A stretch of DNA of 64,000 nt from the IMG/VR virus record IMGVR_UViG_2754412371_000001, positions 1 through 64,000 of that record. One strand, 5' to 3'. The position numbers and the translations under genes were made by a program. Under the pieces are notes generated by a model. The model was not told the origin of the DNA. It saw nothing but the letters and a program-made list of their open reading frames with translations, and did no database searches. Below, piece after piece: positions 1 to 64,000 of the stretch (positions within the stretch are counted from its first letter, which is position 1; each line of letters starts with the position of its first letter). Source of the stretch: a virus (taxonomy: Duplodnaviria > Caudoviricetes).

Positions 1-1275
1 ATGGCTCCGGGAACTGACGAAGCGCTCGATGGCTTCGTCGGACTTCGGATCGCTGCGACCCTCAAACGAAGGACTTGGATCTACCGATACAAGTCTCCTC
101 TCGACGGCAAGATGAAGCAGATCAAGCTCGGGGAGTGGCCGGCCTTGCCCTTTGCCGCGGCTATCGCAGCATGGGAAGAACAACGTCGAATTCGTAGCTC
201 TGGGCTCGACGTCGCCCTAAACCGGAAGCTGGAACGGCAACGCCTGCTCGAACAACAGCTGGAAGCATCAAGACCGCCATACACCGTTAGGATGGCGTGC
301 AACGACTACTACAAAGAGCACATCCTCAAGGCACGGAAGACTAAGGGCGCCGACCTCGTCGAATATATGTTCGACCAGTATCTAGCACCTATCGAGAACA
401 TCGAGATCAAGAACCTGAAGCGCGCCGAGTGCTTCGACCTACTCCAGTCCCTTGCGCACATCCCAGCGATGGCAAGCAAGTTGCGGTGCGAACTGAACTT
501 GGCATGGGTCCATGCGATGGATGCCGGCCGCATTCCAGAAACAACGCCGAACTGGTGGCAGAACATCCTGCGGGGCAAGCTGCGGACCAAAGGCAAGCGA
601 CAAGGGGGCACTCTCCGGAAAGAAAAGCGCGTCCTTTCCTCGTCGGAGCTCGTCGAGCTCTTCCGGTGGTTCCCACGTTGCTCTTCCCTGCTCCACGACG
701 CCTTGATTCTCTACCTCTGGACGGGAACCCGCGGCGGCGAAATCTGCTCGATGGAGGGCTCAGAGATCTCGGAAGAATCGGACGGTTGGTGGTGGACCAT
801 TCCCAAAGCGAAGACAAAGAATCACAACGTCGACGGCGCCACCGACATGCGAGTTCCGCTAGTGGGCCGCGCCCAGCAGATCATCCAGTCCCGCATGCGG
901 CGCTTCGGGGACGGCTACCTCTTCCCCAACAAGAAAGGCGAGGCAACCAGCCAGTTGATTGTTCAAACCGCCGTCTATCACTGGCAACCCTACAGCAAGA
1001 GCAGAGGATTTCACCCTAGACTGACCGTAACGCACTGGTCACCGCATGATTTGCGGCGCACCGTTCGCACGATCTTGGCGTCGCTCGGCTGCCCTCGGGA
1101 CGTGGGCGAGGTGATGCTGGGACACGTCCTGGGTGGCGTCGAGGGCGCCTACAACCGCCATACCTACGATAAGGAGCGGCGACACTGGATCATCAAGCTC
1201 GACGCGCATCTTGAGCAGTTGGCTGCCGCATCCGCGGAGATCGCTGAGGAAACGGAAATGAAGGCCGCTGCATAA
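1..1275 (+). CDS. int: Tyrosine recombinase/integrase with N-terminal arm-DNA-binding domain
   Basis: RTWIYRY..MKQIKLGEWP arm-binding region; catalytic TGTRGGE (R), HDLRRT (HxxR), LGH, AYNR (Y). True start may lie upstream of the window. Confidence 0.93.
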   Translation: MAPGTDEALDGFVGLRIAATLKRRTWIYRYKSPLDGKMKQIKLGEWPALPFAAAIAAWEEQRRIRSSGLDVALNRKLERQRLLEQQLEASRPPYTVRMACNDYYKEHILKARKTKGADLVEYMFDQYLAPIENIEIKNLKRAECFDLLQSLAHIPAMASKLRCELNLAWVHAMDAGRIPETTPNWWQNILRGKLRTKGKRQGGTLRKEKRVLSSSELVELFRWFPRCSSLLHDALILYLWTGTRGGEICSMEGSEISEESDGWWWTIPKAKTKNHNVDGATDMRVPLVGRAQQIIQSRMRRFGDGYLFPNKKGEATSQLIVQTAVYHWQPYSKSRGFHPRLTVTHWSPHDLRRTVRTILASLGCPRDVGEVMLGHVLGGVEGAYNRHTYDKERRHWIIKLDAHLEQLAAASAEIAEETEMKAAA

Positions 1276-1327
1276 TCTGGATCTTGACCGCCCCTAAACA
1301 TTCCCAGCGACACGCCGTAAACCGGTC

Positions 1328-1567
1328 ATGACAAAATTTTTCGATAAGGAATTGGCCGACGCGATCGGCTATGGGGCGGCCACTCATGTCGCCGCGCTCG
1401 CTTCAGATCTTCAAGCAGACATCGATCGTATGAATGCAATGCGCAAGGCCGAGGGTCGGCCTACGATCGAAGAAGAGGAAGAAGCTGAGAAAGCTTGGTT
1501 TCGCGAGCAGATGGAGGCCGGCGAACGGTTCGATCCCGATGTTGAGGGATGGGCTCGCGGAGAGTAA
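1328..1567 (+). CDS. Small hypothetical protein downstream of integrase
   Basis: 79-aa acidic ORF filling the gap between int and the convergent phage operon. Confidence 0.55.
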   Translation: MTKFFDKELADAIGYGAATHVAALASDLQADIDRMNAMRKAEGRPTIEEEEEAEKAWFREQMEAGERFDPDVEGWARGE

Positions 1568-1587
1568 TCGATCTCCCGCGGCCGTCA

Positions 1588-1941
1588 CTATCGCATCATC
1601 GTCGCAAACCGGACCGGGATGCCGGCCGCCTTTGCTTGTGAAACCATGTCGAGCGTGCCTCGCCCGCCCGGCAGTGCGAACACCATGTCGGGCTTCGCCT
1701 CGCGCAGCATCTTCGTGTTACGCGCGCTCCCTGCTGCATTACCGAGAAGCGTCCAGTCCGCGGGATATACGTCAACCGCGATCCCGCGCGACCTAGCCCA
1801 TTCTCCCGAAAGAGTATCGGCACCGGGCGCGTCCCCATGAACGGCTACCGTAACGCCAACCTCAGCATGCAACTTGTCGAGCCACATGAATGCCAGCAGC
1901 GCGTTCCTGAATTCGCGTCCGCCGCAGATCAGCACTTTCAT
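1588..1941 (-). CDS. SLOG-superfamily (DUF2493/YspA-like) protein
   Basis: MKVLICGGR..VHGDAPGAD..ADW..GNAAG..RN..M..PGGRGT.DM pattern; start reassigned to ATG at 1941. Confidence 0.85.
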   Translation of the reverse strand: MKVLICGGREFRNALLAFMWLDKLHAEVGVTVAVHGDAPGADTLSGEWARSRGIAVDVYPADWTLLGNAAGSARNTKMLREAKPDMVFALPGGRGTLDMVSQAKAAGIPVRFATMMR

Positions 1942-2012
1942 ATGACGCCAGCCAGCATCAGCAGAACGACTACTCCGCCGATCAACGAAACAGTGGTGCT
2001 GGCCGCTTTCAC
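1938..2012 (-). CDS. 24-aa hydrophobic micro-peptide (MKAASTTVSLIGGVVVLLMLAGVI)
   Basis: Fills the gap exactly with 4-nt GTGA/ATGA overlaps on both sides; below the ORF-track cutoff. Confidence 0.45.
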   Translation of the reverse strand: MKAASTTVSLIGGVVVLLMLAGVI

Positions 2013-2173
2013 GCCGACTCCTGTCCGACTTTCTCAAGCAGCTTTCGGTTATCCGCCTCACACTGGTCGTAGATCTTCCGCGCAAGCTCGAAGTCCTTGC
2101 CCTCAAGTGCCGCATGCAGTTGGCTACCGGGCGCGGCGCACGTGTCCTTGAACCTGATCGCGTTACGATGCAT
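2009..2173 (-). CDS. Hypothetical protein
   Basis: Coupled ORF in operon (MHRNAIRF...). Confidence 0.55.
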   Translation of the reverse strand: MHRNAIRFKDTCAAPGSQLHAALEGKDFELARKIYDQCEADNRKLLEKVGQESA

Positions 2174-3557
2174 TCGACACCTCCGCACGCAAGGCATTTA
2201 TCGCCGCATCCGCGATCTCCCCAACTCGCTCCGGGTCGTCGGCCACGTGGTGGAAGTCGTTCGGCCCCATCGTTCCCACGCCCCACGCCGACCAAACGCG
2301 CGTGCAATCGTATGCGTCCCCGAGCGCTTCAGCGACTGCTTCGCACACAAGTTCGCGCCGCTCGTCCGTCAGGTTCGCCACCGTCGCATCGGCGGCGCGG
2401 ACAGGCGTAGTGTTCTCGATTGCCTCAAGCGCTTCTTCCCATGGGCAATTCAGGTTCGAATGTTCGCCGATGTCGATCTGCAGGTGGGTGGCGATAGCTC
2501 GGGCCAGCTTGTCCGCCATGTCGTGATACTGGTCGCGCTCCCGGAGCGTCTGGTCCCAAAGCTCGTCATCGGTCGGGCGCGCCTCTGCCGGTGCGTCGGC
2601 CGGCACGATGATCGCGCCGCAACTCTCCAGAGCACCCGCGACGGCTTCCCGAATGCCGGGCGCATCGTTCGCGAGACGGGCTACCTCGTCCGTGAATTCC
2701 TCGGTCAGTCCGTCGTAGGCGATCGGAGTCGCATCGGCCGATGCGTCGGCCTGCGCGGGTTGCGCAGCACGATAAAGCGGGTAAGCATCCTTTCGCCCCT
2801 TCGCCTCGTCGGGTGACACAAGCTTCGAACCATTTGGCGTAAGGATCGCCCAGCAGTCCGGTTCGCTTGCCACCGCCTCCGCAGCGGGCGATGCTGCCGC
2901 GCGGGCTTGCCAGCCTTCCCATGCCATCTGAGTGCCTTCGTGCTGGTATTGCGGCTCAATTACCGCGGTCCCATCACACCACGTTTCGGGACGAAATCCG
3001 TAGTTGAACGTCTCGTTGCCCCACGCCTCAAACGCCGCCCGCTCGTCGGCCGGCGCTGCTGCCGCCATAGCGGGGGAGCGGGACTCGATGAAGCCGAGCG
3101 CGCGGCTGCGCCCATACGTGGGATCGCAAGGTTCTTCTGCGAAGTAATGCCCGAGTTCTGGCTCGTTGGGCCAGTCGATGAACCATGCGACCGGCTTCGC
3201 CCCTTCCGCACCTGTCTCATTGGCAGGGATCGGCGCTGCTGCGGGCTGCGAAGCGGGGGATTCGGCGAGGATGGCGCGAAGCCGTTCAGCGTAGTCGATC
3301 CATGCCGAGAGATAGTCGGCGTCTGCGCACGCGCCGCAAATCCACGCACCGTCGTGCGGATGCAGATTGGCTCGCTTGTCGCAATGCTCGCATGTGCCGA
3401 ACCGCACGGCGTCGGCGTCGTATTCGGGTCGCATGGGTGCGGCCGGAAGCGCAGCGGTTCGGTCGTCGTCCGAGTCTTGATAGACGCGCTCCTGCGCCTC
3501 CCGCATTACCACTTCTTTCGTCAGCGCGCCGGCGCTGCTCGCATTGGTCTTGCTCAT
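2163..3557 (-). CDS. Mosaic phage hypothetical protein with Ala/Pro linkers and a CxxC..CxxC module
   Basis: 464-aa ORF with coupled overlaps; low-complexity linkers separate short modules. Confidence 0.75.
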   Translation of the reverse strand: MSKTNASSAGALTKEVVMREAQERVYQDSDDDRTAALPAAPMRPEYDADAVRFGTCEHCDKRANLHPHDGAWICGACADADYLSAWIDYAERLRAILAESPASQPAAAPIPANETGAEGAKPVAWFIDWPNEPELGHYFAEEPCDPTYGRSRALGFIESRSPAMAAAAPADERAAFEAWGNETFNYGFRPETWCDGTAVIEPQYQHEGTQMAWEGWQARAAASPAAEAVASEPDCWAILTPNGSKLVSPDEAKGRKDAYPLYRAAQPAQADASADATPIAYDGLTEEFTDEVARLANDAPGIREAVAGALESCGAIIVPADAPAEARPTDDELWDQTLRERDQYHDMADKLARAIATHLQIDIGEHSNLNCPWEEALEAIENTTPVRAADATVANLTDERRELVCEAVAEALGDAYDCTRVWSAWGVGTMGPNDFHHVADDPERVGEIADAAINALRAEVSNAS

Positions 3558-4273
3558 GGGGTGCCCCCGTTGTTCGTCTGGTTCAATTCTCGCGACTTAG
3601 CTTCGGAACGACGCACGGCTTCTTTGCCCCGCTCCCACTGCATGCCCATCGCTTTGCAGATCGCGTCGAACGCATTGCCCATTGCGACGCCGCCATGCTG
3701 TTGGTTGTCGAGCGCGTAGTGGTAGTCCGCAATCGCCTGTCTGATCGCGCGCAGTGTAGGAACGTGCTCATCGAAGCAAGCGCTCTTGTGGACTAAGTCG
3801 TTTCGCACCCGGCCAATGTCGGCACGCCATACGAGCGCCATCTGGTCGGGAACCGGCAGCGGTTGCTGTCGAACATACGCGGCGGTCAACCGCTCGAACG
3901 ACTGCGCCAGGCTGCGCTGGCCGTCCGCCATCGGATCTTCGCCATCGGGGCATTTCAGTTGCCCGGAGAACGCCTCGAGCAGCATCCGCTGCACTTCGAC
4001 CTTGCGGTGGAGCTCGCCGATCTGCTGGTATGCCTGCACGCGCTCGAGCGGCATGTCCGGGCGGTCGACCAGCACACGTGCGCGCTGCACCTGTGCGTCA
4101 TGGTTCGCCTTCCAGTGGTCGCGTTCCTTGCAGGTCGCCTCGATCGCCTCGCGCATCAGGTTGTATGCCTCACCGCGGGCAGCGATCGGAGCACCTTCGC
4201 CGGCGCGTGAGTGAACCTGCCGATCAAGACTCACATACGCGTGGACGCGTGCCATGATGTCTTCAGCTTTCAC
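3554..4273 (-). CDS. Phage hypothetical protein
   Basis: 239 aa, 4-nt overlaps with both neighbours. Confidence 0.7.
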   Translation of the reverse strand: MKAEDIMARVHAYVSLDRQVHSRAGEGAPIAARGEAYNLMREAIEATCKERDHWKANHDAQVQRARVLVDRPDMPLERVQAYQQIGELHRKVEVQRMLLEAFSGQLKCPDGEDPMADGQRSLAQSFERLTAAYVRQQPLPVPDQMALVWRADIGRVRNDLVHKSACFDEHVPTLRAIRQAIADYHYALDNQQHGGVAMGNAFDAICKAMGMQWERGKEAVRRSEAKSRELNQTNNGGTP

Positions 4274-4704
4274 GACTTGCCCTCCCCGTCGAGGATTGCT
4301 TGTGCACGCTGATACGCGACGTCGCCTTCCCAGCCCTTGCAGCGGTAGATCGACATGAACATTTCGAGCGTGACCCGCACGTCCGCACTCAGTGTCGGTG
4401 CTCCGCCTGCGGCTACCAGACCGAGCCGCTGCGAATAGTCGAGATAGTTGGCAACCTTCGAGCGCTTCCGGTCCATCGCCTCTTCGTCGGGAACGAAATG
4501 GAATTCACCGCCCGATACACTTCGAAGCCGGTTCACCATCGCCAGCAGATCGTTGAGCTCCGCATACATGCGCTGCGCGTTCGACTCTTCGCGACCAGGC
4601 TGGACCTCGCTAAGCCCGAACTGCTGCGCCTTCAGGGCGATCTTCGCGACCTCGCTTGCCTCCTCAGCGATCTTCGTGAGGCAGTGTTGAACTACGGACA
4701 TCAT
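4270..4704 (-). CDS. MazG-like (all-alpha NTP pyrophosphohydrolase fold) protein
   Basis: IAEEASEV...AELNDL acidic helix motifs. Confidence 0.6.
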   Translation of the reverse strand: MMSVVQHCLTKIAEEASEVAKIALKAQQFGLSEVQPGREESNAQRMYAELNDLLAMVNRLRSVSGGEFHFVPDEEAMDRKRSKVANYLDYSQRLGLVAAGGAPTLSADVRVTLEMFMSIYRCKGWEGDVAYQRAQAILDGEGKS

Positions 4705-4895
4705 GATGCGTTTTCCTTGTGGTTGACTTCGCTCTGGCTCGCGGAAAGGAGCGTCCGCGCCTGATCCTTCGCGAGCTCGAACACACGCTCGACCAATTTC
4801 GGATCGAATCCGGTGGACTTCTTGATGTAATAGATCAGCAACGACGGATCGCAGCGGACGACCAGTTCCAGTTGTTCACGGTGTTCGGGTGTCAT
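4701..4895 (-). CDS. Hypothetical protein
   Basis: Coupled 64-aa ORF. Confidence 0.55.
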   Translation of the reverse strand: MTPEHREQLELVVRCDPSLLIYYIKKSTGFDPKLVERVFELAKDQARTLLSASQSEVNHKENAS

Positions 4896-5200
4896 CGCTT
4901 GATCCCCGCAGCCGCGAGTGCTTCCCGCGCAATGGTCATGGCGTCGTAAATGCTGGCGCTGCCTTCTTCGAAGGCATCACCGATACGCTGCAGCGCGCCG
5001 ATCAGCTTCGGCAGCGCGACGATACGCTTGGCGAGCTCGATGCCGGGCGCATAATCTTCTTTCTCATCCTTCATTCGAACGACGACCTCCGCGATCGCGC
5101 CGTGATTTCCAGCATCGATCTCCTGATAGTCCTCGACCCGATCACCGAGCTGGAGTCTGTCCAGCATCTTCAATTCCGGCTGTCTACGGTGGTCGCTCAT
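4892..5200 (-). CDS. Hypothetical protein
   Basis: Coupled ORF; start moved to ATG 5200 (MSDHRRQ). Confidence 0.6.
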   Translation of the reverse strand: MSDHRRQPELKMLDRLQLGDRVEDYQEIDAGNHGAIAEVVVRMKDEKEDYAPGIELAKRIVALPKLIGALQRIGDAFEEGSASIYDAMTIAREALAAAGIKR

Positions 5201-5613
5201 CACTTTTCCTTCGGCTCGTAAACGACCGTCTCGCCCAGCTTCAGAGCGACATACGCGCGGCAGGCCGCCTCGAGCGGCGTAGCGCCGAACCACGCCTTCG
5301 AGCCTGCGAACGAACCAGTGTCGATGAACGCAAACCAGAGCTTCTTCGGATCGTCGACACCCATCGGGCCGGGCGCGTTCAGATTGATCCGCTCGCCCTG
5401 GATCAGCGGGTGACCATCGGTCGGGTTGGAGGACGGCTGAAATGCGCGGAAGTAAGAGATCGGACCTTCGGCGTCTTGGCCCTCCTCACGAATCAACGTG
5501 CGACCGGGCCGCATTTCGCCCAGCGGCTTCTCATGCGTGATGCCGGCCGCGACAGCGACGAAGTAGTCGAGCTCGGCGCCCGTCAGTTCTTCAGTTTGGA
5601 ATTCTCGTTTCAT
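5200..5613 (-). CDS. NinX/DUF2591-like phage protein
   Basis: LTGAELDYFVA...FQPSSN..GHPLI...GATPLEAACRAYV pattern. Confidence 0.7.
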   Translation of the reverse strand: MKREFQTEELTGAELDYFVAVAAGITHEKPLGEMRPGRTLIREEGQDAEGPISYFRAFQPSSNPTDGHPLIQGERINLNAPGPMGVDDPKKLWFAFIDTGSFAGSKAWFGATPLEAACRAYVALKLGETVVYEPKEK

Positions 5614-5655
5614 GGTCGTCAGTGTGGTTGTAGGCCGGCGAACCGGCCCGTTGCT

Positions 5656-5850
5656 TCAGATGGCAGTCAGCTCGTTTGCGGAGAACACGCCTGCGCGCTG
5701 GACGCCGCACTTGGGACACGTCGCGGTGATAACGAGCGAGTGCCCGGCAGGCACTTCACCCGGTTCGTCGGTCGCCGGCGGGATGATCGCGCTGCACGAA
5801 ACCGCGCCCTCGTCCATTTCTTCACCGCAGTCACATGTGAAAGCAGCCAT
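5656..5850 (-). CDS. Small putative zinc-ribbon protein
   Basis: CDC...CPKC; SD-like GAAG upstream. Confidence 0.55.
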   Translation of the reverse strand: MAAFTCDCGEEMDEGAVSCSAIIPPATDEPGEVPAGHSLVITATCPKCGVQRAGVFSANELTAI

Positions 5851-5888
5851 GCGTCACTTCCCTTCTAAGGTTTCAGTCTAAGAACCCG

Positions 5889-6167
5889 TCACTGGACAGA
5901 CTGCAGACGACGCAGCACTTCCTCGACGGACACGTCCTCGGTGGTCACGCCACCCAGCAGCCCAAGAATGGGCAGCTTGAGGATCAGAAGCAGCGTCACC
6001 CACGTCCGGCCGCAGAACGTGCTCGGCCGATCGCAGATGGGTAACAGCCACATGAAGAGCAGCAGCTCAGGCAGCGACAGGAATGCCCACACCGTCCCCA
6101 GCCACAGACTGTTCAGGTAGTTGCTGTTCTTCCCAAGGCGGTATTGGTAAAACGCGGGAGTCCACAT
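5889..6167 (-). CDS. Small membrane protein
   Basis: Two hydrophobic segments; overlaps RNase H 3' end. Confidence 0.5.
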   Translation of the reverse strand: MWTPAFYQYRLGKNSNYLNSLWLGTVWAFLSLPELLLFMWLLPICDRPSTFCGRTWVTLLLILKLPILGLLGGVTTEDVSVEEVLRRLQSVQ

Positions 6168-6771
6168 CGTTCGTATTTCCTGTTTCTTCGAACGCAAATT
6201 TGCGCAGGTTCGTCTTGTTCCGGAGGTTGGCGGCGGCCCGCTTTCGCTGCTTCGCCACGCCTTGCTCCGGCGTCTCTTTCGTGGGCTGCGGCGTCTCGAT
6301 CACCACAAGGGGCGCACCGCTTTTCACACGGGCGCGTGCCTGACGCATACCGGTCTTCGCCAGCCCGTCGCAGTGGTTGTTCACCCACAACCGGGGAACG
6401 TCGCCCCGCGTGTGGCCCTTGACGTGCTTGAACCGGATGTCAGCCCGATTCGCGTCGATCAGTCGGTTCAACCCTTCGACGATCATTCTTTCGTCGACGC
6501 TCAGGAGACGCTTGCCCTCGAATGCGAGAATTGCCGCCTGACAATCCGTCTGCGCGAGCAGCGAATCGCCGGGCATCGCGATCTGGTGCGCGAACGCCAT
6601 GTGCACGCCGTTCACGACCGCCATCATTTCTGCGACGTTGTTGTTCCGCGCGAGCGACTTGAGCGCACCGCCTGCCGAATGTCGCCCGCGTTGCGAGACG
6701 GACCAGTAGCCGTAGCCGCCGGCGCCCGTCTCTGGATCCCATGACGCGTCGGCGATGATCGTCACGAGCAT
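6067..6771 (-). CDS. Ribonuclease HI-like protein
   Basis: IIADAS..G.GGYG..NNNVAEMMA..QTDCQ..FKHVKGH..N..CDGLAK: all RNase H acidic residues present; start at ATG 6771. Confidence 0.85.
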   Translation of the reverse strand: MLVTIIADASWDPETGAGGYGYWSVSQRGRHSAGGALKSLARNNNVAEMMAVVNGVHMAFAHQIAMPGDSLLAQTDCQAAILAFEGKRLLSVDERMIVEGLNRLIDANRADIRFKHVKGHTRGDVPRLWVNNHCDGLAKTGMRQARARVKSGAPLVVIETPQPTKETPEQGVAKQRKRAAANLRNKTNLRKFAFEETGNTNDVDSRVLPIPPWEEQQLPEQSVAGDGVGIPVAA

Positions 6772-6941
6772 TGGCTGTCCTTGTCCTCGCGAGGATCGGG
6801 GCCACCCTCGATCTCTTCGCTGTCGTGCGGCGTCATCGTTGTTCCGCATTTCGGGCAGTCGTCCTCGCACGCGCAGTCCCACTCGTCGTGCCATTCGGTC
6901 CCGCAATCAACGCAGCGGTAATGGTTCTTGAGCCAAGTCAT
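6762..6941 (-). CDS. 59-aa zinc-ribbon protein (MTWLKNHYRCVDCG...CEDDCPKCG)
   Basis: Translated by hand; CxxC/CxxC; start overlaps upstream stop (TAATG). Confidence 0.7.
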   Translation of the reverse strand: MTWLKNHYRCVDCGTEWHDEWDCACEDDCPKCGTTMTPHDSEEIEGGPDPREDKDSQCS

Positions 6942-7261
6942 TACGCCTCCGCTTGCTCAAGCACTGCATCGGCACGCGCGCAGATGGCGCGAAACTCAGC
7001 CTCGGTCGAGTTCCCAAACTCTTCCGAATAGACGGCCTCGCCGCGCAGCGCTTTCAAGGCCGCTACGAGCTCGTCGTGGAGGTTCCAGCACTTCACGAGA
7101 CGGGCGGCGTTCGCGTAGATCTCCTCGTGACTCATGTCCTGGCCGGCGGTCGCCAGGAACAGTTGCGACCGTCCGCTACCGTTCGTGTAGTGATGGACCG
7201 GGCCGCCCCTGACAACGCCGAACCTGCCAAGCTCGAGTTGTCCCTCAGTGTGTTTGGTCAT
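6941..7261 (-). CDS. Phage hypothetical protein
   Basis: MTKHT...ANAARLV..WN.HDELVAALK pattern common in phage early genes. Confidence 0.7.
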   Translation of the reverse strand: MTKHTEGQLELGRFGVVRGGPVHHYTNGSGRSQLFLATAGQDMSHEEIYANAARLVKCWNLHDELVAALKALRGEAVYSEEFGNSTEAEFRAICARADAVLEQAEA

Positions 7262-7271
7262 TGCTTACTTA
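7254..7271. promoter_or_regulatory. Dispersed motif copy TTGGTC-ATTGCT-TACTTA
   Basis: Overlaps the ATG of 6941-7261. Confidence 0.6.
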
Positions 7272-7288
7272 CCCCAACAAACGCAAAT

Positions 7289-7849
7289 TTAAGCTGCCGT
7301 CTGGATGTCGCGCGGGCCGAAGAAGTTGCCCATCTTTCGCGCCGCGAAATACGCTTCCATCATTCGCTCGACGTCATACAGCGCCGCGTGAGCCTGCGAC
7401 GGGTCGTAGTTGACACCGCAGGCGAAGCAGAGCTCGCCGAGGTTGGGCAGCTTCCCGAACGGCGTCGCCCACCGCGCCTCCAGCATCGTGTCGATCCCGG
7501 TGATCTCCGGGACGGCGACGCCGACGCGCTGCAGTTCATGCGTGACGAAGGGAAAGTCGAATCCGAAGCCGTTGTGTGCCACGACGTAGTTGGTGCGCGA
7601 CAGGATCGCCGAAACGTTCGGCGCGACCTGTTCCCACGTCGGCTCGGCGGTGAGCATGTCGAAGGTGATCTTGTGGACGGCCTGCGCCTTCTCGTCGATC
7701 GGGCGTTGCGGATTGACCCGCTGCACGTATTGGCCCAGGCGCGTGCCTACGTCGAGGTCGTAGAGGACTGCAGCGACTTCGATGATCCGATGCCCGTCGT
7801 TCCAGTCGAGCCCCGTCGTTTCCAGGTCGAACCCGGCGATGATTCGCAT
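7289..7849 (-). CDS. DEDDh 3'-5' exonuclease (DNA Pol III epsilon-like)
   Basis: DLETTG (ExoI), VAHNGFGFD (ExoII), HAALYD (ExoIII). Confidence 0.92.
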   Translation of the reverse strand: MRIIAGFDLETTGLDWNDGHRIIEVAAVLYDLDVGTRLGQYVQRVNPQRPIDEKAQAVHKITFDMLTAEPTWEQVAPNVSAILSRTNYVVAHNGFGFDFPFVTHELQRVGVAVPEITGIDTMLEARWATPFGKLPNLGELCFACGVNYDPSQAHAALYDVERMMEAYFAARKMGNFFGPRDIQTAA

Positions 7850-7864
7850 TACGCGCTCCCTATA

Positions 7865-7882
7865 TAGTTCACTATTTACTTA
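7865..7882. promoter_or_regulatory. Motif copy TAGTTC-ACTATT-TACTTA
   Basis: Upstream of DEDDh exonuclease. Confidence 0.6.
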
Positions 7883-7923
7883 TTACAGTGCACGTGACTT
7901 GGATCCCGTGCGCTATCGATCTG

Positions 7924-8208
7924 CTATGCGCCCTTCACGCACATGATCGCTTTCAGCGTGTGGACGACTTCGACCAGATCTGGCTGGTTACCCATGACGA
8001 CGTCCAGGTTCTTGTAGGCGCCCGGAATCTCGTCCAGCACATCTGCGTCCTTCCTGCACTCCACGCCCTCAGTCTGAGCCGCAAGGTCGTCCAGATTGAA
8101 CATCCGTTTCGCTTTGGCGCGGCTCATTACGCGGCCGGCACCGTGCGAGCACGAGCAGTAGGACTGCGGGTTACCCTTCCCGCGCACGATGTAGCTGCGC
8201 TGGCCCAT
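7924..8208 (-). pseudogene. rtcB: C-terminal remnant of RtcB RNA ligase
   Basis: SMG..SYIVRGKGN..S.CSCSHGAGR.MSR..DEIPGAYK..V.HTLK..CVKG matches the RtcB C-terminus; N-terminal catalytic part absent. Confidence 0.85.
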
Positions 8209-8656
8209 CGAACTCGATGGTGTTGACGTCGTCCAGCTTCGCCCAGAAGCGCACGCTCTTTTTCACCTGTCGACCGTTGATCGTGACCGGAACCTTCGAC
8301 GCCTTCAGCCAGAACGTCACGCTGTCGTAATCAGCGGCGCCCCTACGAATGAAGATGCGATCGACCGTAAGGAGTGCGCCTGCCGGGATCGTCAGAGGGT
8401 GCTGGAGCTCGCCATTGAAGTAGCGCTCCTTCACCGTGCTCAGCGCCCCGTCAGCTTCGCGCCACTGCGACTTCTCGAGCGCGGCGAATCGTTCCGCCGG
8501 CTTCGCGCCCCAGAAGTCCTGAATGCCGCTGAATGGGTTTGCCAGCCCGATCGCCGATTGCAGGCCGGAGTTGCGGTGCTCATGAAACAGACGGAACGAC
8601 CAGTCGCTCGAGAGGACAAGGTCTGCGCCCAGACGCGGAATGTGAAGTTGCGGCAT
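8171..8656 (-). CDS. Phage hypothetical protein (3' end runs out of frame into rtcB remnant)
   Basis: 161-aa ORF; VDRIFIRRGAADYDSVTF..VRFWAKLDDVN. Confidence 0.7.
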   Translation of the reverse strand: MPQLHIPRLGADLVLSSDWSFRLFHEHRNSGLQSAIGLANPFSGIQDFWGAKPAERFAALEKSQWREADGALSTVKERYFNGELQHPLTIPAGALLTVDRIFIRRGAADYDSVTFWLKASKVPVTINGRQVKKSVRFWAKLDDVNTIEFDGPAQLHRAREG

Positions 8657-8657
8657 T

Positions 8658-9107
8658 TCAGTGTCTCCTCGCGTCGAGGTGTAGTCCCTCTGCGGCCTTG
8701 GGGTCGAACGGCTCGTTGTATTCCTGGAACAGACGGAGCACGCGGCGCTTCCAAAGCTGTTTTTCGCTCAGATCGTCAATACGGCCACCGAGCTCGCGAT
8801 CCTTGTATCCGAAGCCTTTCGCTTCGAAGATGTTTTGGGAATCGAAGTTGAGCCCGAAGAACTCGCGTAATGCGGAGAAGCCACTAGTCGATTCAGTCTC
8901 AGGCGTGCCGTCAAACGAGCTGCGGGCGCGCAGACCACGCTCGTTCATGGAGGGGTGCATAGCGAGCCACCCGGCAGCGCATGCAATCGTCCCGCATGCG
9001 GCCTCGAGCCCCCTCAGACGCCAGGTCCAGAGGTCAATCGCGTTGTCGGGAATCCCGTCGATGACCGCGAACGCGTCGCGGAGCAATTCGAAGTTAGGCC
9101 GCTGCAT
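8658..9107 (-). CDS. Hypothetical protein, CGTIACAAGW paralog 2
   Basis: Shares PNFELL.DA..IDGIP and CGTIACAAGWL..HP with neighbour. Confidence 0.75.
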   Translation of the reverse strand: MQRPNFELLRDAFAVIDGIPDNAIDLWTWRLRGLEAACGTIACAAGWLAMHPSMNERGLRARSSFDGTPETESTSGFSALREFFGLNFDSQNIFEAKGFGYKDRELGGRIDDLSEKQLWKRRVLRLFQEYNEPFDPKAAEGLHLDARRH

Positions 9108-9495
9108 GGTTTGCCTCCGCGAGTTGCTCCTTCAATTGGCCGTGCTCCTTGAGAAATGCACGCAGGCGCCGGAGGAAGACCTGTTTATGTGTCCCGAGTT
9201 CGGAGACGCGCTTTTCGCGGAACAACTGGAATGCGTTGTCCCAATCGATTCTGAACAGATCAGCGAGCGCGCTCATGCTCTCCTTGTCATTGAAAACCGG
9301 GCTACTCTCGTTCGATACCTTGAGTCCAAGATTCTGAAACTTCGGGTGAAGTGTCAGCCAGCCGGCCGCGCACGCAATAGTCCCGCAGGTCGCCCCGTCG
9401 TCATGCTTCCGCCAGGTGTCCAAGTTGAAGTTCCTGGGAGGAATGCCGTCGATGATTTCGTAGGCGTCTTTCAGCAATTCGAAGTTCGGTTTCAT
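9094..9495 (-). CDS. Hypothetical protein, CGTIACAAGW paralog 1
   Basis: Tandem paralog of 8658-9107. Confidence 0.75.
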   Translation of the reverse strand: MKPNFELLKDAYEIIDGIPPRNFNLDTWRKHDDGATCGTIACAAGWLTLHPKFQNLGLKVSNESSPVFNDKESMSALADLFRIDWDNAFQLFREKRVSELGTHKQVFLRRLRAFLKEHGQLKEQLAEANHAAA

Positions 9496-9593
9496 GGTCT
9501 TTGCTTCTCTGTTGTGATGTCGTCATTTTCCCGACCGCAACGTGGCGCTCACTCGGATGCGTTGCGCATCCAACAGCGATCCAGGCGGCCAAG

Positions 9594-9624
9594 AAAAAGC
9601 CCGGTTACACGACAGCAACCGGGC
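9594..9624 (-). terminator. Intrinsic terminator after RNA ligase
   Basis: GCCCGGTT/AACCGGGC stem followed by a U-tract on the - strand. Confidence 0.65.
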
Positions 9625-9640
9625 CTTCGAGCAATGTCGA

Positions 9641-10783
9641 TTACGCGAACTCGGTCGCGTTCTTGCGCAAGAGGTAGGCTTCGCTGACGCTCTTGGCGAT
9701 CTTGCGGCCATAGCGCCGGTGGCGCGCTTCGGTCTGACTTTTGACCACAACACCTTCGCGAATGTGCGCGCCACCGATCGTCGTGTTGCCGTCGGTATGC
9801 TTCAACACAACTTCGCGGCTATACGGACCGATGTAGAGCACAGGAACCGACATCACATCCATCGTCTCGCAGAAGTTCTCGAAGCTCTCTGCGTCCGCAA
9901 ACACTGCCTTCTCGCGCACACCCATGCAGATGTCGAAGGCCCGGAACTCGAGCGTGCTCCCGTAGCCGAGATCCTGAATGCCCGTGCCGAAAACTTCACC
10001 GAACATGAGAACCGGAACATTGCCATCGTCAGCAACGGGACCGAGAACTTCAAGGGCCTTGTCGAGCAGCGAGTGCTTCTTTACGGCTTGCGCGTAAACG
10101 TTCGCTTCGTCGTTGTGGTCGAGGATGACACCACGGCCGCCCAAGCCCTTGCTGGTGATGACCACGCGTCCTTTGTAGAACTTCTCGTCCGACATCGACG
10201 ACGGCACGACCGCCACCTGGAGCAGCGTTCCGTGAATCTTCTCGGTAATGACGACCGGCTCCCCATCTTCGAACAGGTTCGGCGTCTTCTTCAGGTTGTC
10301 GAAGTCGTATTTGTGCGTAATGTCCAGATTCGCACCGAGCGCTTTCCCTGCCATGTGCGCCGGAACAACCGGTTCGTATTTCGTCACGCCCAAGAGTTCG
10401 GCGACGTCTTCGCCTTCGAAGCAGAGGTGGGCAACTGCGCCGTCTTCACGCTCGGGGTAGTGCAACACATTGCCTTCCTCGCCACCGAGCGACAGGCAGA
10501 TGCCCTGCGACAGCACGCCTCGAAGCTTGATCGCCTTGATGCGATTGCCGGACGAGCCATGCAGCTTCCCCTTTCCGCTCACCTCGTCCCACATGCCGAG
10601 TTGCTTCAAAATCCACTCGGGCAGCAGCGCTGCCTCCGGAAGATATGCAGCGAGCGCGCCATCCTTGAACTGCCCCTTTCGGACGATCGATTGAAAATCG
10701 CCGACACGGGCGATTTCGATGGCATCAGCGTTGGGGTGCGGTTCGACACGAACGCGCACGACAGGAACTTCGAATGTGCTCAT
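9641..10783 (-). CDS. ATP-dependent RNA ligase (Rnl2-like, DRB0094-type)
   Basis: N-terminal HPNADA.E...VRKGQF..G module; motif I TEKIHGT, FGEVFG, F.AFDI, REGVVVK, IAK.VS..YL. Confidence 0.88.
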   Translation of the reverse strand: MSTFEVPVVRVRVEPHPNADAIEIARVGDFQSIVRKGQFKDGALAAYLPEAALLPEWILKQLGMWDEVSGKGKLHGSSGNRIKAIKLRGVLSQGICLSLGGEEGNVLHYPEREDGAVAHLCFEGEDVAELLGVTKYEPVVPAHMAGKALGANLDITHKYDFDNLKKTPNLFEDGEPVVITEKIHGTLLQVAVVPSSMSDEKFYKGRVVITSKGLGGRGVILDHNDEANVYAQAVKKHSLLDKALEVLGPVADDGNVPVLMFGEVFGTGIQDLGYGSTLEFRAFDICMGVREKAVFADAESFENFCETMDVMSVPVLYIGPYSREVVLKHTDGNTTIGGAHIREGVVVKSQTEARHRRYGRKIAKSVSEAYLLRKNATEFA

Positions 10784-10841
10784 GAATTCTCCACGATTGG
10801 TATGGCGCCCCTGTCGCCGGCCAGGGGCGTGCGCGGTGCGC

Positions 10842-11318
10842 TTAGTTGACGGCGGCTTGCGTCGTGTTGAGCGCAGCCGACAGGCCGGCCGGCCATGCGA
10901 ACTCCGCCGCCGGCGACAGCTTCGCCTGCTCTGCTGCCGACGCGACCGAGTCGGCAGCGGGACGCTGCTCGCACGTGTCGATCGCCGGCGGCTCGACCGC
11001 GGCGTTGGTTGCCGCGCCCTGTTCAGCGACCGGTTGCGCCGGCTCTTGTGCCTTCACTGCCTTTGCCTTCTTCGGCAGGATCTCGCGCAGCGCATCGGCG
11101 TTATTCAGAATGAACAATGCGATGTCGCCGACCGTGACTTCGTCCAGATAGGTGGACGAATCGGCGGGCGTTCCGAGCTCGGCGAACTTCGCCTTAACCA
11201 GGCTTTCGACCTTTTCGCGACGGTCCAGCTCGATCTGGTGCTTCTTCGCGTCGAGCTTGTCGTCGAACGTGCGGCCATCGGTGGTCTGGTATGCAGCGAT
11301 GCGCTTGAGGTTCGTCAT
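10842..11318 (-). CDS. Hypothetical protein
   Basis: YQTTDGRTFDDK.DA motif; SD upstream. Confidence 0.7.
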   Translation of the reverse strand: MTNLKRIAAYQTTDGRTFDDKLDAKKHQIELDRREKVESLVKAKFAELGTPADSSTYLDEVTVGDIALFILNNADALREILPKKAKAVKAQEPAQPVAEQGAATNAAVEPPAIDTCEQRPAADSVASAAEQAKLSPAAEFAWPAGLSAALNTTQAAVN

Positions 11319-11393
11319 GGTGTGTTCCTTTCAGTAGTGATGTTGGTGTGACAGACAGTGTGCAGAGCGCCCTACGGCGCCCCGCTGGATTCG

Positions 11394-11858
11394 TTACAGC
11401 TTCACGCGAGCGGTTTCGCGCAGGGTGTCGGCGAGCTGCAGCGTGGACATTTCGATCAGCATCACCGGGCGGTGACGTGCCGGATCCGCCTTGTGAAGCG
11501 CGCCGGGAATCGCGTGGTGGATGCGCTCGATCTCCGCGACCAGTTCCTCGCGCAGCTTCAGCAGCGTCGACGGGCTGGCGAGCACGGCATGCGGCTCGAA
11601 CATGCAGGAGATCGAGTCGTTCACCATCACGCCGGGGATGTATTCGACGATGTGGCCGGGGAAGTGGCGGCTTTCGAACAGGAACACGCCACCACCTTTT
11701 CGCGACTGCGCGAAGAACGGCGCCTTCTCCGCGTCCGACAGGTTCTCGATTTCACCGAGGATCGTGTAGAGCTTGTCCTCGTCGCTCTTGATACGAATCT
11801 CGTCGGTGCGATTCAGCAGCGCCTGAACGTCGGCGCGGATCACTTCGTTTCCTTGCAT
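11394..11858 (-). CDS. Hypothetical protein
   Basis: 154 aa; SD AAGGA upstream; motif copy just upstream. Confidence 0.75.
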   Translation of the reverse strand: MQGNEVIRADVQALLNRTDEIRIKSDEDKLYTILGEIENLSDAEKAPFFAQSRKGGGVFLFESRHFPGHIVEYIPGVMVNDSISCMFEPHAVLASPSTLLKLREELVAEIERIHHAIPGALHKADPARHRPVMLIEMSTLQLADTLRETARVKL

Positions 11859-11874
11859 TGTTTTTTCCTTTAGA

Positions 11875-11892
11875 TAAGTCGTTTGTGACTTA
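11875..11892. promoter_or_regulatory. Motif copy TAAGTC-GTTTGT-GACTTA
   Basis: Perfect arms GATAAGTC/GACTTATC, intergenic. Confidence 0.75.
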
Positions 11893-11921
11893 TCGATATA
11901 GTCACAGAAAATCTTTGGACT

Positions 11922-12149
11922 TCAGCCCGTTTGCGACACCTTTTCGTATGCACGCAGACGCTTGAGGATGTGCTTCATGGACGAGATCAATCCGCAGTCC
12001 GATTCCTCGATCATCCGATCAGCATCCTTGTGCCACTGGAACTCGCCGCTATCAGTGACCTTCAGAATCACCTCGTTGAGCCCGCCGTCGCGAAACTCGA
12101 TCGCCGGGTGGTAGTCGACCACCACCTTTCCCGCTTTGGTTTCGTTCAC
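11922..12149 (-). CDS. Hypothetical protein
   Basis: GTG start overlapping upstream stop. Confidence 0.5.
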   Translation of the reverse strand: MNETKAGKVVVDYHPAIEFRDGGLNEVILKVTDSGEFQWHKDADRMIEESDCGLISSMKHILKRLRAYEKVSQTG

Positions 12150-12562
12150 ACCGCCTCCCATCCCTGTTTCAGCATCCCCGCCGCGAATGCAGAGAACTCG
12201 CGCATCGACGTGCTTGCCATCCCGTCCGCAGCGTGGCGAATCATCTTGTCGGGCGACAAGCCGCTGATCGTGAAGCTGGGCTCCCCGAACGTCCATGTCA
12301 GCTTGACGTTGCGTTCACCGCGCCGGAACACACGGACCATCATGTGCGTGCCTTGGTAGCTTTGCTTCGCGGCAGACAGCAGTTCCATCGATTCCTTGCT
12401 CACGATGCCGGCGACACCGCCCCAGAGCCCTTCCAGGGCCATCTGGTAGCCATACGCGCTCAGCTTGCCCTGCTGCACGGCCAGGACCAGGCGCTCAACC
12501 TCATCAGTGACCTTGCGCTCCAGCTCGTCGCGGATCGTCGGAAACTCGCTCGGAGCGCTCAT
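12146..12562 (-). CDS. Hypothetical protein
   Basis: Coupled 138-aa ORF. Confidence 0.65.
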   Translation of the reverse strand: MSAPSEFPTIRDELERKVTDEVERLVLAVQQGKLSAYGYQMALEGLWGGVAGIVSKESMELLSAAKQSYQGTHMMVRVFRRGERNVKLTWTFGEPSFTISGLSPDKMIRHAADGMASTSMREFSAFAAGMLKQGWEAV

Positions 12563-13182
12563 GCCGCAACGGCGACGAGGCCGCCCTTCGGTTGTGCCGC
12601 GCGCTTGATGACACCGACCTTCACTCCCGCTTTCTTCAGCGCGTTGTTCAGGTCGGTGGCGATGACTGCCGGGAGAGCCGGTGCAGGCTTCTCCAGATTG
12701 TGCGGGAGGAAGTTCACCGACTCCGGCCAGATATCAAGCAGCTTTTTGACCGTGGTTGCCGAATAGACCATCCCGCGGATCGAAGTCCGGAGCTCGTCGA
12801 ACTTGGCTTCGAGCTCATCATGTGCCCGCTGATACGCGTCCCTCTTTGCGACGAGCGACTTGTTCGAGATATTCAAAAAGGTTCCGCCACCGCGCTTGAA
12901 AGGAACGATTTTCGGCAGGTCGACGTTGCTGTAATACGCGATGCGGCTGCCGTTTTCGTCACGAAAATTCAGCGTGACCGCGTTCGACATCGTCAGGAAC
13001 TCGACGGGAGCACGGCGCGCCGCTGTCTCTTCTTCCTCGCTCACCTGCGAGCGATAGCACGCCATCGCGAGATCCTGAAGTTGCTTCGCCACAGCCTTCT
13101 TTTCTTTCTCGAAAGCGCCCTTCATCGCGTTCGCGATGATCTGGTCACGGACGTGGTTGCTCAGCTTGACGTTGGTCGACAT
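12559..13182 (-). CDS. Nmad5-like (nucleotide-modification-associated domain 5) protein
   Basis: KLSNHVRDQI..NA N-terminus and TTVKKLL..WPE...LP C-terminal signature. Confidence 0.65.
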   Translation of the reverse strand: MSTNVKLSNHVRDQIIANAMKGAFEKEKKAVAKQLQDLAMACYRSQVSEEEETAARRAPVEFLTMSNAVTLNFRDENGSRIAYYSNVDLPKIVPFKRGGGTFLNISNKSLVAKRDAYQRAHDELEAKFDELRTSIRGMVYSATTVKKLLDIWPESVNFLPHNLEKPAPALPAVIATDLNNALKKAGVKVGVIKRAAQPKGGLVAVAA

Positions 13183-13253
13183 TGCGATCCCCAAATTGGT
13201 TGATTGAGAAGTGAACCTCTATGCAGTGAAGTATAGTGCTCACCTCTCGGATT

Positions 13254-13271
13254 TGGGTCACTATTTACTTA
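13254..13271. promoter_or_regulatory. Motif copy TGGGTC-ACTATT-TACTTA
   Basis: Upstream of TATACT for the Nmad5 operon. Confidence 0.6.
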
Positions 13272-13275
13272 CTTT

Positions 13276-13902
13276 CTAGTGAATCATCATCCCGCTGTCT
13301 AGCATCGAATCCATCTTCGCCAGGTGCCGCTCCGTCGACTTCCCTAGCGCATACGTAATCGCTTCGATCCGCTTCTCGACGCTCGTGTAGCGGCGCGGGA
13401 TCAGGAAGTGATCGGTCTGTAGCCGGTCGTCAGTCAGCAGCCCGAGCATCAGCGCATTCAGGTGCTCCATATAGGACGGGTTAGCGGGTGCCTTCCCTTC
13501 GGCTTCCACCGGACGGATGCCCGGTTGCACCAGAATCAGCGCAGTGAAGTGTCGATTGGCGCACTCGTAGCAGTCGTTCGCATACCGCGCGACCTCCGCA
13601 GCGAGCTCGTAGGGAACGTTGTTGCGCTGCACGTCGGCGAGCGTGTAGCCGAGCAGATCGATGGGTGAGCGGTCTGTGATGAACTTGACGCCGCTGCGCT
13701 CGTAGAGGCGATTCACGTCACGGAGGATCTCCCGCTGGATCATGAGTCGCGTCTCAAATGGATAGTCGGCTTTCGGGCTGTAACCGAGCCGATCGAACGT
13801 CGCCGAGGCACTGGTGGGCACGAACTTGATACCGGCTGCGTCAGCGTATGCTTTCGCCAGTGTGGTCTTTCCGGTTCGTTGCGCGCCGAGCAAACTGATC
13901 AT
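13276..13902 (-). CDS. P-loop (d)NMP-kinase-like ATPase (AAA_28/NadR-type)
   Basis: GAQRTGKTT Walker A; ITDRSPID. Confidence 0.78.
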   Translation of the reverse strand: MISLLGAQRTGKTTLAKAYADAAGIKFVPTSASATFDRLGYSPKADYPFETRLMIQREILRDVNRLYERSGVKFITDRSPIDLLGYTLADVQRNNVPYELAAEVARYANDCYECANRHFTALILVQPGIRPVEAEGKAPANPSYMEHLNALMLGLLTDDRLQTDHFLIPRRYTSVEKRIEAITYALGKSTERHLAKMDSMLDSGMMIH

Positions 13903-14084
13903 TCCACCTCCTTGTTGTTGCTGTAGTGCTGGATCGTCACGGTGTAGGTGCCGTTAGTCGGGAAGCCGGTTTTCCACCACTTCACGACGACACCAACAAA
14001 AACGCTCCCAGCCGCAAGAGCGACCAGGAGCGCCAAGACCATGACGACATAGAAAGCTATGTCGAACAGGGTCTTACGTTTCAT
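13899..14084 (-). CDS. Small membrane protein
   Basis: Single TM, 4-nt overlaps. Confidence 0.55.
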   Translation of the reverse strand: MKRKTLFDIAFYVVMVLALLVALAAGSVFVGVVVKWWKTGFPTNGTYTVTIQHYSNNKEVE

Positions 14085-14719
14085 GCAACCGCTTCCTCCA
14101 GCACCGCGCGTTCGGCGCCCGTGTCGCGGTTGACCGCGTCGTCCGAGAGGAACGTGCCGGCCTTGTAGCGGCCCGCCTTCTTGTCCTGCAGCTTCTTGAT
14201 GTTAGCTGCGTTGACCTCTTCGCGGGTCAGGCCCAGCGCGTCGAGCGCGATTTCGCCATACCAGTTTGCGTCGCCCAGCTCTTCCGCGACGTTCACTCGG
14301 TCGACCGGTTTGCCCAGCAGCGTCGGCAGCAGCGCCTCGATGAACTCGCCCGACTCGGTGAAGCCGCCCAGCGCAGCGTGAAGCAGGCGCATGTCGACGT
14401 TCTGCGGATTGATCTGCTGGACGACCTCCTTCGGCAGCTTGTCCATGAAGAAATGGACGTCCATCGGGTCACGGTAGCGGCCGGTGCCGATCGTGAACTT
14501 CAGCGACTCCCCCGCGCTCTGCATGACGCCGAGCGAATCGAGCGCCTTGTTCGGGTCCATTTCCTTGCCGTAGTAGATCGCGCGTTTGACCTGATCCAGC
14601 ACCATCGTCGCCGCGACGGCCATGTTCAGGGCGACCAGCAGCGTCGCCGGGCCGAAGTTGAGCGCGCCCGGCTTCGATTCGGTTTCGAGGACGCGGTTGC
14701 GGTAGGTCGAGTTGTCCAT
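14081..14719 (-). CDS. MazG-like nucleoside triphosphate pyrophosphohydrolase
   Basis: LHAALG..TESGE...AEELGD..WY...N..KL. Confidence 0.82.
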   Translation of the reverse strand: MDNSTYRNRVLETESKPGALNFGPATLLVALNMAVAATMVLDQVKRAIYYGKEMDPNKALDSLGVMQSAGESLKFTIGTGRYRDPMDVHFFMDKLPKEVVQQINPQNVDMRLLHAALGGFTESGEFIEALLPTLLGKPVDRVNVAEELGDANWYGEIALDALGLTREEVNAANIKKLQDKKAGRYKAGTFLSDDAVNRDTGAERAVLEEAVA

Positions 14720-14761
14720 GTAATGCTCCTTGTGTCAGTGAAGGGTGTTACTTCTTTGTAG

Positions 14762-15082
14762 TCAGGCCCAGATCGCGATCAGGTAAGCGATCAGGAAGGA
14801 AGTCAGCGCGGGCAGCACAACGTCCAGCACCATGTAGGCGTCCCACTGCCACGGGAACCAGCCGGCTGCCCACGTATCGACGTGCGTCTGCCCAGCCTTT
14901 TCGATGCTCGTTTCAGCCTCCAGTTTTTTGCGCGACCAATACCAGATGACCACGCCGAAGGCGCCGAACCATTCGTTGCCGGTCAACAGCGTGACCGGTG
15001 CCTGGATCAGCAGTCCCTCGAAGCAGTGGGACAGCGACATTCGCCACCGCGAGCCCTTGATCCACTCCAGGAAGGTATTCAT
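14762..15082 (-). CDS. Membrane protein
   Basis: Trp-rich hydrophobic ORF coupled to thyX. Confidence 0.65.
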   Translation of the reverse strand: MNTFLEWIKGSRWRMSLSHCFEGLLIQAPVTLLTGNEWFGAFGVVIWYWSRKKLEAETSIEKAGQTHVDTWAAGWFPWQWDAYMVLDVVLPALTSFLIAYLIAIWA

Positions 15083-16032
15083 ACCGTGCGCGTCAATGCC
15101 TGGATCTCTTCACGAGCAACGTGGACCTCCACGTCCTCGCGATACTGCTTCCAGCCCCGGAAATTTCGACTACGCTCCATGCCTTTCAAGAGCGGGGATG
15201 CCTGGTGCTCGGTCGGGCTCGCATGCAGTGGCTTGCTGCCGACGAGCAGGTTGTAACGCTCCAGCTCCTTCTCGGGTGCCGCGTTGCCGTCGAAAGGCTC
15301 GTAGGAAACGCGGGCGCAGCGCGCGGTCGAGATTTTCTTCAGCACGTCGAGTCGGATCAGCTCACGCTCGGAATCGAGCACATACGGCAGGTGCCACGCA
15401 TCGGGGTCGCCCGCGTTGCCCTTGCGAACGATGGGAGTCGACTGATCCATCGCCGCCTTCATCGTGCGAGCGAGGTCTTGAATCTCCGGTTGCGCGTCCG
15501 CGTGGTCGCGCAGCTCGAAGAAGTTGTGCCAGTCGGTCGCGGTAACCAGGACGTTGATATATTGGAACGGCTCGAGCAGGCGGTTCACCAGCTGCTTGTG
15601 ATATCCCGCCTTCGCGAAGGCTTCCGCATTTGCTGCGGCGTCGAGAGCCGCAAGACGCCACGCTTCCTGCGGGGAGGCTTCGGTCGTGCCGAAACGAAAC
15701 AGCGGCTCGTCCGACGGGTTGTCGAATTCGTCGTAGACGCCAACCAGAACCGGAGAGTCGATCTCGGCGCCCGCCTGCATGCCGCGCTGGTTTGCGCCCC
15801 AATGAATCGGGCCGGCCGGGTCGGTGCACACTTGCTCGATGATCTTTGCGATGGGGATCGCTCGCGACGAACCGGCGTTCCGGCTGAACACGCGGTGCGT
15901 CATGAATTCGGCGTGGATCGCTCGCCAGTAGCGCAGCTCCAGCGTCGTGATGCGTGCGTCGTTGTTCATCGTGTTCGCGACGCTGTCCGCGATCACGCGC
16001 ACGCGACAGCCCTTTCCGTTCAATTCGATCAT
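15079..16032 (-). CDS. thyX: FAD-dependent thymidylate synthase
   Basis: EFMTHRVFSRNAGSSR; HKQ..NRLLEPF; FFELR...AQPEI; ARCARVSY. Confidence 0.88.
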   Translation of the reverse strand: MIELNGKGCRVRVIADSVANTMNNDARITTLELRYWRAIHAEFMTHRVFSRNAGSSRAIPIAKIIEQVCTDPAGPIHWGANQRGMQAGAEIDSPVLVGVYDEFDNPSDEPLFRFGTTEASPQEAWRLAALDAAANAEAFAKAGYHKQLVNRLLEPFQYINVLVTATDWHNFFELRDHADAQPEIQDLARTMKAAMDQSTPIVRKGNAGDPDAWHLPYVLDSERELIRLDVLKKISTARCARVSYEPFDGNAAPEKELERYNLLVGSKPLHASPTEHQASPLLKGMERSRNFRGWKQYREDVEVHVAREEIQALTRTV

Positions 16033-16041
16033 TGCTTTTCC

Positions 16042-16227
16042 TTAGTCTTCGATGACCGTGCCGGTAATGGTCGGCTCGCTGTCGAACAAAGCCGCGATCA
16101 GATGATCGAGATCCTCGTGATAGCTGAGGGCGTCGAATGCGACCATTTCCTGCGTGGTCGTGCAGCTCGGATAGTTCTTCGGGTCGATGTCGTAGTCGAA
16201 CGTGACGGTGATGCGCCCCTTCGGCAT
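16042..16227 (-). CDS. Small hypothetical protein
   Basis: SD CAGGAG before ATG; first gene after the long leader. Confidence 0.6.
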   Translation of the reverse strand: MPKGRITVTFDYDIDPKNYPSCTTTQEMVAFDALSYHEDLDHLIAALFDSEPTITGTVIED

Positions 16228-16254
16228 GTGTTTCTCCTGTGTGGTGAAGGCATT

Positions 16255-16410
16255 GAGGCCGCTACCGGAGACAGGCGCCGGTGCGCTACTCGATATCGAA
16301 ACGGTTTCAATGACTTCAGGTTAGGTCGGGCATAGCGCCCGACCTTGATTCTCAATTCGCGTCGATGGACCAACTATCGGCGACGAATCCCGCTGCTAGG
16401 GCGAGATCTA
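16255..16410. ncRNA. Candidate structured non-coding RNA / leader
   Basis: About 200-nt gene-free gap containing three stem-loops (16264-16282, 16323-16345, 16355-16388). Confidence 0.35.
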
Positions 16411-16421
16411 TGCAATCAATT

Positions 16422-16439
16422 ATAGTCATCGATTACTTA
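16422..16439 (-). promoter_or_regulatory. Motif copy ATAGTC-ATCGAT-TACTTA abutting -10 TATAAT
   Basis: - strand GTAAGTAATCGATGAC-TATAAT. Confidence 0.75.
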
Positions 16440-16462
16440 CTTTCACCGAGAAAATGAGGGGC

Positions 16463-17455
16463 TCAGTCCCAATCCGTCAGCGTCCCCACGGCGTAGTCGG
16501 CCACCTTCCCCTCGAAGAAGTTGACCTCCTCACCCTGAGAGAACGGCACGAACCACGGCACCGGCGTCTTCACGCCCGGATACAGTTCCGGCATGCCGAT
16601 GAGCTTCGCGCACTCGTTCGCACGGTCCTGCAGAAAGCCGGTCACGATCGGCGCGGTGAGGCCCAGCACGCCCTTGCTCGTGATGTAGGCGCCCCACTTC
16701 GACTCGAGCTCCACCGCGTCGCGCAGCAGCAGTTCGGCATCGCGGTAGAACTCGGCGTCGTAGAGCTCCGGGCGCTCCTGCTTCATCGTTTCGTGCATCT
16801 TCGCGAACAGGTCCAGGTGCGTCCGCTCGTCGCGATGGATCAGCTTCACGCTATCGGCCGAGCCGATCATCTTCCCGTTGCGGGCGAGTGCGTAGAAGAC
16901 GAGGAACGCGCTGTAGAAGTAGATGCCCTCGAGCGCGACGTTGGCGACGATCGATCGGGCGAACTGCACGGGCGTCCTCTCGCCGGCGAGGATGCGAGCT
17001 TGGCGCAGAATGTGCTCGTTCTTCGCCGCCAGCATCCCGTCACGCTCGAAACGCATGTAGACCGACATCGGGTCAGCCGACACCGTCTCCACCATTTCGC
17101 TGTATGCGTCGACGTGCAGCGCCTCCTCATACATCTGGCGCTTGATGCACATTTCGACTTCGGGGCTGGTGATGCACGCCTCGATGTTCGCGAGGTTGTG
17201 CAGTTGAATGCCGTCGAGATTCGACGCGAACGACAATGCACTGTCGTAGGCGAACCGCTCGCCCTCGGTCAGGCGATTGCGATAGCACGGGCCATCGTCC
17301 GTGAGATCCGTCTCGTGCAAATCCCAATTGTTGGCTTTCATCTTTCGCCAGAGGTCGCGCGCCCACTTGTGCTTCGCGGGCGAGATCGCCATCAGGTCGG
17401 ACTTCGGGCCGAACGCAAGTCGGCGATCATTGATGATTTGTGCGTGGTTGCTCAT
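16463..17455 (-). CDS. nrdB: Ribonucleotide reductase class I beta subunit
   Basis: LDGIQ, EEALH..AY (radical Tyr), LEGIYFYSAF, RDERTH, NFFE. Confidence 0.93.
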   Translation of the reverse strand: MSNHAQIINDRRLAFGPKSDLMAISPAKHKWARDLWRKMKANNWDLHETDLTDDGPCYRNRLTEGERFAYDSALSFASNLDGIQLHNLANIEACITSPEVEMCIKRQMYEEALHVDAYSEMVETVSADPMSVYMRFERDGMLAAKNEHILRQARILAGERTPVQFARSIVANVALEGIYFYSAFLVFYALARNGKMIGSADSVKLIHRDERTHLDLFAKMHETMKQERPELYDAEFYRDAELLLRDAVELESKWGAYITSKGVLGLTAPIVTGFLQDRANECAKLIGMPELYPGVKTPVPWFVPFSQGEEVNFFEGKVADYAVGTLTDWD

Positions 17456-17469
17456 GGAGACTTCCTTGG

Positions 17470-17679
17470 TTACGAAAGGGCACCGTTCATAGCCGCAAGC
17501 GCCTTTTGCGCGCGCCTTCCGTGGTCAAACCCTTGATTTGCATAGAACAGCAGCGCTTGTCCTACCAAAGAGTGCGCGAACCCCACCTGTGCGAGAGTTG
17601 GCTTCTCCTGCGCCGCTTGGGACTTTTCGACGGGTTCGGGTGCGCTCTTGCGCTGCGGGAACTGAATGACGTTGCTCAT
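17470..17679 (-). CDS. Hypothetical protein between nrdA and nrdB
   Basis: MSNVIQFP start typical of small phage proteins. Confidence 0.55.
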   Translation of the reverse strand: MSNVIQFPQRKSAPEPVEKSQAAQEKPTLAQVGFAHSLVGQALLFYANQGFDHGRRAQKALAAMNGALS

Positions 17680-17715
17680 GGAAAGGAAGGGCCGGTTTCC
17701 CGGCCCGTATTCAGG

Positions 17716-19977
17716 TTACTGGCAGGACGTGCAGTCGGGGTTCGTCACCGAGCAGAGCCCAGCCCCCACTTCCGCTTCCATCATGTCCTGAGCGGGCGCT
17801 TCAGCCGGCGCATCGACCGTCTTCGCTTGCTCTGCGCTCTGCGTGCGGAGGTAGTAGGTCGTCTTCAGGCCCAGCTTCCACGCGAGCATGTAGAGGGCCG
17901 ACAGATCCTTGCCCTTCGTGCCGGCCTTAATCCAGATGTTCGTGGATTGCGCTTGATCGATCCATTTCTGCCGGCGGGCCGCAGCCTTCACGATCCACGT
18001 AGGGTCAATTTCGAACGCGGTCTTGATCGTGTCCGAGAAGCGCAGCGACGGCGCGATCACGAGGAACTTGCCGCCCATGTTCTTCTTGGACGAGAAGCGC
18101 TCGAAGTTCGGCTCGATACAGGGTGATGCGCCCACGATGTTGCTGATCGTCGCGGTCGGCGCAATCGCCATCGTGTTGCTGTTGCGCATCCCATACGACA
18201 TGACGCGGTTGCGGAGCTCGACCCACTTTCCGGGCATCGTCATCGACTGGTCACGCGCCGTGTGGATCGGAAGAATGCCCTGCGACCACTTCGAACCCTC
18301 GAACGTGCTGTATGCGCCGCGCTCGACAGCCAGGTCACACGACGCGCTGATTGCTTCATACGACAGCCGCTCCAACAGCTCGTCGTTTAGATCGAGGCAG
18401 GCATCCGACTCCCAATCGATGCCCTTCTGCGCCATCAGGTCGGACAAACCCATCAGCCCCAGGCCCACCGGGCGGTGCCGCATGTTGGCTGCCCTCGCCC
18501 GGTCGCTCGGGTAGAAGTTGATATCGATCACGTTGTCGAGCATCCGCATGCCGGTCTTGATGACGCGGTGAAACAGCCTCGGGTGGTCGAACGGGTTGAC
18601 GCGGCCGACGTTAACCGAACCGAGGTTGCACACGAACGTCTCGTCTTCCGAGTTGTTCAGAACGATCTCGGTGCAGAGATTCGAGTTGTGGACCACACCA
18701 ACGTGTGACTGCGGATTCCGACGATTGCACTCGTCCTTCCACGTCATCCACGGGTTACCCGTCTCGAACAACGCCGTCAGCATGTCGCGCCAGAGCTTGA
18801 TCGCTTCAACCTCGCCAACGTATGCGCCGGCCGCCTCCAGCTCCTCGTAGCGCGCCTTGAACGCATCGCCATAGAGCTCATGCAGGTCCGGGTGCTGCGA
18901 CGGATCGAAGAAGCGCCACATGCCGCGGGCTTCGACTCGCTCCATGAACAGGTCGGGGATCCAGTTGGCCGGGAAGATATCGTGGGCACGCTCGTGCTCG
19001 TCGCCCGTGTTCTTGCGCAGCAGTAGGAACTTCGGCAGGTCCGGGTGCCAGGTTTCCAAATACGGCGCGAAGCTGCCCTTGCGCTTACCGCCCTGATTCA
19101 CGGCGACCGCGGTGTCGTTGTAGACCTTCAGATAGGGGACGACGCCCGAGCTTTTTCCATTCGTGCCCTTTATGTGGGCGCCGGCGCCGCGAACCGGGGT
19201 CCAGTCCGTGCCGATGCCGCCGGCATACTTCGACAACAGCGCGCATTCCGTGATCGCGCCATAGATCGAATTGAACTCGTGCTCGCCCTCGTCGGCGACG
19301 ATCGAGTCGCCCACCTTGTTGCCGTAGCAAGACGACATTTGCTGATGCAGCGTGGCGGAGTTGAACAGCGTCGGCGTCGACGACACGAAGTAGAACTGCG
19401 ACAGCACGTGATAGAACTCGATCGCGCGCTCGGTCGGATCGTCTTCGCGCAATGCGAGGCCCATCGCGACACGCATCCAGAAATGCTGCGGCATTTCGAG
19501 AATGCGGCCGTCAGGCGTCTCGCGGATGAAGTAGCGATCCGCGAGGGTCTGCAAACCCAGATAGTCGAACAGGTCATCACGGTCCGGGCAAATTGCCGCG
19601 TCGAGCGCCTCCAAGTCAAAACGGCCGTCGATCAGATCCGGGGAGAGCTTCTGCGCACGCACGGCCGAAGCAAGATATCCCGCGAGGCGCGGATAGTGAA
19701 TCGAGTTGTGCGATTCCTTGAAGATCTGCTGCTTCAGGAGGCGGGCCGCTACGAACGTGTAGTCCGGGGCTTCCGTGCTGATGAGGCCAGCCGCGGCGAG
19801 GATCGTCGCGCGGTGAATGTCGGCGGTCGAGATACCGTCGAAGAACATTTGGCCGATGCTGGTTTCCAGCTCCGACTGCGAGACGTTCAGGCCGGCGCAG
19901 GCCCAAGCAGTTGCTTTTTGGATCTTCTCGATCTGGAGCGGCTCGCGGGAGCCATCACGCTTTACGACTTCTTGCAT
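17716..19977 (-). CDS. nrdA: Ribonucleotide reductase class I alpha subunit with ATP cone
   Basis: VVKRDG ATP cone; TPTLFN; SNLCTE; APTATIS; KTTYY; C-terminal CxxC. Confidence 0.96.
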   Translation of the reverse strand: MQEVVKRDGSREPLQIEKIQKATAWACAGLNVSQSELETSIGQMFFDGISTADIHRATILAAAGLISTEAPDYTFVAARLLKQQIFKESHNSIHYPRLAGYLASAVRAQKLSPDLIDGRFDLEALDAAICPDRDDLFDYLGLQTLADRYFIRETPDGRILEMPQHFWMRVAMGLALREDDPTERAIEFYHVLSQFYFVSSTPTLFNSATLHQQMSSCYGNKVGDSIVADEGEHEFNSIYGAITECALLSKYAGGIGTDWTPVRGAGAHIKGTNGKSSGVVPYLKVYNDTAVAVNQGGKRKGSFAPYLETWHPDLPKFLLLRKNTGDEHERAHDIFPANWIPDLFMERVEARGMWRFFDPSQHPDLHELYGDAFKARYEELEAAGAYVGEVEAIKLWRDMLTALFETGNPWMTWKDECNRRNPQSHVGVVHNSNLCTEIVLNNSEDETFVCNLGSVNVGRVNPFDHPRLFHRVIKTGMRMLDNVIDINFYPSDRARAANMRHRPVGLGLMGLSDLMAQKGIDWESDACLDLNDELLERLSYEAISASCDLAVERGAYSTFEGSKWSQGILPIHTARDQSMTMPGKWVELRNRVMSYGMRNSNTMAIAPTATISNIVGASPCIEPNFERFSSKKNMGGKFLVIAPSLRFSDTIKTAFEIDPTWIVKAAARRQKWIDQAQSTNIWIKAGTKGKDLSALYMLAWKLGLKTTYYLRTQSAEQAKTVDAPAEAPAQDMMEAEVGAGLCSVTNPDCTSCQ

Positions 19978-20015
19978 GCTGTATCTATTCGTTGGAGAAG
20001 GAGGGTCTGGGAGTA

Positions 20016-20033
20016 TAAGTCAGCGTTAACTTA
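20016..20033 (-). promoter_or_regulatory. Motif copy TAAGTC-AGCGTT-AACTTA abutting TATACT
   Basis: Upstream of nrdA. Confidence 0.7.
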
Positions 20034-20098
20034 TCTTCCAGACCAAATAAAAAGTCGCTGAGCGACCCTTGATTTCAGTGTAGTTTGGCGGGGCTGCT

Positions 20099-20680
20099 TT
20101 ACGCTGCGAGCAGCGACCGGCGCATCGCGATCATCTGTTCGAAGTCGCGTGTCTCGATGCCCGCATGAATCGCGGCAACCGCGTCCGCCAAGTGCTCGTT
20201 GCTCTTCGTGAGCACGGGCTTACCGCGCAGGGTGCGGGTCTTCCAGGGCGCGGCCGGATACTTCGTCACGGCCCACTCGATCATTTCCTCCTTCGCGGCT
20301 TGCCGGTGCCCCACTGCTGCCATCTTCACGTCCATCGGGAAGACCTCGATGATCGGGATCGGACAGCTCGCAAGCACGCCGACGACGAAGCCGGCGTTGA
20401 AGATCGCGTTGTTGTATTTGGCGGCGTTCCCCAGCGGGATTTCGGAGAACGCGACATGAGCGCGCCCTTGCAGTGCTTTGAGCATGCCCTCGCGCACCTC
20501 ATAGGCGCGTCGGAGATCGTCCGACACCTTCTTCACCTGCTTGGTCGAATCGGGCTCCGTTTCGACCAGGATCAGGTCAGTGACCTTGAGTTCCATGTTG
20601 TCGATGTCCAGGTCCGCGAGTGCGATCCCGAAGTTGCTCATCGACGGGTCCAGTCCCGCCACCTTGATGATGCTGCTCAT
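20099..20680 (-). CDS. ruvC: RuvC-like Holliday junction resolvase
   Basis: GLDPSMSNFG; AFSE; K..MI; EHLADA.A. Confidence 0.82.
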   Translation of the reverse strand: MSSIIKVAGLDPSMSNFGIALADLDIDNMELKVTDLILVETEPDSTKQVKKVSDDLRRAYEVREGMLKALQGRAHVAFSEIPLGNAAKYNNAIFNAGFVVGVLASCPIPIIEVFPMDVKMAAVGHRQAAKEEMIEWAVTKYPAAPWKTRTLRGKPVLTKSNEHLADAVAAIHAGIETRDFEQMIAMRRSLLAA

Positions 20681-20700
20681 GGTGATTCCTTCTGAGTGGG

Positions 20701-21129
20701 TTACCAGCTTGCGAACGCAGGGTCAGCCATCTGAGCACTGCGCTCAGCTGCCTTCGCGGCGACGACCGCTGCGTCCATGTTTTCGATTGCCTCGCCGATG
20801 CTGCCGCCGGCACACGAGTCGGCGAACGCCTTGAAGCCATTCAGGCCGTCACACGCCTCGTTGAGCGGCATTTCCATGAACGACCAGTCGACCGGCACAC
20901 GGGACTTGAACACCCCGATCACATCGCCCCGTTTGCCTGCGTATGCCGACGAGAACGAGAACGCCTCGTCGCCAATGAATGCCTTCTTCTTGTATTGCCC
21001 CTGACGCGTCTTGATCGTCAGCGTTGCCGGCCCGGACAGCTTGAAACCGTCTGCGGGCTGAAATACCCGCCGAGCCTCGTCACAGAACATCGCGGCCAAC
21101 TTCACCGCTTGTGCTTGCTTGTCTTCCAT
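20701..21129 (-). CDS. Hypothetical protein (alternative start 21273)
   Basis: Strong SD AAGGAGG before ATG 21129; ends PAFASW. Confidence 0.65.
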   Translation of the reverse strand: MEDKQAQAVKLAAMFCDEARRVFQPADGFKLSGPATLTIKTRQGQYKKKAFIGDEAFSFSSAYAGKRGDVIGVFKSRVPVDWSFMEMPLNEACDGLNGFKAFADSCAGGSIGEAIENMDAAVVAAKAAERSAQMADPAFASW

Positions 21130-21269
21130 CTGTTGCTCCTCCTTAGCTGCGAGCTGAACGCCTCCGGGCATAGTGGCGTTCAGCTTCTCCATCGCCGCGA
21201 GAATCCCGTCGAGCGTCGGAGCCTTCGTTGTGTGGGTGGACGCGTTCGGGGCCGACACACCGAATGGGA

Positions 21270-23234
21270 TCACGCGTGACACAGCGCCCCCGATACCGTC
21301 GACACGCCTCCACTTTTCGTCACCGTCGCAGTCTGGTCGCACCAGTCGGACAGCGATTCGTGGCTGATAATCAGAACGGTGCCCTTCTCCCGCGCCTTCT
21401 GCTCCAGCACGGTCATGAGACGCTCGAGGCCCGAGTTGTCGAGCGCATCGTCGATTTCGTCACCGACCCACAAAGAAATGGGCTTGGCTGCTCGCGACGC
21501 CACGAGGTCTTGCAGCGCGAGCATGGTCGCGAGTCGCACCTTGCGCTTCTCGCCGCCCGACAGCCCGCCGAAGTTGTCTGCGCCCTCGGCATTCTCCACG
21601 TCGATGTGGAACTTCTCTCGGGCCTCGCCCTTTGTCGTGTTCGCCAGCGTCGACCAGACTGCGCTGATGTTCCCGTCCGACAGAGCCGACAGGTAGTCGG
21701 ACGTGCGGTCGTTTAGGAACGGAGTCACCGTATCGAGGATCTGAGCGCGCACGCCCGCCGGCCCGAATACCTTCACGACGCTCTCCGCGACTTCGGCGGC
21801 CTGCAGAAGCGGTTCCTGCGCCGCCTTGACGTCTGCCACCTGCTTCTCGAGCGCTTCGATCTGCTGCTTGCCCATGTCGACGGCCGACTGGTGGGGATTG
21901 ACCGCCGTCAGCGCAGCCGCAGCTTGCGTCGCGCATCGGTCGTGCTCGTTCTTCTGCTGTTGCAGGACGTTCTTCAGATGTTGCGCCGAGCTGATGTGGG
22001 TGTTGAGCTCGGCGACGCGCGCCGACACCGCGGAGACGTCGGGAATCGTCGCCGCGTAGTCCGCCACCGCCTTACCAGCCGCGGTAACTTTTGCTTCCAG
22101 CGTCTCGACCTCAGCGCGCTTTGCCTGGTATTCGGTCGCGACCTCGGCTGCCTTCGTCTTCTGATGCGTAATGAAGGTGTCCAGTTCGTCCGGCGTGTGA
22201 GGCTTTCCACATTCCCCGCACGGCTTCGACATAGCTTCCGGCGCGTTCTTGATCGCCTCTGTCAGCGCAACAACCCGTGTTCGGATCGAACCGAGCTCAG
22301 TCTGTGCCACCGTGAGCGCATGACGTGCGTTGTTCTCGTCGCGGATCAGTGCGTCACGCTGCTGAAGGAGCTTGTTGTGGTCGGCCAGCTGCGCTTGGAG
22401 CGAATCACGCTCCGCTATCAGCTCCGGCTCCTTCATGTTCTGATAGGTCGTAAAGTTCTTGCGCATCGCATCTGCGATCGCATCCTGACGCTCGACCCAC
22501 CCCTTCTGCACGTCCGGCCGCGCGGCCTCGAACTGAGCGTGCTGCTGTTCCGCCTGCTGAAGCGACACCTTCCAGTTGATGATGTGGGCTTCGGCATTCT
22601 CGATCTGCTTCTTCGACGACTCGATAGCCGCCACCGCGGCGTCCCGCTTCTTGCCCGCAATCTCATAGGCTTTCTCGAGACGTTCGATGCCGGCAGCCTT
22701 CTCGATAAGCATCTTGAGCGGCTTGTCTGTCATCTTCGGCAGGTCGGGCATGTCTTCCTGCCCCGCGTAGATCGCCGCCTTGAACACCTCATAGGTGCAG
22801 CCGACGATTTCGTTGATCTGAGACTGGATCTCCTTCTCGGTGCCCTTCTCGATCCGCTCGCCGGCACCGCTGTTGAAGTAGTGATCGGCCGGGTTCCAGA
22901 CCGTGATGGTCGTCCCGTTCTTGAACTGCTTGTCCTTGCGGTGCCGACGGATCTCATAGATCGACTCGCCATCCTGCACGGTCACTGCGGCGTATGTGTT
23001 CTTCTTCGCCTTCCGGTTGATGATCGAGTCGCCCGACTCGCCACGAGCTGTCGACCCGAAAAGCGCCCAGCACAATGCGTCAGCGATCGAGGATTTGCCC
23101 GACCCGTTCGATTTCGCCGACGAGTCGTCCTTGTTCTCGCCCATGATCGCGATCAGGCCGCGATCCTTGAGCGGCATGTCGCCCGTGTCGCCCAGCGTCA
23201 GGAAGTTGACCGCGCGCAGTTTCAGAAAATCCAT
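21270..23234 (-). CDS. sbcC: SbcC/Rad50-like ATPase
   Basis: NGSGKS Walker A, coiled coil with CGECG zinc hook, LSGGEK signature, DEIDD Walker B. Confidence 0.92.
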   Translation of the reverse strand: MDFLKLRAVNFLTLGDTGDMPLKDRGLIAIMGENKDDSSAKSNGSGKSSIADALCWALFGSTARGESGDSIINRKAKKNTYAAVTVQDGESIYEIRRHRKDKQFKNGTTITVWNPADHYFNSGAGERIEKGTEKEIQSQINEIVGCTYEVFKAAIYAGQEDMPDLPKMTDKPLKMLIEKAAGIERLEKAYEIAGKKRDAAVAAIESSKKQIENAEAHIINWKVSLQQAEQQHAQFEAARPDVQKGWVERQDAIADAMRKNFTTYQNMKEPELIAERDSLQAQLADHNKLLQQRDALIRDENNARHALTVAQTELGSIRTRVVALTEAIKNAPEAMSKPCGECGKPHTPDELDTFITHQKTKAAEVATEYQAKRAEVETLEAKVTAAGKAVADYAATIPDVSAVSARVAELNTHISSAQHLKNVLQQQKNEHDRCATQAAAALTAVNPHQSAVDMGKQQIEALEKQVADVKAAQEPLLQAAEVAESVVKVFGPAGVRAQILDTVTPFLNDRTSDYLSALSDGNISAVWSTLANTTKGEAREKFHIDVENAEGADNFGGLSGGEKRKVRLATMLALQDLVASRAAKPISLWVGDEIDDALDNSGLERLMTVLEQKAREKGTVLIISHESLSDWCDQTATVTKSGGVSTVSGALCHA

Positions 23235-23428
23235 TACAGCTCCTCGATCTTGTATGCGACAACGTCAGATGCGTTGACGTAGATTGCCTTCACCGGCTCG
23301 GGATCGTTGACGTCCACACGCACCAGTCGATTCTCAGCGCCGGAGTGGTGCGGCACGCACTGGCCGGCGGTGATAACGAGCGGATTCGCGTCGAAGTCCC
23401 GCATCCAGAATGTTGCTCGAACGCTCAT
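23234..23428 (-). CDS. Small hypothetical protein
   Basis: Fills the gap exactly between sbcD and sbcC. Confidence 0.55.
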   Translation of the reverse strand: MSVRATFWMRDFDANPLVITAGQCVPHHSGAENRLVRVDVNDPEPVKAIYVNASDVVAYKIEEL

Positions 23429-24490
23429 TTAGACTGCCTCCGCCAGAACTTTGATCGCTTCCTGAGCCACCAGATCGGCATGCTCGAAGCTGCCACTCTT
23501 GATGTAGCTCGTCACCGACACCTCGACCGACGCGCCCGCTTTCACGGTGCTTGCCGTAGCGCGAGTCGTGCAAGCGGACTTCACGACGTTGACCTGCACT
23601 CCCAGCGCGCCCGCTTTCATGAGCGCATCGCGGATTGCCGACACCTCGGACGGCTTTGCATCGACGACCTTCACGCGGACGTAGTTGCCGTCGCACCGCA
23701 GTTGCACCTCGACCGGGTCCATGCCCGCTTCGATGTCGACGAACTCCGGTGCATTGGTGCTGTGCCACTTCACCTCGTTTTCCGTCACGATGAGGAAGCC
23801 GGCCTTCGAGCCAACGTCACCCCATGTCTGGTGCGTCAGCGCGCCGATCGACCAGACCTTGCCCGGCACGATTTCCTTGTGGTTGTGATAGTGGCCGGAG
23901 AACACGCGCTTGAATCCCAGGTCCGCGAGCCATTCGCCCGTCAGCCCGTGATCCGGCAGCCCCGCGATGACGCCGTCGATCGGCGCGTGGATGATGAGGT
24001 CGTAGCTGTCGATGGCGCCGTTGTCGCCCATGACTTCCGCGATGCCCTTCAGCTTCTCCTTCAGGTCTTCGACCCGCTCGATCCAGGGCACCATGACTAC
24101 GCGATTCTCGGCGTATTCGAACCAGTCGTCCTCGACGTCGATCCACCCGCTGCGCATCGCTTCGACTGCGTTCCCGACGCGGTTCGAATGGCGATGCTCA
24201 AGATCGTGATTGCCGGGGAGCAGCTTGAATTTCACGCCGTATGTGCGGTAAATGTGCTCGTAGCGATCGCGCGTCGGGTTCAGCACGCTCGGCTCGATCG
24301 AGCCGCGAACGTGAAACAGATCGCCTCCGTGGTAAACCGTGTCACCACCCGCAGCAACCACTTCACGAGCGCACCGCTCGGTGTCGTCCAGGATCATCTT
24401 CAGGCGGTTGTTCACCAGATCCTCGCCGACGTGCGAGAAGGCGTTCCAGTTATGGTTGTGGGTGTCGCTGATGACGCCGTATGGCTTCAT
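23429..24490 (-). CDS. sbcD: SbcD/Mre11-like metallophosphoesterase nuclease
   Basis: SDTH, GDLFH, GNHD, GHYH; adjacent to sbcC. Confidence 0.9.
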   Translation of the reverse strand: MKPYGVISDTHNHNWNAFSHVGEDLVNNRLKMILDDTERCAREVVAAGGDTVYHGGDLFHVRGSIEPSVLNPTRDRYEHIYRTYGVKFKLLPGNHDLEHRHSNRVGNAVEAMRSGWIDVEDDWFEYAENRVVMVPWIERVEDLKEKLKGIAEVMGDNGAIDSYDLIIHAPIDGVIAGLPDHGLTGEWLADLGFKRVFSGHYHNHKEIVPGKVWSIGALTHQTWGDVGSKAGFLIVTENEVKWHSTNAPEFVDIEAGMDPVEVQLRCDGNYVRVKVVDAKPSEVSAIRDALMKAGALGVQVNVVKSACTTRATASTVKAGASVEVSVTSYIKSGSFEHADLVAQEAIKVLAEAV

Positions 24491-24584
24491 TTTTACCTCG
24501 TTGATTGTGCCCATACGGGCATTCTGAATTTCGATCACTGGATGCAAAACCGGGGCACTCGGCCCCGGTCTTCACAGCTTTGAA

Positions 24585-25133
24585 TCAGGCGGGCTGCGCT
24601 TGCGGTTCCATCCGCGCATCGGTTGTCATCCGCGAAACCTGCTCCGCGTGAATCGCGGCAGTGTTGTTCGCTGCCGACGCAGCCAACGAATCGACACGGG
24701 CGGACAATTCGGATACGTCGATCGGTTCCTTCGGCGCACCCTCGCCGTTACCGGCTGCCTTGCGAAGACTGTCCTCGAGATCCGCCTCGGTGCTCAGCAC
24801 GGCGGACAACGCGCCAAGCTGCATCGCCAAGACCATTCCGACGAGCGAGGCAACGATGAAGTGCCCGTGATAGGCGAGCGTCAGGAACAGGCTTGCATCG
24901 AACATCCGATACAGGACCAAGAGGTATCGTCGGAAGCCCGGTGCGGGAACCTCGACCGCCTTGACGCCGCCGCGGGCGAACATACGGACGATCGACAGAA
25001 CCGCGACGCAGCCGCAGAGATACGCAGCGAAGCTCTCGGCGCTCGCGTGATGGACTCCGGCCAGCGGAGCAAACGGGATCGCGAGCAGCATCACGATGCA
25101 GAAGAGAAAGGAAAGAAACGAAGTTGCCTTCAT
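24585..25133 (-). CDS. Membrane protein
   Basis: 3-4 hydrophobic segments. Confidence 0.65.
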   Translation of the reverse strand: MKATSFLSFLFCIVMLLAIPFAPLAGVHHASAESFAAYLCGCVAVLSIVRMFARGGVKAVEVPAPGFRRYLLVLYRMFDASLFLTLAYHGHFIVASLVGMVLAMQLGALSAVLSTEADLEDSLRKAAGNGEGAPKEPIDVSELSARVDSLAASAANNTAAIHAEQVSRMTTDARMEPQAQPA

Positions 25134-25182
25134 GGTGTTCCTGGTGTGTTGAGTGGTTAAAAATAGGTGCTACACATTTATT

Positions 25183-25200
25183 ATAGTCAGTGCTGACTTA
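25183..25200 (-). promoter_or_regulatory. Motif copy ATAGTC-AGTGCT-GACTTA abutting TATAAT
   Basis: Contains the stop codon of the hydrolase gene. Confidence 0.75.
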
Positions 25201-25605
25201 TGTTTGAGTGTAAAAAATGTGCTTCCCGATCACGGCCGAGCGCTTGAACTCTTTGCTCCATGCCGGGCGCACATAGTTGGCGTGATAGAACGTCGCCCCG
25301 TGCGTCACATCAACCTTGTGGCCGTGCAGGGTCTGCCACGCAACCTTCTTCGCGACCTCCCATGCTTCTTCGTCCTTCGGAGCGGCAGACTTGACCAGCG
25401 TGTAGCTGTCACCGTTGCGACGCACGCGGCGCTTCGTCCAACTGAACTGATGCGGCTTCGTGACGACTTCACATACCTTGTTCTTGTCGCCATCCGCGCG
25501 GTTCATCGTAACCGCAGCAACGGCGTATTGCCCCAGGATGGGTTCAGAGCGGCTCTCGTAATACACATTGAGTGCCAGGCACAAAAGCGCGGACGCTAAA
25601 ACCAT
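25198..25605 (-). CDS. SleB/Hydrolase_2-family cell wall hydrolase
   Basis: CLALNVYYESR.E...VA.V.MNR..QFSW...GAT.YHA..V.P.W...IG.H.FY. Confidence 0.88.
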   Translation of the reverse strand: MVLASALLCLALNVYYESRSEPILGQYAVAAVTMNRADGDKNKVCEVVTKPHQFSWTKRRVRRNGDSYTLVKSAAPKDEEAWEVAKKVAWQTLHGHKVDVTHGATFYHANYVRPAWSKEFKRSAVIGKHIFYTQT

Positions 25606-25648
25606 TCGCCTTCCCTTGTGTTGGTTGACAATGTTGAATTGTATCAAA

Positions 25649-25666
25649 TAGATCACTTGCGACTTA
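25649..25666. promoter_or_regulatory. Motif copy TAGATC-ACTTGC-GACTTA
   Basis: Upstream of cell wall hydrolase. Confidence 0.55.
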
Positions 25667-26113
25667 TTATTGTCGCCCGCGAATCCGCATAAGGTCGATC
25701 GTCGCCTCAGCAGGCGCGAGCGACTGGACGAACTGCGAGCGCGGCAAATACCACTGCCGCGCCCCGACCTTGCCCTGTCGCCCTACGTGGTTGCTATAGT
25801 TGAGGACGATGGCGCCCGCGTCTTTGTCGGTCATGCGCTCGATGGTGGTCAGGTATCGATCCCCGTTCGTGACCAGGACTCCGATATGCGTGCAGCCCTT
25901 CGATTTGATGACGCGCACCGTCTCGGTATCGATCGCCCACGCGTCGAGCTCGAGGAAGACCTCGTCGGGCTTTCGGAAGGCCCAATAGATCGTCATTCCG
26001 TTCGGATACTTGCGGATCTCGCCGAAGAGCGCCCTGCCCTTTTTCACCTTCGCGGCCTGATACGTGCCGCAGGGCGACGGCACGTAATCCTTGACCTTCG
26101 TTTCACCTGCCAT
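25667..26113 (-). CDS. Hypothetical protein
   Basis: Start reassigned to ATG 26113. Confidence 0.6.
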   Translation of the reverse strand: MAGETKVKDYVPSPCGTYQAAKVKKGRALFGEIRKYPNGMTIYWAFRKPDEVFLELDAWAIDTETVRVIKSKGCTHIGVLVTNGDRYLTTIERMTDKDAGAIVLNYSNHVGRQGKVGARQWYLPRSQFVQSLAPAEATIDLMRIRGRQ

Positions 26114-26399
26114 ACAGCGCTCGGCGCGTCTCGTCGTTCTCGCCAGTGCCGGCGATCGCACGCTGGAGCGACTCGACCGCCGCTGTGAACAGTTTTGCCC
26201 GCCAGCCACGCCCGCTGTAATTGATGGACCCGAGGGCGCTACGGCGCGGCAGGCCCGTGCCGAGCATGAAGTTGCGCCGCTTTTCTGCCACGGTGACGAA
26301 GCCACTGCGGCCCGGCGCGACGATGGTCACTGCGTCCTCGACCCCATACGGCTCAACGGTCCAGTCTTCAGGGAGTGTGATCGGAATGTTCGGTTTCAT
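26103..26399 (-). CDS. Hypothetical protein
   Basis: Ends YSGRGWR.KL..AV..L; coupled. Confidence 0.6.
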   Translation of the reverse strand: MKPNIPITLPEDWTVEPYGVEDAVTIVAPGRSGFVTVAEKRRNFMLGTGLPRRSALGSINYSGRGWRAKLFTAAVESLQRAIAGTGENDETRRALYGR

Positions 26400-26757
26400 C
26401 GGGAATTCGTCTCAAGTAAATAACGGTGGTGAGCTTATTGTCGTGAGCGATGTGCGGCCCGTAGCGCTTCTGCATGTTCGCGATCAGACGTGCGGGCGCG
26501 CTCTCCACGTCAGGGTTGTCTATCTGGTTGTGGTTGAATACCGCGTGCGTCTCGGCGAGCTCGCGCAGCTTGCCCGTGAAGACAGCTCCCACCGTGGCGC
26601 GTCCGAAGATCAGCATCTTCTTTTTGTCCATCAGGTAGACGGTGTCACCGTCCTTCACGCGGCCCGCCCACACCTTGCCTATGCGAAATGTGTTGAACGG
26701 CAAAACGCCGTCGAGCCCTTCGGCCGGCGGCGCAAATTCGATTACGTGATGGTTCAT
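26368..26757 (-). CDS. Hypothetical protein, possibly ASCH/PUA-like
   Basis: FNTFR.G..W...VK.GD.V pattern resembles ASCH; by eye. Confidence 0.6.
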   Translation of the reverse strand: MNHHVIEFAPPAEGLDGVLPFNTFRIGKVWAGRVKDGDTVYLMDKKKMLIFGRATVGAVFTGKLRELAETHAVFNHNQIDNPDVESAPARLIANMQKRYGPHIAHDNKLTTVIYLRRIPDETEHSDHTP

Positions 26758-26813
26758 ATCGCCTCACTCATTCAGGTTCGAGATACCCTGAATGTAGTGA
26801 GGCGCTCCGCGTT

Positions 26814-27881
26814 TTACGCTGCTGCCGGTGCAGGAACTGCCGGTGCTGCGGTCGGCGCCGGGTAGTGGCTCGGATACAGCATGTGCAGCAGAACCGGCTT
26901 CAGGCCGCCCGTATCGACAATTTCGGCGAGCTGCTTCGGCGGGTAGCTATTCCCGTTGACCCATTCGACGCGACCGGTGGTGAGCTTCTTGAGCTTTCCG
27001 ACCGCGATTGCGTGCTCGATCAGGGAAAGCGTCAGGTTCACCGTCGTCATGCCGTCGTCCTCGAACTGCAGGCGAAGATCGACTTCCTGACGCGGGCGCG
27101 CCAGCTTGTTCTTCTTGGTTTCGATGCCCATCAACTGTCCGACGATCTCGTTCTTGCCGCCCACCTTTTGATAGATGAACTTCTTCCCGAGCGCGAGGCG
27201 GTGCGTCGCGTAGAACTCGAATGCCGAACCGCCCGGCGTGCGCGTCGGATCGCCATACACCACACCCGGCGTCGTGCGGATCTGGTTCAGGTAGATGATC
27301 GTGATGTTCAGCTTCGCCGCCTGCTGGTTGATTGCCTTCAGCGTCGTGGACGACACGCGGGCGAGCGCAGTCGTGTCGTTCATGTTGTAGTCCGTGATGC
27401 CCTTCTCGAACACGGACTGCGGGATCATCGCGGCGACCGAATCGAACACAACGACGATCGGCGCGAGCGGATCGAGCTTCTTGCTCTTGCGGATCGCTTC
27501 AGCAGCTTGCAGCGCCATCGTATTCGAAGCTTCCCACGTATCCGGGCGCTTGTAGATGAAGAACGGGAACTGATCGTTCAGGCCGCTGCGCACCGCGAAC
27601 GGAACCTGGAACGTGAGCTCGTGATCCATGAACAGTGCGACACCGCCCATTTCCTGCGATCGGCGCATGATCTGCGTGGCAAGCCAGGTCTTGCCCGAGC
27701 TCGACGGCCCGAAAATCTCGATGATACGACCCATCGGAATACCGCCGTCCTTCGGGTTGCCCGAGAGGATTTCGTTCAGAGGCTCATAGCCGGTGTCGAT
27801 GTAGCCGGGAACCTCCAGCTCTTCGTCGTTCTCGCCAACAGCGCCCAAAATTGCCTTCGCCAGATCGTCTGCCAAACTCAT
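26814..27881 (-). CDS. recA: RecA/UvsX-like recombinase
   Basis: IDTG..LN; GRIIEIFGPSSSGKT; FDSVAAM; NQIR; PGG.A.EFYA. Confidence 0.93.
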   Translation of the reverse strand: MSLADDLAKAILGAVGENDEELEVPGYIDTGYEPLNEILSGNPKDGGIPMGRIIEIFGPSSSGKTWLATQIMRRSQEMGGVALFMDHELTFQVPFAVRSGLNDQFPFFIYKRPDTWEASNTMALQAAEAIRKSKKLDPLAPIVVVFDSVAAMIPQSVFEKGITDYNMNDTTALARVSSTTLKAINQQAAKLNITIIYLNQIRTTPGVVYGDPTRTPGGSAFEFYATHRLALGKKFIYQKVGGKNEIVGQLMGIETKKNKLARPRQEVDLRLQFEDDGMTTVNLTLSLIEHAIAVGKLKKLTTGRVEWVNGNSYPPKQLAEIVDTGGLKPVLLHMLYPSHYPAPTAAPAVPAPAAA

Positions 27882-27884
27882 GCC

Positions 27885-28124
27885 TTACTCCTTGCTGTCG
27901 TCTTTAACACGCCACACACCGGTGCGGCCTTCTTCGTCTTTTCGGATTGACACCCGGATACCCACACGGTGTGCTGCTACGCGGATCGCGCTCCTCGCCT
28001 TCTCGAGGTCAACGTCGGCCGGTATCAGGAACGAGTGCCCCACGTCGAGCAGCTTCAGATAGTTCGACCACACCACCTGTCGCGGCGGTATCGGAACATC
28101 CTTTCGAATCACAATCTCTTCCAC
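27885..28124 (-). CDS. Small basic putative DNA-binding protein
   Basis: IRKDVPIP...L.VG.SF....G.GVWR pattern. Confidence 0.6.
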   Translation of the reverse strand: MEEIVIRKDVPIPPRQVVWSNYLKLLDVGHSFLIPADVDLEKARSAIRVAAHRVGIRVSIRKDEEGRTGVWRVKDDSKE

Positions 28125-28137
28125 TGTAGAAACCTCT

Positions 28138-29184
28138 TTACGCCGCCCGCTGCTGTCGTGCTGCCCAGCGTTCTCGGAACGGTTCAATGAAATGCCCGTA
28201 TTCACGTCGAATCGACGCGAACACCAGCCTGTCGCACAGGGCCTGGAACGCCTCTTCGTTCAGCGCCCCCGGTGTGATCGTTGTCTTCGTCGGGTCGGGA
28301 TGCGGCTGCTCAAGCAGGTTCATGAGACGCATGTTCCGCATCCAGTTCGCCCGAGCTTGGCCGGGCCACGCATCCGTGTGCTTCTTCTGCGCCCTCTTTA
28401 GTGCCTTCTCATCCCATTCAGGGTCGGCCTGGAACTGTGCTTCCCACTCTTCCTTCGTATACGGGCTGGTGCCTTGCCAGAGCCGCTTATGAGCCTTCAA
28501 GCGGGGAACGAACTCGCCCGCGTCGCATTGACGCCAGAACTCGGCCATCGACCTGAACTGCGCCATGAATTCCGGTGCTCCCTTCTCGCCGATGCCACCG
28601 GCGGGCGTGATGCTGTCGCTCGTATCCCCGATCAGCGCCTTGCCTTCGAGGTATTCGCGCGGGCTGAAGAACCCCGTTTGCTGGAAGAAGTCCTGGTGCG
28701 TCACGCGTTTTCCATCGTTGCGCGGATCGAACCAGGCGCAGCGTTCGTTTACCAGTTGAAGCCAGTCCGAGTCACCCGTGATGAGCTGGACGTGCCCACG
28801 TGCGGTGAGGCGCGGCACGAAGTAGCCGGCCAGGTCGTCGGCCTCGAGCGCAGAATTCGTCATTTGGGGGATCGCCAGATACTCCAGCGACTTCTTAATG
28901 AACGGGCCTTGCGCCTCATAGGCAGCGCGGTCTGCTGCTTTCTCGGGGTCGGCAAGGGCGTCCTTGCGCTTGCCCTTGTAGTCGGGATAGATCGCGTATC
29001 GATGGTCGGCGCGACCGTCCCACAGAACCAGCAAGTTCCAGCCGCGGTATTCACGCCCCACTGCCGACATCGTGCGCAGGAAGTTGTAAATCGCCTGGGT
29101 CTGAAACCGCCCGACTGTCAGCTTGGTCGCTGCATGCGCAGCACGACCGATCGAGTTGGCGTCGATTAGAACAGTGTTCGCCAC
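28138..29184 (-). CDS. 5'-3' exonuclease / flap endonuclease (T4 RNase H / T5 exo-like)
   Basis: LIDANS; WDG; YKG.R; EADD; GD.D..QL; GD.SD.I..GIGEK. Confidence 0.92.
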   Translation of the reverse strand: MANTVLIDANSIGRAAHAATKLTVGRFQTQAIYNFLRTMSAVGREYRGWNLLVLWDGRADHRYAIYPDYKGKRKDALADPEKAADRAAYEAQGPFIKKSLEYLAIPQMTNSALEADDLAGYFVPRLTARGHVQLITGDSDWLQLVNERCAWFDPRNDGKRVTHQDFFQQTGFFSPREYLEGKALIGDTSDSITPAGGIGEKGAPEFMAQFRSMAEFWRQCDAGEFVPRLKAHKRLWQGTSPYTKEEWEAQFQADPEWDEKALKRAQKKHTDAWPGQARANWMRNMRLMNLLEQPHPDPTKTTITPGALNEEAFQALCDRLVFASIRREYGHFIEPFRERWAARQQRAA

Positions 29185-29200
29185 TTCTCACCCCTGAATG

Positions 29201-29228
29201 AAAAAGCGGCGGGCTTGTGACCCGCCGC
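29201..29228 (-). terminator. Intrinsic terminator after SSB gene
   Basis: GCGGCGGG/CCCGCCGC stem plus U5 on the - strand. Confidence 0.7.
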
Positions 29229-29249
29229 AAGTTTCGACCTGCCTACCGC

Positions 29250-30374
29250 TTACTGCAGGCCGGCGAGAAGTGCGTCCAGCTCGGCATCGCCCGTCGAGGC
29301 GCCCGCAACAGCCGGTGCCGCCGGTGCCGCCGGCGCCGCCGGCGGCGCCGGCGGCGCCGGCGCGACTGCCGGTTGAGCAACCGCTGCAGCCGGTTGGGCA
29401 ACCGCTGCAGCCGGTTGGGCGACTGCCGGTTGAGCAACCGCTGCTGCGACTGCGGGCTGCGCAACGGCTGCGACAGCCGGTTGAGCAACCGCAGGCTGAA
29501 CGACCGCTGCCGCTTCAACCGCAACCGCCGGCTGTGCAACTGCCGCTGCCGCTGCCGCTGCCGCGACCACCGGAGGAGCTGCCGCCGCGCCCACACCGCC
29601 GATCAGTTGCGTCTCGTCGACTTCCCACGCTGCCGGTGCCGGCTGTGCCGCATACGGATTCGCCGCGATGGCGGCCGACGAGTAGCCAAGCGCCGCACCC
29701 GTCGGGGCCGGCAGACCCGCGATCGCACGAACCTGCGTCAGTGCGCGCTGTGCGGCCGCTTCGCTTTCCTGCTTCACGAAGTCGTCCAGGTTGTTCAGCT
29801 TCGTCAGCGCATCCGCCGGAACCGGCTTCGACCCGCCCGCGACCTGCACACCGTAGCGGGTGTCCTTACCGGCGCCCGACTTCTCGATGATGATGTCGCA
29901 GCCCGTGTTCGGATCCAGCAGGTTCGGCCATTCGTCGAACAGGCTGATGATGCCGCCCACGCCCTTGTTGCCGTTGAATACGGTCGGCGGGATTTCGAGG
30001 ATCTGCGGCACGCCGGCGTTCGTGCCGTCGAGTTCGAGGACGTTCAGCAGCACGCGGCCGCTTGCCTTCGATTCTTCGATGCGTTTCTTCGTCACGTCGT
30101 CCGTCGTCGACGCCATCGCGGTCGCGACTGCATCGCACACCTCGCACGGGCGACCGAACGTGCGATCCGTGCAGATGTAAACCGCCTTCACCTGGCCCGC
30201 AGCATCCTTGATGAAGTGCTGACCGAAGTCGTGATAGAAGAGCGGATCACCGTTCCCGCGCCAACCGGGCAGGATGCGGTAACGGTTGCGACCGGCCTTC
30301 GGCTTGATGGTCTTTTGACCACCCGTCTCGGCCTTACGCTTTTGGAGGAGTTCCATCAGTGCTGCGGTGCTCAT
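29250..30374 (-). CDS. gp32-like single-stranded DNA-binding protein
   Basis: RILP...HF....C......CEVC zinc motif; Ala-rich linker; acidic tail DAELDALLAGLQ like the T4 gp32 terminus. Confidence 0.78.
   Translation of the reverse strand: MSTAALMELLQKRKAETGGQKTIKPKAGRNRYRILPGWRGNGDPLFYHDFGQHFIKDAAGQVKAVYICTDRTFGRPCEVCDAVATAMASTTDDVTKKRIEESKASGRVLLNVLELDGTNAGVPQILEIPPTVFNGNKGVGGIISLFDEWPNLLDPNTGCDIIIEKSGAGKDTRYGVQVAGGSKPVPADALTKLNNLDDFVKQESEAAAQRALTQVRAIAGLPAPTGAALGYSSAAIAANPYAAQPAPAAWEVDETQLIGGVGAAAAPPVVAAAAAAAAVAQPAVAVEAAAVVQPAVAQPAVAAVAQPAVAAAVAQPAVAQPAAAVAQPAAAVAQPAVAPAPPAPPAAPAAPAAPAVAGASTGDAELDALLAGLQ
29310..29580 (-). repeat. Low-complexity tandem repeats (AVAQP, PAA) in SSB linker
   Basis: Repeated GCAGCCGGTTGRGCAACCGCT-like units and 9-bp GCCGGYGCC units. 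Confidence 0.8.
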
Positions 30375-30473
30375 GTAAGTTTCCTTGAACAGTTTCAGTG
30401 ACAGTTAAGTCGGAAGTTACGAACAGTTTGATTGACGGGCGGAGTGCTAGTCTGCCCGTCTCACATCATAATT

Positions 30474-30491
30474 ATAGTCAGTCGTGACTTA
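30474..30491 (-). promoter_or_regulatory. Motif copy ATAGTC-AGTCGT-GACTTA abutting TATAAT
   Basis: Upstream of SSB. Confidence 0.75.
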
Positions 30492-30518
30492 CTTTATAGA
30501 TTAAAACGAAGGCATCCG

Positions 30519-31160
30519 CTAGGATGCTTGCTGCATCCGCGCCTGCTCTGCGGCGAGCGCACGGTCGCGAGCGCTGGTCGTCGCGTTGTCGGCTTCACGC
30601 GCCTGCATGATCCGCAGTTGACCCTCGCGCTCGCGCCGGCGATCCACCGATACCTGCACGATCATGTCCTTGCGCTGCATGTAGGCTTCGCGAGCATCGT
30701 TCGCGATGTCGTAGAGCGCGCGGGCCTCGATCACCTTGGTTTGGGCCGCAATCATGCGCGGATCGGACTTCACCGCGTTCTCGACCATCTTCTCGGTCGC
30801 CTTCAGGCCGTCCAGAACGAACTTCTTGCGCCATGCGGAATCGAGCGTCGACTCCATCACGTCAGCGGCCAGCTTGCACTTCTCCCACTGACGCCTCGCC
30901 AACGCTGCCTGCTGTGCGTAATGCACGAACATCGGCGCCTGGCTGATGACGGCTTCGTCGAGATCGTTCGGATTGACCTGTAGATCGTGCTTGAGCTGCG
31001 CCGCGTCGACGAACACGCGCAGTCCATGTTCGTTCGGTTGGTCTGCCGGCACGGGCGCAGCCGGAGCCAGTTGTTCGACAGCACCTTCGACGGCCGGCTT
31101 GTCGATATTGCCCACCATCTGCGCCATCTGATTGACGGTCATTGCGGCGGTCTGAGTCAT
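30519..31160 (-). CDS. UvsY-like recombination mediator (putative)
   Basis: DL.....LDE......Y....helical body..D......A...R pattern like UvsY; next to SSB and near RecA. Confidence 0.55.
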   Translation of the reverse strand: MTQTAAMTVNQMAQMVGNIDKPAVEGAVEQLAPAAPVPADQPNEHGLRVFVDAAQLKHDLQVNPNDLDEAVISQAPMFVHYAQQAALARRQWEKCKLAADVMESTLDSAWRKKFVLDGLKATEKMVENAVKSDPRMIAAQTKVIEARALYDIANDAREAYMQRKDMIVQVSVDRRREREGQLRIMQAREADNATTSARDRALAAEQARMQQAS

Positions 31161-31174
31161 GATCGTTCCTTCTG

Positions 31175-34100
31175 TTACGAGATAAGTTCGGCGGTTTTCG
31201 CCGCCACGGTCTGCAATACGGAATACTTGCCCGGATCGTGATAGATCTGCGCCGGGTTGATGCCGAACACGATCGACGCATCGCGCTTCGGGTCATACAC
31301 GACCTTCCCTGCGAGCTCGGCGGTTGCCCCCTTCACGCTCGGCGCGAAGAATCGCGCTGAATTGCTCCCGAGCGTCACGATAACGGGCGGTTTCAGGATG
31401 TCGAGCTCACGCTGCAGGAATTCACTGCAGGCATTGATCTGCTCGTTCTTGAGCGTCTTCTGGTCCTTCGGCTTGCCGCTCTTCACCAGCGCCGTGAAGT
31501 AGCCGTCCTGCGGCGACAGCCCTGCCTCCTTCAGTGCGTTGATGAGCATCGCCGCGTTGTCGCCCTCGAGCAACTTGCCCGCCTTTTCCTCCTGCCAGTT
31601 CGGGTTGTCGGCGACCACCATGAACTTCGGCGTCTTACCCACGCGCGGCATCGGGTGGCAACCACCCGACAGCGAGCATTTATCGCAGCTGCGTGTTTCC
31701 TCAGCGAGCCGCACGATTTGCAGCAGGGCGAGCTTCTCGGCGTTCAGCGCGCGGTCAGCTTTCACAGTTTCGACCGCAAAACCCGGCAAGAGCTCAATTC
31801 GGTCTTTCTGCCGGTCAGGGTGCATAGCCGTTACGCGATCGCCTTCGCACTCAGCGAACGCACCGATGCGCGCGAGCTTCTCCTTCACCGCGGAGTTGAT
31901 GTGCCGGCCGGTATAGCCGGCAGACTTCAGCGCCGCATCAAAGTCGGTGCGGTTCGCGAATGGCCGCCCCCACTTTGCGCGCGCGTCGACGACATAGCCT
32001 GCTGCGTTCTCCGACATGCCCTTGAGCGCCTGGAACGGCGCATACAGCTTGTCTTCGCCGACGATTTCGACACGGGCGCTCGAATGGTTGATGTCCGGTG
32101 GCAGGACTTGAATGTTCATCCGGCGCGCCTCGGTCACCAGCAACTCGCGCTTCTCTTCCTTGTCGAGCTCCGTCAGCGACGCGGCGAAGAACTCCGCCGG
32201 GAAGTAGACCTTGAGCCACATCGTCCAGAACGAGATCACCGCATACTCGACTGAGTGCGATTTGTTGAAGGCGTAACCAGCGAACACCTCGATCTTGTCC
32301 CAGAGCATGCCTGCGGCGCGCTCGTCCATACCGGATACAGAGACGCAGCCAGATACGAACTTCTCGCGCATTTCGGCCATCTTCTCCTTGTCCTTCTTGC
32401 CCATTGCTTTCCGCAGGTGGTCTGCTTGGGCAAGCGTGAAGCCAGCAACGTCGCGGGCAACTTGCATCACCTGTTCCTGATACACGATCACACCGAACGT
32501 GTCTTTCAACGCAGGCGCCATATTCGGATGCTCGTAATACGGATGCTTCTTCCCCTGCTTGATGGCGATGTAGTCGTCGCACAGCCCGGCATCAAGCGGT
32601 CCCGGACGATACAGCGCGACCGCAGCGACCAAGTCATCGAACGTGACATCGCCAGCGAGCGCCATTTCGCGCAAAATGCGACGCATACCAGGCGATTCAA
32701 ACTGGAACACACCCGTCGTGTCACCCTGCCCGAACGCCTTCATCACCTTGGCGTCGTTAAGCGGCAGCTTCAACAGGTCGATGGTCTTGCCGTGACGCTC
32801 CTTGATGTAGTCGGAGGCAAGCTTCAGGACATCGAGGTTCGTCAGACCCAAGATGTCCATCTTGATGAGCCCCCAATCCTCGACCGACCGCTTGTCCCAA
32901 TTGCACACCGGGCCGCCCGTTCGGGTTTCGACAACCGCGCGGTTCACGATCGGCTCACCGGCCACAACGACGCCCGCTGCGTGCTGACCGAGGCCGCGCG
33001 CGGCGCCCTCAAGGTTTACGGCATGCTTCCAGACATCGGGGAACTTGTTTCGGAATTTGTCGATCTCGGGGACCACCGCGGCCGACTCTTCGAGCGACGC
33101 GGACACTCCATGCGTGCTTTCCATCTGCTTCGAACAGGCATAGTCGAACGGAGACAGGTCATGGACGCGCCCGCAATCACGAAGCGAGGACGCTGCGCCC
33201 AGCGTGTTGTAGTTGGAAATGCCTGCGACATTCTCCCGCCCGAAGTGCTCCACGATATATTCGATGACCTCGTGACGGCGCTTCGACATGAAGTCCAGGT
33301 CGGCGTCGGGCAAATCGAGACGCTCCGGGTTGATAAAGCGCTCGAACAGCAGATCGAACCGAATAGGATCGACGTCGGTGATACCCATCAGATACGCGAC
33401 GAGCGAGCCGCCCACCGAACCGCGGCCTGGCCCGACGATGATGCCGGCCTGCTTCGCCCACTGGACGATATGCTGCGTCAGCAGGAAGTAGCCGGAAAAA
33501 CCCAGCTTGCGCAAGGTATCGAGCTCATACGCAAGCCGTTGCTTGTATGCCGGCAGCTCGGACGCGTCGGGCTTGTGGCCCAGCACCGGCGCAGAGAACC
33601 GCTGCCGCCAGCCCACCGCGCATGCCTCCATCAGCGCCTTGAACTCGTCGTCGGCCATCTTGGGCAGACACGGATCCAGCTTCTTGAACTCGTATGTGCA
33701 GGCATCGGCGAGCTCCTGGTTGCCCTTCATCGCGTGCATCACCGGAAGGTCCAGATCCCGCGCGGCAACGACGATATCCGTCATCGGCTTCATGCAGAAG
33801 TCACGGGCATGCGGTCGCATGACGCGGCGATCGCCCATCTTGACGTCCCGCGCCTCGATGATGACTCGCATAACATCGAGCGTGTCGGCGTGCTCTTCGT
33901 TCGGGTAGAGCGCGGGCCAAGACAGAATCGCACTCATCCCGTGCTTGTTGATCATTTCCGTCGCGCGCTGGTTGATCGTGCGATACAGCGGCGTGTTGAG
34001 CGGCACGAGCTCCACGAACACCGGCATGCGGCGAAACAGGTCGACCAACACTTCCTCGTATTTCGTGTAATGGAACAGCCCGTAGAAGTCGCCAGTCGAA

Positions 34101-34534
34101 ATTATGCAGTCCTCGAGCTCGTAGAGCTCCTGCAAGCCGATACGCGAGTGGTAGTAGAAGTATTCCGCGCTGTTGGCCTTCGACAGCAGCTTCATGAGGC
34201 TGCGCATGCCGTTGTCGTTCTTCACATAGGCTTTCACCATGAAGAACGGGTTGGGCTTTTCAGCCTCACCGCTCGACTTCGCGGGCTTGCGGTAGGTCGG
34301 ATCCTCGTAGACGCGCAGCGTGCAGCCGATGATCGGCTTGACCCCCGCTTTCTGCGCCTTGCCGGCGAAGGTGACCATGTTGGAAACGGTCATGGTGTCG
34401 ACCAGCGCGAGCGAGGCGTAGCCCAGCTCCTTTGCGCGATCCACCATCTTGTCGACCTGCAGGATCGACTGCCCCATCGAGAAGTCGGATCGCGCATTCA
34501 GAAAGTGCCGTTGCAGACTCGTTGATACACTCAT
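31175..34534 (-). CDS. dnaE: DNA polymerase III alpha subunit with C-terminal UDG-family-4-like domain
   Basis: GPGRGSVGGSLVAY..GIT.VDP; FERFINPER..LPDADLD; HAAGVV; K.DILGL; GYAFNKSH; C-terminal CxxC.L...LINAL..AGL..C..FL.REL...P.VIV.LG. Confidence 0.95.
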   Translation of the reverse strand: MSVSTSLQRHFLNARSDFSMGQSILQVDKMVDRAKELGYASLALVDTMTVSNMVTFAGKAQKAGVKPIIGCTLRVYEDPTYRKPAKSSGEAEKPNPFFMVKAYVKNDNGMRSLMKLLSKANSAEYFYYHSRIGLQELYELEDCIISTGDFYGLFHYTKYEEVLVDLFRRMPVFVELVPLNTPLYRTINQRATEMINKHGMSAILSWPALYPNEEHADTLDVMRVIIEARDVKMGDRRVMRPHARDFCMKPMTDIVVAARDLDLPVMHAMKGNQELADACTYEFKKLDPCLPKMADDEFKALMEACAVGWRQRFSAPVLGHKPDASELPAYKQRLAYELDTLRKLGFSGYFLLTQHIVQWAKQAGIIVGPGRGSVGGSLVAYLMGITDVDPIRFDLLFERFINPERLDLPDADLDFMSKRRHEVIEYIVEHFGRENVAGISNYNTLGAASSLRDCGRVHDLSPFDYACSKQMESTHGVSASLEESAAVVPEIDKFRNKFPDVWKHAVNLEGAARGLGQHAAGVVVAGEPIVNRAVVETRTGGPVCNWDKRSVEDWGLIKMDILGLTNLDVLKLASDYIKERHGKTIDLLKLPLNDAKVMKAFGQGDTTGVFQFESPGMRRILREMALAGDVTFDDLVAAVALYRPGPLDAGLCDDYIAIKQGKKHPYYEHPNMAPALKDTFGVIVYQEQVMQVARDVAGFTLAQADHLRKAMGKKDKEKMAEMREKFVSGCVSVSGMDERAAGMLWDKIEVFAGYAFNKSHSVEYAVISFWTMWLKVYFPAEFFAASLTELDKEEKRELLVTEARRMNIQVLPPDINHSSARVEIVGEDKLYAPFQALKGMSENAAGYVVDARAKWGRPFANRTDFDAALKSAGYTGRHINSAVKEKLARIGAFAECEGDRVTAMHPDRQKDRIELLPGFAVETVKADRALNAEKLALLQIVRLAEETRSCDKCSLSGGCHPMPRVGKTPKFMVVADNPNWQEEKAGKLLEGDNAAMLINALKEAGLSPQDGYFTALVKSGKPKDQKTLKNEQINACSEFLQRELDILKPPVIVTLGSNSARFFAPSVKGATAELAGKVVYDPKRDASIVFGINPAQIYHDPGKYSVLQTVAAKTAELIS

Positions 34535-34549
34535 ATAAAGGGTTCCCGG

Positions 34550-35173
34550 TTAACAAACAGCAGTTTTCCCGACCGCGCCCGGCGCGCACACGATGCGGTC
34601 ACCCGCCAGTCGCGCGATACCGAGCGCAGGGAAAAGCGCCACCACAATCGACACGCGCGAAAACGCGGTGCCCTCGGACCAACCATAAACGCGGACATAC
34701 TCCGCGCGCAGCTTTGCTTTGGTGAACCCGCCGGCGAGCAGCATGTCGCCCGCGAGCCGCAGCCACGGTGCGCTCCCATTGCCGAAGGGGTTCTCGCCAT
34801 TCGCGACCCGGTAGCGCGCCCGCGCGTCCAAGCCGCGCTTGAGCATCGGCTTCAACACCTTGGCGACGCGCACCGGGACAGAGGCGAGCAGAGCTTCTTC
34901 CCGTGCACCCATCGTGAGATTGACTTTGAGCGACGCCATCGCGGGCGCCGCGATCGTTGTCATCGGGTTCGATGCGGGTGTCGACTGAGCAGTTACGACT
35001 TTTGCCGTGCGTTCCAGGTATGCGAGGTTCGTCGTGACGTCCATCTTCTTCGCCAGGGACATGAGCATCCCGTGACAAGCGGATACGCAACCGCCCTTCT
35101 CACCGCATGCGGAACACGTCTTGGATTCGGCGACGAAAACCGACGGCAAACCGTAGCAGCTCGGCGAAGCCAT
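34550..35173 (-). CDS. Hypothetical protein with N-terminal Cys cluster
   Basis: CYG...CxxC...C...C; start ATG 35173 overlapping upstream TAA. Confidence 0.65.
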   Translation of the reverse strand: MASPSCYGLPSVFVAESKTCSACGEKGGCVSACHGMLMSLAKKMDVTTNLAYLERTAKVVTAQSTPASNPMTTIAAPAMASLKVNLTMGAREEALLASVPVRVAKVLKPMLKRGLDARARYRVANGENPFGNGSAPWLRLAGDMLLAGGFTKAKLRAEYVRVYGWSEGTAFSRVSIVVALFPALGIARLAGDRIVCAPGAVGKTAVC

Positions 35174-35829
35174 TACAGCGCAACCCCATAGACACGCTCG
35201 AGCTCGGCCCTGACGCGATCGCACTCCGACTTCTTCAGGCTCAGGAACCGAAAGATCATGCGCAGCGTGATGTCCTTCGGCGGCAGCACCATGCGCTCGC
35301 ACGTCTCTTCGAAGAACGCCATGAATTCGGGCGTCTGGTGCAGCAGCAACGCCACAACGCGCTTCGCATTCGGGGTGAGCATCGCAATGTTTGCCAACCG
35401 CGACTGGCGACGCTCGAGCAGGCTCTCGGGCGTGTCTGCGTCTTCCTCTTCATCCTGGGACGAGAGGAACTCGTAGCTGTCGCCGCTACCGCCCTCGTCG
35501 AGCCCGTCGCCTGCCAGCGCCTCGGTGCTCACCAGACCGAGTCTCGTTCGCTCTTCGATCATGCGCTCGGCCCACTTGTTGAAGTTGTTCCAGCACGACT
35601 GACCGAAGTAGGCAGAGAATTTCCAGCCCTTGGTCGGATCAAAGGTGGAGATACAGCGGACGAGGCTTTCGGTCATCTGCTGATAGACGTCCTCGTAATC
35701 AACCGAGACACCTGCTTCCGCGAGTCGGCCGAACCCCTTCTTCGCGAACTTATGGAGAAGACCGATGTTGTCGGTGTAGTAGGCACTGCGGGCGGCCGTA
35801 GCCGCCCTCGTTTCTGCGTGGGCAAGCAT
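35173..35829 (-). CDS. Sigma-70-family RNA polymerase sigma factor-like protein
   Basis: Region 2-like NIGLL.K.A....YED..Q.....L......FDPTKG.KFSAY; C-terminal region-4-like helices. Confidence 0.72.
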   Translation of the reverse strand: MLAHAETRAATAARSAYYTDNIGLLHKFAKKGFGRLAEAGVSVDYEDVYQQMTESLVRCISTFDPTKGWKFSAYFGQSCWNNFNKWAERMIEERTRLGLVSTEALAGDGLDEGGSGDSYEFLSSQDEEEDADTPESLLERRQSRLANIAMLTPNAKRVVALLLHQTPEFMAFFEETCERMVLPPKDITLRMIFRFLSLKKSECDRVRAELERVYGVAL

Positions 35830-35838
35830 GGCCGGTCC

Positions 35839-37029
35839 TTAGCTGGTGAAGATGCGCGATGCGACGCCGTCGACGACTTGACGATCAACGGGCGAAAGTT
35901 TGTTGATGAAGGCGAGCGTCAGGCCGGCGCGCCAGCTGCCCTTGCGCAGCCCGATATCGGCTGCATCGATCAGGCAGCGCGGCGAGATCGTGTTGCTGAT
36001 TTCCTTCGACCGATACGAATCGCGCACCATGTTCGCGAACTGCACCAGTTTTTGTGCCTGGTCCGACTTGATCTTCGACCGGTTCACGAGGATCAATTGC
36101 TCGAGCTCAGGCTTCATGTAGGTCGCCTCAATGACCATGCCAAACCGGTCGAAGTTCGCAGCGTTCTGAATCTGCGTGCCCTGATACAGGCCCGTGTCGT
36201 CACCGGAGCCGTTCGTGTTGCCCGTCGCAACGAATCGGAAGTTCGGGTGTGGCTTCACGACGCGCCACTCCGGCGACGCATCTTTAATAATTAGTGACTT
36301 ACCGTATTCGAGAATAGGCTGATACACAGCGAGGACGGCCGGCAACCCGAAGTCGTATTCGTCGGCGAGATAGATCCAGCCATGACGCATCGCGAGCGGC
36401 AGCAGGCCGGGCTCGAAGACGGTTTCACCGTTACGCACGACCCACTGGCCGAGCACATGCGCTTCTTCGGTGCCGATCGAGTGCTGGATGCGAACGACGG
36501 GTCGCCCGGTGCGTGCCGCGATCTGCTCGACGAGCGTCGTCTTGCCCGTCCCAGCGTGGCCCCAGACAAACAGGTTCTTTCCGAGTTCGATCGCCATCAA
36601 GGCGTTCTTGAGGTTGTCCACGTCGAAGATGAAGCCGCTGTCGACAGCGGGCACAAATTCGGGATTCGACGGGTTGGCAAAGACCGTCACGGGGATCGGC
36701 TGACCGCGTCCATTCTTGCCGGCCGGCGCGTCACCGAGCCCAAAGACTTCATGCAGAGCGCCTGTCGTCTCCCCGTTCGGATTGAGCGCGGTGACATTCG
36801 CCGGCATTGCGCTGCCGGCCATAGCGACCGCCGGCGCGGCGCTGCCCTGCTCTGCCAGGCGCTTTGCGATCGCAGACTTCGCGACCTCAGACAGAACCGG
36901 CGCATTCGGATACTGAGCCTGATACTGGTGAAGCGTCATGTCTTCATGCTTGTCCTTCAGGTGCAGCTCAACCGAATGGATCATCGCGCCGCAGATGGCG
37001 CAAGCGATCTTGCCGTTGGACTCGTTCAT
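35839..37029 (-). CDS. cobS: CobS/MoxR-like AAA+ ATPase with N-terminal C2H2 zinc finger
   Basis: GHAGTGKT; LADEYD; PHPNFRF.ATGN.NGSGD.TG.Y.G...N.A..DRF; ISPR; N-terminal CAIC...HL..KH. Confidence 0.88.
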   Translation of the reverse strand: MNESNGKIACAICGAMIHSVELHLKDKHEDMTLHQYQAQYPNAPVLSEVAKSAIAKRLAEQGSAAPAVAMAGSAMPANVTALNPNGETTGALHEVFGLGDAPAGKNGRGQPIPVTVFANPSNPEFVPAVDSGFIFDVDNLKNALMAIELGKNLFVWGHAGTGKTTLVEQIAARTGRPVVRIQHSIGTEEAHVLGQWVVRNGETVFEPGLLPLAMRHGWIYLADEYDFGLPAVLAVYQPILEYGKSLIIKDASPEWRVVKPHPNFRFVATGNTNGSGDDTGLYQGTQIQNAANFDRFGMVIEATYMKPELEQLILVNRSKIKSDQAQKLVQFANMVRDSYRSKEISNTISPRCLIDAADIGLRKGSWRAGLTLAFINKLSPVDRQVVDGVASRIFTS

Positions 37030-37107
37030 TCGTTCCCCCGTGTTCAACACGAAAAATTCAAGAAATTAAGCGATTGGTGAATAATAGAGGTGCCCACTTG
37101 GATTTGT

Positions 37108-37125
37108 AAAGTCACTTTTTACTTA
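37108..37125. promoter_or_regulatory. Motif copy AAAGTC-ACTTTT-TACTTA
   Basis: Between cobT and cobS, next to TTTACA-N18-TATTAT. Confidence 0.7.
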
Positions 37126-37144
37126 TCCTTTCGGGCGTAAAAAA

Positions 37145-39367
37145 TCACTTCAAGAGGAGTCGGTGCAACTCCTTCATGACGGTGGTCGGCAGATCCTTGA
37201 CGTCGTTCAGCACGACGTGCGAGCGGTAGAACGCCTCCACCGCATCCGAGACGATCCCCAAGCCGATGACGTCGACACCGGATGCCTCCACCTTGCGAAC
37301 GACCTCCTTCAAATGCTCGTTCAGCGCCGCGCTCATCCCGTTGCACGCCGGCATGCCGTCCGACAGCACCTTGAGGATCTTCCGCTCCGCGCGCTGCTGC
37401 ATCAAGCGACGGGCGGCGATCTGCACCGATTCACCATCGACGTTCTCAGCCATCATGTCGTCGCAGTGCGCCAACTGCGCGAAGCGGCGCCGAATGTCGG
37501 GCGTCATGCGCTCGTTGAAACCCTTCACGATGGCGAGCCGAAGTGCTGAGCGACGCGTGTAGCGGAATCCACCTTCCTCCTCTTCCCGGACTAGCTGCTC
37601 GAGCGCATCGCGCGGATAGTCCTTCGTCGTGAACGCGAGCACCTCGTTCGGAATACCCAACTGATCCAGCACCGACGACAGTGCATAAGCTGAGTATGCA
37701 GCGATAACCATCTTGCGATGCGACCACATCGACCCAGAGCAGTCCACGAGCAGCTCGACCGCGACGTCCTTCGTCTTGTTGGTCTGCTTGCGTCGAAACA
37801 CGTCCGAGCGTCCGACGCTGATCCGCGCGAGCGACGGCCCATGCAGCCGGCCCGTCTTGTGACCGCCAGTCCATACCGCGGCCGAACGCGCAGCAACTGC
37901 ACGCTCGAGCGTCTTCTGGAGCGGCCCGATCATGTGATCGACTTCCTTCTGCATGCGAGTCACGAGATCCTGGTTGAAACCTTCCTCGACCTCCAGAAGC
38001 GACACGTCGTCATAGTCTCGCGAGAACAGGGAATACTGCGAACCCTTCGTGGCGGTGCGCGCATTCTTCGACAGCGCCTCTGCAGCTGCCTCGTCGAAGT
38101 CAGGCGCCGGCGACTCGCTCAACTCATCGAACAGCGACGTCGTCGGCTCTTCGTTCTCTGCAGGGGCGCCACCAGCTGGCATCGTGCCATGCTCGCCGGC
38201 ATCGCCCTCGTCTTCGCCTTCTGCACCAGACGCGCCCGTCTCGCCAGAGCTATTCTCGGTTTGCTCCTGCTCTTCGCCGTCTTCGGACGGCTGATCGCCC
38301 TGAGCGGCATCGCCACCCAGCATGCCGTCGCCCTGCTCGTCGCCCTGCTCGTCGCTCGGGTCGTCCTGGTCTTCGTCGGTCGCCGAGTCGGCACCCTCTC
38401 CCGCCTCTGCGCTTGCGTCAGTGTCGCCCTGTTCGCCGTTATCTTCCGGCGCGGACTCATCCCGAACATCCTCACCTTCGGGGGCGCCGCTCGGCCCACT
38501 CTCGGACTCGGCCGTCGACTCCAGGTCTTGCTCTTCCACCGGCTCCGCTTCTGGCAGCGGCTCCGCTTCTGGCAGCGGCTCGCTGCCGCCGCTCGGATCG
38601 CCCGCGACCGCCTCATCCGGATCACTCTCGTCGCCCGTCATACCGGGCTCCGGCGGCTCAGACGACGCGTCTTCAGGTGGCGGCTCGAGCGGTGCAGCGG
38701 GCGGTGACGGTGGCGGCGGCACTTTGGGTTTCGGCGTCGGGGTCGACAGGCGCTTCTTCGCCTCCTCCGCAACCTTCAGGCTGTCCCACGAACTGTTGAC
38801 GCCCTTCAGCAGCTTCGCGAAGTCCTTGCCGAGCTTATCGACGACGTCGGCGACCTGATCCCACTTGTCGTCCATGTAATCGATGAACGCCGGCTGCCCG
38901 GCCAGCGCACGGAATGCCGGGACCAACAGGATGTTCTTTGCCTGCTCCGGCGCCTCCCGGAGTTGGCTGTCGATGTATTCACGCAGGAAGAAGCCGTGCA
39001 TCCGGCCAAGGTGACCGCCGGAGCCCGGAAAACGCTCACCCATCTTGCGCTCAACGTAGGTGTCCTCGACCAAGTTGTGCAGCCAGTGGATCCCGAGCTT
39101 CTCTGCCTTCACGACCGCCTTCTGGTCCGTAAAGAGAATGTGCCCGACTTCGTGGTCGAGAAAGCCCTGCGTCGCCGCGAGCAACTGATCGTCCGCGTCG
39201 TCAGGAATATAGGGAAGGTTCACGCGCTCGATCGCGTGTGTCTTGCGGCTGTATGCCACGTAAGCACGCGTCCCCTGTTGTGTAACCTTCACTGAACGCT
39301 GAGTTAACATCGGAACGATCTTGGTGATCGCTTCCCGCAGTATCAGAACGTTGTTGTTTACGCGCAT
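37145..39367 (-). CDS. cobT: CobT-like von Willebrand A domain protein with acidic linker
   Basis: DHEVGH metallopeptidase-like motif; long D/E/P linker; VDCSGSM MIDAS; EN.DGES; VLSDG.P. Confidence 0.86.
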   Translation of the reverse strand: MRVNNNVLILREAITKIVPMLTQRSVKVTQQGTRAYVAYSRKTHAIERVNLPYIPDDADDQLLAATQGFLDHEVGHILFTDQKAVVKAEKLGIHWLHNLVEDTYVERKMGERFPGSGGHLGRMHGFFLREYIDSQLREAPEQAKNILLVPAFRALAGQPAFIDYMDDKWDQVADVVDKLGKDFAKLLKGVNSSWDSLKVAEEAKKRLSTPTPKPKVPPPPSPPAAPLEPPPEDASSEPPEPGMTGDESDPDEAVAGDPSGGSEPLPEAEPLPEAEPVEEQDLESTAESESGPSGAPEGEDVRDESAPEDNGEQGDTDASAEAGEGADSATDEDQDDPSDEQGDEQGDGMLGGDAAQGDQPSEDGEEQEQTENSSGETGASGAEGEDEGDAGEHGTMPAGGAPAENEEPTTSLFDELSESPAPDFDEAAAEALSKNARTATKGSQYSLFSRDYDDVSLLEVEEGFNQDLVTRMQKEVDHMIGPLQKTLERAVAARSAAVWTGGHKTGRLHGPSLARISVGRSDVFRRKQTNKTKDVAVELLVDCSGSMWSHRKMVIAAYSAYALSSVLDQLGIPNEVLAFTTKDYPRDALEQLVREEEEGGFRYTRRSALRLAIVKGFNERMTPDIRRRFAQLAHCDDMMAENVDGESVQIAARRLMQQRAERKILKVLSDGMPACNGMSAALNEHLKEVVRKVEASGVDVIGLGIVSDAVEAFYRSHVVLNDVKDLPTTVMKELHRLLLK

Positions 39368-39449
39368 CAGGCTTCCCTCAGGCCCACAATTTGGGCTATC
39401 AACTCATCGAATTTCAATTATCACCACCCACTTATGGCAAGTCAGCACA

Positions 39450-39677
39450 TCACCTTGCGGATAACCAGTTGTTGAGCTTTTCTGCGCCATTGCTGGCAAC
39501 CGCGATTGTGGAGTCGCCCATCGACGAATCGATCAGAATCAGCTGTCCGAAGTCCGGGTGCTCGCCGATCTCCGTTTGCGTGGAACCCGCGTCCATGCTT
39601 GCAATCAAACGCAAGTCGACCTTGAGGTCGATCATGGCCGAATACGGTGCACGGATAAGGGTGAGGTTCTCCAACAT
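39450..39677 (-). CDS. Small hypothetical protein
   Basis: SD AAGGA; downstream of a TATAAT promoter. Confidence 0.45.
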   Translation of the reverse strand: MLENLTLIRAPYSAMIDLKVDLRLIASMDAGSTQTEIGEHPDFGQLILIDSSMGDSTIAVASNGAEKLNNWLSAR

Positions 39678-39860
39678 GAAGCGTTCCTTGAATGATTGAG
39701 TTCTTCGTATCGTCCGCATGTTGATAAGCGGTTACTTATATTATAGACCGATACAGTCAGGATCAGACAAGTTTTGTGACGCTCCAGATACATGGGAAGC
39801 CAGGGCATCGAAACGACTGCCGATAGTTCCTTCGTTGGGCGCTACTAGACCCACTATAAT

Positions 39861-39878
39861 AAAGTCATCTGTAACTAA
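39861..39878. promoter_or_regulatory. Weak motif copy AAAGTC-ATCTGT-AACTAA
   Basis: Immediately downstream of the + strand TATAAT of the XRE gene. Confidence 0.5.
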
Positions 39879-39932
39879 TTTCTTCGGTGCTAGAATCACC
39901 GAACATTCAAGAATTTTTGGGGAGGCTCATCA

Positions 39933-40427
39933 ATGGCAACCAAACAAATTTCAGTCGCCGACTACATTTCTGGCGTGATCGGACTGTCGGGCAAACCGCA
40001 GCGACAGATCGCGGCGGAGATCGGTTACGAAAACCCGAACATGATCACGATGCTGAAGCAGGGCCGCACGCAGGTTCCGCTCAACAAGGTCAAGCTGCTT
40101 GCAAAGTCGTTGGGCATCGATCCCGTCCACCTGCTCCGCATGGTGATGATTGAAAAGACTCCGGAAGTCTGGGACATCCTGGAAGACATCATCGGCAGGA
40201 ATTCGACGATCACGCGTTCGGAATTTGCCCTTGTTGAGTATGCTCGCTCGGAACTGGGCGTGATGAACCTTGATTTCGCTGACCAAGAACTTATCGATGA
40301 TCTTGGTAAGGCGTTTCGCTCGTTCGCGGAACGCAACAAGGAACGCCTTGATCTAGCGAGCAAAGAAGTCAAACGCGGCCCCGCCCCGAAGAAGGTTTCG
40401 GGCTCGACGCAGAAGCCGACTTCGTAA
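39933..40427 (+). CDS. XRE-family HTH regulator (candidate repressor)
   Basis: PQRQIAAEIGYENPNMITMLKQG...PL.KV..LA..LG.DP; divergent orientation; own TATAAT at 39855-39860; SD GGAGG. Confidence 0.85.
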   Translation: MATKQISVADYISGVIGLSGKPQRQIAAEIGYENPNMITMLKQGRTQVPLNKVKLLAKSLGIDPVHLLRMVMIEKTPEVWDILEDIIGRNSTITRSEFALVEYARSELGVMNLDFADQELIDDLGKAFRSFAERNKERLDLASKEVKRGPAPKKVSGSTQKPTS

Positions 40428-40438
40428 GCCCCAGTGAG

Positions 40439-40463
40439 CCCCGCCGAGCGCGGGGATTCTTTT
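40439..40463 (+). terminator. Intrinsic terminator after XRE gene
   Basis: CCCCGC/GCGGGG stem plus ATTCTTTT. Confidence 0.6.
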
Positions 40464-40502
40464 GTGCTCTGCGCTTCCCATCCGCCAGCGCCTAACGAAA
40501 AC

Positions 40503-40533
40503 AAAAAAGCCCGCACAGTGGCGGGCTTCTTTT
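40503..40533. terminator. Bidirectional terminator
   Basis: A6-GCCCGC-loop-GCGGGC-TTCTTTT between convergent genes. Confidence 0.75.
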
Positions 40534-40557
40534 GATACGACGTTACGGCTTAAACTG

Positions 40558-40707
40558 TCAACGCGCAAACAGGACGATTGCTACCGCTGCGAACATGGCG
40601 AGCAGTGAGCCGGCAATGCCGAACTTCGCGACCTTACGCAGCAGCTCTTGGTTTGCCTGAAGCGTATTCAGATCGTCAAGACGGTGTTGTTGGTGCAGGA
40701 ATTGCAT
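40558..40707 (-). CDS. 49-aa single-TM protein (MQFLHQQH...AVAIVLFAR)
   Basis: Translated by hand; strong SD GAGGAGG; missed by the ORF track. Confidence 0.65.
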   Translation of the reverse strand: MQFLHQQHRLDDLNTLQANQELLRKVAKFGIAGSLLAMFAAVAIVLFAR

Positions 40708-40716
40708 GTTCCCTCC

Positions 40717-41175
40717 TCAATTCGCGGCGTAGTGCACCGCGGCAGCCATGACCAATACTACCACGCACGCTATCACCGAAGCAGTGAATGCCAGGTAAGT
40801 GCGCATCCAGGCCCAGATCGATGCCGCCGGCGCGGGCGTATGTGGTGTGGCGATCGAACCCAGGCCAGCGACGAGCGCGCCGACTCCTGCGGGAATCAAG
40901 ATCAACAGGCCAACCCACAACTCCCAGAAGGCCAGGTGTCCACTCGCCGCCCACTTGAAGATCTCGGCTTCCGCGCCGGCAGCCCAGCCCAGCGCAACGA
41001 ATCCCAACTGACCATCGCGGAACGGCGCGAAGGTATCGGTCGGTGTTGTCGAATGCACGATGGCGCGGCCGAACTTGATGACCCAGAGAAGGAGCAGCGG
41101 CGCAAAAGCACCGACGACTACGTTCGATAAAAGCCACCCTCCCCAATCGATCCAGAAAACGAAACTCTCGCTCAC
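40717..41175 (-). CDS. Four-TM membrane protein
   Basis: Four hydrophobic segments; GTGA overlap with upstream gene. Confidence 0.65.
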   Translation of the reverse strand: MSESFVFWIDWGGWLLSNVVVGAFAPLLLLWVIKFGRAIVHSTTPTDTFAPFRDGQLGFVALGWAAGAEAEIFKWAASGHLAFWELWVGLLILIPAGVGALVAGLGSIATPHTPAPAASIWAWMRTYLAFTASVIACVVVLVMAAAVHYAAN

Positions 41176-41567
41176 ATCACCTCACTCAGGACTCGGTTGA
41201 AGTCATCGGCTTCAGCGCGCGTATCGACCCATACCATGCGATCGTAGAGCGCCTGTAGCTCAGCAAAGTCTCGACCGAGCGATACCGACTTGACACTATC
41301 TTCGAGCCCAAATAACGGCGCTGCGACACCATTGTCGAGGTATTCCCAGAACACGTAGTCCAGGTGAAGATGGCGCGGCTGCGCGCGCACAATTTCCTTA
41401 GCGAAGTCGCTGTATTCGCCGCGGAGTGCTTCCTTCCAGCCAAGCAGGACGGCTTCTTCGATCGAGGTGCCGGTATCGAGCGCGAAAAGAACAGCATTGC
41501 GACGCGCGATGCTAAGCGGGGCGAGCATGATGCGTAGATCGCCGAGTGTGAAGGGTTTGTTGTTCAT
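41172..41567 (-). CDS. Hypothetical protein resembling a degenerate tyrosine-recombinase core
   Basis: R.AVLFALDTGTSIEEAVLLGWKE aligns to the box-I TG.R..E...L.W motif but lacks the Arg; no HxxR or catalytic Tyr. Confidence 0.6.
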   Translation of the reverse strand: MNNKPFTLGDLRIMLAPLSIARRNAVLFALDTGTSIEEAVLLGWKEALRGEYSDFAKEIVRAQPRHLHLDYVFWEYLDNGVAAPLFGLEDSVKSVSLGRDFAELQALYDRMVWVDTRAEADDFNRVLSEVM

Positions 41568-41631
41568 GTGCTTCTCCAGAAATTCCGCACATGATACGGG
41601 CGTGGTTTACCCGATGTCGATCTCCTACGCG

Positions 41632-41654
41632 AAAAAGCCCGCAGATGCGGGCTT
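41632..41654 (-). terminator. Intrinsic terminator
   Basis: GCCCGC/GCGGGC stem plus U5 on the - strand. Confidence 0.65.
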
Positions 41655-41674
41655 GTTATGTCGTGTAAGGAGCG

Positions 41675-42016
41675 TTATGCAAACAGGCTGCAATACCACG
41701 CATCCGGCTGTCGTCGCTTAGGTCGCAAGTGATGCGGCCAAGATATCGCGAGCAACAAGCGATCAAAGCAGCGAAGGGAAATGAGGCTCGTCCCTTCCCT
41801 GTCGATCACTCGAAACCGCGGCACCATACTCACCACGCGTGTCTTGTAGCAGACCACCGAGAACACGCGCGACGTGTGAAGCAGCCAAGTCGCGCGCCAG
41901 TCAGGAGCGCAGTGCTGGGTAAACGTGTCGGGATCGTCGCGCATGAGATCGGCAAGCGCTTTGACCGTTGGATCGATCAGCCCGAGCCGCACAAACCCCT
42001 GTTCGATCCTCCTCAT
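41675..42016 (-). CDS. Hypothetical protein
   Basis: ATGA overlap start at 42016. Confidence 0.45.
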   Translation of the reverse strand: MRRIEQGFVRLGLIDPTVKALADLMRDDPDTFTQHCAPDWRATWLLHTSRVFSVVCYKTRVVSMVPRFRVIDREGTSLISLRCFDRLLLAISWPHHLRPKRRQPDAWYCSLFA

Positions 42017-42219
42017 GAAGTGCCCTCCGCCTGAGCGGTCGCCGGCGCAGCCGCGAGCGTCGTGGTCAGGATACCGGCCAGCGCAGTGATGTTCAGCAGC
42101 GGGACTTCCTTGCCTGTCGCATCGAGCATGCGAACGCCACCCATACCGTTGAAGTTGACCTGCGTCACCCACGGGAATGGCGACGCCGCGCGGATCTCGT
42201 TGAGCGTGATGGTTTTCAT
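42013..42219 (-). CDS. Hypothetical protein
   Basis: 68 aa, in operon. Confidence 0.6.
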   Translation of the reverse strand: MKTITLNEIRAASPFPWVTQVNFNGMGGVRMLDATGKEVPLLNITALAGILTTTLAAAPATAQAEGTS

Positions 42220-42228
42220 GTCGGGCCT

Positions 42229-42435
42229 TTACCGGATGCAGAGGATTTCGACGCCACCGCGCGTCACGGTGTAGTTCTTGTTGCTCTTCCCTCGCCGAGT
42301 GATCGAAAGCCCGATCGGGATAATGATGCCGGACGACATCACTGTCGCGACCTGCATGTCGCCGGGCAAGTCCTTGATCGCTTCCTTGAGCTCGGCGACG
42401 GTGGTCAACAGTTTTCCGGTGAGTTGCGCGCTCAT
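42229..42435 (-). CDS. Hypothetical protein
   Basis: TVAELKE.I..LP.DM motif; ATGA overlap with ligase stop. Confidence 0.6.
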   Translation of the reverse strand: MSAQLTGKLLTTVAELKEAIKDLPGDMQVATVMSSGIIIPIGLSITRRGKSNKNYTVTRGGVEILCIR

Positions 42436-43832
42436 GCCGCCACCGCCGATGCAAACTGATGCTCGACGCGGGCCAGGTCGTCGGCTTCGGTCTTGTCGGT
42501 GCGATAGCTGGCTTCGACCATGCGCGGCAGGAACAGCGAGTGCAACGTGTTGTTCTCGGACGGCTTCATGATCGAGTTCGCGCGCACCGCAAAGATACGG
42601 CCGATGAAGTCGCTCGGGTTCGCATCGATCGAATCGCGCAGCGCCTCGTTCTTCACAGTCACGTCGACCTGAAGCTGACCGCAGGACGACGTGCAGGTCA
42701 ACGAGCCAGCTCGGCCTTCGTTCTTCGTGCCGGCGCGGCCGTCCACGATCGCGACGCATTTCAGGTCGACGTCCACCTCCAGCTTGAGCTTGATCTGCTC
42801 CTTGCTCGTGCCGTCCTTCCAGATCGCATTGCCGTTCTTGATGATCGTTCCTTCCTTGCCTTGAGTCAGGAGCTCGCGGTAGTGAGCGAGCGCCTCCTCG
42901 AGCGAATGCACGATGCGAGTCGGGATATGCTGAATCATCGGGTCGATTCCCGGCAGCGCGCGTGCGCCGGCCGCCAGCCCGAGCAGCAGAGCCTTGATGC
43001 GTTCGCGGTAGCCGACTTCGTATTTGCCCTTCGGCGCGACGACGCTCAGCGGGATTTGGTCCCATGCGAAGAACCGGGGCACCTCGTTGGCTTCGAACTC
43101 GCCGCCCGCGGCGATGCGGTTCAGGATGCCGTTGCTGATTTCGCGCGGGGCGATCGTGCCGTCGACGAGCACCAGCATTTCGCCGTGCGTCTGCGTGCCG
43201 GCCGGGAACAAGGCGCGAACGTGGTCAACGAAACCACCGAATGCCTCGAGAGGAAACGGCGAGCCCTGACGACTGGTGATGCGAACTACCCCGCCCGTCT
43301 CGTGATCGACATTCATGAACATGCCGTCGGCCTTCTCCTGCGAGATAACGCCGTCGCCCCATGTCCACGCATCGAGCTTCGCGTCCTTCAGCAGCGCGCA
43401 ACGCATATAGGGGAATTCGAGAATCAGCCCCTTCCATGCCTTGTTGACCGTCGACTCGGAGAAGCCGGCACGCAGATCCTTGCGAATGATCCGCTTGAAC
43501 AGTTCTGCCGAGCTGGGCGTCAGGAACGTCATAAGGCGCTGCACCTCGTCGCGAGCCGCGTTGCCAGTGAGCTCGCGCTTCGCCATCTTGTCCAGGCAGT
43601 CCCAGACCGGCGCGTTCTCGAACGTGTTCGCGCCCGGTGCCGCATTCTCGATGGGGCCGGGAACTTGCGTTATGCCGTAGGTGGTCAGCGGGTCGAGCGC
43701 CGCGACGAGCACGCGCTTGAACGTGTCGAACGCGAGGAACTGTTTCACCATCGCCTGCTTGTCGTTCTTGCTGGAGGTAGCCGCGATGCTCTCGATCGCC
43801 GCGAAAGCCTGGTCGGAGTTCATGTGAGTCAT
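42432..43832 (-). CDS. ATP-dependent DNA ligase
   Basis: Motif I EKADG; HGEM; F.AWD; EG.IIK; K.K; OB-fold SLFLPR; start ATG 43832 or 43823. Confidence 0.93.
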   Translation of the reverse strand: MTHMNSDQAFAAIESIAATSSKNDKQAMVKQFLAFDTFKRVLVAALDPLTTYGITQVPGPIENAAPGANTFENAPVWDCLDKMAKRELTGNAARDEVQRLMTFLTPSSAELFKRIIRKDLRAGFSESTVNKAWKGLILEFPYMRCALLKDAKLDAWTWGDGVISQEKADGMFMNVDHETGGVVRITSRQGSPFPLEAFGGFVDHVRALFPAGTQTHGEMLVLVDGTIAPREISNGILNRIAAGGEFEANEVPRFFAWDQIPLSVVAPKGKYEVGYRERIKALLLGLAAGARALPGIDPMIQHIPTRIVHSLEEALAHYRELLTQGKEGTIIKNGNAIWKDGTSKEQIKLKLEVDVDLKCVAIVDGRAGTKNEGRAGSLTCTSSCGQLQVDVTVKNEALRDSIDANPSDFIGRIFAVRANSIMKPSENNTLHSLFLPRMVEASYRTDKTEADDLARVEHQFASAVAA

Positions 43833-43842
43833 TAGTGACTTA
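43825..43842. promoter_or_regulatory. Motif copy TGAGTC-ATTAGT-GACTTA
   Basis: Contains upstream TAA and ligase ATG. Confidence 0.7.
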
Positions 43843-44142
43843 TCCTTGTGTGTGATGTTCGGGTTCTTGCGGCGTGATGAGCTGCACCGCTTCGTTTTCG
43901 CGGAAGAACGACATTTCGCCGGCGCCGAGCTGCATACCGCGGCCTTTCGTCGTGAACGGCTCGAGCGACACCGCATTCAGCGCATGGCGATTGAGGGCAC
44001 CCCAGCATGCAGCGACGGGGATATTCTTCCGGTCGTCTTCGTCGGTGCAGGTGATCCTCATAAACCGTGCGCCTGTATCCAGGTCGATGAACTGCTCGCC
44101 GGGCGCGAGCAGCTTGAAAGGCTTGTAGATGGGTTCGCTCAT
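43840..44142 (-). CDS. Hypothetical protein
   Basis: Coupled ORF; its stop lies in a motif copy. Confidence 0.6.
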   Translation of the reverse strand: MSEPIYKPFKLLAPGEQFIDLDTGARFMRITCTDEDDRKNIPVAACWGALNRHALNAVSLEPFTTKGRGMQLGAGEMSFFRENEAVQLITPQEPEHHTQG

Positions 44143-44792
44143 GCGTGTGCCTGTTGGTTTTGACGCTCGCGCTTCATGCGCTGGATCGCCTCGAACGGCG
44201 ACTCACCTGCTCGGATAACGAGCTTGGGGAGCGCCCCGTTCGTGGCGGCAGGGGTTTCGGCCGCCGCGACAGCGGCGAGCGTATGGTTCAGCGAAACCTG
44301 ACCGTTAGTCGCGTTTGCGGTTTCGACGGTCGGCTGCGAGCGCTGCGCAACCATTCGGTTGAGCACGGCCGCGTGAATGTCGACGCCGATCGCCGGCTGA
44401 GCCAGGATGTCAGCGGGCTTCGATACGGGCGCCGGCGCAGCGCTTCGCTGCGTGCGGGAGCGCTTCGTCGACAGCGGCGACACCCATGCCTGCTGCTGAT
44501 GCGCGACGATCGCTTCGCCCTTCACTCGCTCAATGAAGTAGATCGCGCGCCCCTCCAGCTGCTCCTTCTGACGCATGTCGAGTGCAGTGCAGCGGCACTG
44601 GCGGATCTCGGTCAGGCAGTCGCCGTAGATGGCCTGAATCGACGCGTCATTCGCGTGGTCCGCGATGTGCTGACACGCCGCATACGGCTTCTTCACCTTG
44701 AGGCTCAGACAGTCCGTGTAGAACGCATTGCGCTTGCCGTCAGCAGAGGTGGCCGGCGGCATGACTGCAGGCGCCGTTGCTTGTTCGGTCAT
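44139..44792 (-). CDS. Hypothetical protein with Cys-rich N-terminus
   Basis: 217 aa; SD AGGAG. Confidence 0.7.
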   Translation of the reverse strand: MTEQATAPAVMPPATSADGKRNAFYTDCLSLKVKKPYAACQHIADHANDASIQAIYGDCLTEIRQCRCTALDMRQKEQLEGRAIYFIERVKGEAIVAHQQQAWVSPLSTKRSRTQRSAAPAPVSKPADILAQPAIGVDIHAAVLNRMVAQRSQPTVETANATNGQVSLNHTLAAVAAAETPAATNGALPKLVIRAGESPFEAIQRMKRERQNQQAHA

Positions 44793-44801
44793 TACATTCT
44801 C

Positions 44802-45275
44802 CTACCAAGTGGCCCATTCGGGCATCGATTCTTCGGTTCGCGGTGCGGGCGCTTTCTTGCTGCTGCCCTTGGGGTCATTTTCGAGACCGCCCTGTGGCTC
44901 GTCTTCGGATGCAGCGATGGGAGGTCCGCCAACAAGCAGCTGTCTTACTGCCTCAGACTTGAATGGCCCGATGAGACGCTTCAAAGCGTCGAGCAGCTCG
45001 CGCTCGGAGCGAAACGACATTTCGGTCGTATCCCACCGCTTGTAGTCGCGCCGCGTCTTCTCCTTGACCTTCCTGTCATGGAGCTCACGCGATCGAGCCA
45101 ACGAATACGGACCACTCAGATCGACCTGAGCGCTCCACCCTTCAATCGAATCGATACCCGCGCGGAACTTGCCGTATTGAAAAATGACTGCACACTGGTC
45201 GCCGATTTCTACCTCGATTACCTGATATGCCTTCGTGCCACGCTCGTGATGGGAAAAGCTGCGCCGTAGCTTCAT
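44802..45275 (-). CDS. WGR-domain-like protein
   Basis: K.Y.V......V..QYGK...QV.....EK..RDY resembles WGR; ends PEWATW. Confidence 0.55.
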   Translation of the reverse strand: MKLRRSFSHHERGTKAYQVIEVEIGDQCAVIFQYGKFRAGIDSIEGWSAQVDLSGPYSLARSRELHDRKVKEKTRRDYKRWDTTEMSFRSERELLDALKRLIGPFKSEAVRQLLVGGPPIAASEDEPQGGLENDPKGSSKKAPAPRTEESMPEWATW

Positions 45276-45305
45276 GACGCCTCCGAAATTGCTGATACGC
45301 ACATT

Positions 45306-45323
45306 ATAGTCACCGATTACTTA
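45306..45323 (-). promoter_or_regulatory. Motif copy ATAGTC-ACCGAT-TACTTA abutting TATAAT
   Basis: Contains the primase stop codon. Confidence 0.75.
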
Positions 45324-46420
45324 CTTTCGTTCATAATGCGACGACCCATTCGGAGCTGCATCGCTGACACCCCGTTCAGCAGCGTCGCCCCATAGAACGC
45401 GCGCCGCACCACCTCGGCTGGCACCTCGTTCGGGTCTTTCTCGGGCGGCAGCATCGCGATACGCACGCGAAACCCGTGCTGGCGCAGCATCAAGCCGGCC
45501 TCGACCGCGTCGTCGGTCGCCTGGATTTCCCCGTCCCACATGAAGGTCACTTCCTCAACGCCGCGCTCCCTGAGCAACATGAATTTCGCGAGCTGGCTGT
45601 TATCGCTGCCCGACGACAGGTGTTTGCCGAACGTTCCCACCGGCACCACATCGCGCAGCTGCGGGTCCGCATCGAGCGCGATCTTGATCGCCGCGACGTC
45701 GAACGCGCCCTCGCCTACCGCGATGCGCTTCGTGTCGTGGACGTTGAGCCCGTTGAACAAATGCACGCCCGAACCGTCGATACCCGGCGGGAAGAGATAC
45801 TTCTTCTCAGCATGGCCGGTCACGTCGCGCCCCTGAAACGTCGCGAGCTTCCCGTCCATGTCGAACACCGGGATTAGCACGCGTGCGCTGTAGTCCTGGT
45901 AGGCCCAACCACGCTCGGTCGGATACCGGAAGTGCGCACCGCGCGGGCAGTAGGCGAGGTGAAAATACGCAGACAGGTCCGCAGTGATGCCACGGTTCTC
46001 CAGATAGGCGAGGTTGCGCCCCTCATGAGGCAAGTCGATGTGCTGCGGTAGCTCCCAGCCGACATGCTTCTCGACCTCGACAGATTGACGTCGTGCCGGC
46101 CGCCAGCCCTGTTCGCGCGCGTATGCCCTGATGTGCTCGATGACTTTCGAACCGTGCGGCCGACCCAGATGGTCGCGAATGAACCGGTATTTGGTGAAGA
46201 TCCGCTCTTCGACCGGGTGCGAGCCGGCGAAGCAGTTGCCGACGCCGGTGTCGGCGTTGACGTAGACCTTCCAGTCGGAGTTGCCGCACGTCGGGCATTC
46301 CCGCACGTTGATTTGCTGGCCCGATCGGCCATGCGTGAGCCGATAAGAAATGCCCTCGCGATCCATCCACGAGGGCATATCGATGGTATCCAGCAGCTCT
46401 GACAGATCGTCAGTCGCCAT
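45317..46420 (-). CDS. DNA primase (zinc finger + TOPRIM)
   Basis: ECPTC..C; YLENRGI; FQGR; GEGAFD; WDGE; KDPNE. Confidence 0.9.
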   Translation of the reverse strand: MATDDLSELLDTIDMPSWMDREGISYRLTHGRSGQQINVRECPTCGNSDWKVYVNADTGVGNCFAGSHPVEERIFTKYRFIRDHLGRPHGSKVIEHIRAYAREQGWRPARRQSVEVEKHVGWELPQHIDLPHEGRNLAYLENRGITADLSAYFHLAYCPRGAHFRYPTERGWAYQDYSARVLIPVFDMDGKLATFQGRDVTGHAEKKYLFPPGIDGSGVHLFNGLNVHDTKRIAVGEGAFDVAAIKIALDADPQLRDVVPVGTFGKHLSSGSDNSQLAKFMLLRERGVEEVTFMWDGEIQATDDAVEAGLMLRQHGFRVRIAMLPPEKDPNEVPAEVVRRAFYGATLLNGVSAMQLRMGRRIMNESK

Positions 46421-46429
46421 TGTTGCTCC

Positions 46430-47830
46430 TTATGCGAAGCCGAGCACCTTGGTAATGAACTTCATCCGGTCCATCGCCTGCTCGATCTCAATCGTGAATT
46501 CCCCGCCTTGGTTTCGCGACGCCGCGAAATACAACCGAGCCCGGCCCGCTGCGCGCTCTTCTTCGGTGCGGTTGATCGAAATGATGATGTCTGCGATACG
46601 GACCTTGTTGAAGTCTTCAGCGACGTGCTCGGCCTTGATGACGTTCGCGTTCGCACCAATCCGGTTCGACTGCGTTGCGGTCAGCACCGCGAGCCCTTCT
46701 CGGATCGCCAACCCGCGCAGGTCAACGTAGACCGACTTGGAATTCTCGATCGCGGAGTCAGTGACACGCTCCGGCGACATGATGTCGGCGTAGTCGACGA
46801 TGACCAGATCGAAAACGATGCCCTGCTGCTTGAACCGCTCGATACGCCGACGAAGCTCCGACACCTTCAGCGAGCCGGTCGGGAACTCGTCGATCATGAA
46901 CTTCGCGTTCGTGCCGTCGGCGCGCCGCGCGCGGTCTGCGAACAGGCGAACCTTGTCGCGGACTTCGTGCGTGTGCGCCCCGAGCTCCATCATTGCCTGC
47001 TCGGCGATGTTGGCGTCCATCCGGTCGGAGATCACCTCCCGCGAGACTTCACACGACGCGTAGTAGACGTTGTGGCCGGCGGCCCAAGCACCGATGCCGA
47101 AGTCGATCAGCGCGGTCGTCTTGCCCGCCTTCGCAGCGCCCAGTAGCACCGACAGCTCTTTGCGGCCCCAGCCGCGGTGATAGAGCAGATCGTCGATCAC
47201 CCGGTAGCCGGTCGTGATGCCTTGCGGCGGCAGCTTGCCCGACGCGCGCTCCAGACGGATGCCGGTGCGGTTGTCAATCGACGCCGCAAAATCGTAGGTG
47301 TCCCCCTCTGCGTTCGCGCCGACGTTCAGCGCCGTCTGCATGAGCTTCGAAATGCCGTCGAAATCGTTGCGGTCGAGCTTCGGGATCGCCTTGAACATCG
47401 CAGCCTGCATGGCCTGATGCCGAGCGAACGTCGCAACCTGATCGACCACGAAGTCGCGGTCGGAAATGTCCGTCTCGAACAGATTCTTCAGGTGAGCGAT
47501 CGCCGCAACGCCGAGCGCTTTCGGCAGCACTTTGGCGTCCAGGTCTTCCCGCAATAGCATTGCGTAGATGCCGATGTTTGCCGGTGCCTTGCGATACTTG
47601 CTCCAGTAGCGCAGCGCGACGCTGACAAGATAGGACTCGATCTCAGACTCGAAATGCCCCGGCTCGACCAGCCCATCAACCATCTGGTTGAAGGACGTGT
47701 CACGCAGGGTAAGGGCCGCAATACGCGACTGAAAGTCACCGTCGAACTGGAACTTGCTCATCGGCGGCTCGGCCGCTTCTGCGGCCGGCGTCGTCGACGG
47801 CACTGCTGACAATGCCACCACGCTCATCAC
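46430..47830 (-). CDS. dnaB: DnaB-like replicative helicase
   Basis: ITTGY..ID; GAAKAGKTT; IVDYAD; TATQSNR; AASRN. Confidence 0.9.
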   Translation of the reverse strand: MMSVVALSAVPSTTPAAEAAEPPMSKFQFDGDFQSRIAALTLRDTSFNQMVDGLVEPGHFESEIESYLVSVALRYWSKYRKAPANIGIYAMLLREDLDAKVLPKALGVAAIAHLKNLFETDISDRDFVVDQVATFARHQAMQAAMFKAIPKLDRNDFDGISKLMQTALNVGANAEGDTYDFAASIDNRTGIRLERASGKLPPQGITTGYRVIDDLLYHRGWGRKELSVLLGAAKAGKTTALIDFGIGAWAAGHNVYYASCEVSREVISDRMDANIAEQAMMELGAHTHEVRDKVRLFADRARRADGTNAKFMIDEFPTGSLKVSELRRRIERFKQQGIVFDLVIVDYADIMSPERVTDSAIENSKSVYVDLRGLAIREGLAVLTATQSNRIGANANVIKAEHVAEDFNKVRIADIIISINRTEEERAAGRARLYFAASRNQGGEFTIEIEQAMDRMKFITKVLGFA

Positions 47831-48210
47831 TGCACCGCCGACGTATCGCTGTCCTGGGGCACGCCGAAGAACTGTTCGATCGCATGCTTGTAGAACACGC
47901 GACGAATCAGACGCGTCGAGTCCTTCGGATGCTTGGTCAGCAGCGTGATCGTATATTTGTCGCGGCCTGTCACCAGCCCTTCGAACGTGACGTCACCCGT
48001 AGTGATGATCGTGGCGAGCTGACGTTCTTCCTGCATCGCCTTGAGGATGGCATCGTGACCCTTCGGCGGGCGTGCGGTGGCACGCGGGCGCTGTTCCCCA
48101 TACTGCGGACGAGCGACACTGCCCGTGCGGCTTTCGAGCGTGCGATGCTCGAGCGTAATCATTCGGCGGCCGGCGTTGATCTGTTCTTGGCGAGCTTGCT
48201 CGGGGGTCAT
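47827..48210 (-). CDS. Hfq/Sm-like RNA chaperone homologue
   Basis: D..L.......I..G....G.V...D.YTI.L (Sm1-like) and VFYKHAI (Hfq Sm2 YKHAI). Confidence 0.72.
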   Translation of the reverse strand: MTPEQARQEQINAGRRMITLEHRTLESRTGSVARPQYGEQRPRATARPPKGHDAILKAMQEERQLATIITTGDVTFEGLVTGRDKYTITLLTKHPKDSTRLIRRVFYKHAIEQFFGVPQDSDTSAVQ

Positions 48211-48234
48211 GCTGGAACTCCAGTGAGTTGATGA

Positions 48235-48273
48235 AAAATTAGCGATGACTTAATTATAGTCATTGCTTACTTA
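48235..48273 (-). promoter_or_regulatory. Tandem motif copies (48256-48273 strong, 48235-48252 half) flanking TATAAT
   Basis: Upstream of hfq-like/dnaB/primase. Confidence 0.75.
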
Positions 48274-48275
48274 CT

Positions 48276-48962
48276 CTAATTGAGAAAAAAACGCTTCGCT
48301 TGCTGCAGTGTCACCTCGCCGAACGCCGCGCGTGCCACCGATTCAGAGACGGCCCGCTCGCTCAGCAGCCGCGAAAGCAGCATTGCCCGGTTACCACCGC
48401 GGCTCTTGATCTGATCGATCTGCCACGCTTGGTATGCAATTTGGTCAGGGTGGCCGTGGTAGTTCTCGATCAGAAAGCGCCCGTCACGCGCCAGCTGGAT
48501 TGACTTCTTGCATTCGGCAATCCATGCGTCGCGCAGATCCAGCGCCACCTCTTCCGCATAGAGCTGGTTGGGCCGGGGAAACATCCGCCAACCGCGATCG
48601 CAGGCCCGGCGCACGACGAAGTCGAGGCCGAACTCATACCGGCATCCGACCGCGTCGAACGCCTGCCTCGCTCGCCATACGGCGGCCAGCTCCCGACTAT
48701 CGAACAACCCCGCTACGTCGATCGGTTTGACCTTCTCGACAGTGCGGATGTCCTTCTGCCGTGCGTATGCCCGCTTGATTGCATCGTGATACTCGTGAGC
48801 GAATAGATACGTCGCTTGCACGGGATGCAGATGGCGGTAGTCGAACCACTTACGCAGAAATAGCAGCGCCTCCACCGCCCGCGACGACGGCGCGATACGA
48901 GACAACGCAAGCATTTCGCAATCCGCCGGTGTCAACGACTGGCCGAAAAATTCATGGAGCAC
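48276..48962 (-). CDS. Conserved phage protein upstream of replication genes
   Basis: KWFDYR.LHP..AT.LF; GTG start at 48962 with SD GAGAGG. Confidence 0.7.
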   Translation of the reverse strand: MLHEFFGQSLTPADCEMLALSRIAPSSRAVEALLFLRKWFDYRHLHPVQATYLFAHEYHDAIKRAYARQKDIRTVEKVKPIDVAGLFDSRELAAVWRARQAFDAVGCRYEFGLDFVVRRACDRGWRMFPRPNQLYAEEVALDLRDAWIAECKKSIQLARDGRFLIENYHGHPDQIAYQAWQIDQIKSRGGNRAMLLSRLLSERAVSESVARAAFGEVTLQQAKRFFLN

Positions 48963-49083
48963 TTGGGGCTTCCTCTCATTTCCATTATTGATAAGTTTCA
49001 GATTAATTATAGGTATAGGTTCATGGAATTTAGAAAGGTTAGAAATTGAGGGAGCGCGGTCCTGGCCCCAAGCAATCCTTGAT

Positions 49084-49112
49084 CCTCCCCGAGAAGATGC
49101 GGCTCGGGGAGG
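49084..49112. terminator. 10-bp hairpin after lysis cassette
   Basis: CCTCCCCGAG/CTCGGGGAGG; weak U-tract. Confidence 0.5.
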
Positions 49113-49116
49113 CTTC

Positions 49117-49701
49117 CTACTTGCCGAGCGGCGTGTCATCGACACCGAGTCGCGCGCGCTGCTCCTTCTGAAACTGTTCCACCGAATCGACGAGCGCGTC
49201 GTGGCGCTGCGCCAGGTCCAAGTAGAGCTTCGTCAGTTCTTGGTCGGCGTCGACGAAGTCGGTAAAGCAAAGGGCCGGAGCGGCGTCGCCCGCTTCATCG
49301 CCGCTTGCGGTGGAATGAAAAGCGACTCCGGCGCGGCTTGCGTTGAGCATGCGGACAGTGCCGACATCAAGATAAAAGCCGCCGCAAGCAGCGCGCATCG
49401 TTTCATGTGCTTCCTCACTGGGAGTGGGCGCGGGCGCGACGGCCCGCTTGATCTGCGCCGCAACCCGATGACGGATAGCGACCTTGTTCTGATCGATGTT
49501 GTCGGCAGTGACTGTCACTGCCGCCTCGACCGTCTTGCTCTTCGTCTGCGCCACTGCGACGCCGGTCGCTACACCCGCAACAGCCTTCACCTCCTGCTTT
49601 GCCCGCGATGCCAGCACGAACTGGCGGTCGACGTAGGCGCCTGCGCCGAAGGCGATGGCGCAGGCAAGCGCAAGCACACCAATCTTCGCGAGCGGATTCA
49701 T
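49117..49701 (-). CDS. Inner-membrane spanin (Rz-like)
   Basis: N-terminal TM, coiled coil, follows endolysin, contains a nested lipoprotein. Confidence 0.78.
   Translation of the reverse strand: MNPLAKIGVLALACAIAFGAGAYVDRQFVLASRAKQEVKAVAGVATGVAVAQTKSKTVEAAVTVTADNIDQNKVAIRHRVAAQIKRAVAPAPTPSEEAHETMRAACGGFYLDVGTVRMLNASRAGVAFHSTASGDEAGDAAPALCFTDFVDADQELTKLYLDLAQRHDALVDSVEQFQKEQRARLGVDDTPLGK
49233..49406 (-). CDS. Nested outer-membrane spanin lipoprotein (Rz1-like)
   Basis: MKRCALLAAAFILMSALSA-C lipobox, Pro-rich, different frame inside Rz, SD GAGG. Confidence 0.78.
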   Translation of the reverse strand: MKRCALLAAAFILMSALSACSTQAAPESLFIPPQAAMKRATPLRPFALPTSSTPTKN

Positions 49702-49970
49702 CAGCCTGCCTCCTTCGTCTCATCGTCGGTCTTCATCGGGGAGTCCTTCTTCACAGCCATCCACACACCGATGCCGGCGAACAAAGCCGCGCCGCCTGTG
49801 CCGAATGCCGTAGCATTGAACGGAACCTTGTTGACGACGGTGTCCCACGTCTGCGTGAACACAAAGTCCAGCGACGTGATCGCGGCCATGTATTTCGCCA
49901 GGTCCGGCGTCGCGTTATCGACTTCCGTGAACAAGTGGTGGAAGAAGATCTTCAGCTTGAGCAGGCTCAT
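49701..49970 (-). CDS. Holin-like membrane protein
   Basis: Hydrophobic segments with charged C-terminus, between endolysin and spanin. Confidence 0.6.
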   Translation of the reverse strand: MSLLKLKIFFHHLFTEVDNATPDLAKYMAAITSLDFVFTQTWDTVVNKVPFNATAFGTGGAALFAGIGVWMAVKKDSPMKTDDETKEAG

Positions 49971-50509
49971 GCCGGCTCCTCGCAGCGGAATTCCCGCGCT
50001 TCGGCTTGCCGGCGCCGCAGCAGGCCCGCAACGTGAACGCCGCCTGCCATATCCCACTTTTGGAATTCGTTGGCGGCGGCCTCATACTGACCGGCATTCA
50101 GCAGGCGCAGCATGGTGGAGCCCGCAAATCGCGTTTCGCCGAGGTTGAAGACAAAATCAACGAGCGCATCGAATTGGCACTGGCTCAGCGGCACCTTCAC
50201 GAGACGGTTGACTGCGTCGACCGCAGCCTGCACGTCCTTCATCAGTGCCGCCTCCGCTTGTGCTTGCGTCCATACCAGCCCGTAACGCACTTCCGGCCCG
50301 GTATGGCCGTAGCCGATCGTCCACGGCCGCGCGCTCAACTTGTTGAGTAGGTCGGCAGCGATCGGCGCACCGGCGAGCGTTTTCTTCCAGAGCCCGCGGC
50401 GCTGGAGCTCTACCCCCAGCGGAGACTTCGGATCCGGGTAGGCGTGAAGCACGCAGCCTTCGAAGTTCTCCGTCAACTGCAGTCCGGTCTTGGAATAGGT
50501 CATGTTCAT
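49967..50509 (-). CDS. Endolysin, GH24 lysozyme
   Basis: FEG....AY.D; WTIGYGHT; FDALVDF.FNLG; GL.RRR..E. Confidence 0.93.
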   Translation of the reverse strand: MNMTYSKTGLQLTENFEGCVLHAYPDPKSPLGVELQRRGLWKKTLAGAPIAADLLNKLSARPWTIGYGHTGPEVRYGLVWTQAQAEAALMKDVQAAVDAVNRLVKVPLSQCQFDALVDFVFNLGETRFAGSTMLRLLNAGQYEAAANEFQKWDMAGGVHVAGLLRRRQAEAREFRCEEPA

Positions 50510-50519
50510 GGCGCGGCCC

Positions 50520-50888
50520 TTAGTGAGTGGCGGTCGGGGCCGCCATCGCCATCATCAGCAGCTTCCCGGCAATGGTGAGAGCAGCACCCCCGACAAGCGC
50601 CCAGACAGCTTTTGCCGTCCACGTCGCGCCGGCGAACCGCGCTTCATACTTGATCTGCGACTTCTCGAGCTCCGTCGTCCGGCCCGATACATCGACCATG
50701 CGATCCTCGAGCTTCTCGACGCGTGCACGCGTCGCCAGATGTCGCTCTTCGATCACTGCCAGGCGGACGATTGCGTCCGCAACTTGGCCCATTCCGGTCT
50801 TGATTTCCTGAACGTGCCCCTGCACGTCCCTGATCTGGCTACCCAGCGCAGCGAGCTCCGACACGTCGTTGTCCTTTTCAGCGGTCAT
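50520..50888 (-). CDS. Coiled-coil protein with C-terminal TM (holin/antiholin-like)
   Basis: Position before endolysin; XhlA-like architecture. Confidence 0.6.
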   Translation of the reverse strand: MTAEKDNDVSELAALGSQIRDVQGHVQEIKTGMGQVADAIVRLAVIEERHLATRARVEKLEDRMVDVSGRTTELEKSQIKYEARFAGATWTAKAVWALVGGAALTIAGKLLMMAMAAPTATH

Positions 50889-50923
50889 AAGTCCCTTCGC
50901 AGTCTCTCGCTCAGCGGATACAA

Positions 50924-50959
50924 AACATCGCCGATGTTATCCGGAAACATCGGCGATGT
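50924..50959. repeat. Double palindrome ACATCG(C/G)CGATGT x2, forming a 14-bp inverted repeat / terminator
   Basis: 50925-50937 and 50947-50959; followed by TTTG on the - strand. Confidence 0.75.
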
Positions 50960-50977
50960 ATAGTCATTGCTTACTTA
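50960..50977. promoter_or_regulatory. Motif copy ATAGTC-ATTGCT-TACTTA
   Basis: Same 20-mer as 48255-48274; upstream of lysis cassette. Confidence 0.75.
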
Positions 50978-51002
50978 CTATATAAACTACACGAACGAGC
51001 TA

Positions 51003-51335
51003 TTACTCGACGATCGTGCCTCCCGCGAGCATGTAACGGTTCGCGCCATACGGCAGCATTCCCGCGGTCTGATCGCCGTCTGCCGGCTTGCTGACAATGA
51101 GCAGCTTTTCAGCGAAGGAAATTGCGCCCTCGTTGGCATCCGGGATACCTTGCATGTAAATGGTCGTCGCGCCCTGAATCGGCTGCTTCCCCGACGTGTG
51201 CGTGTCTGCCGAGACGTAACTCATAATCGTCGCGCTCGTCATCTTGCTGAGCGTGTCGATCATCACCTGAGTGACAACGTGATATTCGGCAGTGGCGCCG
51301 GTGGACTCGAGAACGACTGCTTGCTTGATCGCCAT
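51003..51335 (-). CDS. Tail-associated hypothetical protein
   Basis: SD CAGGAG; follows the fibre chaperone. Confidence 0.65.
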   Translation of the reverse strand: MAIKQAVVLESTGATAEYHVVTQVMIDTLSKMTSATIMSYVSADTHTSGKQPIQGATTIYMQGIPDANEGAISFAEKLLIVSKPADGDQTAGMLPYGANRYMLAGGTIVE

Positions 51336-51377
51336 GTTTGGCTCCTGTGGTTGAAAGTGATCGGGCCTAGCCCGGTG

Positions 51378-51779
51378 TCAAGTGCGATTCGGTGGCGTGG
51401 GCCACTGAACATCGAGCGGCCAGCCGGCCTGCTCCGGTAGATCTCGTAATGCCTGCCTGTAGGCCGCATAACGTGCAGCAGTTGTCGCCGGCACATCTGC
51501 TGCCTGGGTCCAATCGGTCTGCGCCAACAGCTGATCACGTTTGAGCCGCACGGGGGCTTCTTGGAACGCTTGCCTGTGCATAGCCACATGCGTCTGAATC
51601 CAGTCGGTGTCCGGCCGGTCGATACCGGCAGGCCACATATCGACTCGCGCATGCTCCTTTGGGGTGCCGTCCGGATTGAGCGCCCGAGCCAGCAAGTAGT
51701 CCTTGCCTCCGACCAAATCCGGATATTCTTGCTGAATGGCAAACAGCAATTCATCCAGTGTCACAAATTCTTCAGTCAT
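51378..51779 (-). CDS. Tail fibre assembly chaperone
   Basis: R..RD.LL..TDWTQ..D.P...YRQALRDLP.Q.G.P....WP..P. Confidence 0.85.
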   Translation of the reverse strand: MTEEFVTLDELLFAIQQEYPDLVGGKDYLLARALNPDGTPKEHARVDMWPAGIDRPDTDWIQTHVAMHRQAFQEAPVRLKRDQLLAQTDWTQAADVPATTAARYAAYRQALRDLPEQAGWPLDVQWPTPPNRT

Positions 51780-51790
51780 GGGTGTTCTCT

Positions 51791-54700
51791 TTAGTTGTTG
51801 CGGAGCCATGCAAAACGGACCCAGCAACGGTTACCGCCTGCAAAGCCGATACCATTCATGATCCACGGGCTATCTCGACGAATCCAAAATTGCGTGCCTT
51901 GGGTCATATCGTAGGGGCCAACTTCTTCGAGTGCCACAATCGGGCACTGCGCGCCACGGTCGGCGCGGTTCAACTGCGCGTCATTCGCTTTGTTCCATGC
52001 GTCATCGAGCTTTCCCATGTCGTCGGACAGCCAGCGGCCGCGATAGCCTTGCCAGAGGTTCCCGTCAGTCTGTAGCGTCGCCCCGCCGACGTGCAGGTTT
52101 CCGCCCTGCCACGTCTCGCCATCGTTGCTAACGTTCCACGGCACGCCGTTGTAGGCGCTGTTGATGACTTCGAGGCCACCGCCGTCACGTGCACGCAGGT
52201 ATGTCCACGAGTCGTAGCCTGGTCGGTTGTTGTGCAGCCCAATGTCGGCCTGCCAGCCGGCGCGATCGAGAGTGATTCGATCGCTGAAATACGTCACCCC
52301 GTTGGCGCGCAAGTTCATGATGGTCGCGGAGTTGTCCGTGCCATTTACCGTGATGACGTTGGCACGCCAAGAGCCATCCGGGTTCATCGTCGCCCAGGAG
52401 GAGTAACCGTATGCGCCGCCGGTGCTCATCGAGCCGTGGAGCCATGCGAGCGCGGTGTTATCCGGGCGAGCGAACACTGCGCCGGCAGCCGTCGAATTGT
52501 TCGGCGCACGCACGCGCAGATCGCTCGTGAGGGTGTCGCCTGACTTGTGGACGAAAGTGTTGTCCAGGAACGTGCGAAGCCACTGACTGCCCCACTGCGT
52601 TCCCCAGACGTTTCCATCTGGTGCAATTGTGGCGTTGGTGCCGCTCGCGTATGAGACGCCACCCACCATCAGGTTGCCGCCTGCGGTCGCAACACGAGCG
52701 TCCTTGCTAACCGTCAGCACCCCCGATACACCAACGTCCCCTCCGAGCGTAGTCCCCGCGCCCGTGCTGTCGATCGAGACATAGCCGGTTGAGAGATTCC
52801 ATGCAAACGGCCGATAGCCATTCCACAACCCAGATTGGTCCCCGCTCGCCGTCTGCAGGAAATAGACGTTAGCTCCGTCGTTTCGGAAAAAGGCCCCGTA
52901 ATTGCCAAACACAACCCGGAAGCCATTCGAATCCGATGTTCGCACGTCCCCCGTGAATCGGCCCTTGCCGGAGACTTGCAGCAGCGTGGAGCCATCGTCG
53001 GTCGCAGTCCCGATCAGAACGCGTCCACCCCAAGGTGCAAAGGCGATATTCTTTTTGGTCGTGTTAGCCTTATTGAATACCTCAAGCGTCGCACCACCGG
53101 ACCAGTTCGACGTGGATAGCGTGACCTGCGTGTCGTTTGCGCCGTAGTAGGTCGAGACGGCGTTCGCAAACATGCCCGACCCAGCTACTTGCAGCAGGTT
53201 GGCGCCGTCGTCAGTCAACGTTCCGACAAGGACGTGTCCGCCATTCTGCATCAGCATCATGTTGCCGACGTTAGATCCGGAGCCGCGCGTGATACAGAGC
53301 GCGTTCTGCGCAGCGGAATATGCATCGTTAGTGGCTCGAATGGAGAACGCGCCATCGCCACCCTGCATCAACTCCCACTTCTTCTGGTCGGCCGGTGCAC
53401 CATCCCGCGAGAGGATTACTGACGTTTGGCCCGTGCCCCCGCCGTTCGAGGCAATGAGAGCGCCGATGCTATTCATGCCCCTTACCGTGCCAGCAACCTG
53501 GAGCAAGTCACCGCCGTTGTCGGCTGTTGTCCCGATCAAAATCCGGCCGGATGCGGTCACCCGAAGTCGCTCGGCATTGGCAGATACGAGGCCAACGTAG
53601 CCGGACGCCCCCGCCGAGCCTACAAGCGCATTGCCTTGCCCATACACGTAATACGCGTTCGCATCGGCGTTGATCCACGCTTTTGCGGAGGTCTGACCGA
53701 AGTATGAGACGCCGTAGAAATATGTGTTGCCAGCAACCTGCAGCAGGCTTGAGCCATCATCGGAAGCGGTCCCGATAAGGACACGACCAGAATTCGTAAC
53801 GCGCATGCGTTCGGTCAGTGCGCCGGCCGCACCGTTGCCGGCCGGACGCGTCAGGAATGCCAACCCGCCTTGGTCATAGCTGCCGCCGCTGTATTTATTG
53901 TCCAACACCCCCTTCACCTGCGACATCGGTGCAGAACCGACGTTTGCGGCGAACGATACCGCGCCGCCCATGCCAGTTGTGTTGCCGCCGGCTACAGCGA
54001 GAAGACCGGTTCCATTCCCTCCAGCGCTGTAGACCTGAACCGCGTTCGCCCCGTCATCAGTCGTCATGCCGATCAGCATGCGACCAGAAGCGACGAAGCG
54101 CGCACGCTCGGCAAATGCCGTGCTGAATACCAGCGATCCGGCACCGATCGTTCCAGAGCCGTAGAACGCGATATTGGGGCCGTTGGAATTGTTGAACCCG
54201 AACAGACCTGAGTCCCCCGTAGCCTGGCTGTTGATGAAGTAGTTGCCAGCACGGACACCGCCGCTTACCTGAAGCGAGTTGACTCCATCATCAACGGTCG
54301 GGCCTACCAGAACATTGCCGCCCTGACTGATCGCCAGTTTAGTAGCGCCCAGGATTTGGAAATTCAGACCAACGTTGCCGCCGGTTACCGCGCTATTGTT
54401 TGCATCGGTCGTTGCGTTGATGGTCAGAGGGCTCGCATTCGACGCGACCGAATACGAGTTGATGGTGTTCAAGACGGATGCCCCGAGCACGATCTTCTGG
54501 GCCGACCCGAAGCGCGAAACCAGCAGACTGTTATTGACTTGCAGCGTTGTCGAGCCGTCATCGGTCATCCCCGTGCCGACGAGCACCCGCCCACCAAACG
54601 TCATGCGCATCACACGACCTTGCTTCGAGTCGTAGCGCCCATCATTGCCGGCGTTGTTGAGGCAGAAGTCGAGGTATTCGGTCCCCCACGTCCCGCCATT

Positions 54701-56308
54701 GAACCCCGCACGGAGCGAAGCAACGAGTCGATTGCCCGTATCGGACGTGGTGCCGCCAAACGTGCCACCGAGCCGAATTTTCCCTTCGCGATTGAGTGCA
54801 CCAGATGATCCGCGAGCTTCCAGGTGCGCCGTCGTGTCAGTCGTGACCGCATCGATGACGACCGGCCCGGTGAACGGCGAGCTACCATCGAGCTTGGCGT
54901 AACCGCTTACTGCCGTCTGGGCCTGTGCAGCACTATTGGCCGCTGCTGATGCACTGTTCGCTGCATTCGTTGCGCTCGTCGCCGCGCTGCTTTGCGAGGC
55001 GGCCGCAGCACTGGCTGAATTCGCCGCATTGGTAGCACTCGTTGCAGCGGCGGTCTTCGACGAGTTGGCCGACGATGCGCTGCTCGCTGCGGCAGCAGCG
55101 CTGTTGTCCGCGGCAGTGGCCGATCCGGCAGCCTGGGATGCGCTCGCGGTTGCGTTTGCCGCCATCGCTTCGGCGGTCGCGTCTTGGTCTTGCCAGCCAG
55201 TGCTGGTGTAGACCCGCATCTGGTTAGTCGTGGTGTTGAAATACTCGCAGCCCACGACGAGCGGGTTGCCGTTGTTGTCCTTGGTCGGGTCGGCAGACTG
55301 CTTGCCCAGATACAGGGCGTTCATTGTGGTCAGGATGCCCTGAACCTGCGTGAGCACGCTACTCGCGCTCGATGCCGATGCGCTCGCCGCGCTCGCCGAG
55401 CCAGCAGCGGCCGTGGCCGAACCGGCAGCAGCGGTTTCCGAGTTCGCAGCATTGGTTGCGCTCGTGGCCGCAGCGGTCTTCGACGACGCGGCGCTCGTTT
55501 CCGACGCCTTTGCATTCGTCTCGCTGGTCTTCGCGTTCGTCTCAGACGTCTTGGAATTTGACTCCGATGCCTTGGCGTTCGTTGCGGACGCTGCTGCGGC
55601 GCTCGCCGAGCTTGCAGCATTTGTCGCGCTGTTTGCTGCGCTGATAGAGCTTGCTGCAGATGCAGAAGCAGAAGAACCCGCGTTCGAAGCGCTGTTCGCG
55701 GACGACGTGGCGGAGTTCGCAGCCGCGGTCGCCGACGCAGCCGCGTTCGTCTCACTTGTCATTGCGTTGGCCGCGCTCGTTGCAGCAGCAGACTTGCTCG
55801 CCGCAGCCGCACTTGAACTGCCTGCCGCTGCAGTCGCGCTGCCGGCTGCATTCGCCGCACTGTCCGCGGCCGCGCCGGCCGCTGCGGCCGCAGCGGCCTC
55901 TGCCTGCTGCGCGCCGTTCAGACTGGCGTGGATTTCACTGATCGACGCGGCGAAACCTTCAGGGCTGACCTCCTTGATCATGTCCTGGATCTGATACATC
56001 GCCTTCGTGAAGATCGCGGCGGTGCCGACATCGCCCTGCGAAAGCGTCGGAAGGTTGTCCGGCACGGTGAAGTCCGTTGCAACAGCGCAATCAAGACCGA
56101 TACCACCCTGCCCTTGATAGACACCGGCGAGCGTGAACTTCGTGCTCGTGCCATCGAAGGTCGCGTCGGCGGCAACCACATAGGGCACATACTCCCCAAC
56201 GATCAGGAAAATATTGTTCGCCCGAATGCGGTATGCCACGTTCTGACCGGGCAACGTAACGGTCTGACCGCCGTTGTCGATCGAACATTTGACCTTGAGT
56301 TGTGCCAT
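51791..56308 (-). CDS. Long tail fibre protein
   Basis: Ala/Ser ASETNA repeats; seven G(R/N/H)hLhG..(D/N)DG..hQV modules; DGNVWG..W tip motifs; followed by chaperone. Confidence 0.88.
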   Translation of the reverse strand: MAQLKVKCSIDNGGQTVTLPGQNVAYRIRANNIFLIVGEYVPYVVAADATFDGTSTKFTLAGVYQGQGGIGLDCAVATDFTVPDNLPTLSQGDVGTAAIFTKAMYQIQDMIKEVSPEGFAASISEIHASLNGAQQAEAAAAAAAGAAADSAANAAGSATAAAGSSSAAAASKSAAATSAANAMTSETNAAASATAAANSATSSANSASNAGSSASASAASSISAANSATNAASSASAAAASATNAKASESNSKTSETNAKTSETNAKASETSAASSKTAAATSATNAANSETAAAGSATAAAGSASAASASASSASSVLTQVQGILTTMNALYLGKQSADPTKDNNGNPLVVGCEYFNTTTNQMRVYTSTGWQDQDATAEAMAANATASASQAAGSATAADNSAAAAASSASSANSSKTAAATSATNAANSASAAAASQSSAATSATNAANSASAAANSAAQAQTAVSGYAKLDGSSPFTGPVVIDAVTTDTTAHLEARGSSGALNREGKIRLGGTFGGTTSDTGNRLVASLRAGFNGGTWGTEYLDFCLNNAGNDGRYDSKQGRVMRMTFGGRVLVGTGMTDDGSTTLQVNNSLLVSRFGSAQKIVLGASVLNTINSYSVASNASPLTINATTDANNSAVTGGNVGLNFQILGATKLAISQGGNVLVGPTVDDGVNSLQVSGGVRAGNYFINSQATGDSGLFGFNNSNGPNIAFYGSGTIGAGSLVFSTAFAERARFVASGRMLIGMTTDDGANAVQVYSAGGNGTGLLAVAGGNTTGMGGAVSFAANVGSAPMSQVKGVLDNKYSGGSYDQGGLAFLTRPAGNGAAGALTERMRVTNSGRVLIGTASDDGSSLLQVAGNTYFYGVSYFGQTSAKAWINADANAYYVYGQGNALVGSAGASGYVGLVSANAERLRVTASGRILIGTTADNGGDLLQVAGTVRGMNSIGALIASNGGGTGQTSVILSRDGAPADQKKWELMQGGDGAFSIRATNDAYSAAQNALCITRGSGSNVGNMMLMQNGGHVLVGTLTDDGANLLQVAGSGMFANAVSTYYGANDTQVTLSTSNWSGGATLEVFNKANTTKKNIAFAPWGGRVLIGTATDDGSTLLQVSGKGRFTGDVRTSDSNGFRVVFGNYGAFFRNDGANVYFLQTASGDQSGLWNGYRPFAWNLSTGYVSIDSTGAGTTLGGDVGVSGVLTVSKDARVATAGGNLMVGGVSYASGTNATIAPDGNVWGTQWGSQWLRTFLDNTFVHKSGDTLTSDLRVRAPNNSTAAGAVFARPDNTALAWLHGSMSTGGAYGYSSWATMNPDGSWRANVITVNGTDNSATIMNLRANGVTYFSDRITLDRAGWQADIGLHNNRPGYDSWTYLRARDGGGLEVINSAYNGVPWNVSNDGETWQGGNLHVGGATLQTDGNLWQGYRGRWLSDDMGKLDDAWNKANDAQLNRADRGAQCPIVALEEVGPYDMTQGTQFWIRRDSPWIMNGIGFAGGNRCWVRFAWLRNN

Positions 56309-56347
56309 CCGTGAGTGCCCTTGCCGACTTTCTAGTTGTTACGAGTA

Positions 56348-56365
56348 TAAGTCATTGCTGACTTA
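56348..56365 (-). promoter_or_regulatory. Motif copy TAAGTC-ATTGCT-GACTTA filling a TTGTTG-N17-TATACT spacer
   Basis: Upstream of tail fibre. Confidence 0.75.
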
Positions 56366-56390
56366 TCAACAAGGCACTCACATATTCTGC

Positions 56391-56579
56391 TCAGTCCTTC
56401 TTGTAGCGCTCCTTCACCTCGCTGCAGTGCCGGATCCACTCGAGCGTCTCGTCCGGCAACTGGATACCCTGCCGAGCCAGCGCGTCGAACCCTTTCATGA
56501 TGGCGTCGAGCTGCTCACCGATGTCCTGGTAGTCGGCCTGCCGCAGTGGGATCGGGTCGACCTCGTGATGGATCTTCAT
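56391..56579 (-). CDS. Small tail-associated protein
   Basis: R...Y.DIGEQLDA...W......VK.RY pattern. Confidence 0.65.
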   Translation of the reverse strand: MKIHHEVDPIPLRQADYQDIGEQLDAIMKGFDALARQGIQLPDETLEWIRHCSEVKERYKKD

Positions 56580-56935
56580 GCTTGTGTCACCTCGAAAATT
56601 GCATCGAGCATCGGCCACGCCTTCACGATCACCGGATAGGTGCCAGGCTGGCTGAATGACAGGGTTGCGCTATTGTCGACGCACTCATGCGCTTCGCCAT
56701 TAACGACGATCGTGCATGGCGCCGGCAGGTTCTTGAGCGACATCCCGTCAATGGTGGCCGGATTAGCCGGGCGACGCTTGACTTCACCTCCCTCTACCCA
56801 GTCCAGAGCAATGTCACACGAGGCACGCAACAGCGTGCCTCCCTCTGGCACGACTTGAATGTCGATCATTATGTCCGGCATCCGGGCACGCGTCGTGATC
56901 CTGCCATTGCTGTCATGAATCAAATAGTCCTGCAT
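56576..56935 (-). CDS. Tail-associated hypothetical protein
   Basis: 119 aa directly after tip protein J. Confidence 0.7.
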   Translation of the reverse strand: MQDYLIHDSNGRITTRARMPDIMIDIQVVPEGGTLLRASCDIALDWVEGGEVKRRPANPATIDGMSLKNLPAPCTIVVNGEAHECVDNSATLSFSQPGTYPVIVKAWPMLDAIFEVTQA

Positions 56936-56944
56936 GATGTTTCC

Positions 56945-59900
56945 TTATCGTTTGAACTCGATTGCGTAGATGACGTAATGGATGTCACCAGTAATCGAGA
57001 CGGAGTGATCGCCAGGCGGAAGGTTGGCCGAACAGCATCCATAGGTCGGCAAAGCAAGGCCGCCGGAGACATTGTTTTGCGCGTTGGTTCGCCCACCAAT
57101 GTATGCACCAAGCTGCTTTCCATCAACGCTGAGAACGCCGCCAAAGGCGCTCGTCGACAAACCACAAAAGATAAACAGCACCGGATTGCCCGTTGATCGG
57201 TAAGTGAATCCTGATCCGTAGTTGGACCCACTCGTGGTTTCCCAATAAACGCCTGTCGTCACTGCGTTCAGGCCGATCCGCAATGTATCGATCTGCGCTT
57301 CGCCGATGTGTGCGGCCTGGATCGCCGCATACTGTATCTTCGCGCTTGTGATCGCGCCGTCGGAGATCTTCGCCGTATTCACCTGCAAGTCGCCGATCTT
57401 GGCGTTGTCGATCGACGCATCGCCAATCAGCGCACTGCTGATGATGACCTTCGGCTGTCCATAGACCGCACCGATCGTGAACGGATGCACGCCCGCGTAA
57501 CCAGGCAGGTTCACAGAGAACGTGTCGGTGCGAACTGCGAACTCGCTTGTCGGCACGCCGTTCACCGTCGTAGATGCCAGGCCGAAGCCCGCCACATACC
57601 CGTTGTTGTCGATCTTGACGGTGTATTGCGCGTTCAAGCCGTTGATCGAGCTTGCCTGCTGTTGAATCGTGGTCGTGTGGCCGTTGACTGTCGTCGTCAG
57701 GTTCGTGATCGACGCCGCGTTCGCACTGTCCCCGTTCGCGCGTGCCGTCTGCTCGCTCGTAATCGCTGCGGTGTTCGAGCTCACCGAGCTCGCGAGTGTG
57801 TCGATTCGGCTCGACAGCGCGCTATCAGCGTCCGAGCGCGTCTTCTGCTCGGTCGTGATCGCGGCTGTGTTGCTGCCAACCGTCGACGACAGCGTGTCGA
57901 TGCGGGTCGACAACGCGGAGTCGGCGCTCGCACGGGCGGTCTGTTCGGACGTGATGGCCGCGGTGTTGCCGGCCGCGCTTGCCACAACCGCGTCGATTCG
58001 CGACCCCAGCGCGCCGTCTGCTGCTACGCGTGCATTCGTCTCGGATGTCACGCTCGCCTGAATCACCATCGGGAGCTGGCCGCCGGCCGTCGCCACGGGC
58101 CTCCCGTTGAGCACCTGGAAGGTGTATGTCAGGAACGCCTTCGCGTCGCTGTCGATCGCACCGGCGTATAGCTCGGTGCCCGAGCCCTCGTTGCTGCCCG
58201 GCACGCCCACGAGAATGTAGGCGGAGCGATATTTAATCTGCGACAGAACTGCATTGGTCGCGCCGCAGCGCACCAGCGCAGTCTGAAGCGCGCCGGCGAG
58301 GTTCCCTTGTGGCTCGTCGAACGTCCACACAACCACCGTCACCGTGTTCGGCAGGCCGTTCAACAGCGTCACCAGATTGTCGCGCGCCGCCGTGCTGCTG
58401 AAAACGTCGAATGACCCGCGCGTCGTCACGGCGCCGGTTGCGTCGATCGTCGCGACGTTGTAGCTGCGTGCGCCGCCCTGCAGCTTCACGCCGGACACGG
58501 CGTTGTAGAGGCCGGTGGCGGCGGCACCCACTGCCAATGCACCGTTGCTCGAGACACGGAACAGGAGCGCGTTGCCAAGCTGCGCTTGCACTGAGCTGAT
58601 GCTCGACGCGTTTGCACTGTCGGCATTTGCGCGCGCGGTCTGTTCGTTCACGATTGCAGCGTTGGCGCTCGCAACCGATGCAGTCACGGTGTCGATTCGG
58701 GTCGACAGCGCCGAGTCAGCATCGGTGCGCGCTTTCTGCTCACTGGTAATGGCCGCAGTGTTGTTGTTCGTCGTGGCGACAACCGTATCGATTCGGGTCG
58801 ACAAGGAGCTATCAGCGTTCGCACGGGCAGTCTGTTCGGTCTGGATAGCCGCCGCGTTCTGATCGACCCGCGCCGTCACCGACTGGACCTGGCTCGAGAG
58901 CGAATCGTCAGCCGCTTGGCGCGTCTGCTGCTCGGTCGTGATGGCCGCGGTCAGTGCGCCCTCTGCGACCTTGCGGGCTGCCGCTTCCGCATCGAGCGCG
59001 TCCTTGGTCGCTGCCGCAGATGTAGCGCTCGCCGCCGCGATCGCCTTGTTCGCGGCGTCGAGCGCCTCCTGCACACGCTGGTTCACCGAGCCGAGGCCGT
59101 TGCCGTCAACGAGGTCGATCCGCTGTTGAAGTTCGGGGATGAGCTTCGATCCATTCAGCACACCGTCCGCAATCGCATTAACGTCCATGAACGGCGTGTG
59201 GAACTTGAACTTCGGCGTGGGAATCGTCTCGTCCATCCCGAATGCATCAAACGGCACGAGCACGTAGTAGTAGTCGTGGTTGAACATCAGGTTCGGCAGC
59301 AGCACCGAGCTGTCTGGCCCTTGGTAGACCAGCGTTGTCGAGTCCGCGACGAAGTTCGGATCATCGCTCAGATAGATCGCCGCGCCCGCGAAATCCGTAT
59401 CGTCCGAGTGCGTGTAGGAGATCGTCACGCGATCGTAGTCGGCGCTCTGGTTCGCCGATACCACCGTCGGGGGTGGGTTGTAGGCATCCATGACCGCCGG
59501 CCGGCCGACGTTGTTGAACACATCGCGAACAGCGATTTCAACGGTCACGCGGCGATGCGTGCCATCCGCGACGTTCTTCTCGTAAGTGTAGATGTAGTTG
59601 TTATCGCGCGTGTGCTCTACGCGCAGCAGCTTGTGGCTGTGGTCGTAGATGCGCACCTCGTAGTCGAGGAAGTGCGGATCCAGCGAGCCGCTGTCCGCGC
59701 CGTTAGGCTCGGAACCAAACTCGAACGATTGCGTGGTCGAGTTGTAGTTCCAGAACAGCTTCAGATCCTTCCCAGCCCAGATGAAGTTCACCCCGGTCAC
59801 ATCAGCGACAGCTAGGTTCGATACGGAGCCGACCACCTTGTAGGTCACCGTGGGCGACTGATCGTAGCTCGCGCGTTTGCCCCAAACGTCATAGGCCACC

Positions 59901-62900
59901 GCTCGAACAGTTACCGTATCGCCCTTGTTCAGTCCCTTGACGAGGTAGCTCGTGTCACCGCGCACCGTGTCGGCAAGCACGGGCGCCGCCCCGTTGATCG
60001 AAAGGTGAATGTCAGCGCCCGCATACGCCCCAACCACCGGGTTCGCCCATGCAGCACGCACGTTCGTGAGGATCTGCGTCCCGGAGACGAACGTCTCCTC
60101 GTAGATCGTGAGGTTCTGGACAGCACTGATCACGCCCTGAGAAGGATCAATGGACGGCACCTCAAGTGAGCCGTAGACCTCTTCGTATTGGGTCAGGTCG
60201 TAGACTTCCGGCCGATACTCGATCGCCGTGATCGTGCGATGGAAATCAGTCGAGCCGAGCGTCACGCCCTTGATGCGGAACGGCTTCTTGACCTTCTCCG
60301 TCTTCCCGAACATGTAGTTGATGAACGGACCCGGCGCATACGACATCGGCGATACCAGTTGGATGGTGTCGGTTTGCCCCGGCGCCAAGACGACGTCATG
60401 CTCCTCCACCACATCAGTATCGATGAAAGTGACCGGCTGGCCGACCGAGAGTCCCGCAGTGGATTCGACATATACCCCATCCGGCAGCACGTTGGTGATG
60501 CCGACGTCGGTCCCCGACCCATTCGTCATGCGCATCAGCCGTCCCGACGGCGTGCCGTTGGCGACCTGCACGAACGTTCCGGTGATAGCCTGAATCACGG
60601 ACGTCCCGCGCGTGACCGTGTTGCTCAGGACCAGCAGGCGGTAGCGACCGCCGGCCTCCATCTTGACGAGCTTGTCGAGCTTGATGATGCTGTTGCTCGA
60701 GCCAACGGCGGTGCGGCCCGACTCGCTCCATGCGGGCATGTCGTGCTGCACCAGCACCACGTCGCCCGGCGCGCAGGCGATGGATTCGACCGGAGACTGC
60801 CACTCGCACGTCAGTTGCAGGTAGCGGTTCAGATTGAGCTGGAACGCGCCCTCCATATAGGCACGCTTGATGTCGACCACGCCATACAGGGTGATCGCGC
60901 TCGCGTTCTGATTTTGCCCTTCGAGCACTGAATCCGGGTTGGTGACCTTAACGGTCTTTTCCCTGTAGCCGTCCGTCCGGTCGAAGTAGGTCACATCGAC
61001 TTCCGTCGCGCGATCGACGGTGCCCAGCCACGTCTGCTTGAACGTGTCCTGCATGATGTTGCCCATACCGAACATCATCACGGGATCGGATGCGCGCTCG
61101 ATCGCGATGTAGTAGCGCGTGCCTACCGTGATAACCTGAGCGTGACCGACGCGCAGCACATAAGCGGAGGCATCCCAGAAGTTCATCGTCTGGTCAAGAA
61201 CCGCATTGAACGTCAGGCCGTTGGCATCGCAGAATTCGGCCCACTCGAACAGCGAATCCATGTCGAGCCGATCCGGGCTGAAACCGGGTCCATAGCGACC
61301 GTTCGTCGCCATGTCGTAGTAGACCCACGCCGGGTTCGCGTTTGCCGACTGCGCGGTCTGGATGACGCCTTTGTCACGCGTCATCGTCGCAATGAGTCGG
61401 CCGCCATTCGTGAACGTGACCGACGGGATGCCCGACAGCTGACTGTCCATCTGAACACGCAGAGCTACGAGCGCAGTGTGGTTATAGGCGACACCCTCGT
61501 AGACGATTTCGTTCAGGTCCGTGATATAGCACTCGGATTGTGACGTGTCGCCGGTGATGGGCTGGCCGCGGATAACGCGCGGGTTGCCGCTGCTCCAGTC
61601 GGTGTAGTTCTCGTTGCGCCGAACGCGAACCTCATACTTCCCTAGCGACAGCTGCGGTGTGAAGTAAGATCGACGCACCGTCGAACGCATCTTCTCCGTC
61701 ACGATCAGCGCGCCGCCGCGTCCGGGGATTGAGATCGACGTGGAGATCCACATTCCGCCGAAGGCGCTGATCCACGTCGAGTAAGGCCGTCCGACGTAGT
61801 TCCAGTATTGGTTCTTCAGCGCGGTGACGAGCGAACTGTCGACATCGGTATTCGAGTCGGAATAAACGACCGCGAAGTCGGTGATCTTGTCGTCGGGATC
61901 AATCGGATAATCATTGCCGAGGAAACCGCCACGGTAGACCTTCGGTCGAATCTTGACGTTCGCGTAGGACGGCCGGGTCGCGCTGAAGGGCGTCCAGTCA
62001 GTCGCCCCCACGAGGCGATAATCTGCCTCGATGACGCACGTATTGCTCTGCATGTCGCCCGAGTTACGATCGAGCGCAAACAGGCCGGCGGGGAACGTGA
62101 AGTCCAGACGAATCTGCTCTACTGAATCCGACGTCGAAAACTGCAGGTAGCTGCTGTCATGCGGGAGAATCTGGTTCTTGCTGTGCGGGACGATGACCTT
62201 GGAGAACCAGTCGATCACTCCTTGCGTCGGATCACCCATACGCGTCTGCACCGCGACTTCCTTGAACTCGCTGATGTCCCGGTCATTGAGGCGGATATTC
62301 GAGATCGACGCGATCGGGCCTTCCCCGGCGTTGATCAGCATGTAGAGGATCTGGCTGTTGTCGACGTTCTCGGTGTAGGCGCCGATGATGTTGCCGGCCA
62401 TCTGGAACGAGCCGTAGCACACCGGCACCGGCAGCCCCTCGGCACTGGTGTTCTTCGCCCCGTCTGCCCCGTATGTCGAGCTCGAGGCCAAGCTGTTGTT
62501 CGAGCTGTTCGTCGGCGTGGGCGGCGGCATGATCGCGTTGATCAGCAGCGAGCCGGCGACCGTGATGCCGACCGTCACTGCCGCGGTGATCGCGGTCAGG
62601 CCGGCCGAGCCGACAGCGGCTGCCAGGCCAATGCCACCGAGCGAAACAAGCGCGCCTGCCAGTTCCGGCGCGACAATCGCGACAGCGACCATCGCAATCA
62701 TGCGGAAGATGCCCTTGAATCCGCCGCCACCGCGCGGGATCGGGCAGAGCACGATGAAGTCGTCAGGCTGCGGGTATACGAGCCCGAAGTCCTTACTCTC
62801 GACGATGCCGCCGTTGCGCGACACCACCACTTCTTCAGCCAGCACCAGAGGCAAGTAATCTGCAAGCGTGGCGCCCGGCCGGTATGCCCAATGCTCCGTC

Positions 62901-62989
62901 TCAATCTCGTAGAGCGGATCCAGCGGGTTGACGATGCGCCGGACGTTGATGACCTGCGCCAGTTCGCTACTCTGCATGCTGATACTCAT
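56945..62989 (-). CDS. Tail tip / host-specificity protein J (with N-terminal gpI-like segment)
   Basis: PVPV.YG; GEGPI; NPAW..YD; FnIII-like region; EQTARA.AD.ALS.RID repeats; DUF1983-like YTVKID.NGYVAGFGL. Confidence 0.9.
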   Translation of the reverse strand: MSISMQSSELAQVINVRRIVNPLDPLYEIETEHWAYRPGATLADYLPLVLAEEVVVSRNGGIVESKDFGLVYPQPDDFIVLCPIPRGGGGFKGIFRMIAMVAVAIVAPELAGALVSLGGIGLAAAVGSAGLTAITAAVTVGITVAGSLLINAIMPPPTPTNSSNNSLASSSTYGADGAKNTSAEGLPVPVCYGSFQMAGNIIGAYTENVDNSQILYMLINAGEGPIASISNIRLNDRDISEFKEVAVQTRMGDPTQGVIDWFSKVIVPHSKNQILPHDSSYLQFSTSDSVEQIRLDFTFPAGLFALDRNSGDMQSNTCVIEADYRLVGATDWTPFSATRPSYANVKIRPKVYRGGFLGNDYPIDPDDKITDFAVVYSDSNTDVDSSLVTALKNQYWNYVGRPYSTWISAFGGMWISTSISIPGRGGALIVTEKMRSTVRRSYFTPQLSLGKYEVRVRRNENYTDWSSGNPRVIRGQPITGDTSQSECYITDLNEIVYEGVAYNHTALVALRVQMDSQLSGIPSVTFTNGGRLIATMTRDKGVIQTAQSANANPAWVYYDMATNGRYGPGFSPDRLDMDSLFEWAEFCDANGLTFNAVLDQTMNFWDASAYVLRVGHAQVITVGTRYYIAIERASDPVMMFGMGNIMQDTFKQTWLGTVDRATEVDVTYFDRTDGYREKTVKVTNPDSVLEGQNQNASAITLYGVVDIKRAYMEGAFQLNLNRYLQLTCEWQSPVESIACAPGDVVLVQHDMPAWSESGRTAVGSSNSIIKLDKLVKMEAGGRYRLLVLSNTVTRGTSVIQAITGTFVQVANGTPSGRLMRMTNGSGTDVGITNVLPDGVYVESTAGLSVGQPVTFIDTDVVEEHDVVLAPGQTDTIQLVSPMSYAPGPFINYMFGKTEKVKKPFRIKGVTLGSTDFHRTITAIEYRPEVYDLTQYEEVYGSLEVPSIDPSQGVISAVQNLTIYEETFVSGTQILTNVRAAWANPVVGAYAGADIHLSINGAAPVLADTVRGDTSYLVKGLNKGDTVTVRAVAYDVWGKRASYDQSPTVTYKVVGSVSNLAVADVTGVNFIWAGKDLKLFWNYNSTTQSFEFGSEPNGADSGSLDPHFLDYEVRIYDHSHKLLRVEHTRDNNYIYTYEKNVADGTHRRVTVEIAVRDVFNNVGRPAVMDAYNPPPTVVSANQSADYDRVTISYTHSDDTDFAGAAIYLSDDPNFVADSTTLVYQGPDSSVLLPNLMFNHDYYYVLVPFDAFGMDETIPTPKFKFHTPFMDVNAIADGVLNGSKLIPELQQRIDLVDGNGLGSVNQRVQEALDAANKAIAAASATSAAATKDALDAEAAARKVAEGALTAAITTEQQTRQAADDSLSSQVQSVTARVDQNAAAIQTEQTARANADSSLSTRIDTVVATTNNNTAAITSEQKARTDADSALSTRIDTVTASVASANAAIVNEQTARANADSANASSISSVQAQLGNALLFRVSSNGALAVGAAATGLYNAVSGVKLQGGARSYNVATIDATGAVTTRGSFDVFSSTAARDNLVTLLNGLPNTVTVVVWTFDEPQGNLAGALQTALVRCGATNAVLSQIKYRSAYILVGVPGSNEGSGTELYAGAIDSDAKAFLTYTFQVLNGRPVATAGGQLPMVIQASVTSETNARVAADGALGSRIDAVVASAAGNTAAITSEQTARASADSALSTRIDTLSSTVGSNTAAITTEQKTRSDADSALSSRIDTLASSVSSNTAAITSEQTARANGDSANAASITNLTTTVNGHTTTIQQQASSINGLNAQYTVKIDNNGYVAGFGLASTTVNGVPTSEFAVRTDTFSVNLPGYAGVHPFTIGAVYGQPKVIISSALIGDASIDNAKIGDLQVNTAKISDGAITSAKIQYAAIQAAHIGEAQIDTLRIGLNAVTTGVYWETTSGSNYGSGFTYRSTGNPVLFIFCGLSTSAFGGVLSVDGKQLGAYIGGRTNAQNNVSGGLALPTYGCCSANLPPGDHSVSITGDIHYVIYAIEFKR

Positions 62990-63353
62990 AGAACCCGAAA
63001 ACCCTCTTGCTCTTTTCCCAATCTGAAAGCCGCTCGATCGTCACGCCGCCGGTCTTGTCCCATGCGTGGATAAAGCGGCTTGCGTCGATGACATAGCCGC
63101 AGTGGTTGATGTGGCGCCCCATCCGGAAAAGCACGCAGCAGCCGGGCTTCGGCCCGTCGAGCTTTTTCCAGAAGACACGGGCGCACGCCATCATTGCCCC
63201 GATGCGCGCGGCATCCCCAGACACCCCGTAGTCCGGCGGCCGCTTGCCCGTGGCCTGCTCCGTGAGGTGCATCACCAGCCCGTAGCAGTCGAACGAATCA
63301 GGCCCGCGACCGCCGAGCTCAAAGGGGACGCCGAGAAGATCATGATAAGTCAT
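62967..63353 (-). CDS. NlpC/P60 tail assembly protein (gpK-like)
   Basis: G.PF..GGRG...FDC.GL; HCG..I....FIHA. Confidence 0.88.
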   Translation of the reverse strand: MTYHDLLGVPFELGGRGPDSFDCYGLVMHLTEQATGKRPPDYGVSGDAARIGAMMACARVFWKKLDGPKPGCCVLFRMGRHINHCGYVIDASRFIHAWDKTGGVTIERLSDWEKSKRVFGFYEYQHAE

Positions 63354-63363
63354 TTGTGACTTA
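63346..63363. promoter_or_regulatory. Motif copy TAAGTC-ATTTGT-GACTTA
   Basis: Contains the ATG of the NlpC/P60 gene. Confidence 0.7.
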
Positions 63364-63365
63364 TT

Positions 63366-64000
63366 CTACCGGGTAACAGAATTCGAGGAAACAAGGTTCG
63401 GATATCCGCCAAAGTTGATGACGTTGCCGTGAGCGCGGCAGCCGAGCTTCCCCTCCATTGTTCGATCGCAAACCTGCATCGGACCGTTGTATCGGCAGGT
63501 GCTTCCGTCGCGATAGATCCACTGGCAAAAGTCACGCCGCTGGATCCGCTTCGGGAACATCTTCTGCAGGCCGTTCTCCGCTCCAAGCGTCCACGACACT
63601 GTGTAGTTGGTCGCCGACGCGTTGACGACCTCGAAATACTCCTGCACCTCCGGAGTGCCGTCCAGGTTGTCGGCCGAGCACACGATCACGATCACCGGGA
63701 AACCCGTGCCGCCGCTGTAGTCCTGCATCTTCTGCAGGAGCACGCGCGCGTAGTCCAGGACCGACAGCATGATCTGCGGCTGCGTGCCGGTTTCCGCCTT
63801 GAGCTCAAGCGAGAACTGCGCCGCGGTGTAGTTCGCACCGTTGCGCGCGATGTCCTCGGTGTTGTTCACGAAGCGCAGCGTCTCTACGATCGCGCCTGTC
63901 GTGCGATCGAGCACGCCGATCTCGAGGAATGCCAGATACGGAACGTCGCTGCCGAGCTTGTTCTTCTCGATGACGCTGGCGACTGAGAGACGGTTACCCA
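63366..64000 (-). CDS. Minor tail protein (gpL-like), 5' end at window edge
   Basis: C-terminal C.W.Y...C.Y....CD.....C..H...FGG.P Cys motif; frame open to the window end (..GNRLSVASVIEKNK). Confidence 0.85.
   Translation of the reverse strand, partial: GNRLSVASVIEKNKLGSDVPYLAFLEIGVLDRTTGAIVETLRFVNNTEDIARNGANYTAAQFSLELKAETGTQPQIMLSVLDYARVLLQKMQDYSGGTGFPVIVIVCSADNLDGTPEVQEYFEVVNASATNYTVSWTLGAENGLQKMFPKRIQRRDFCQWIYRDGSTCRYNGPMQVCDRTMEGKLGCRAHGNVINFGGYPNLVSSNSVTR

Follow-up and report, generated by a model that had tools for sequence, protein, structure and literature searches.

Dispersed copies of an 18-bp palindrome as candidate operators of a master repressor in a Burkholderia-type prophage

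Introduction

A palindrome of 18 bases recurs in about 30 copies between the lytic genes of a 93-kb Burkholderia-type prophage, which raises the question of what the site does and which protein reads it. A first-pass annotation, made from the first 64,000 nucleotides of the element (the whole stretch of DNA presented, here called the window), had proposed that one phage protein controls early and late modules alike through the site, acting either as a master operator or as a promoter element. The family concerned includes phage-plasmids from bacteria of clinical or agricultural importance (Acinetobacter baumannii, Cupriavidus and Rhizobium), with variant-site members in Klebsiella, E. coli, Salmonella and Yersinia. 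Control by a single repressor through many scattered operators has known precedents in P1 and the cluster A mycobacteriophages; for this family we found no paper on it, nor any account in the searchable literature of how its elements stay silent or switch on. Given an 18-bp word and a named protein as candidate, both silencing and switching on can be tested directly. The site also serves as a sequence signature for recognizing the family and predicting operon starts, and suggests a route to induce or lock such elements.

The sites, their element specificity, family conservation and polarity, the independence of their arms, the directional fusion to −10 boxes and the co-occurrence with an XRE-type gene were all computed directly. 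From these sequence features, we consider that the copies, TAAGTMA-N4-TGAYTWA, are probably the dispersed operators of one master repressor, most likely a dimer of the XRE-type protein.

Copies of the site across the element

On the coding (−) strand the site reads R-TAAGTMA-N4-TGAYTWA, with an invariant core of AGTMA-N4-TKACT. The pattern of the first-pass annotation, allowing ≤2 mismatches, gave 22 strand-matches in the window against 0.08 expected from shuffles. The complete element is 93,312 bases long and thus extends beyond the window; across it, a weight matrix identified 39 places scoring >8 bits, or 63 when counted as strand-hits, where shuffled sequences averaged 4.3 and never exceeded 11. 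All 16 copies previously listed as clear were found where they had been placed, while among the weaker ones 36284 proved strong, 39861, 48235 and 39721 are real but degenerate, and 39417 is marginal. The earlier estimate of about 20 copies element-wide was real but covered part of the set only: at least 10 further sites lie past the window end, at 69545–90552, bringing the whole element to about 30. In the list of sites in the window below, −10 fusion means that the downstream arm runs into a −10 hexamer.

7254–7272, minus strand: site GTAAGTAA-GCAA-TGACCAA at the start of gene 6941–7261 (28.0 bits)
7865–7883, minus strand: site ATAAGTAA-ATAG-TGAACTA, 14 nt ahead of the RNase T-like exonuclease gene 7289–7849; a TGTAAT hexamer ends at the first T of the site
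11875–11893, minus strand: near-perfect palindrome, 15 nt ahead of gene 11394–11858 (27.7 bits)
13254–13272, minus strand: site GTAAGTAA-ATAG-TGACCCA, 70 nt ahead of gene 12559–13182; ATCCGAG-N11-TATACT follows
16422–16440, minus strand: site with −10 fusion (TGACTATAAT) and a leader of about 190 nt downstream
20016–20034, minus strand: palindromic site ending in TGACTTATACT, 37 nt ahead of the ribonucleotide reductase gene 17716–19977
25183–25201, minus strand: site with −10 fusion (TGACTATAAT), 48 nt ahead of gene 24585–25133, with a T-run upstream
25649–25667, minus strand: degenerate site ATAAGTCG-CAAG-TGATCTA, 42 nt ahead of gene 25198–25605 (24.8 bits)
30474–30492, minus strand: site with −10 fusion (TGACTATAAT), 98 nt ahead of gene 29250–30374
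36284–36302, minus strand: strong site (26.9 bits) within the CobS-like gene; the sigma-like gene 35173–35829 lies 453 nt downstream
37108–37126, minus strand: site ahead of the CobS-like gene, its 3′ arm overlapping a −35-like TTTACA, with TATTAT 18 nt on
39416–39436, minus strand: marginal site ahead of the CobT gene (9.5 bits)
39721–39739, minus strand: degenerate candidate operator in the switch region (13.7 bits), with TATAAT abutting upstream and the ATG of a small leftward ORF after it
39861–39879, minus strand: candidate operator in the switch region (21.3 bits), 54 nt upstream of the XRE start codon; TGcTAGAAT lies downstream on the plus strand
43825–43843, minus strand: palindromic site at the start of the DNA ligase gene
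45306–45324, minus strand: site with −10 fusion (TGACTATAAT), 29 nt ahead of gene 44802–45275
48235–48253, minus strand: second, degenerate site (19.0 bits) directly after the TATAAT of the 48256 site, making a tandem pair
48256–48274, minus strand: site with −10 fusion (TGACTATAAT), heading the operon for an Hfq-like protein, DnaB and primase
50960–50978, minus strand: site GTAAGTAA-GCAA-TGACTAT-ACA, with a 14-bp hairpin immediately after it
56348–56366, minus strand: perfect palindromic site ending in TGACTTATACT, 38 nt ahead of the tail-fibre gene 51791–56308
63346–63364, minus strand: perfect 20-bp palindrome ATAAGTCA-N4-TGACTTAT (32.6 bits), upstream of a block with a 2014-aa tail protein

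As had been noticed in the window, the sites sit nearly always at gene junctions. The weight-matrix scan placed 30 of the element's 31 sites in intergenic DNA, the copy at 36284 being the sole strong exception, and 50–60% of gaps of 40–200 nt hold a site. Replication, nucleotide-metabolism, tail, head and packaging modules are all headed by sites, early and late alike. No sites were found in the accessory ends of the element (1–7 kb and most of 84.5–93 kb).

Distribution in host chromosomes and relatives

The motif is specific to the element. TAAGTMA-N4-TKACTTA with ≤1 mismatch occurs at 13 places in its 93 kb, compared with 1–3 in each of five chromosomes of 6.6–9.1 Mb (Burkholderia, two Paraburkholderia, Mesorhizobium and Pseudomonas putida), which is the level of the control patterns. 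Conservation in related phage-plasmids, raised in the first-pass annotation, was borne out: related phages, prophages and phage-plasmids (87–122 kb, GC 41 to 66%) carry 20–45 copies each, and the core was matched 26 times in an A. baumannii phage-plasmid, 33 times in Rhizobium phage B1VFA and 23 times in a Cupriavidus plasmid. The same core is present in elements of alpha-, beta- and gamma-proteobacterial hosts. Five related IMG/VR genomes gave 12–34 matches per strand against 0–1 for controls, and 84–97% of sites were intergenic in the four genomes for which this was calculated. Orthologous genes are preceded by a site in three or four of four genomes despite protein identities of 40–60%; examples are CobS (four of four), gene 29250–30374 (three of four) and genes 75774–77330 and 83868–84434.

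Virulent-looking relatives have the same lytic modules without the site, and phage nickie, Stenotrophomonas phage ANB28 and Xanthomonas phage JGB6 have 0 sites each. Relatives that lack both the site and the XRE gene are distant (approx. 43% DnaE identity), and the absence of the site from them may merely reflect divergence.

Polarity and independence of the arms

On the coding strand it is the downstream arm that is degenerate, and the upstream one (TAAGT) hardly varies. The strong arm is upstream at 223 sites across the family and downstream at 61, so the polarity seen in the window, where the ACTTA half had been described as the conserved one, is real and family-wide. A simple symmetric repressor would not call for polarity of this strength.

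Being a 7-4-7 inverted repeat located at gene junctions, the site could also work as a hairpin, whether in RNA (to stabilize 5′ ends, direct processing or terminate transcription) or as extruded DNA; some relatives have a −10-like box 3–5 nt upstream, which would place the transcribed site at the 5′ end of the message. The variation between copies, however, speaks against pairing of the arms. Watson–Crick pairs occur at the frequency expected from the individual columns (for pair 6-13, 63 observed and 66.5 expected, with 47 mismatches lacking compensation), and none of the seven arm pairs showed compensatory variation. In TAAGTAA...TGACTTA, the commonest variant and the form preferred in genome G003, A stands opposite G. 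There is no T-run after the site, and any start site in the −10-fused class would have half of the palindrome upstream of it. A hairpin is therefore highly improbable. Since the arms vary independently, the site would instead be read as double-stranded DNA by a dimer; it is an 18-bp dyad with two equivalent half-sites, and independent arms fit two half-sites 11 bp apart, that is, one helical turn.

Relation to promoter boxes

The −10 boxes reported in the window proved exact, with TGACTATAAT at 16422, 25183, 30474, 45306 and 48256 and TGACTTATACT at 20016 and 56348. They bring in the reading of the site as a positive promoter element, at which a phage protein (the XRE protein as an activator, or another) would recruit host RNA polymerase. 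P1 Lpa late promoters and T4 MotA middle promoters, the analogy drawn in the first-pass annotation, carry an element upstream of a good −10 in place of the −35, at one fixed distance and within one temporal class. The fused sites resemble them in their TGAC-TATAAT junction, with the dyad centre near −18.5. Family-wide, 46 of 82 TKACTAT arms extend to a full TATAAT or TATACT in one fixed register, and 42 of the 44 fused boxes whose direction could be judged face a gene start, 41 of these at a distance of 21–191 nt. The best −35 match in this class is 3–4/6, only slightly above the null, so that the earlier description of promoters lacking a −35 was roughly right; a good −10 without a usable −35 is what an activator model predicts. 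The polarity of the sites relative to transcription (223 versus 61) also fits such a model.

The remaining sites do not behave in this way. Fusion accounts for about a quarter of the sites in the element and roughly a tenth across the family; most sites are unfused, stand at variable positions and serve all modules, unlike the Lpa and MotA elements, and a fixed register is confined to the TKACTAT subclass. When sites were compared with predicted promoter boxes, no single offset dominated: the position differs from site to site, with other copies lying at, after or across a putative −10 or beside a −35-like box; an activator making one fixed contact could not act from all of these positions. 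Nor are −10-like hexamers with 5/6 matches enriched on the coding strand near sites (39 on the non-coding strand versus 29 on the coding strand). Only the fused class, at offset 16, is demonstrably a promoter by its sequence, and all promoter positions are predicted. Sites head early and late modules, leaving no single temporal class, and relatives with the same lytic modules do without them. With its dyad centred near −18.5, a fused site extends over the spacer and the −10, a position in which bound protein usually interferes with sigma-70; an operator in this place is the classic layout for occluding polymerase.

Taken as a general mechanism, then, the activator-promoter analogy is not supported, and we regard a positive element as unlikely, though it may apply to the fused subclass. 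Variable site geometry is something that a repressor tolerates and a positioned activator does not. Because the geometry varies and relatives manage without the site, the master operator is the better half of the original either/or.

Candidate reader proteins

Two genes flank the switch region.

39933–40427, plus strand: XRE-type helix-turn-helix protein (164 aa), put forward as the master repressor reading the site on the basis of co-occurrence, site density and fold
39450–39719, minus strand: small ORF (75–89 aa) that opens the leftward early operon, in a Cro-like position as in lambda

An XRE homologue is present in genomes G001–G004 and in every site-bearing genome tested, is absent from phage nickie and found no match in Stenotrophomonas phage ANB28 or Xanthomonas phage JGB6. 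It also occurs in 871 plasmid records. Among loci found through the XRE gene, 46 of 54 have at least two sites, with 286 sites in total compared with 19 for the control. Sites are densest over the 500 nt upstream of the gene (1.58 per kb, against about 0.2–0.4 elsewhere), and some relatives have 5–6 sites in this intergenic region.

Pfam HTH_3 matches the protein with E = 7e-4 and 19.9 bits, under the 23-bit gathering threshold, and a profile of its homologues matches the ‘immunity repressor’ 8bny (1.6e-5). An AlphaFold model (pLDDT 89) has helices at residues 23–30 and 36–43. Fold and sequence matches to 8bny, Stl, DdrO, SinR, lambda cI, 434 Cro and P22 c2, though weak, suggest that its nearest solved relatives are mostly repressors of the same fold. 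In the predicted recognition helix (residues 36–43), N36 and M40 are invariant. Residue 43 tends to vary with site position 8 (Q with C, n = 12; R or K with G, n = 14; exceptions, n = 3), a link that comes down to only 1–5 phylogenetically independent contrasts and is not significant.

Of the two proteins named in the first-pass annotation, the XRE protein thus fits, by co-occurrence and the density peak, while the sigma-like protein (35173–35829) does not: its gene is missing from the complete relative G001, which has 49 sites. The case for the XRE protein is correlative, several conserved core proteins have no recognizable domain, and some XRE-positive loci have few canonical sites. The operator might accordingly be read by something else, for which the small ORF, uncharacterized core proteins, a ParB-like protein, a winged-helix protein (79851–80270) and a host factor are options. 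Phage nickie, with its 0 sites, nevertheless encodes a homologue of the winged-helix protein at 45% identity; the small ORF is little conserved, and a search of it for a DNA-binding domain detected none. A host factor is unlikely, since one core serves in alpha-, beta- and gamma-proteobacterial hosts whose GC ranges from 41 to 66% and the chromosomes of such hosts stay at control level. We judge a reader other than the XRE protein to be very unlikely, and the XRE protein itself the most likely one. The broader proposal, that one element-encoded protein acts on early and late modules through the site, is supported by its element specificity, family conservation and dimer-like arms.

Proposed mechanism

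The XRE gene occupies the place of cI in lambda, divergent from a long early operon that runs leftward in the order small ORF, CobT, CobS, sigma-like gene and DnaE. Most lytic transcription units would be headed by one operator. At roughly one in four of these units, the downstream arm itself forms the beginning of a consensus −10 (TGAC-TATAAT); at others, the site lies across or next to a putative −10, start site or −35-like box. We infer that these boxes mark real transcript starts and that binding represses them: during lysogeny, bound repressor would bar host RNA polymerase from every lytic operon at once, and may also stop read-through transcription in the manner of a stoperator. Loss of the repressor would then free all modules together.

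A more ambitious version, which we think quite unlikely, is a two-way module in which the XRE dimer silences the lytic operons and, through its polar sites, either blocks elongation, as a dimeric, palindrome-reading counterpart of the mycobacteriophage stoperators in proteobacteria, or is needed to fire the −35-less fused promoters. Were it true, a single protein acting through a single 18-bp word would govern the entire programme of a family of 90–120 kb viruses spanning alpha-, beta- and gamma-proteobacteria.

Comparison with known regulons

The closest parallel to the repressor reading is P1, whose single immunity repressor, C1, acts on many operators dispersed over a genome of about 90–100 kb. 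These overlap the promoters of separate lytic operons, with no single early control region. The present element, which belongs to the wider phage-plasmid world, likewise has one type of site genome-wide at the heads of lytic operons. In P1, the 17-mer operator is asymmetric and C1 is not known to be of the XRE helix-turn-helix type, whereas here we find an 18-bp dyad, an XRE-like candidate and an integrase gene (292–1275). The resemblance to P1 would be one of mechanism and probably not of ancestry.

Cluster A mycobacteriophages have more than 20 stoperators, bound by repressors such as L5 gp71 and that of TipsytheTRex, in short intergenic spaces genome-wide, and their orientation correlates with the direction of transcription (PMC9283540). 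The approximately 30 sites described here are similarly intergenic (84–97%) and oriented with transcription (223 to 61). A stoperator is asymmetric, 13 bp long and contacted by a repressor monomer via two domains, and it acts on elongation in one orientation only (PMC9283540); the palindromic 18-bp dyad in this family implies a dimer instead.

SSU5-type enterobacterial relatives, such as phage Cyrano, share the arrangement of CobS, CobT, small ORF and divergent XRE gene, along with the half-site word RTAAGTA and the placement of sites at the heads of gene blocks. Their palindrome is shorter, RTAAGTA-N2-6-TACTTA, with the arms closer together (for example TAAGTA-N2-TACTTA), and the AGTCA-N4-TGACT core is nearly absent from these genomes, at 1–2 per genome, despite the XRE homologue. 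The recognition helix differs too, reading NANNLSLIK in the SSU5-type proteins and N-[MLIV]-[IML]-[TSA]-M-[LFI]-K in the family described here.

The element and its relatives

The element is a single virus record of 93,312 bases, whose first 64 kb form the window, with a GC content of 0.607; 105 of the 115 genes predicted with our own gene caller lie on the - strand. Matches to Pfam identified the following features:

292-1275, left end: tyrosine integrase
31175-34534 (-): DnaE-type polymerase with a C-terminal UDG-like domain
35173-35829 (-): divergent sigma-70-family protein
39933-40427 (+): predicted XRE-type helix-turn-helix protein
CobS-like and CobT-like proteins
ribonucleotide reductase, SbcC-like ATPase, RNA ligase and DNA ligase
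DnaB, primase and Hfq-like protein
tail fibre and a 2014-aa tail protein

DNA searches returned no close relative. DnaE, which aligns over its full length with the DnaE of related phages, is 37-45% identical to those of Rhizobium phages B1VFA and RHEph10, Pseudomonas phage nickie, Stenotrophomonas phage ANB28 and SSU5-type phage-plasmids, and this protein sequence places the element with them. RHEph10, nickie and the Acinetobacter 'AB' group have been tied to the SSU5 supercommunity (PMC7969092). The UDG-superfamily domain of the polymerase (PF03167, residues 967-1099) was matched with E = 3.9e-13.

A palindromic site at gene junctions

The recurring motif proposed in the first-pass annotation is clearly present: its pattern has 22 matches with at most two mismatches, against 0.08 expected, and the five TGACTATAAT sites and two TATACT sites reported there as carrying a -10 box match exactly. 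Its coding-strand sequence is R-TAAGTMA-N4-TGAYTWA, with mainly purines at spacer positions 10-11. A weight-matrix scan of the whole element gave 39 places above 8 bits, approximately 30 of them strong, and 63 strand-hits compared with 4.3 in shuffled sequences; at least 10 further sites lie past the window, at 69545-90552. Throughout the element the strong sites are intergenic with a single exception (36284), roughly one in two intergenic gaps measuring 40-200 nt contains a site, and the distance from the end of the site to the next start codon ranges from -9 to about 100 nt. The exception, 36284-36302 (-), is contained in the CobS-like ORF and precedes the sigma-like gene by 453 nt; it could be an internal control point for the latter.

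No sites are found in the accessory left end (1-7 kb) and few in the right end, as expected if these regions carry cargo or lysogen-expressed genes. Genes at the two ends (1-7000, with the integrase at 292-1275, and 84500-93312) mostly lack counterparts in the relatives. The Hfq-like gene (47827-48210, -), which scored 26.6 bits with Pfam Hfq, slightly below the 27-bit cut-off, is the first of the DnaB-primase operon and follows a putative tandem operator pair, 48256/48235.

We also searched five chromosomes of 6.6-9.1 Mb from genera that could plausibly include the host or that harbour relatives: one each from Burkholderia, Mesorhizobium and Pseudomonas putida and two from Paraburkholderia. 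The site pattern occurred at 1-3 places in each, the level of the control pattern, compared with 13 places in the 93-kb element for the same pattern. Site density in the element is thus several hundred times that of the host-type chromosomes. Equal frequency in host-type DNA, which would have counted against the first-pass proposal, is therefore not what is seen, and on these counts a host regulon was rejected. The exact 19-mer GTAAGTAAGCAATGACTAT had no match in the genome contigs searched.

Duplex site or hairpin

A palindrome of this kind might work as a hairpin, and covariation between the arms was counted in four genomes, which together gave 115 oriented sites. Complementary arm pairs were exactly as frequent as expected from the composition of the columns. 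Pair 6-13 had 47 uncompensated mismatches and 5 compensated ones, and one genome prefers the form TAAGTAA...TGACTTA, with A opposite G. The hairpin is rejected on this covariation count, and we regard it as very improbable. Independently varying half-sites that start 11 bp apart are the signature of a dimeric helix-turn-helix protein bound to one face of the DNA.

Separately, a hairpin with a 14-bp stem followed by TTTGT (50925-50959, -) begins at the base directly after site 50960, and could be an attenuator or leader structure right behind the putative promoter.

Relation of the site to promoters

The position of the site relative to -10-like hexamers varies, and no one offset dominates. In the fused class, the downstream arm runs directly into a -10 box: of the 82 distinct TKACTAT arms counted across the family, 46 extend to TATAAT or TATACT. 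Among the 44 fused arms that could be judged, using gene directions called from codon usage, 42 face a gene start, 41 of these at a distance of 21-191 nt, while the -35 of this class is weak (3-4 of 6). This arrangement indicates that the fused subclass is a real, directional promoter, with a putative operator spanning -27 to -10. In a second arrangement, a -10-like hexamer reaches the first T of the site or stops a few bases short of it, placing the site over the predicted start point; examples are site 39721 in the switch region beside the XRE gene (TATAAT, A, then the site), sites of a related genome, G002, with the form GCGAAA-N17-TATAAC-aga-site, and many sites of another relative, G001, positioned 10-26 nt ahead of an ATG. 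Thirdly, the site may adjoin a -35-like box, as at 37108 (TTTACA-18-TATTAT). Outside the fused class, -10-like hexamers show no excess on the coding strand over the opposite one, and we therefore do not claim that every site is promoter-borne. Scanning 36.5-56.5 kb with the sigma-70 consensus gave no enrichment, with 4 promoter-like sites against 4.8 expected.

The first-pass annotation had proposed that one phage protein controls both early and late modules through this site, which would serve either as a master operator or as a promoter element, by analogy with activator-dependent P1 Lpa and T4 MotA promoters. The former is retained, with XRE as the probable reader. The latter, as a general activator-dependent promoter, is given up, since no one -10 offset dominates. 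An activator or dual role for the site, with which the weak -35 of the fused class would fit, is in our estimation unlikely.

The sites are polar: across the family, the well-conserved arm is the upstream one in 223 cases and the downstream one in 61, again with codon-usage gene directions. Part of this polarity arises because the downstream arm doubles as a -10; what remains recalls stoperators (PMC9283540).

A loose likeness of the motif to promoters of single-subunit phage RNA polymerases (T7/SP6 type) was also considered and ruled out, as the element lacks a phage RNA polymerase: DnaE, ribonucleotide reductase, the SbcC-like protein, the tail fibre and a J-like tail protein account for the large ORFs. 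For the sequence ATCCRAG-N10-(-10), the element has no more than four intergenic copies (7904, 13252, 37103 and perhaps 35126). In the first three, on the - strand, the -10-like hexamer follows 10-11 nt on, and two are directly downstream of a palindrome site. Three or four copies are too few to call a second promoter class.

Conservation across the family

The exact 16-base version of the palindrome retrieves many viral contigs of 80-118 kb with several copies apiece; five such genomes had 12-34 matches per strand, with 0-1 for controls. In three relatives analysed whole (GC 0.44, 0.66 and 0.58), 84-95% of sites are intergenic. Sites precede orthologous genes whose proteins are just 40-60% identical, for example CobS, 75774-77330, 83868-84434 (a ParB-N protein) and 73797-74699 (300 aa). 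The core AGTMA-N4-TKACT is present in 26 copies in an A. baumannii phage-plasmid, 23 in a Cupriavidus plasmid, 7 in RHEph10 and, as AGTAAG..CTTACT, 33 in B1VFA; some lineages keep the core and alter the outer bases to ACAGTCA, ATAGTCA or TCAGTCA.

This core is all but absent from enterobacterial SSU5-type genomes. At its gene junctions one of these, Escherichia phage Cyrano (OV696614.1, 1-50000), has on the coding strand a shorter palindrome, RTAAGTA-N2-6-TACTTA, often preceded by ATAG. The half-site word is common to both palindromes, which suggests that the two site types share one ancestor.

Pseudomonas phage nickie, ANB28 and JGB6 have no sites. The nickie region (MG018927.1, 41981-69382), with neither XRE nor palindrome, has a recurring intergenic layout of its own, in which a -10-like CATAAT, TACAAT or TTTAAT occupies the middle of an inverted repeat with arms that vary by site, often with CCCC(A) before it (for example 10086-10175 and 15409-15480). 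Some copies precede T-runs and resemble terminators; several do not.

Candidate reader of the site

XRE, a 164-aa protein, is the best candidate for reading the site. Its gene belongs to an order that is conserved from Burkholderia-type prophages to elements of A. baumannii, Cupriavidus, Rhizobium and E. coli: CobS, CobT, a small ORF (56-89 aa), XRE in divergent or adjacent position, and then an integrase, ParA or replication gene. By analogy, the XRE locus would be a cI/cro-type switch position heading the early operon, and the Cyrano homologue is annotated as a 'putative repressor'. XRE homologues were found in 871 plasmid and 19 phage records, and the gene is present in the related genomes G001-G004; a homologue is absent from nickie and was not found in ANB28 or JGB6, all three without sites. 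At least two sites occur in 46 of the 54 loci retrieved via XRE, and site density peaks within 500 nt upstream of the XRE gene, where some relatives have 5-6 sites.

The AlphaFold model of XRE (pLDDT 89) is all-helical, with a long C-terminal helix and, at residues 36-43, a recognition helix in which N36 and M40 do not vary. Residue 43 varies with position 8 of the site: among distinct sequences, 12 combine Q with C and 14 combine R or K with G, against 3 exceptions. Coevolution of the two is suggestive only, because the tree holds 1-5 independent contrasts. The outer bases of the site (TA, TC, AC) follow no clean pattern with the XRE helix, and two loci (L149 and L150) have the same helix and a different outer base.

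That a protein other than XRE binds the site is quite unlikely. The sigma-like protein (35173-35829), put forward in the first-pass annotation as a possible controller, has its gene immediately behind CobS at 64 of the 80 CobS loci compared among relatives, and its family profile matches in G002, G003 and two further loci (L209 and L256). The profile finds no match in the nickie region, in the first 50 kb of Cyrano or in complete G001, which holds 49 sites; its absence from G001 rules out the sigma-like protein as the reader, and a dyad with 11-bp half-site spacing is unlike an ECF -35/-10 layout. A winged-helix protein (79851-80270) was rejected, as its 45%-identical homologue is found in nickie, which has no sites. 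No DNA-binding domain was detected in the small ORF beside XRE.

A model for the regulon

On balance we lean towards reading the sites as repressor operators. XRE dimers would sit on one operator per lytic transcription unit and on two to three in the switch region (among them 39721 and 39861). At fused promoters they would cover the -10 and spacer, and elsewhere they would cover the start point or block the path of read-through transcription. Every lytic module would thereby be silenced in the lysogen and jointly released upon loss of the repressor. No LexA-like cleavage domain was detected, and a weak likeness of the modelled XRE fold to Stl is compatible with inactivation by an anti-repressor.

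The P1 C1 repressor acts through dispersed operators and serves as our working analogy for this regulon. L5-type stoperators (PMC9283540) resemble the present sites in being polar and intergenic. Where those two systems have asymmetric sites of 17 and 13 bases, the site here is a dyad, and its candidate reader is an XRE-like protein; the element does not appear to belong by ancestry to either family. Phages T1 and Stevie have a comparable polar intergenic repeat with no assigned role (PMC4319613). Our literature search, mostly outside subscription journals, found no account of this site or regulon.

After release, temporal order could be set by the sigma-like factor or by differing operator strengths. 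The fused, hybrid sites are located in the replication half of the element (16-51 kb), and more symmetric sites in the structural half (56-90 kb).
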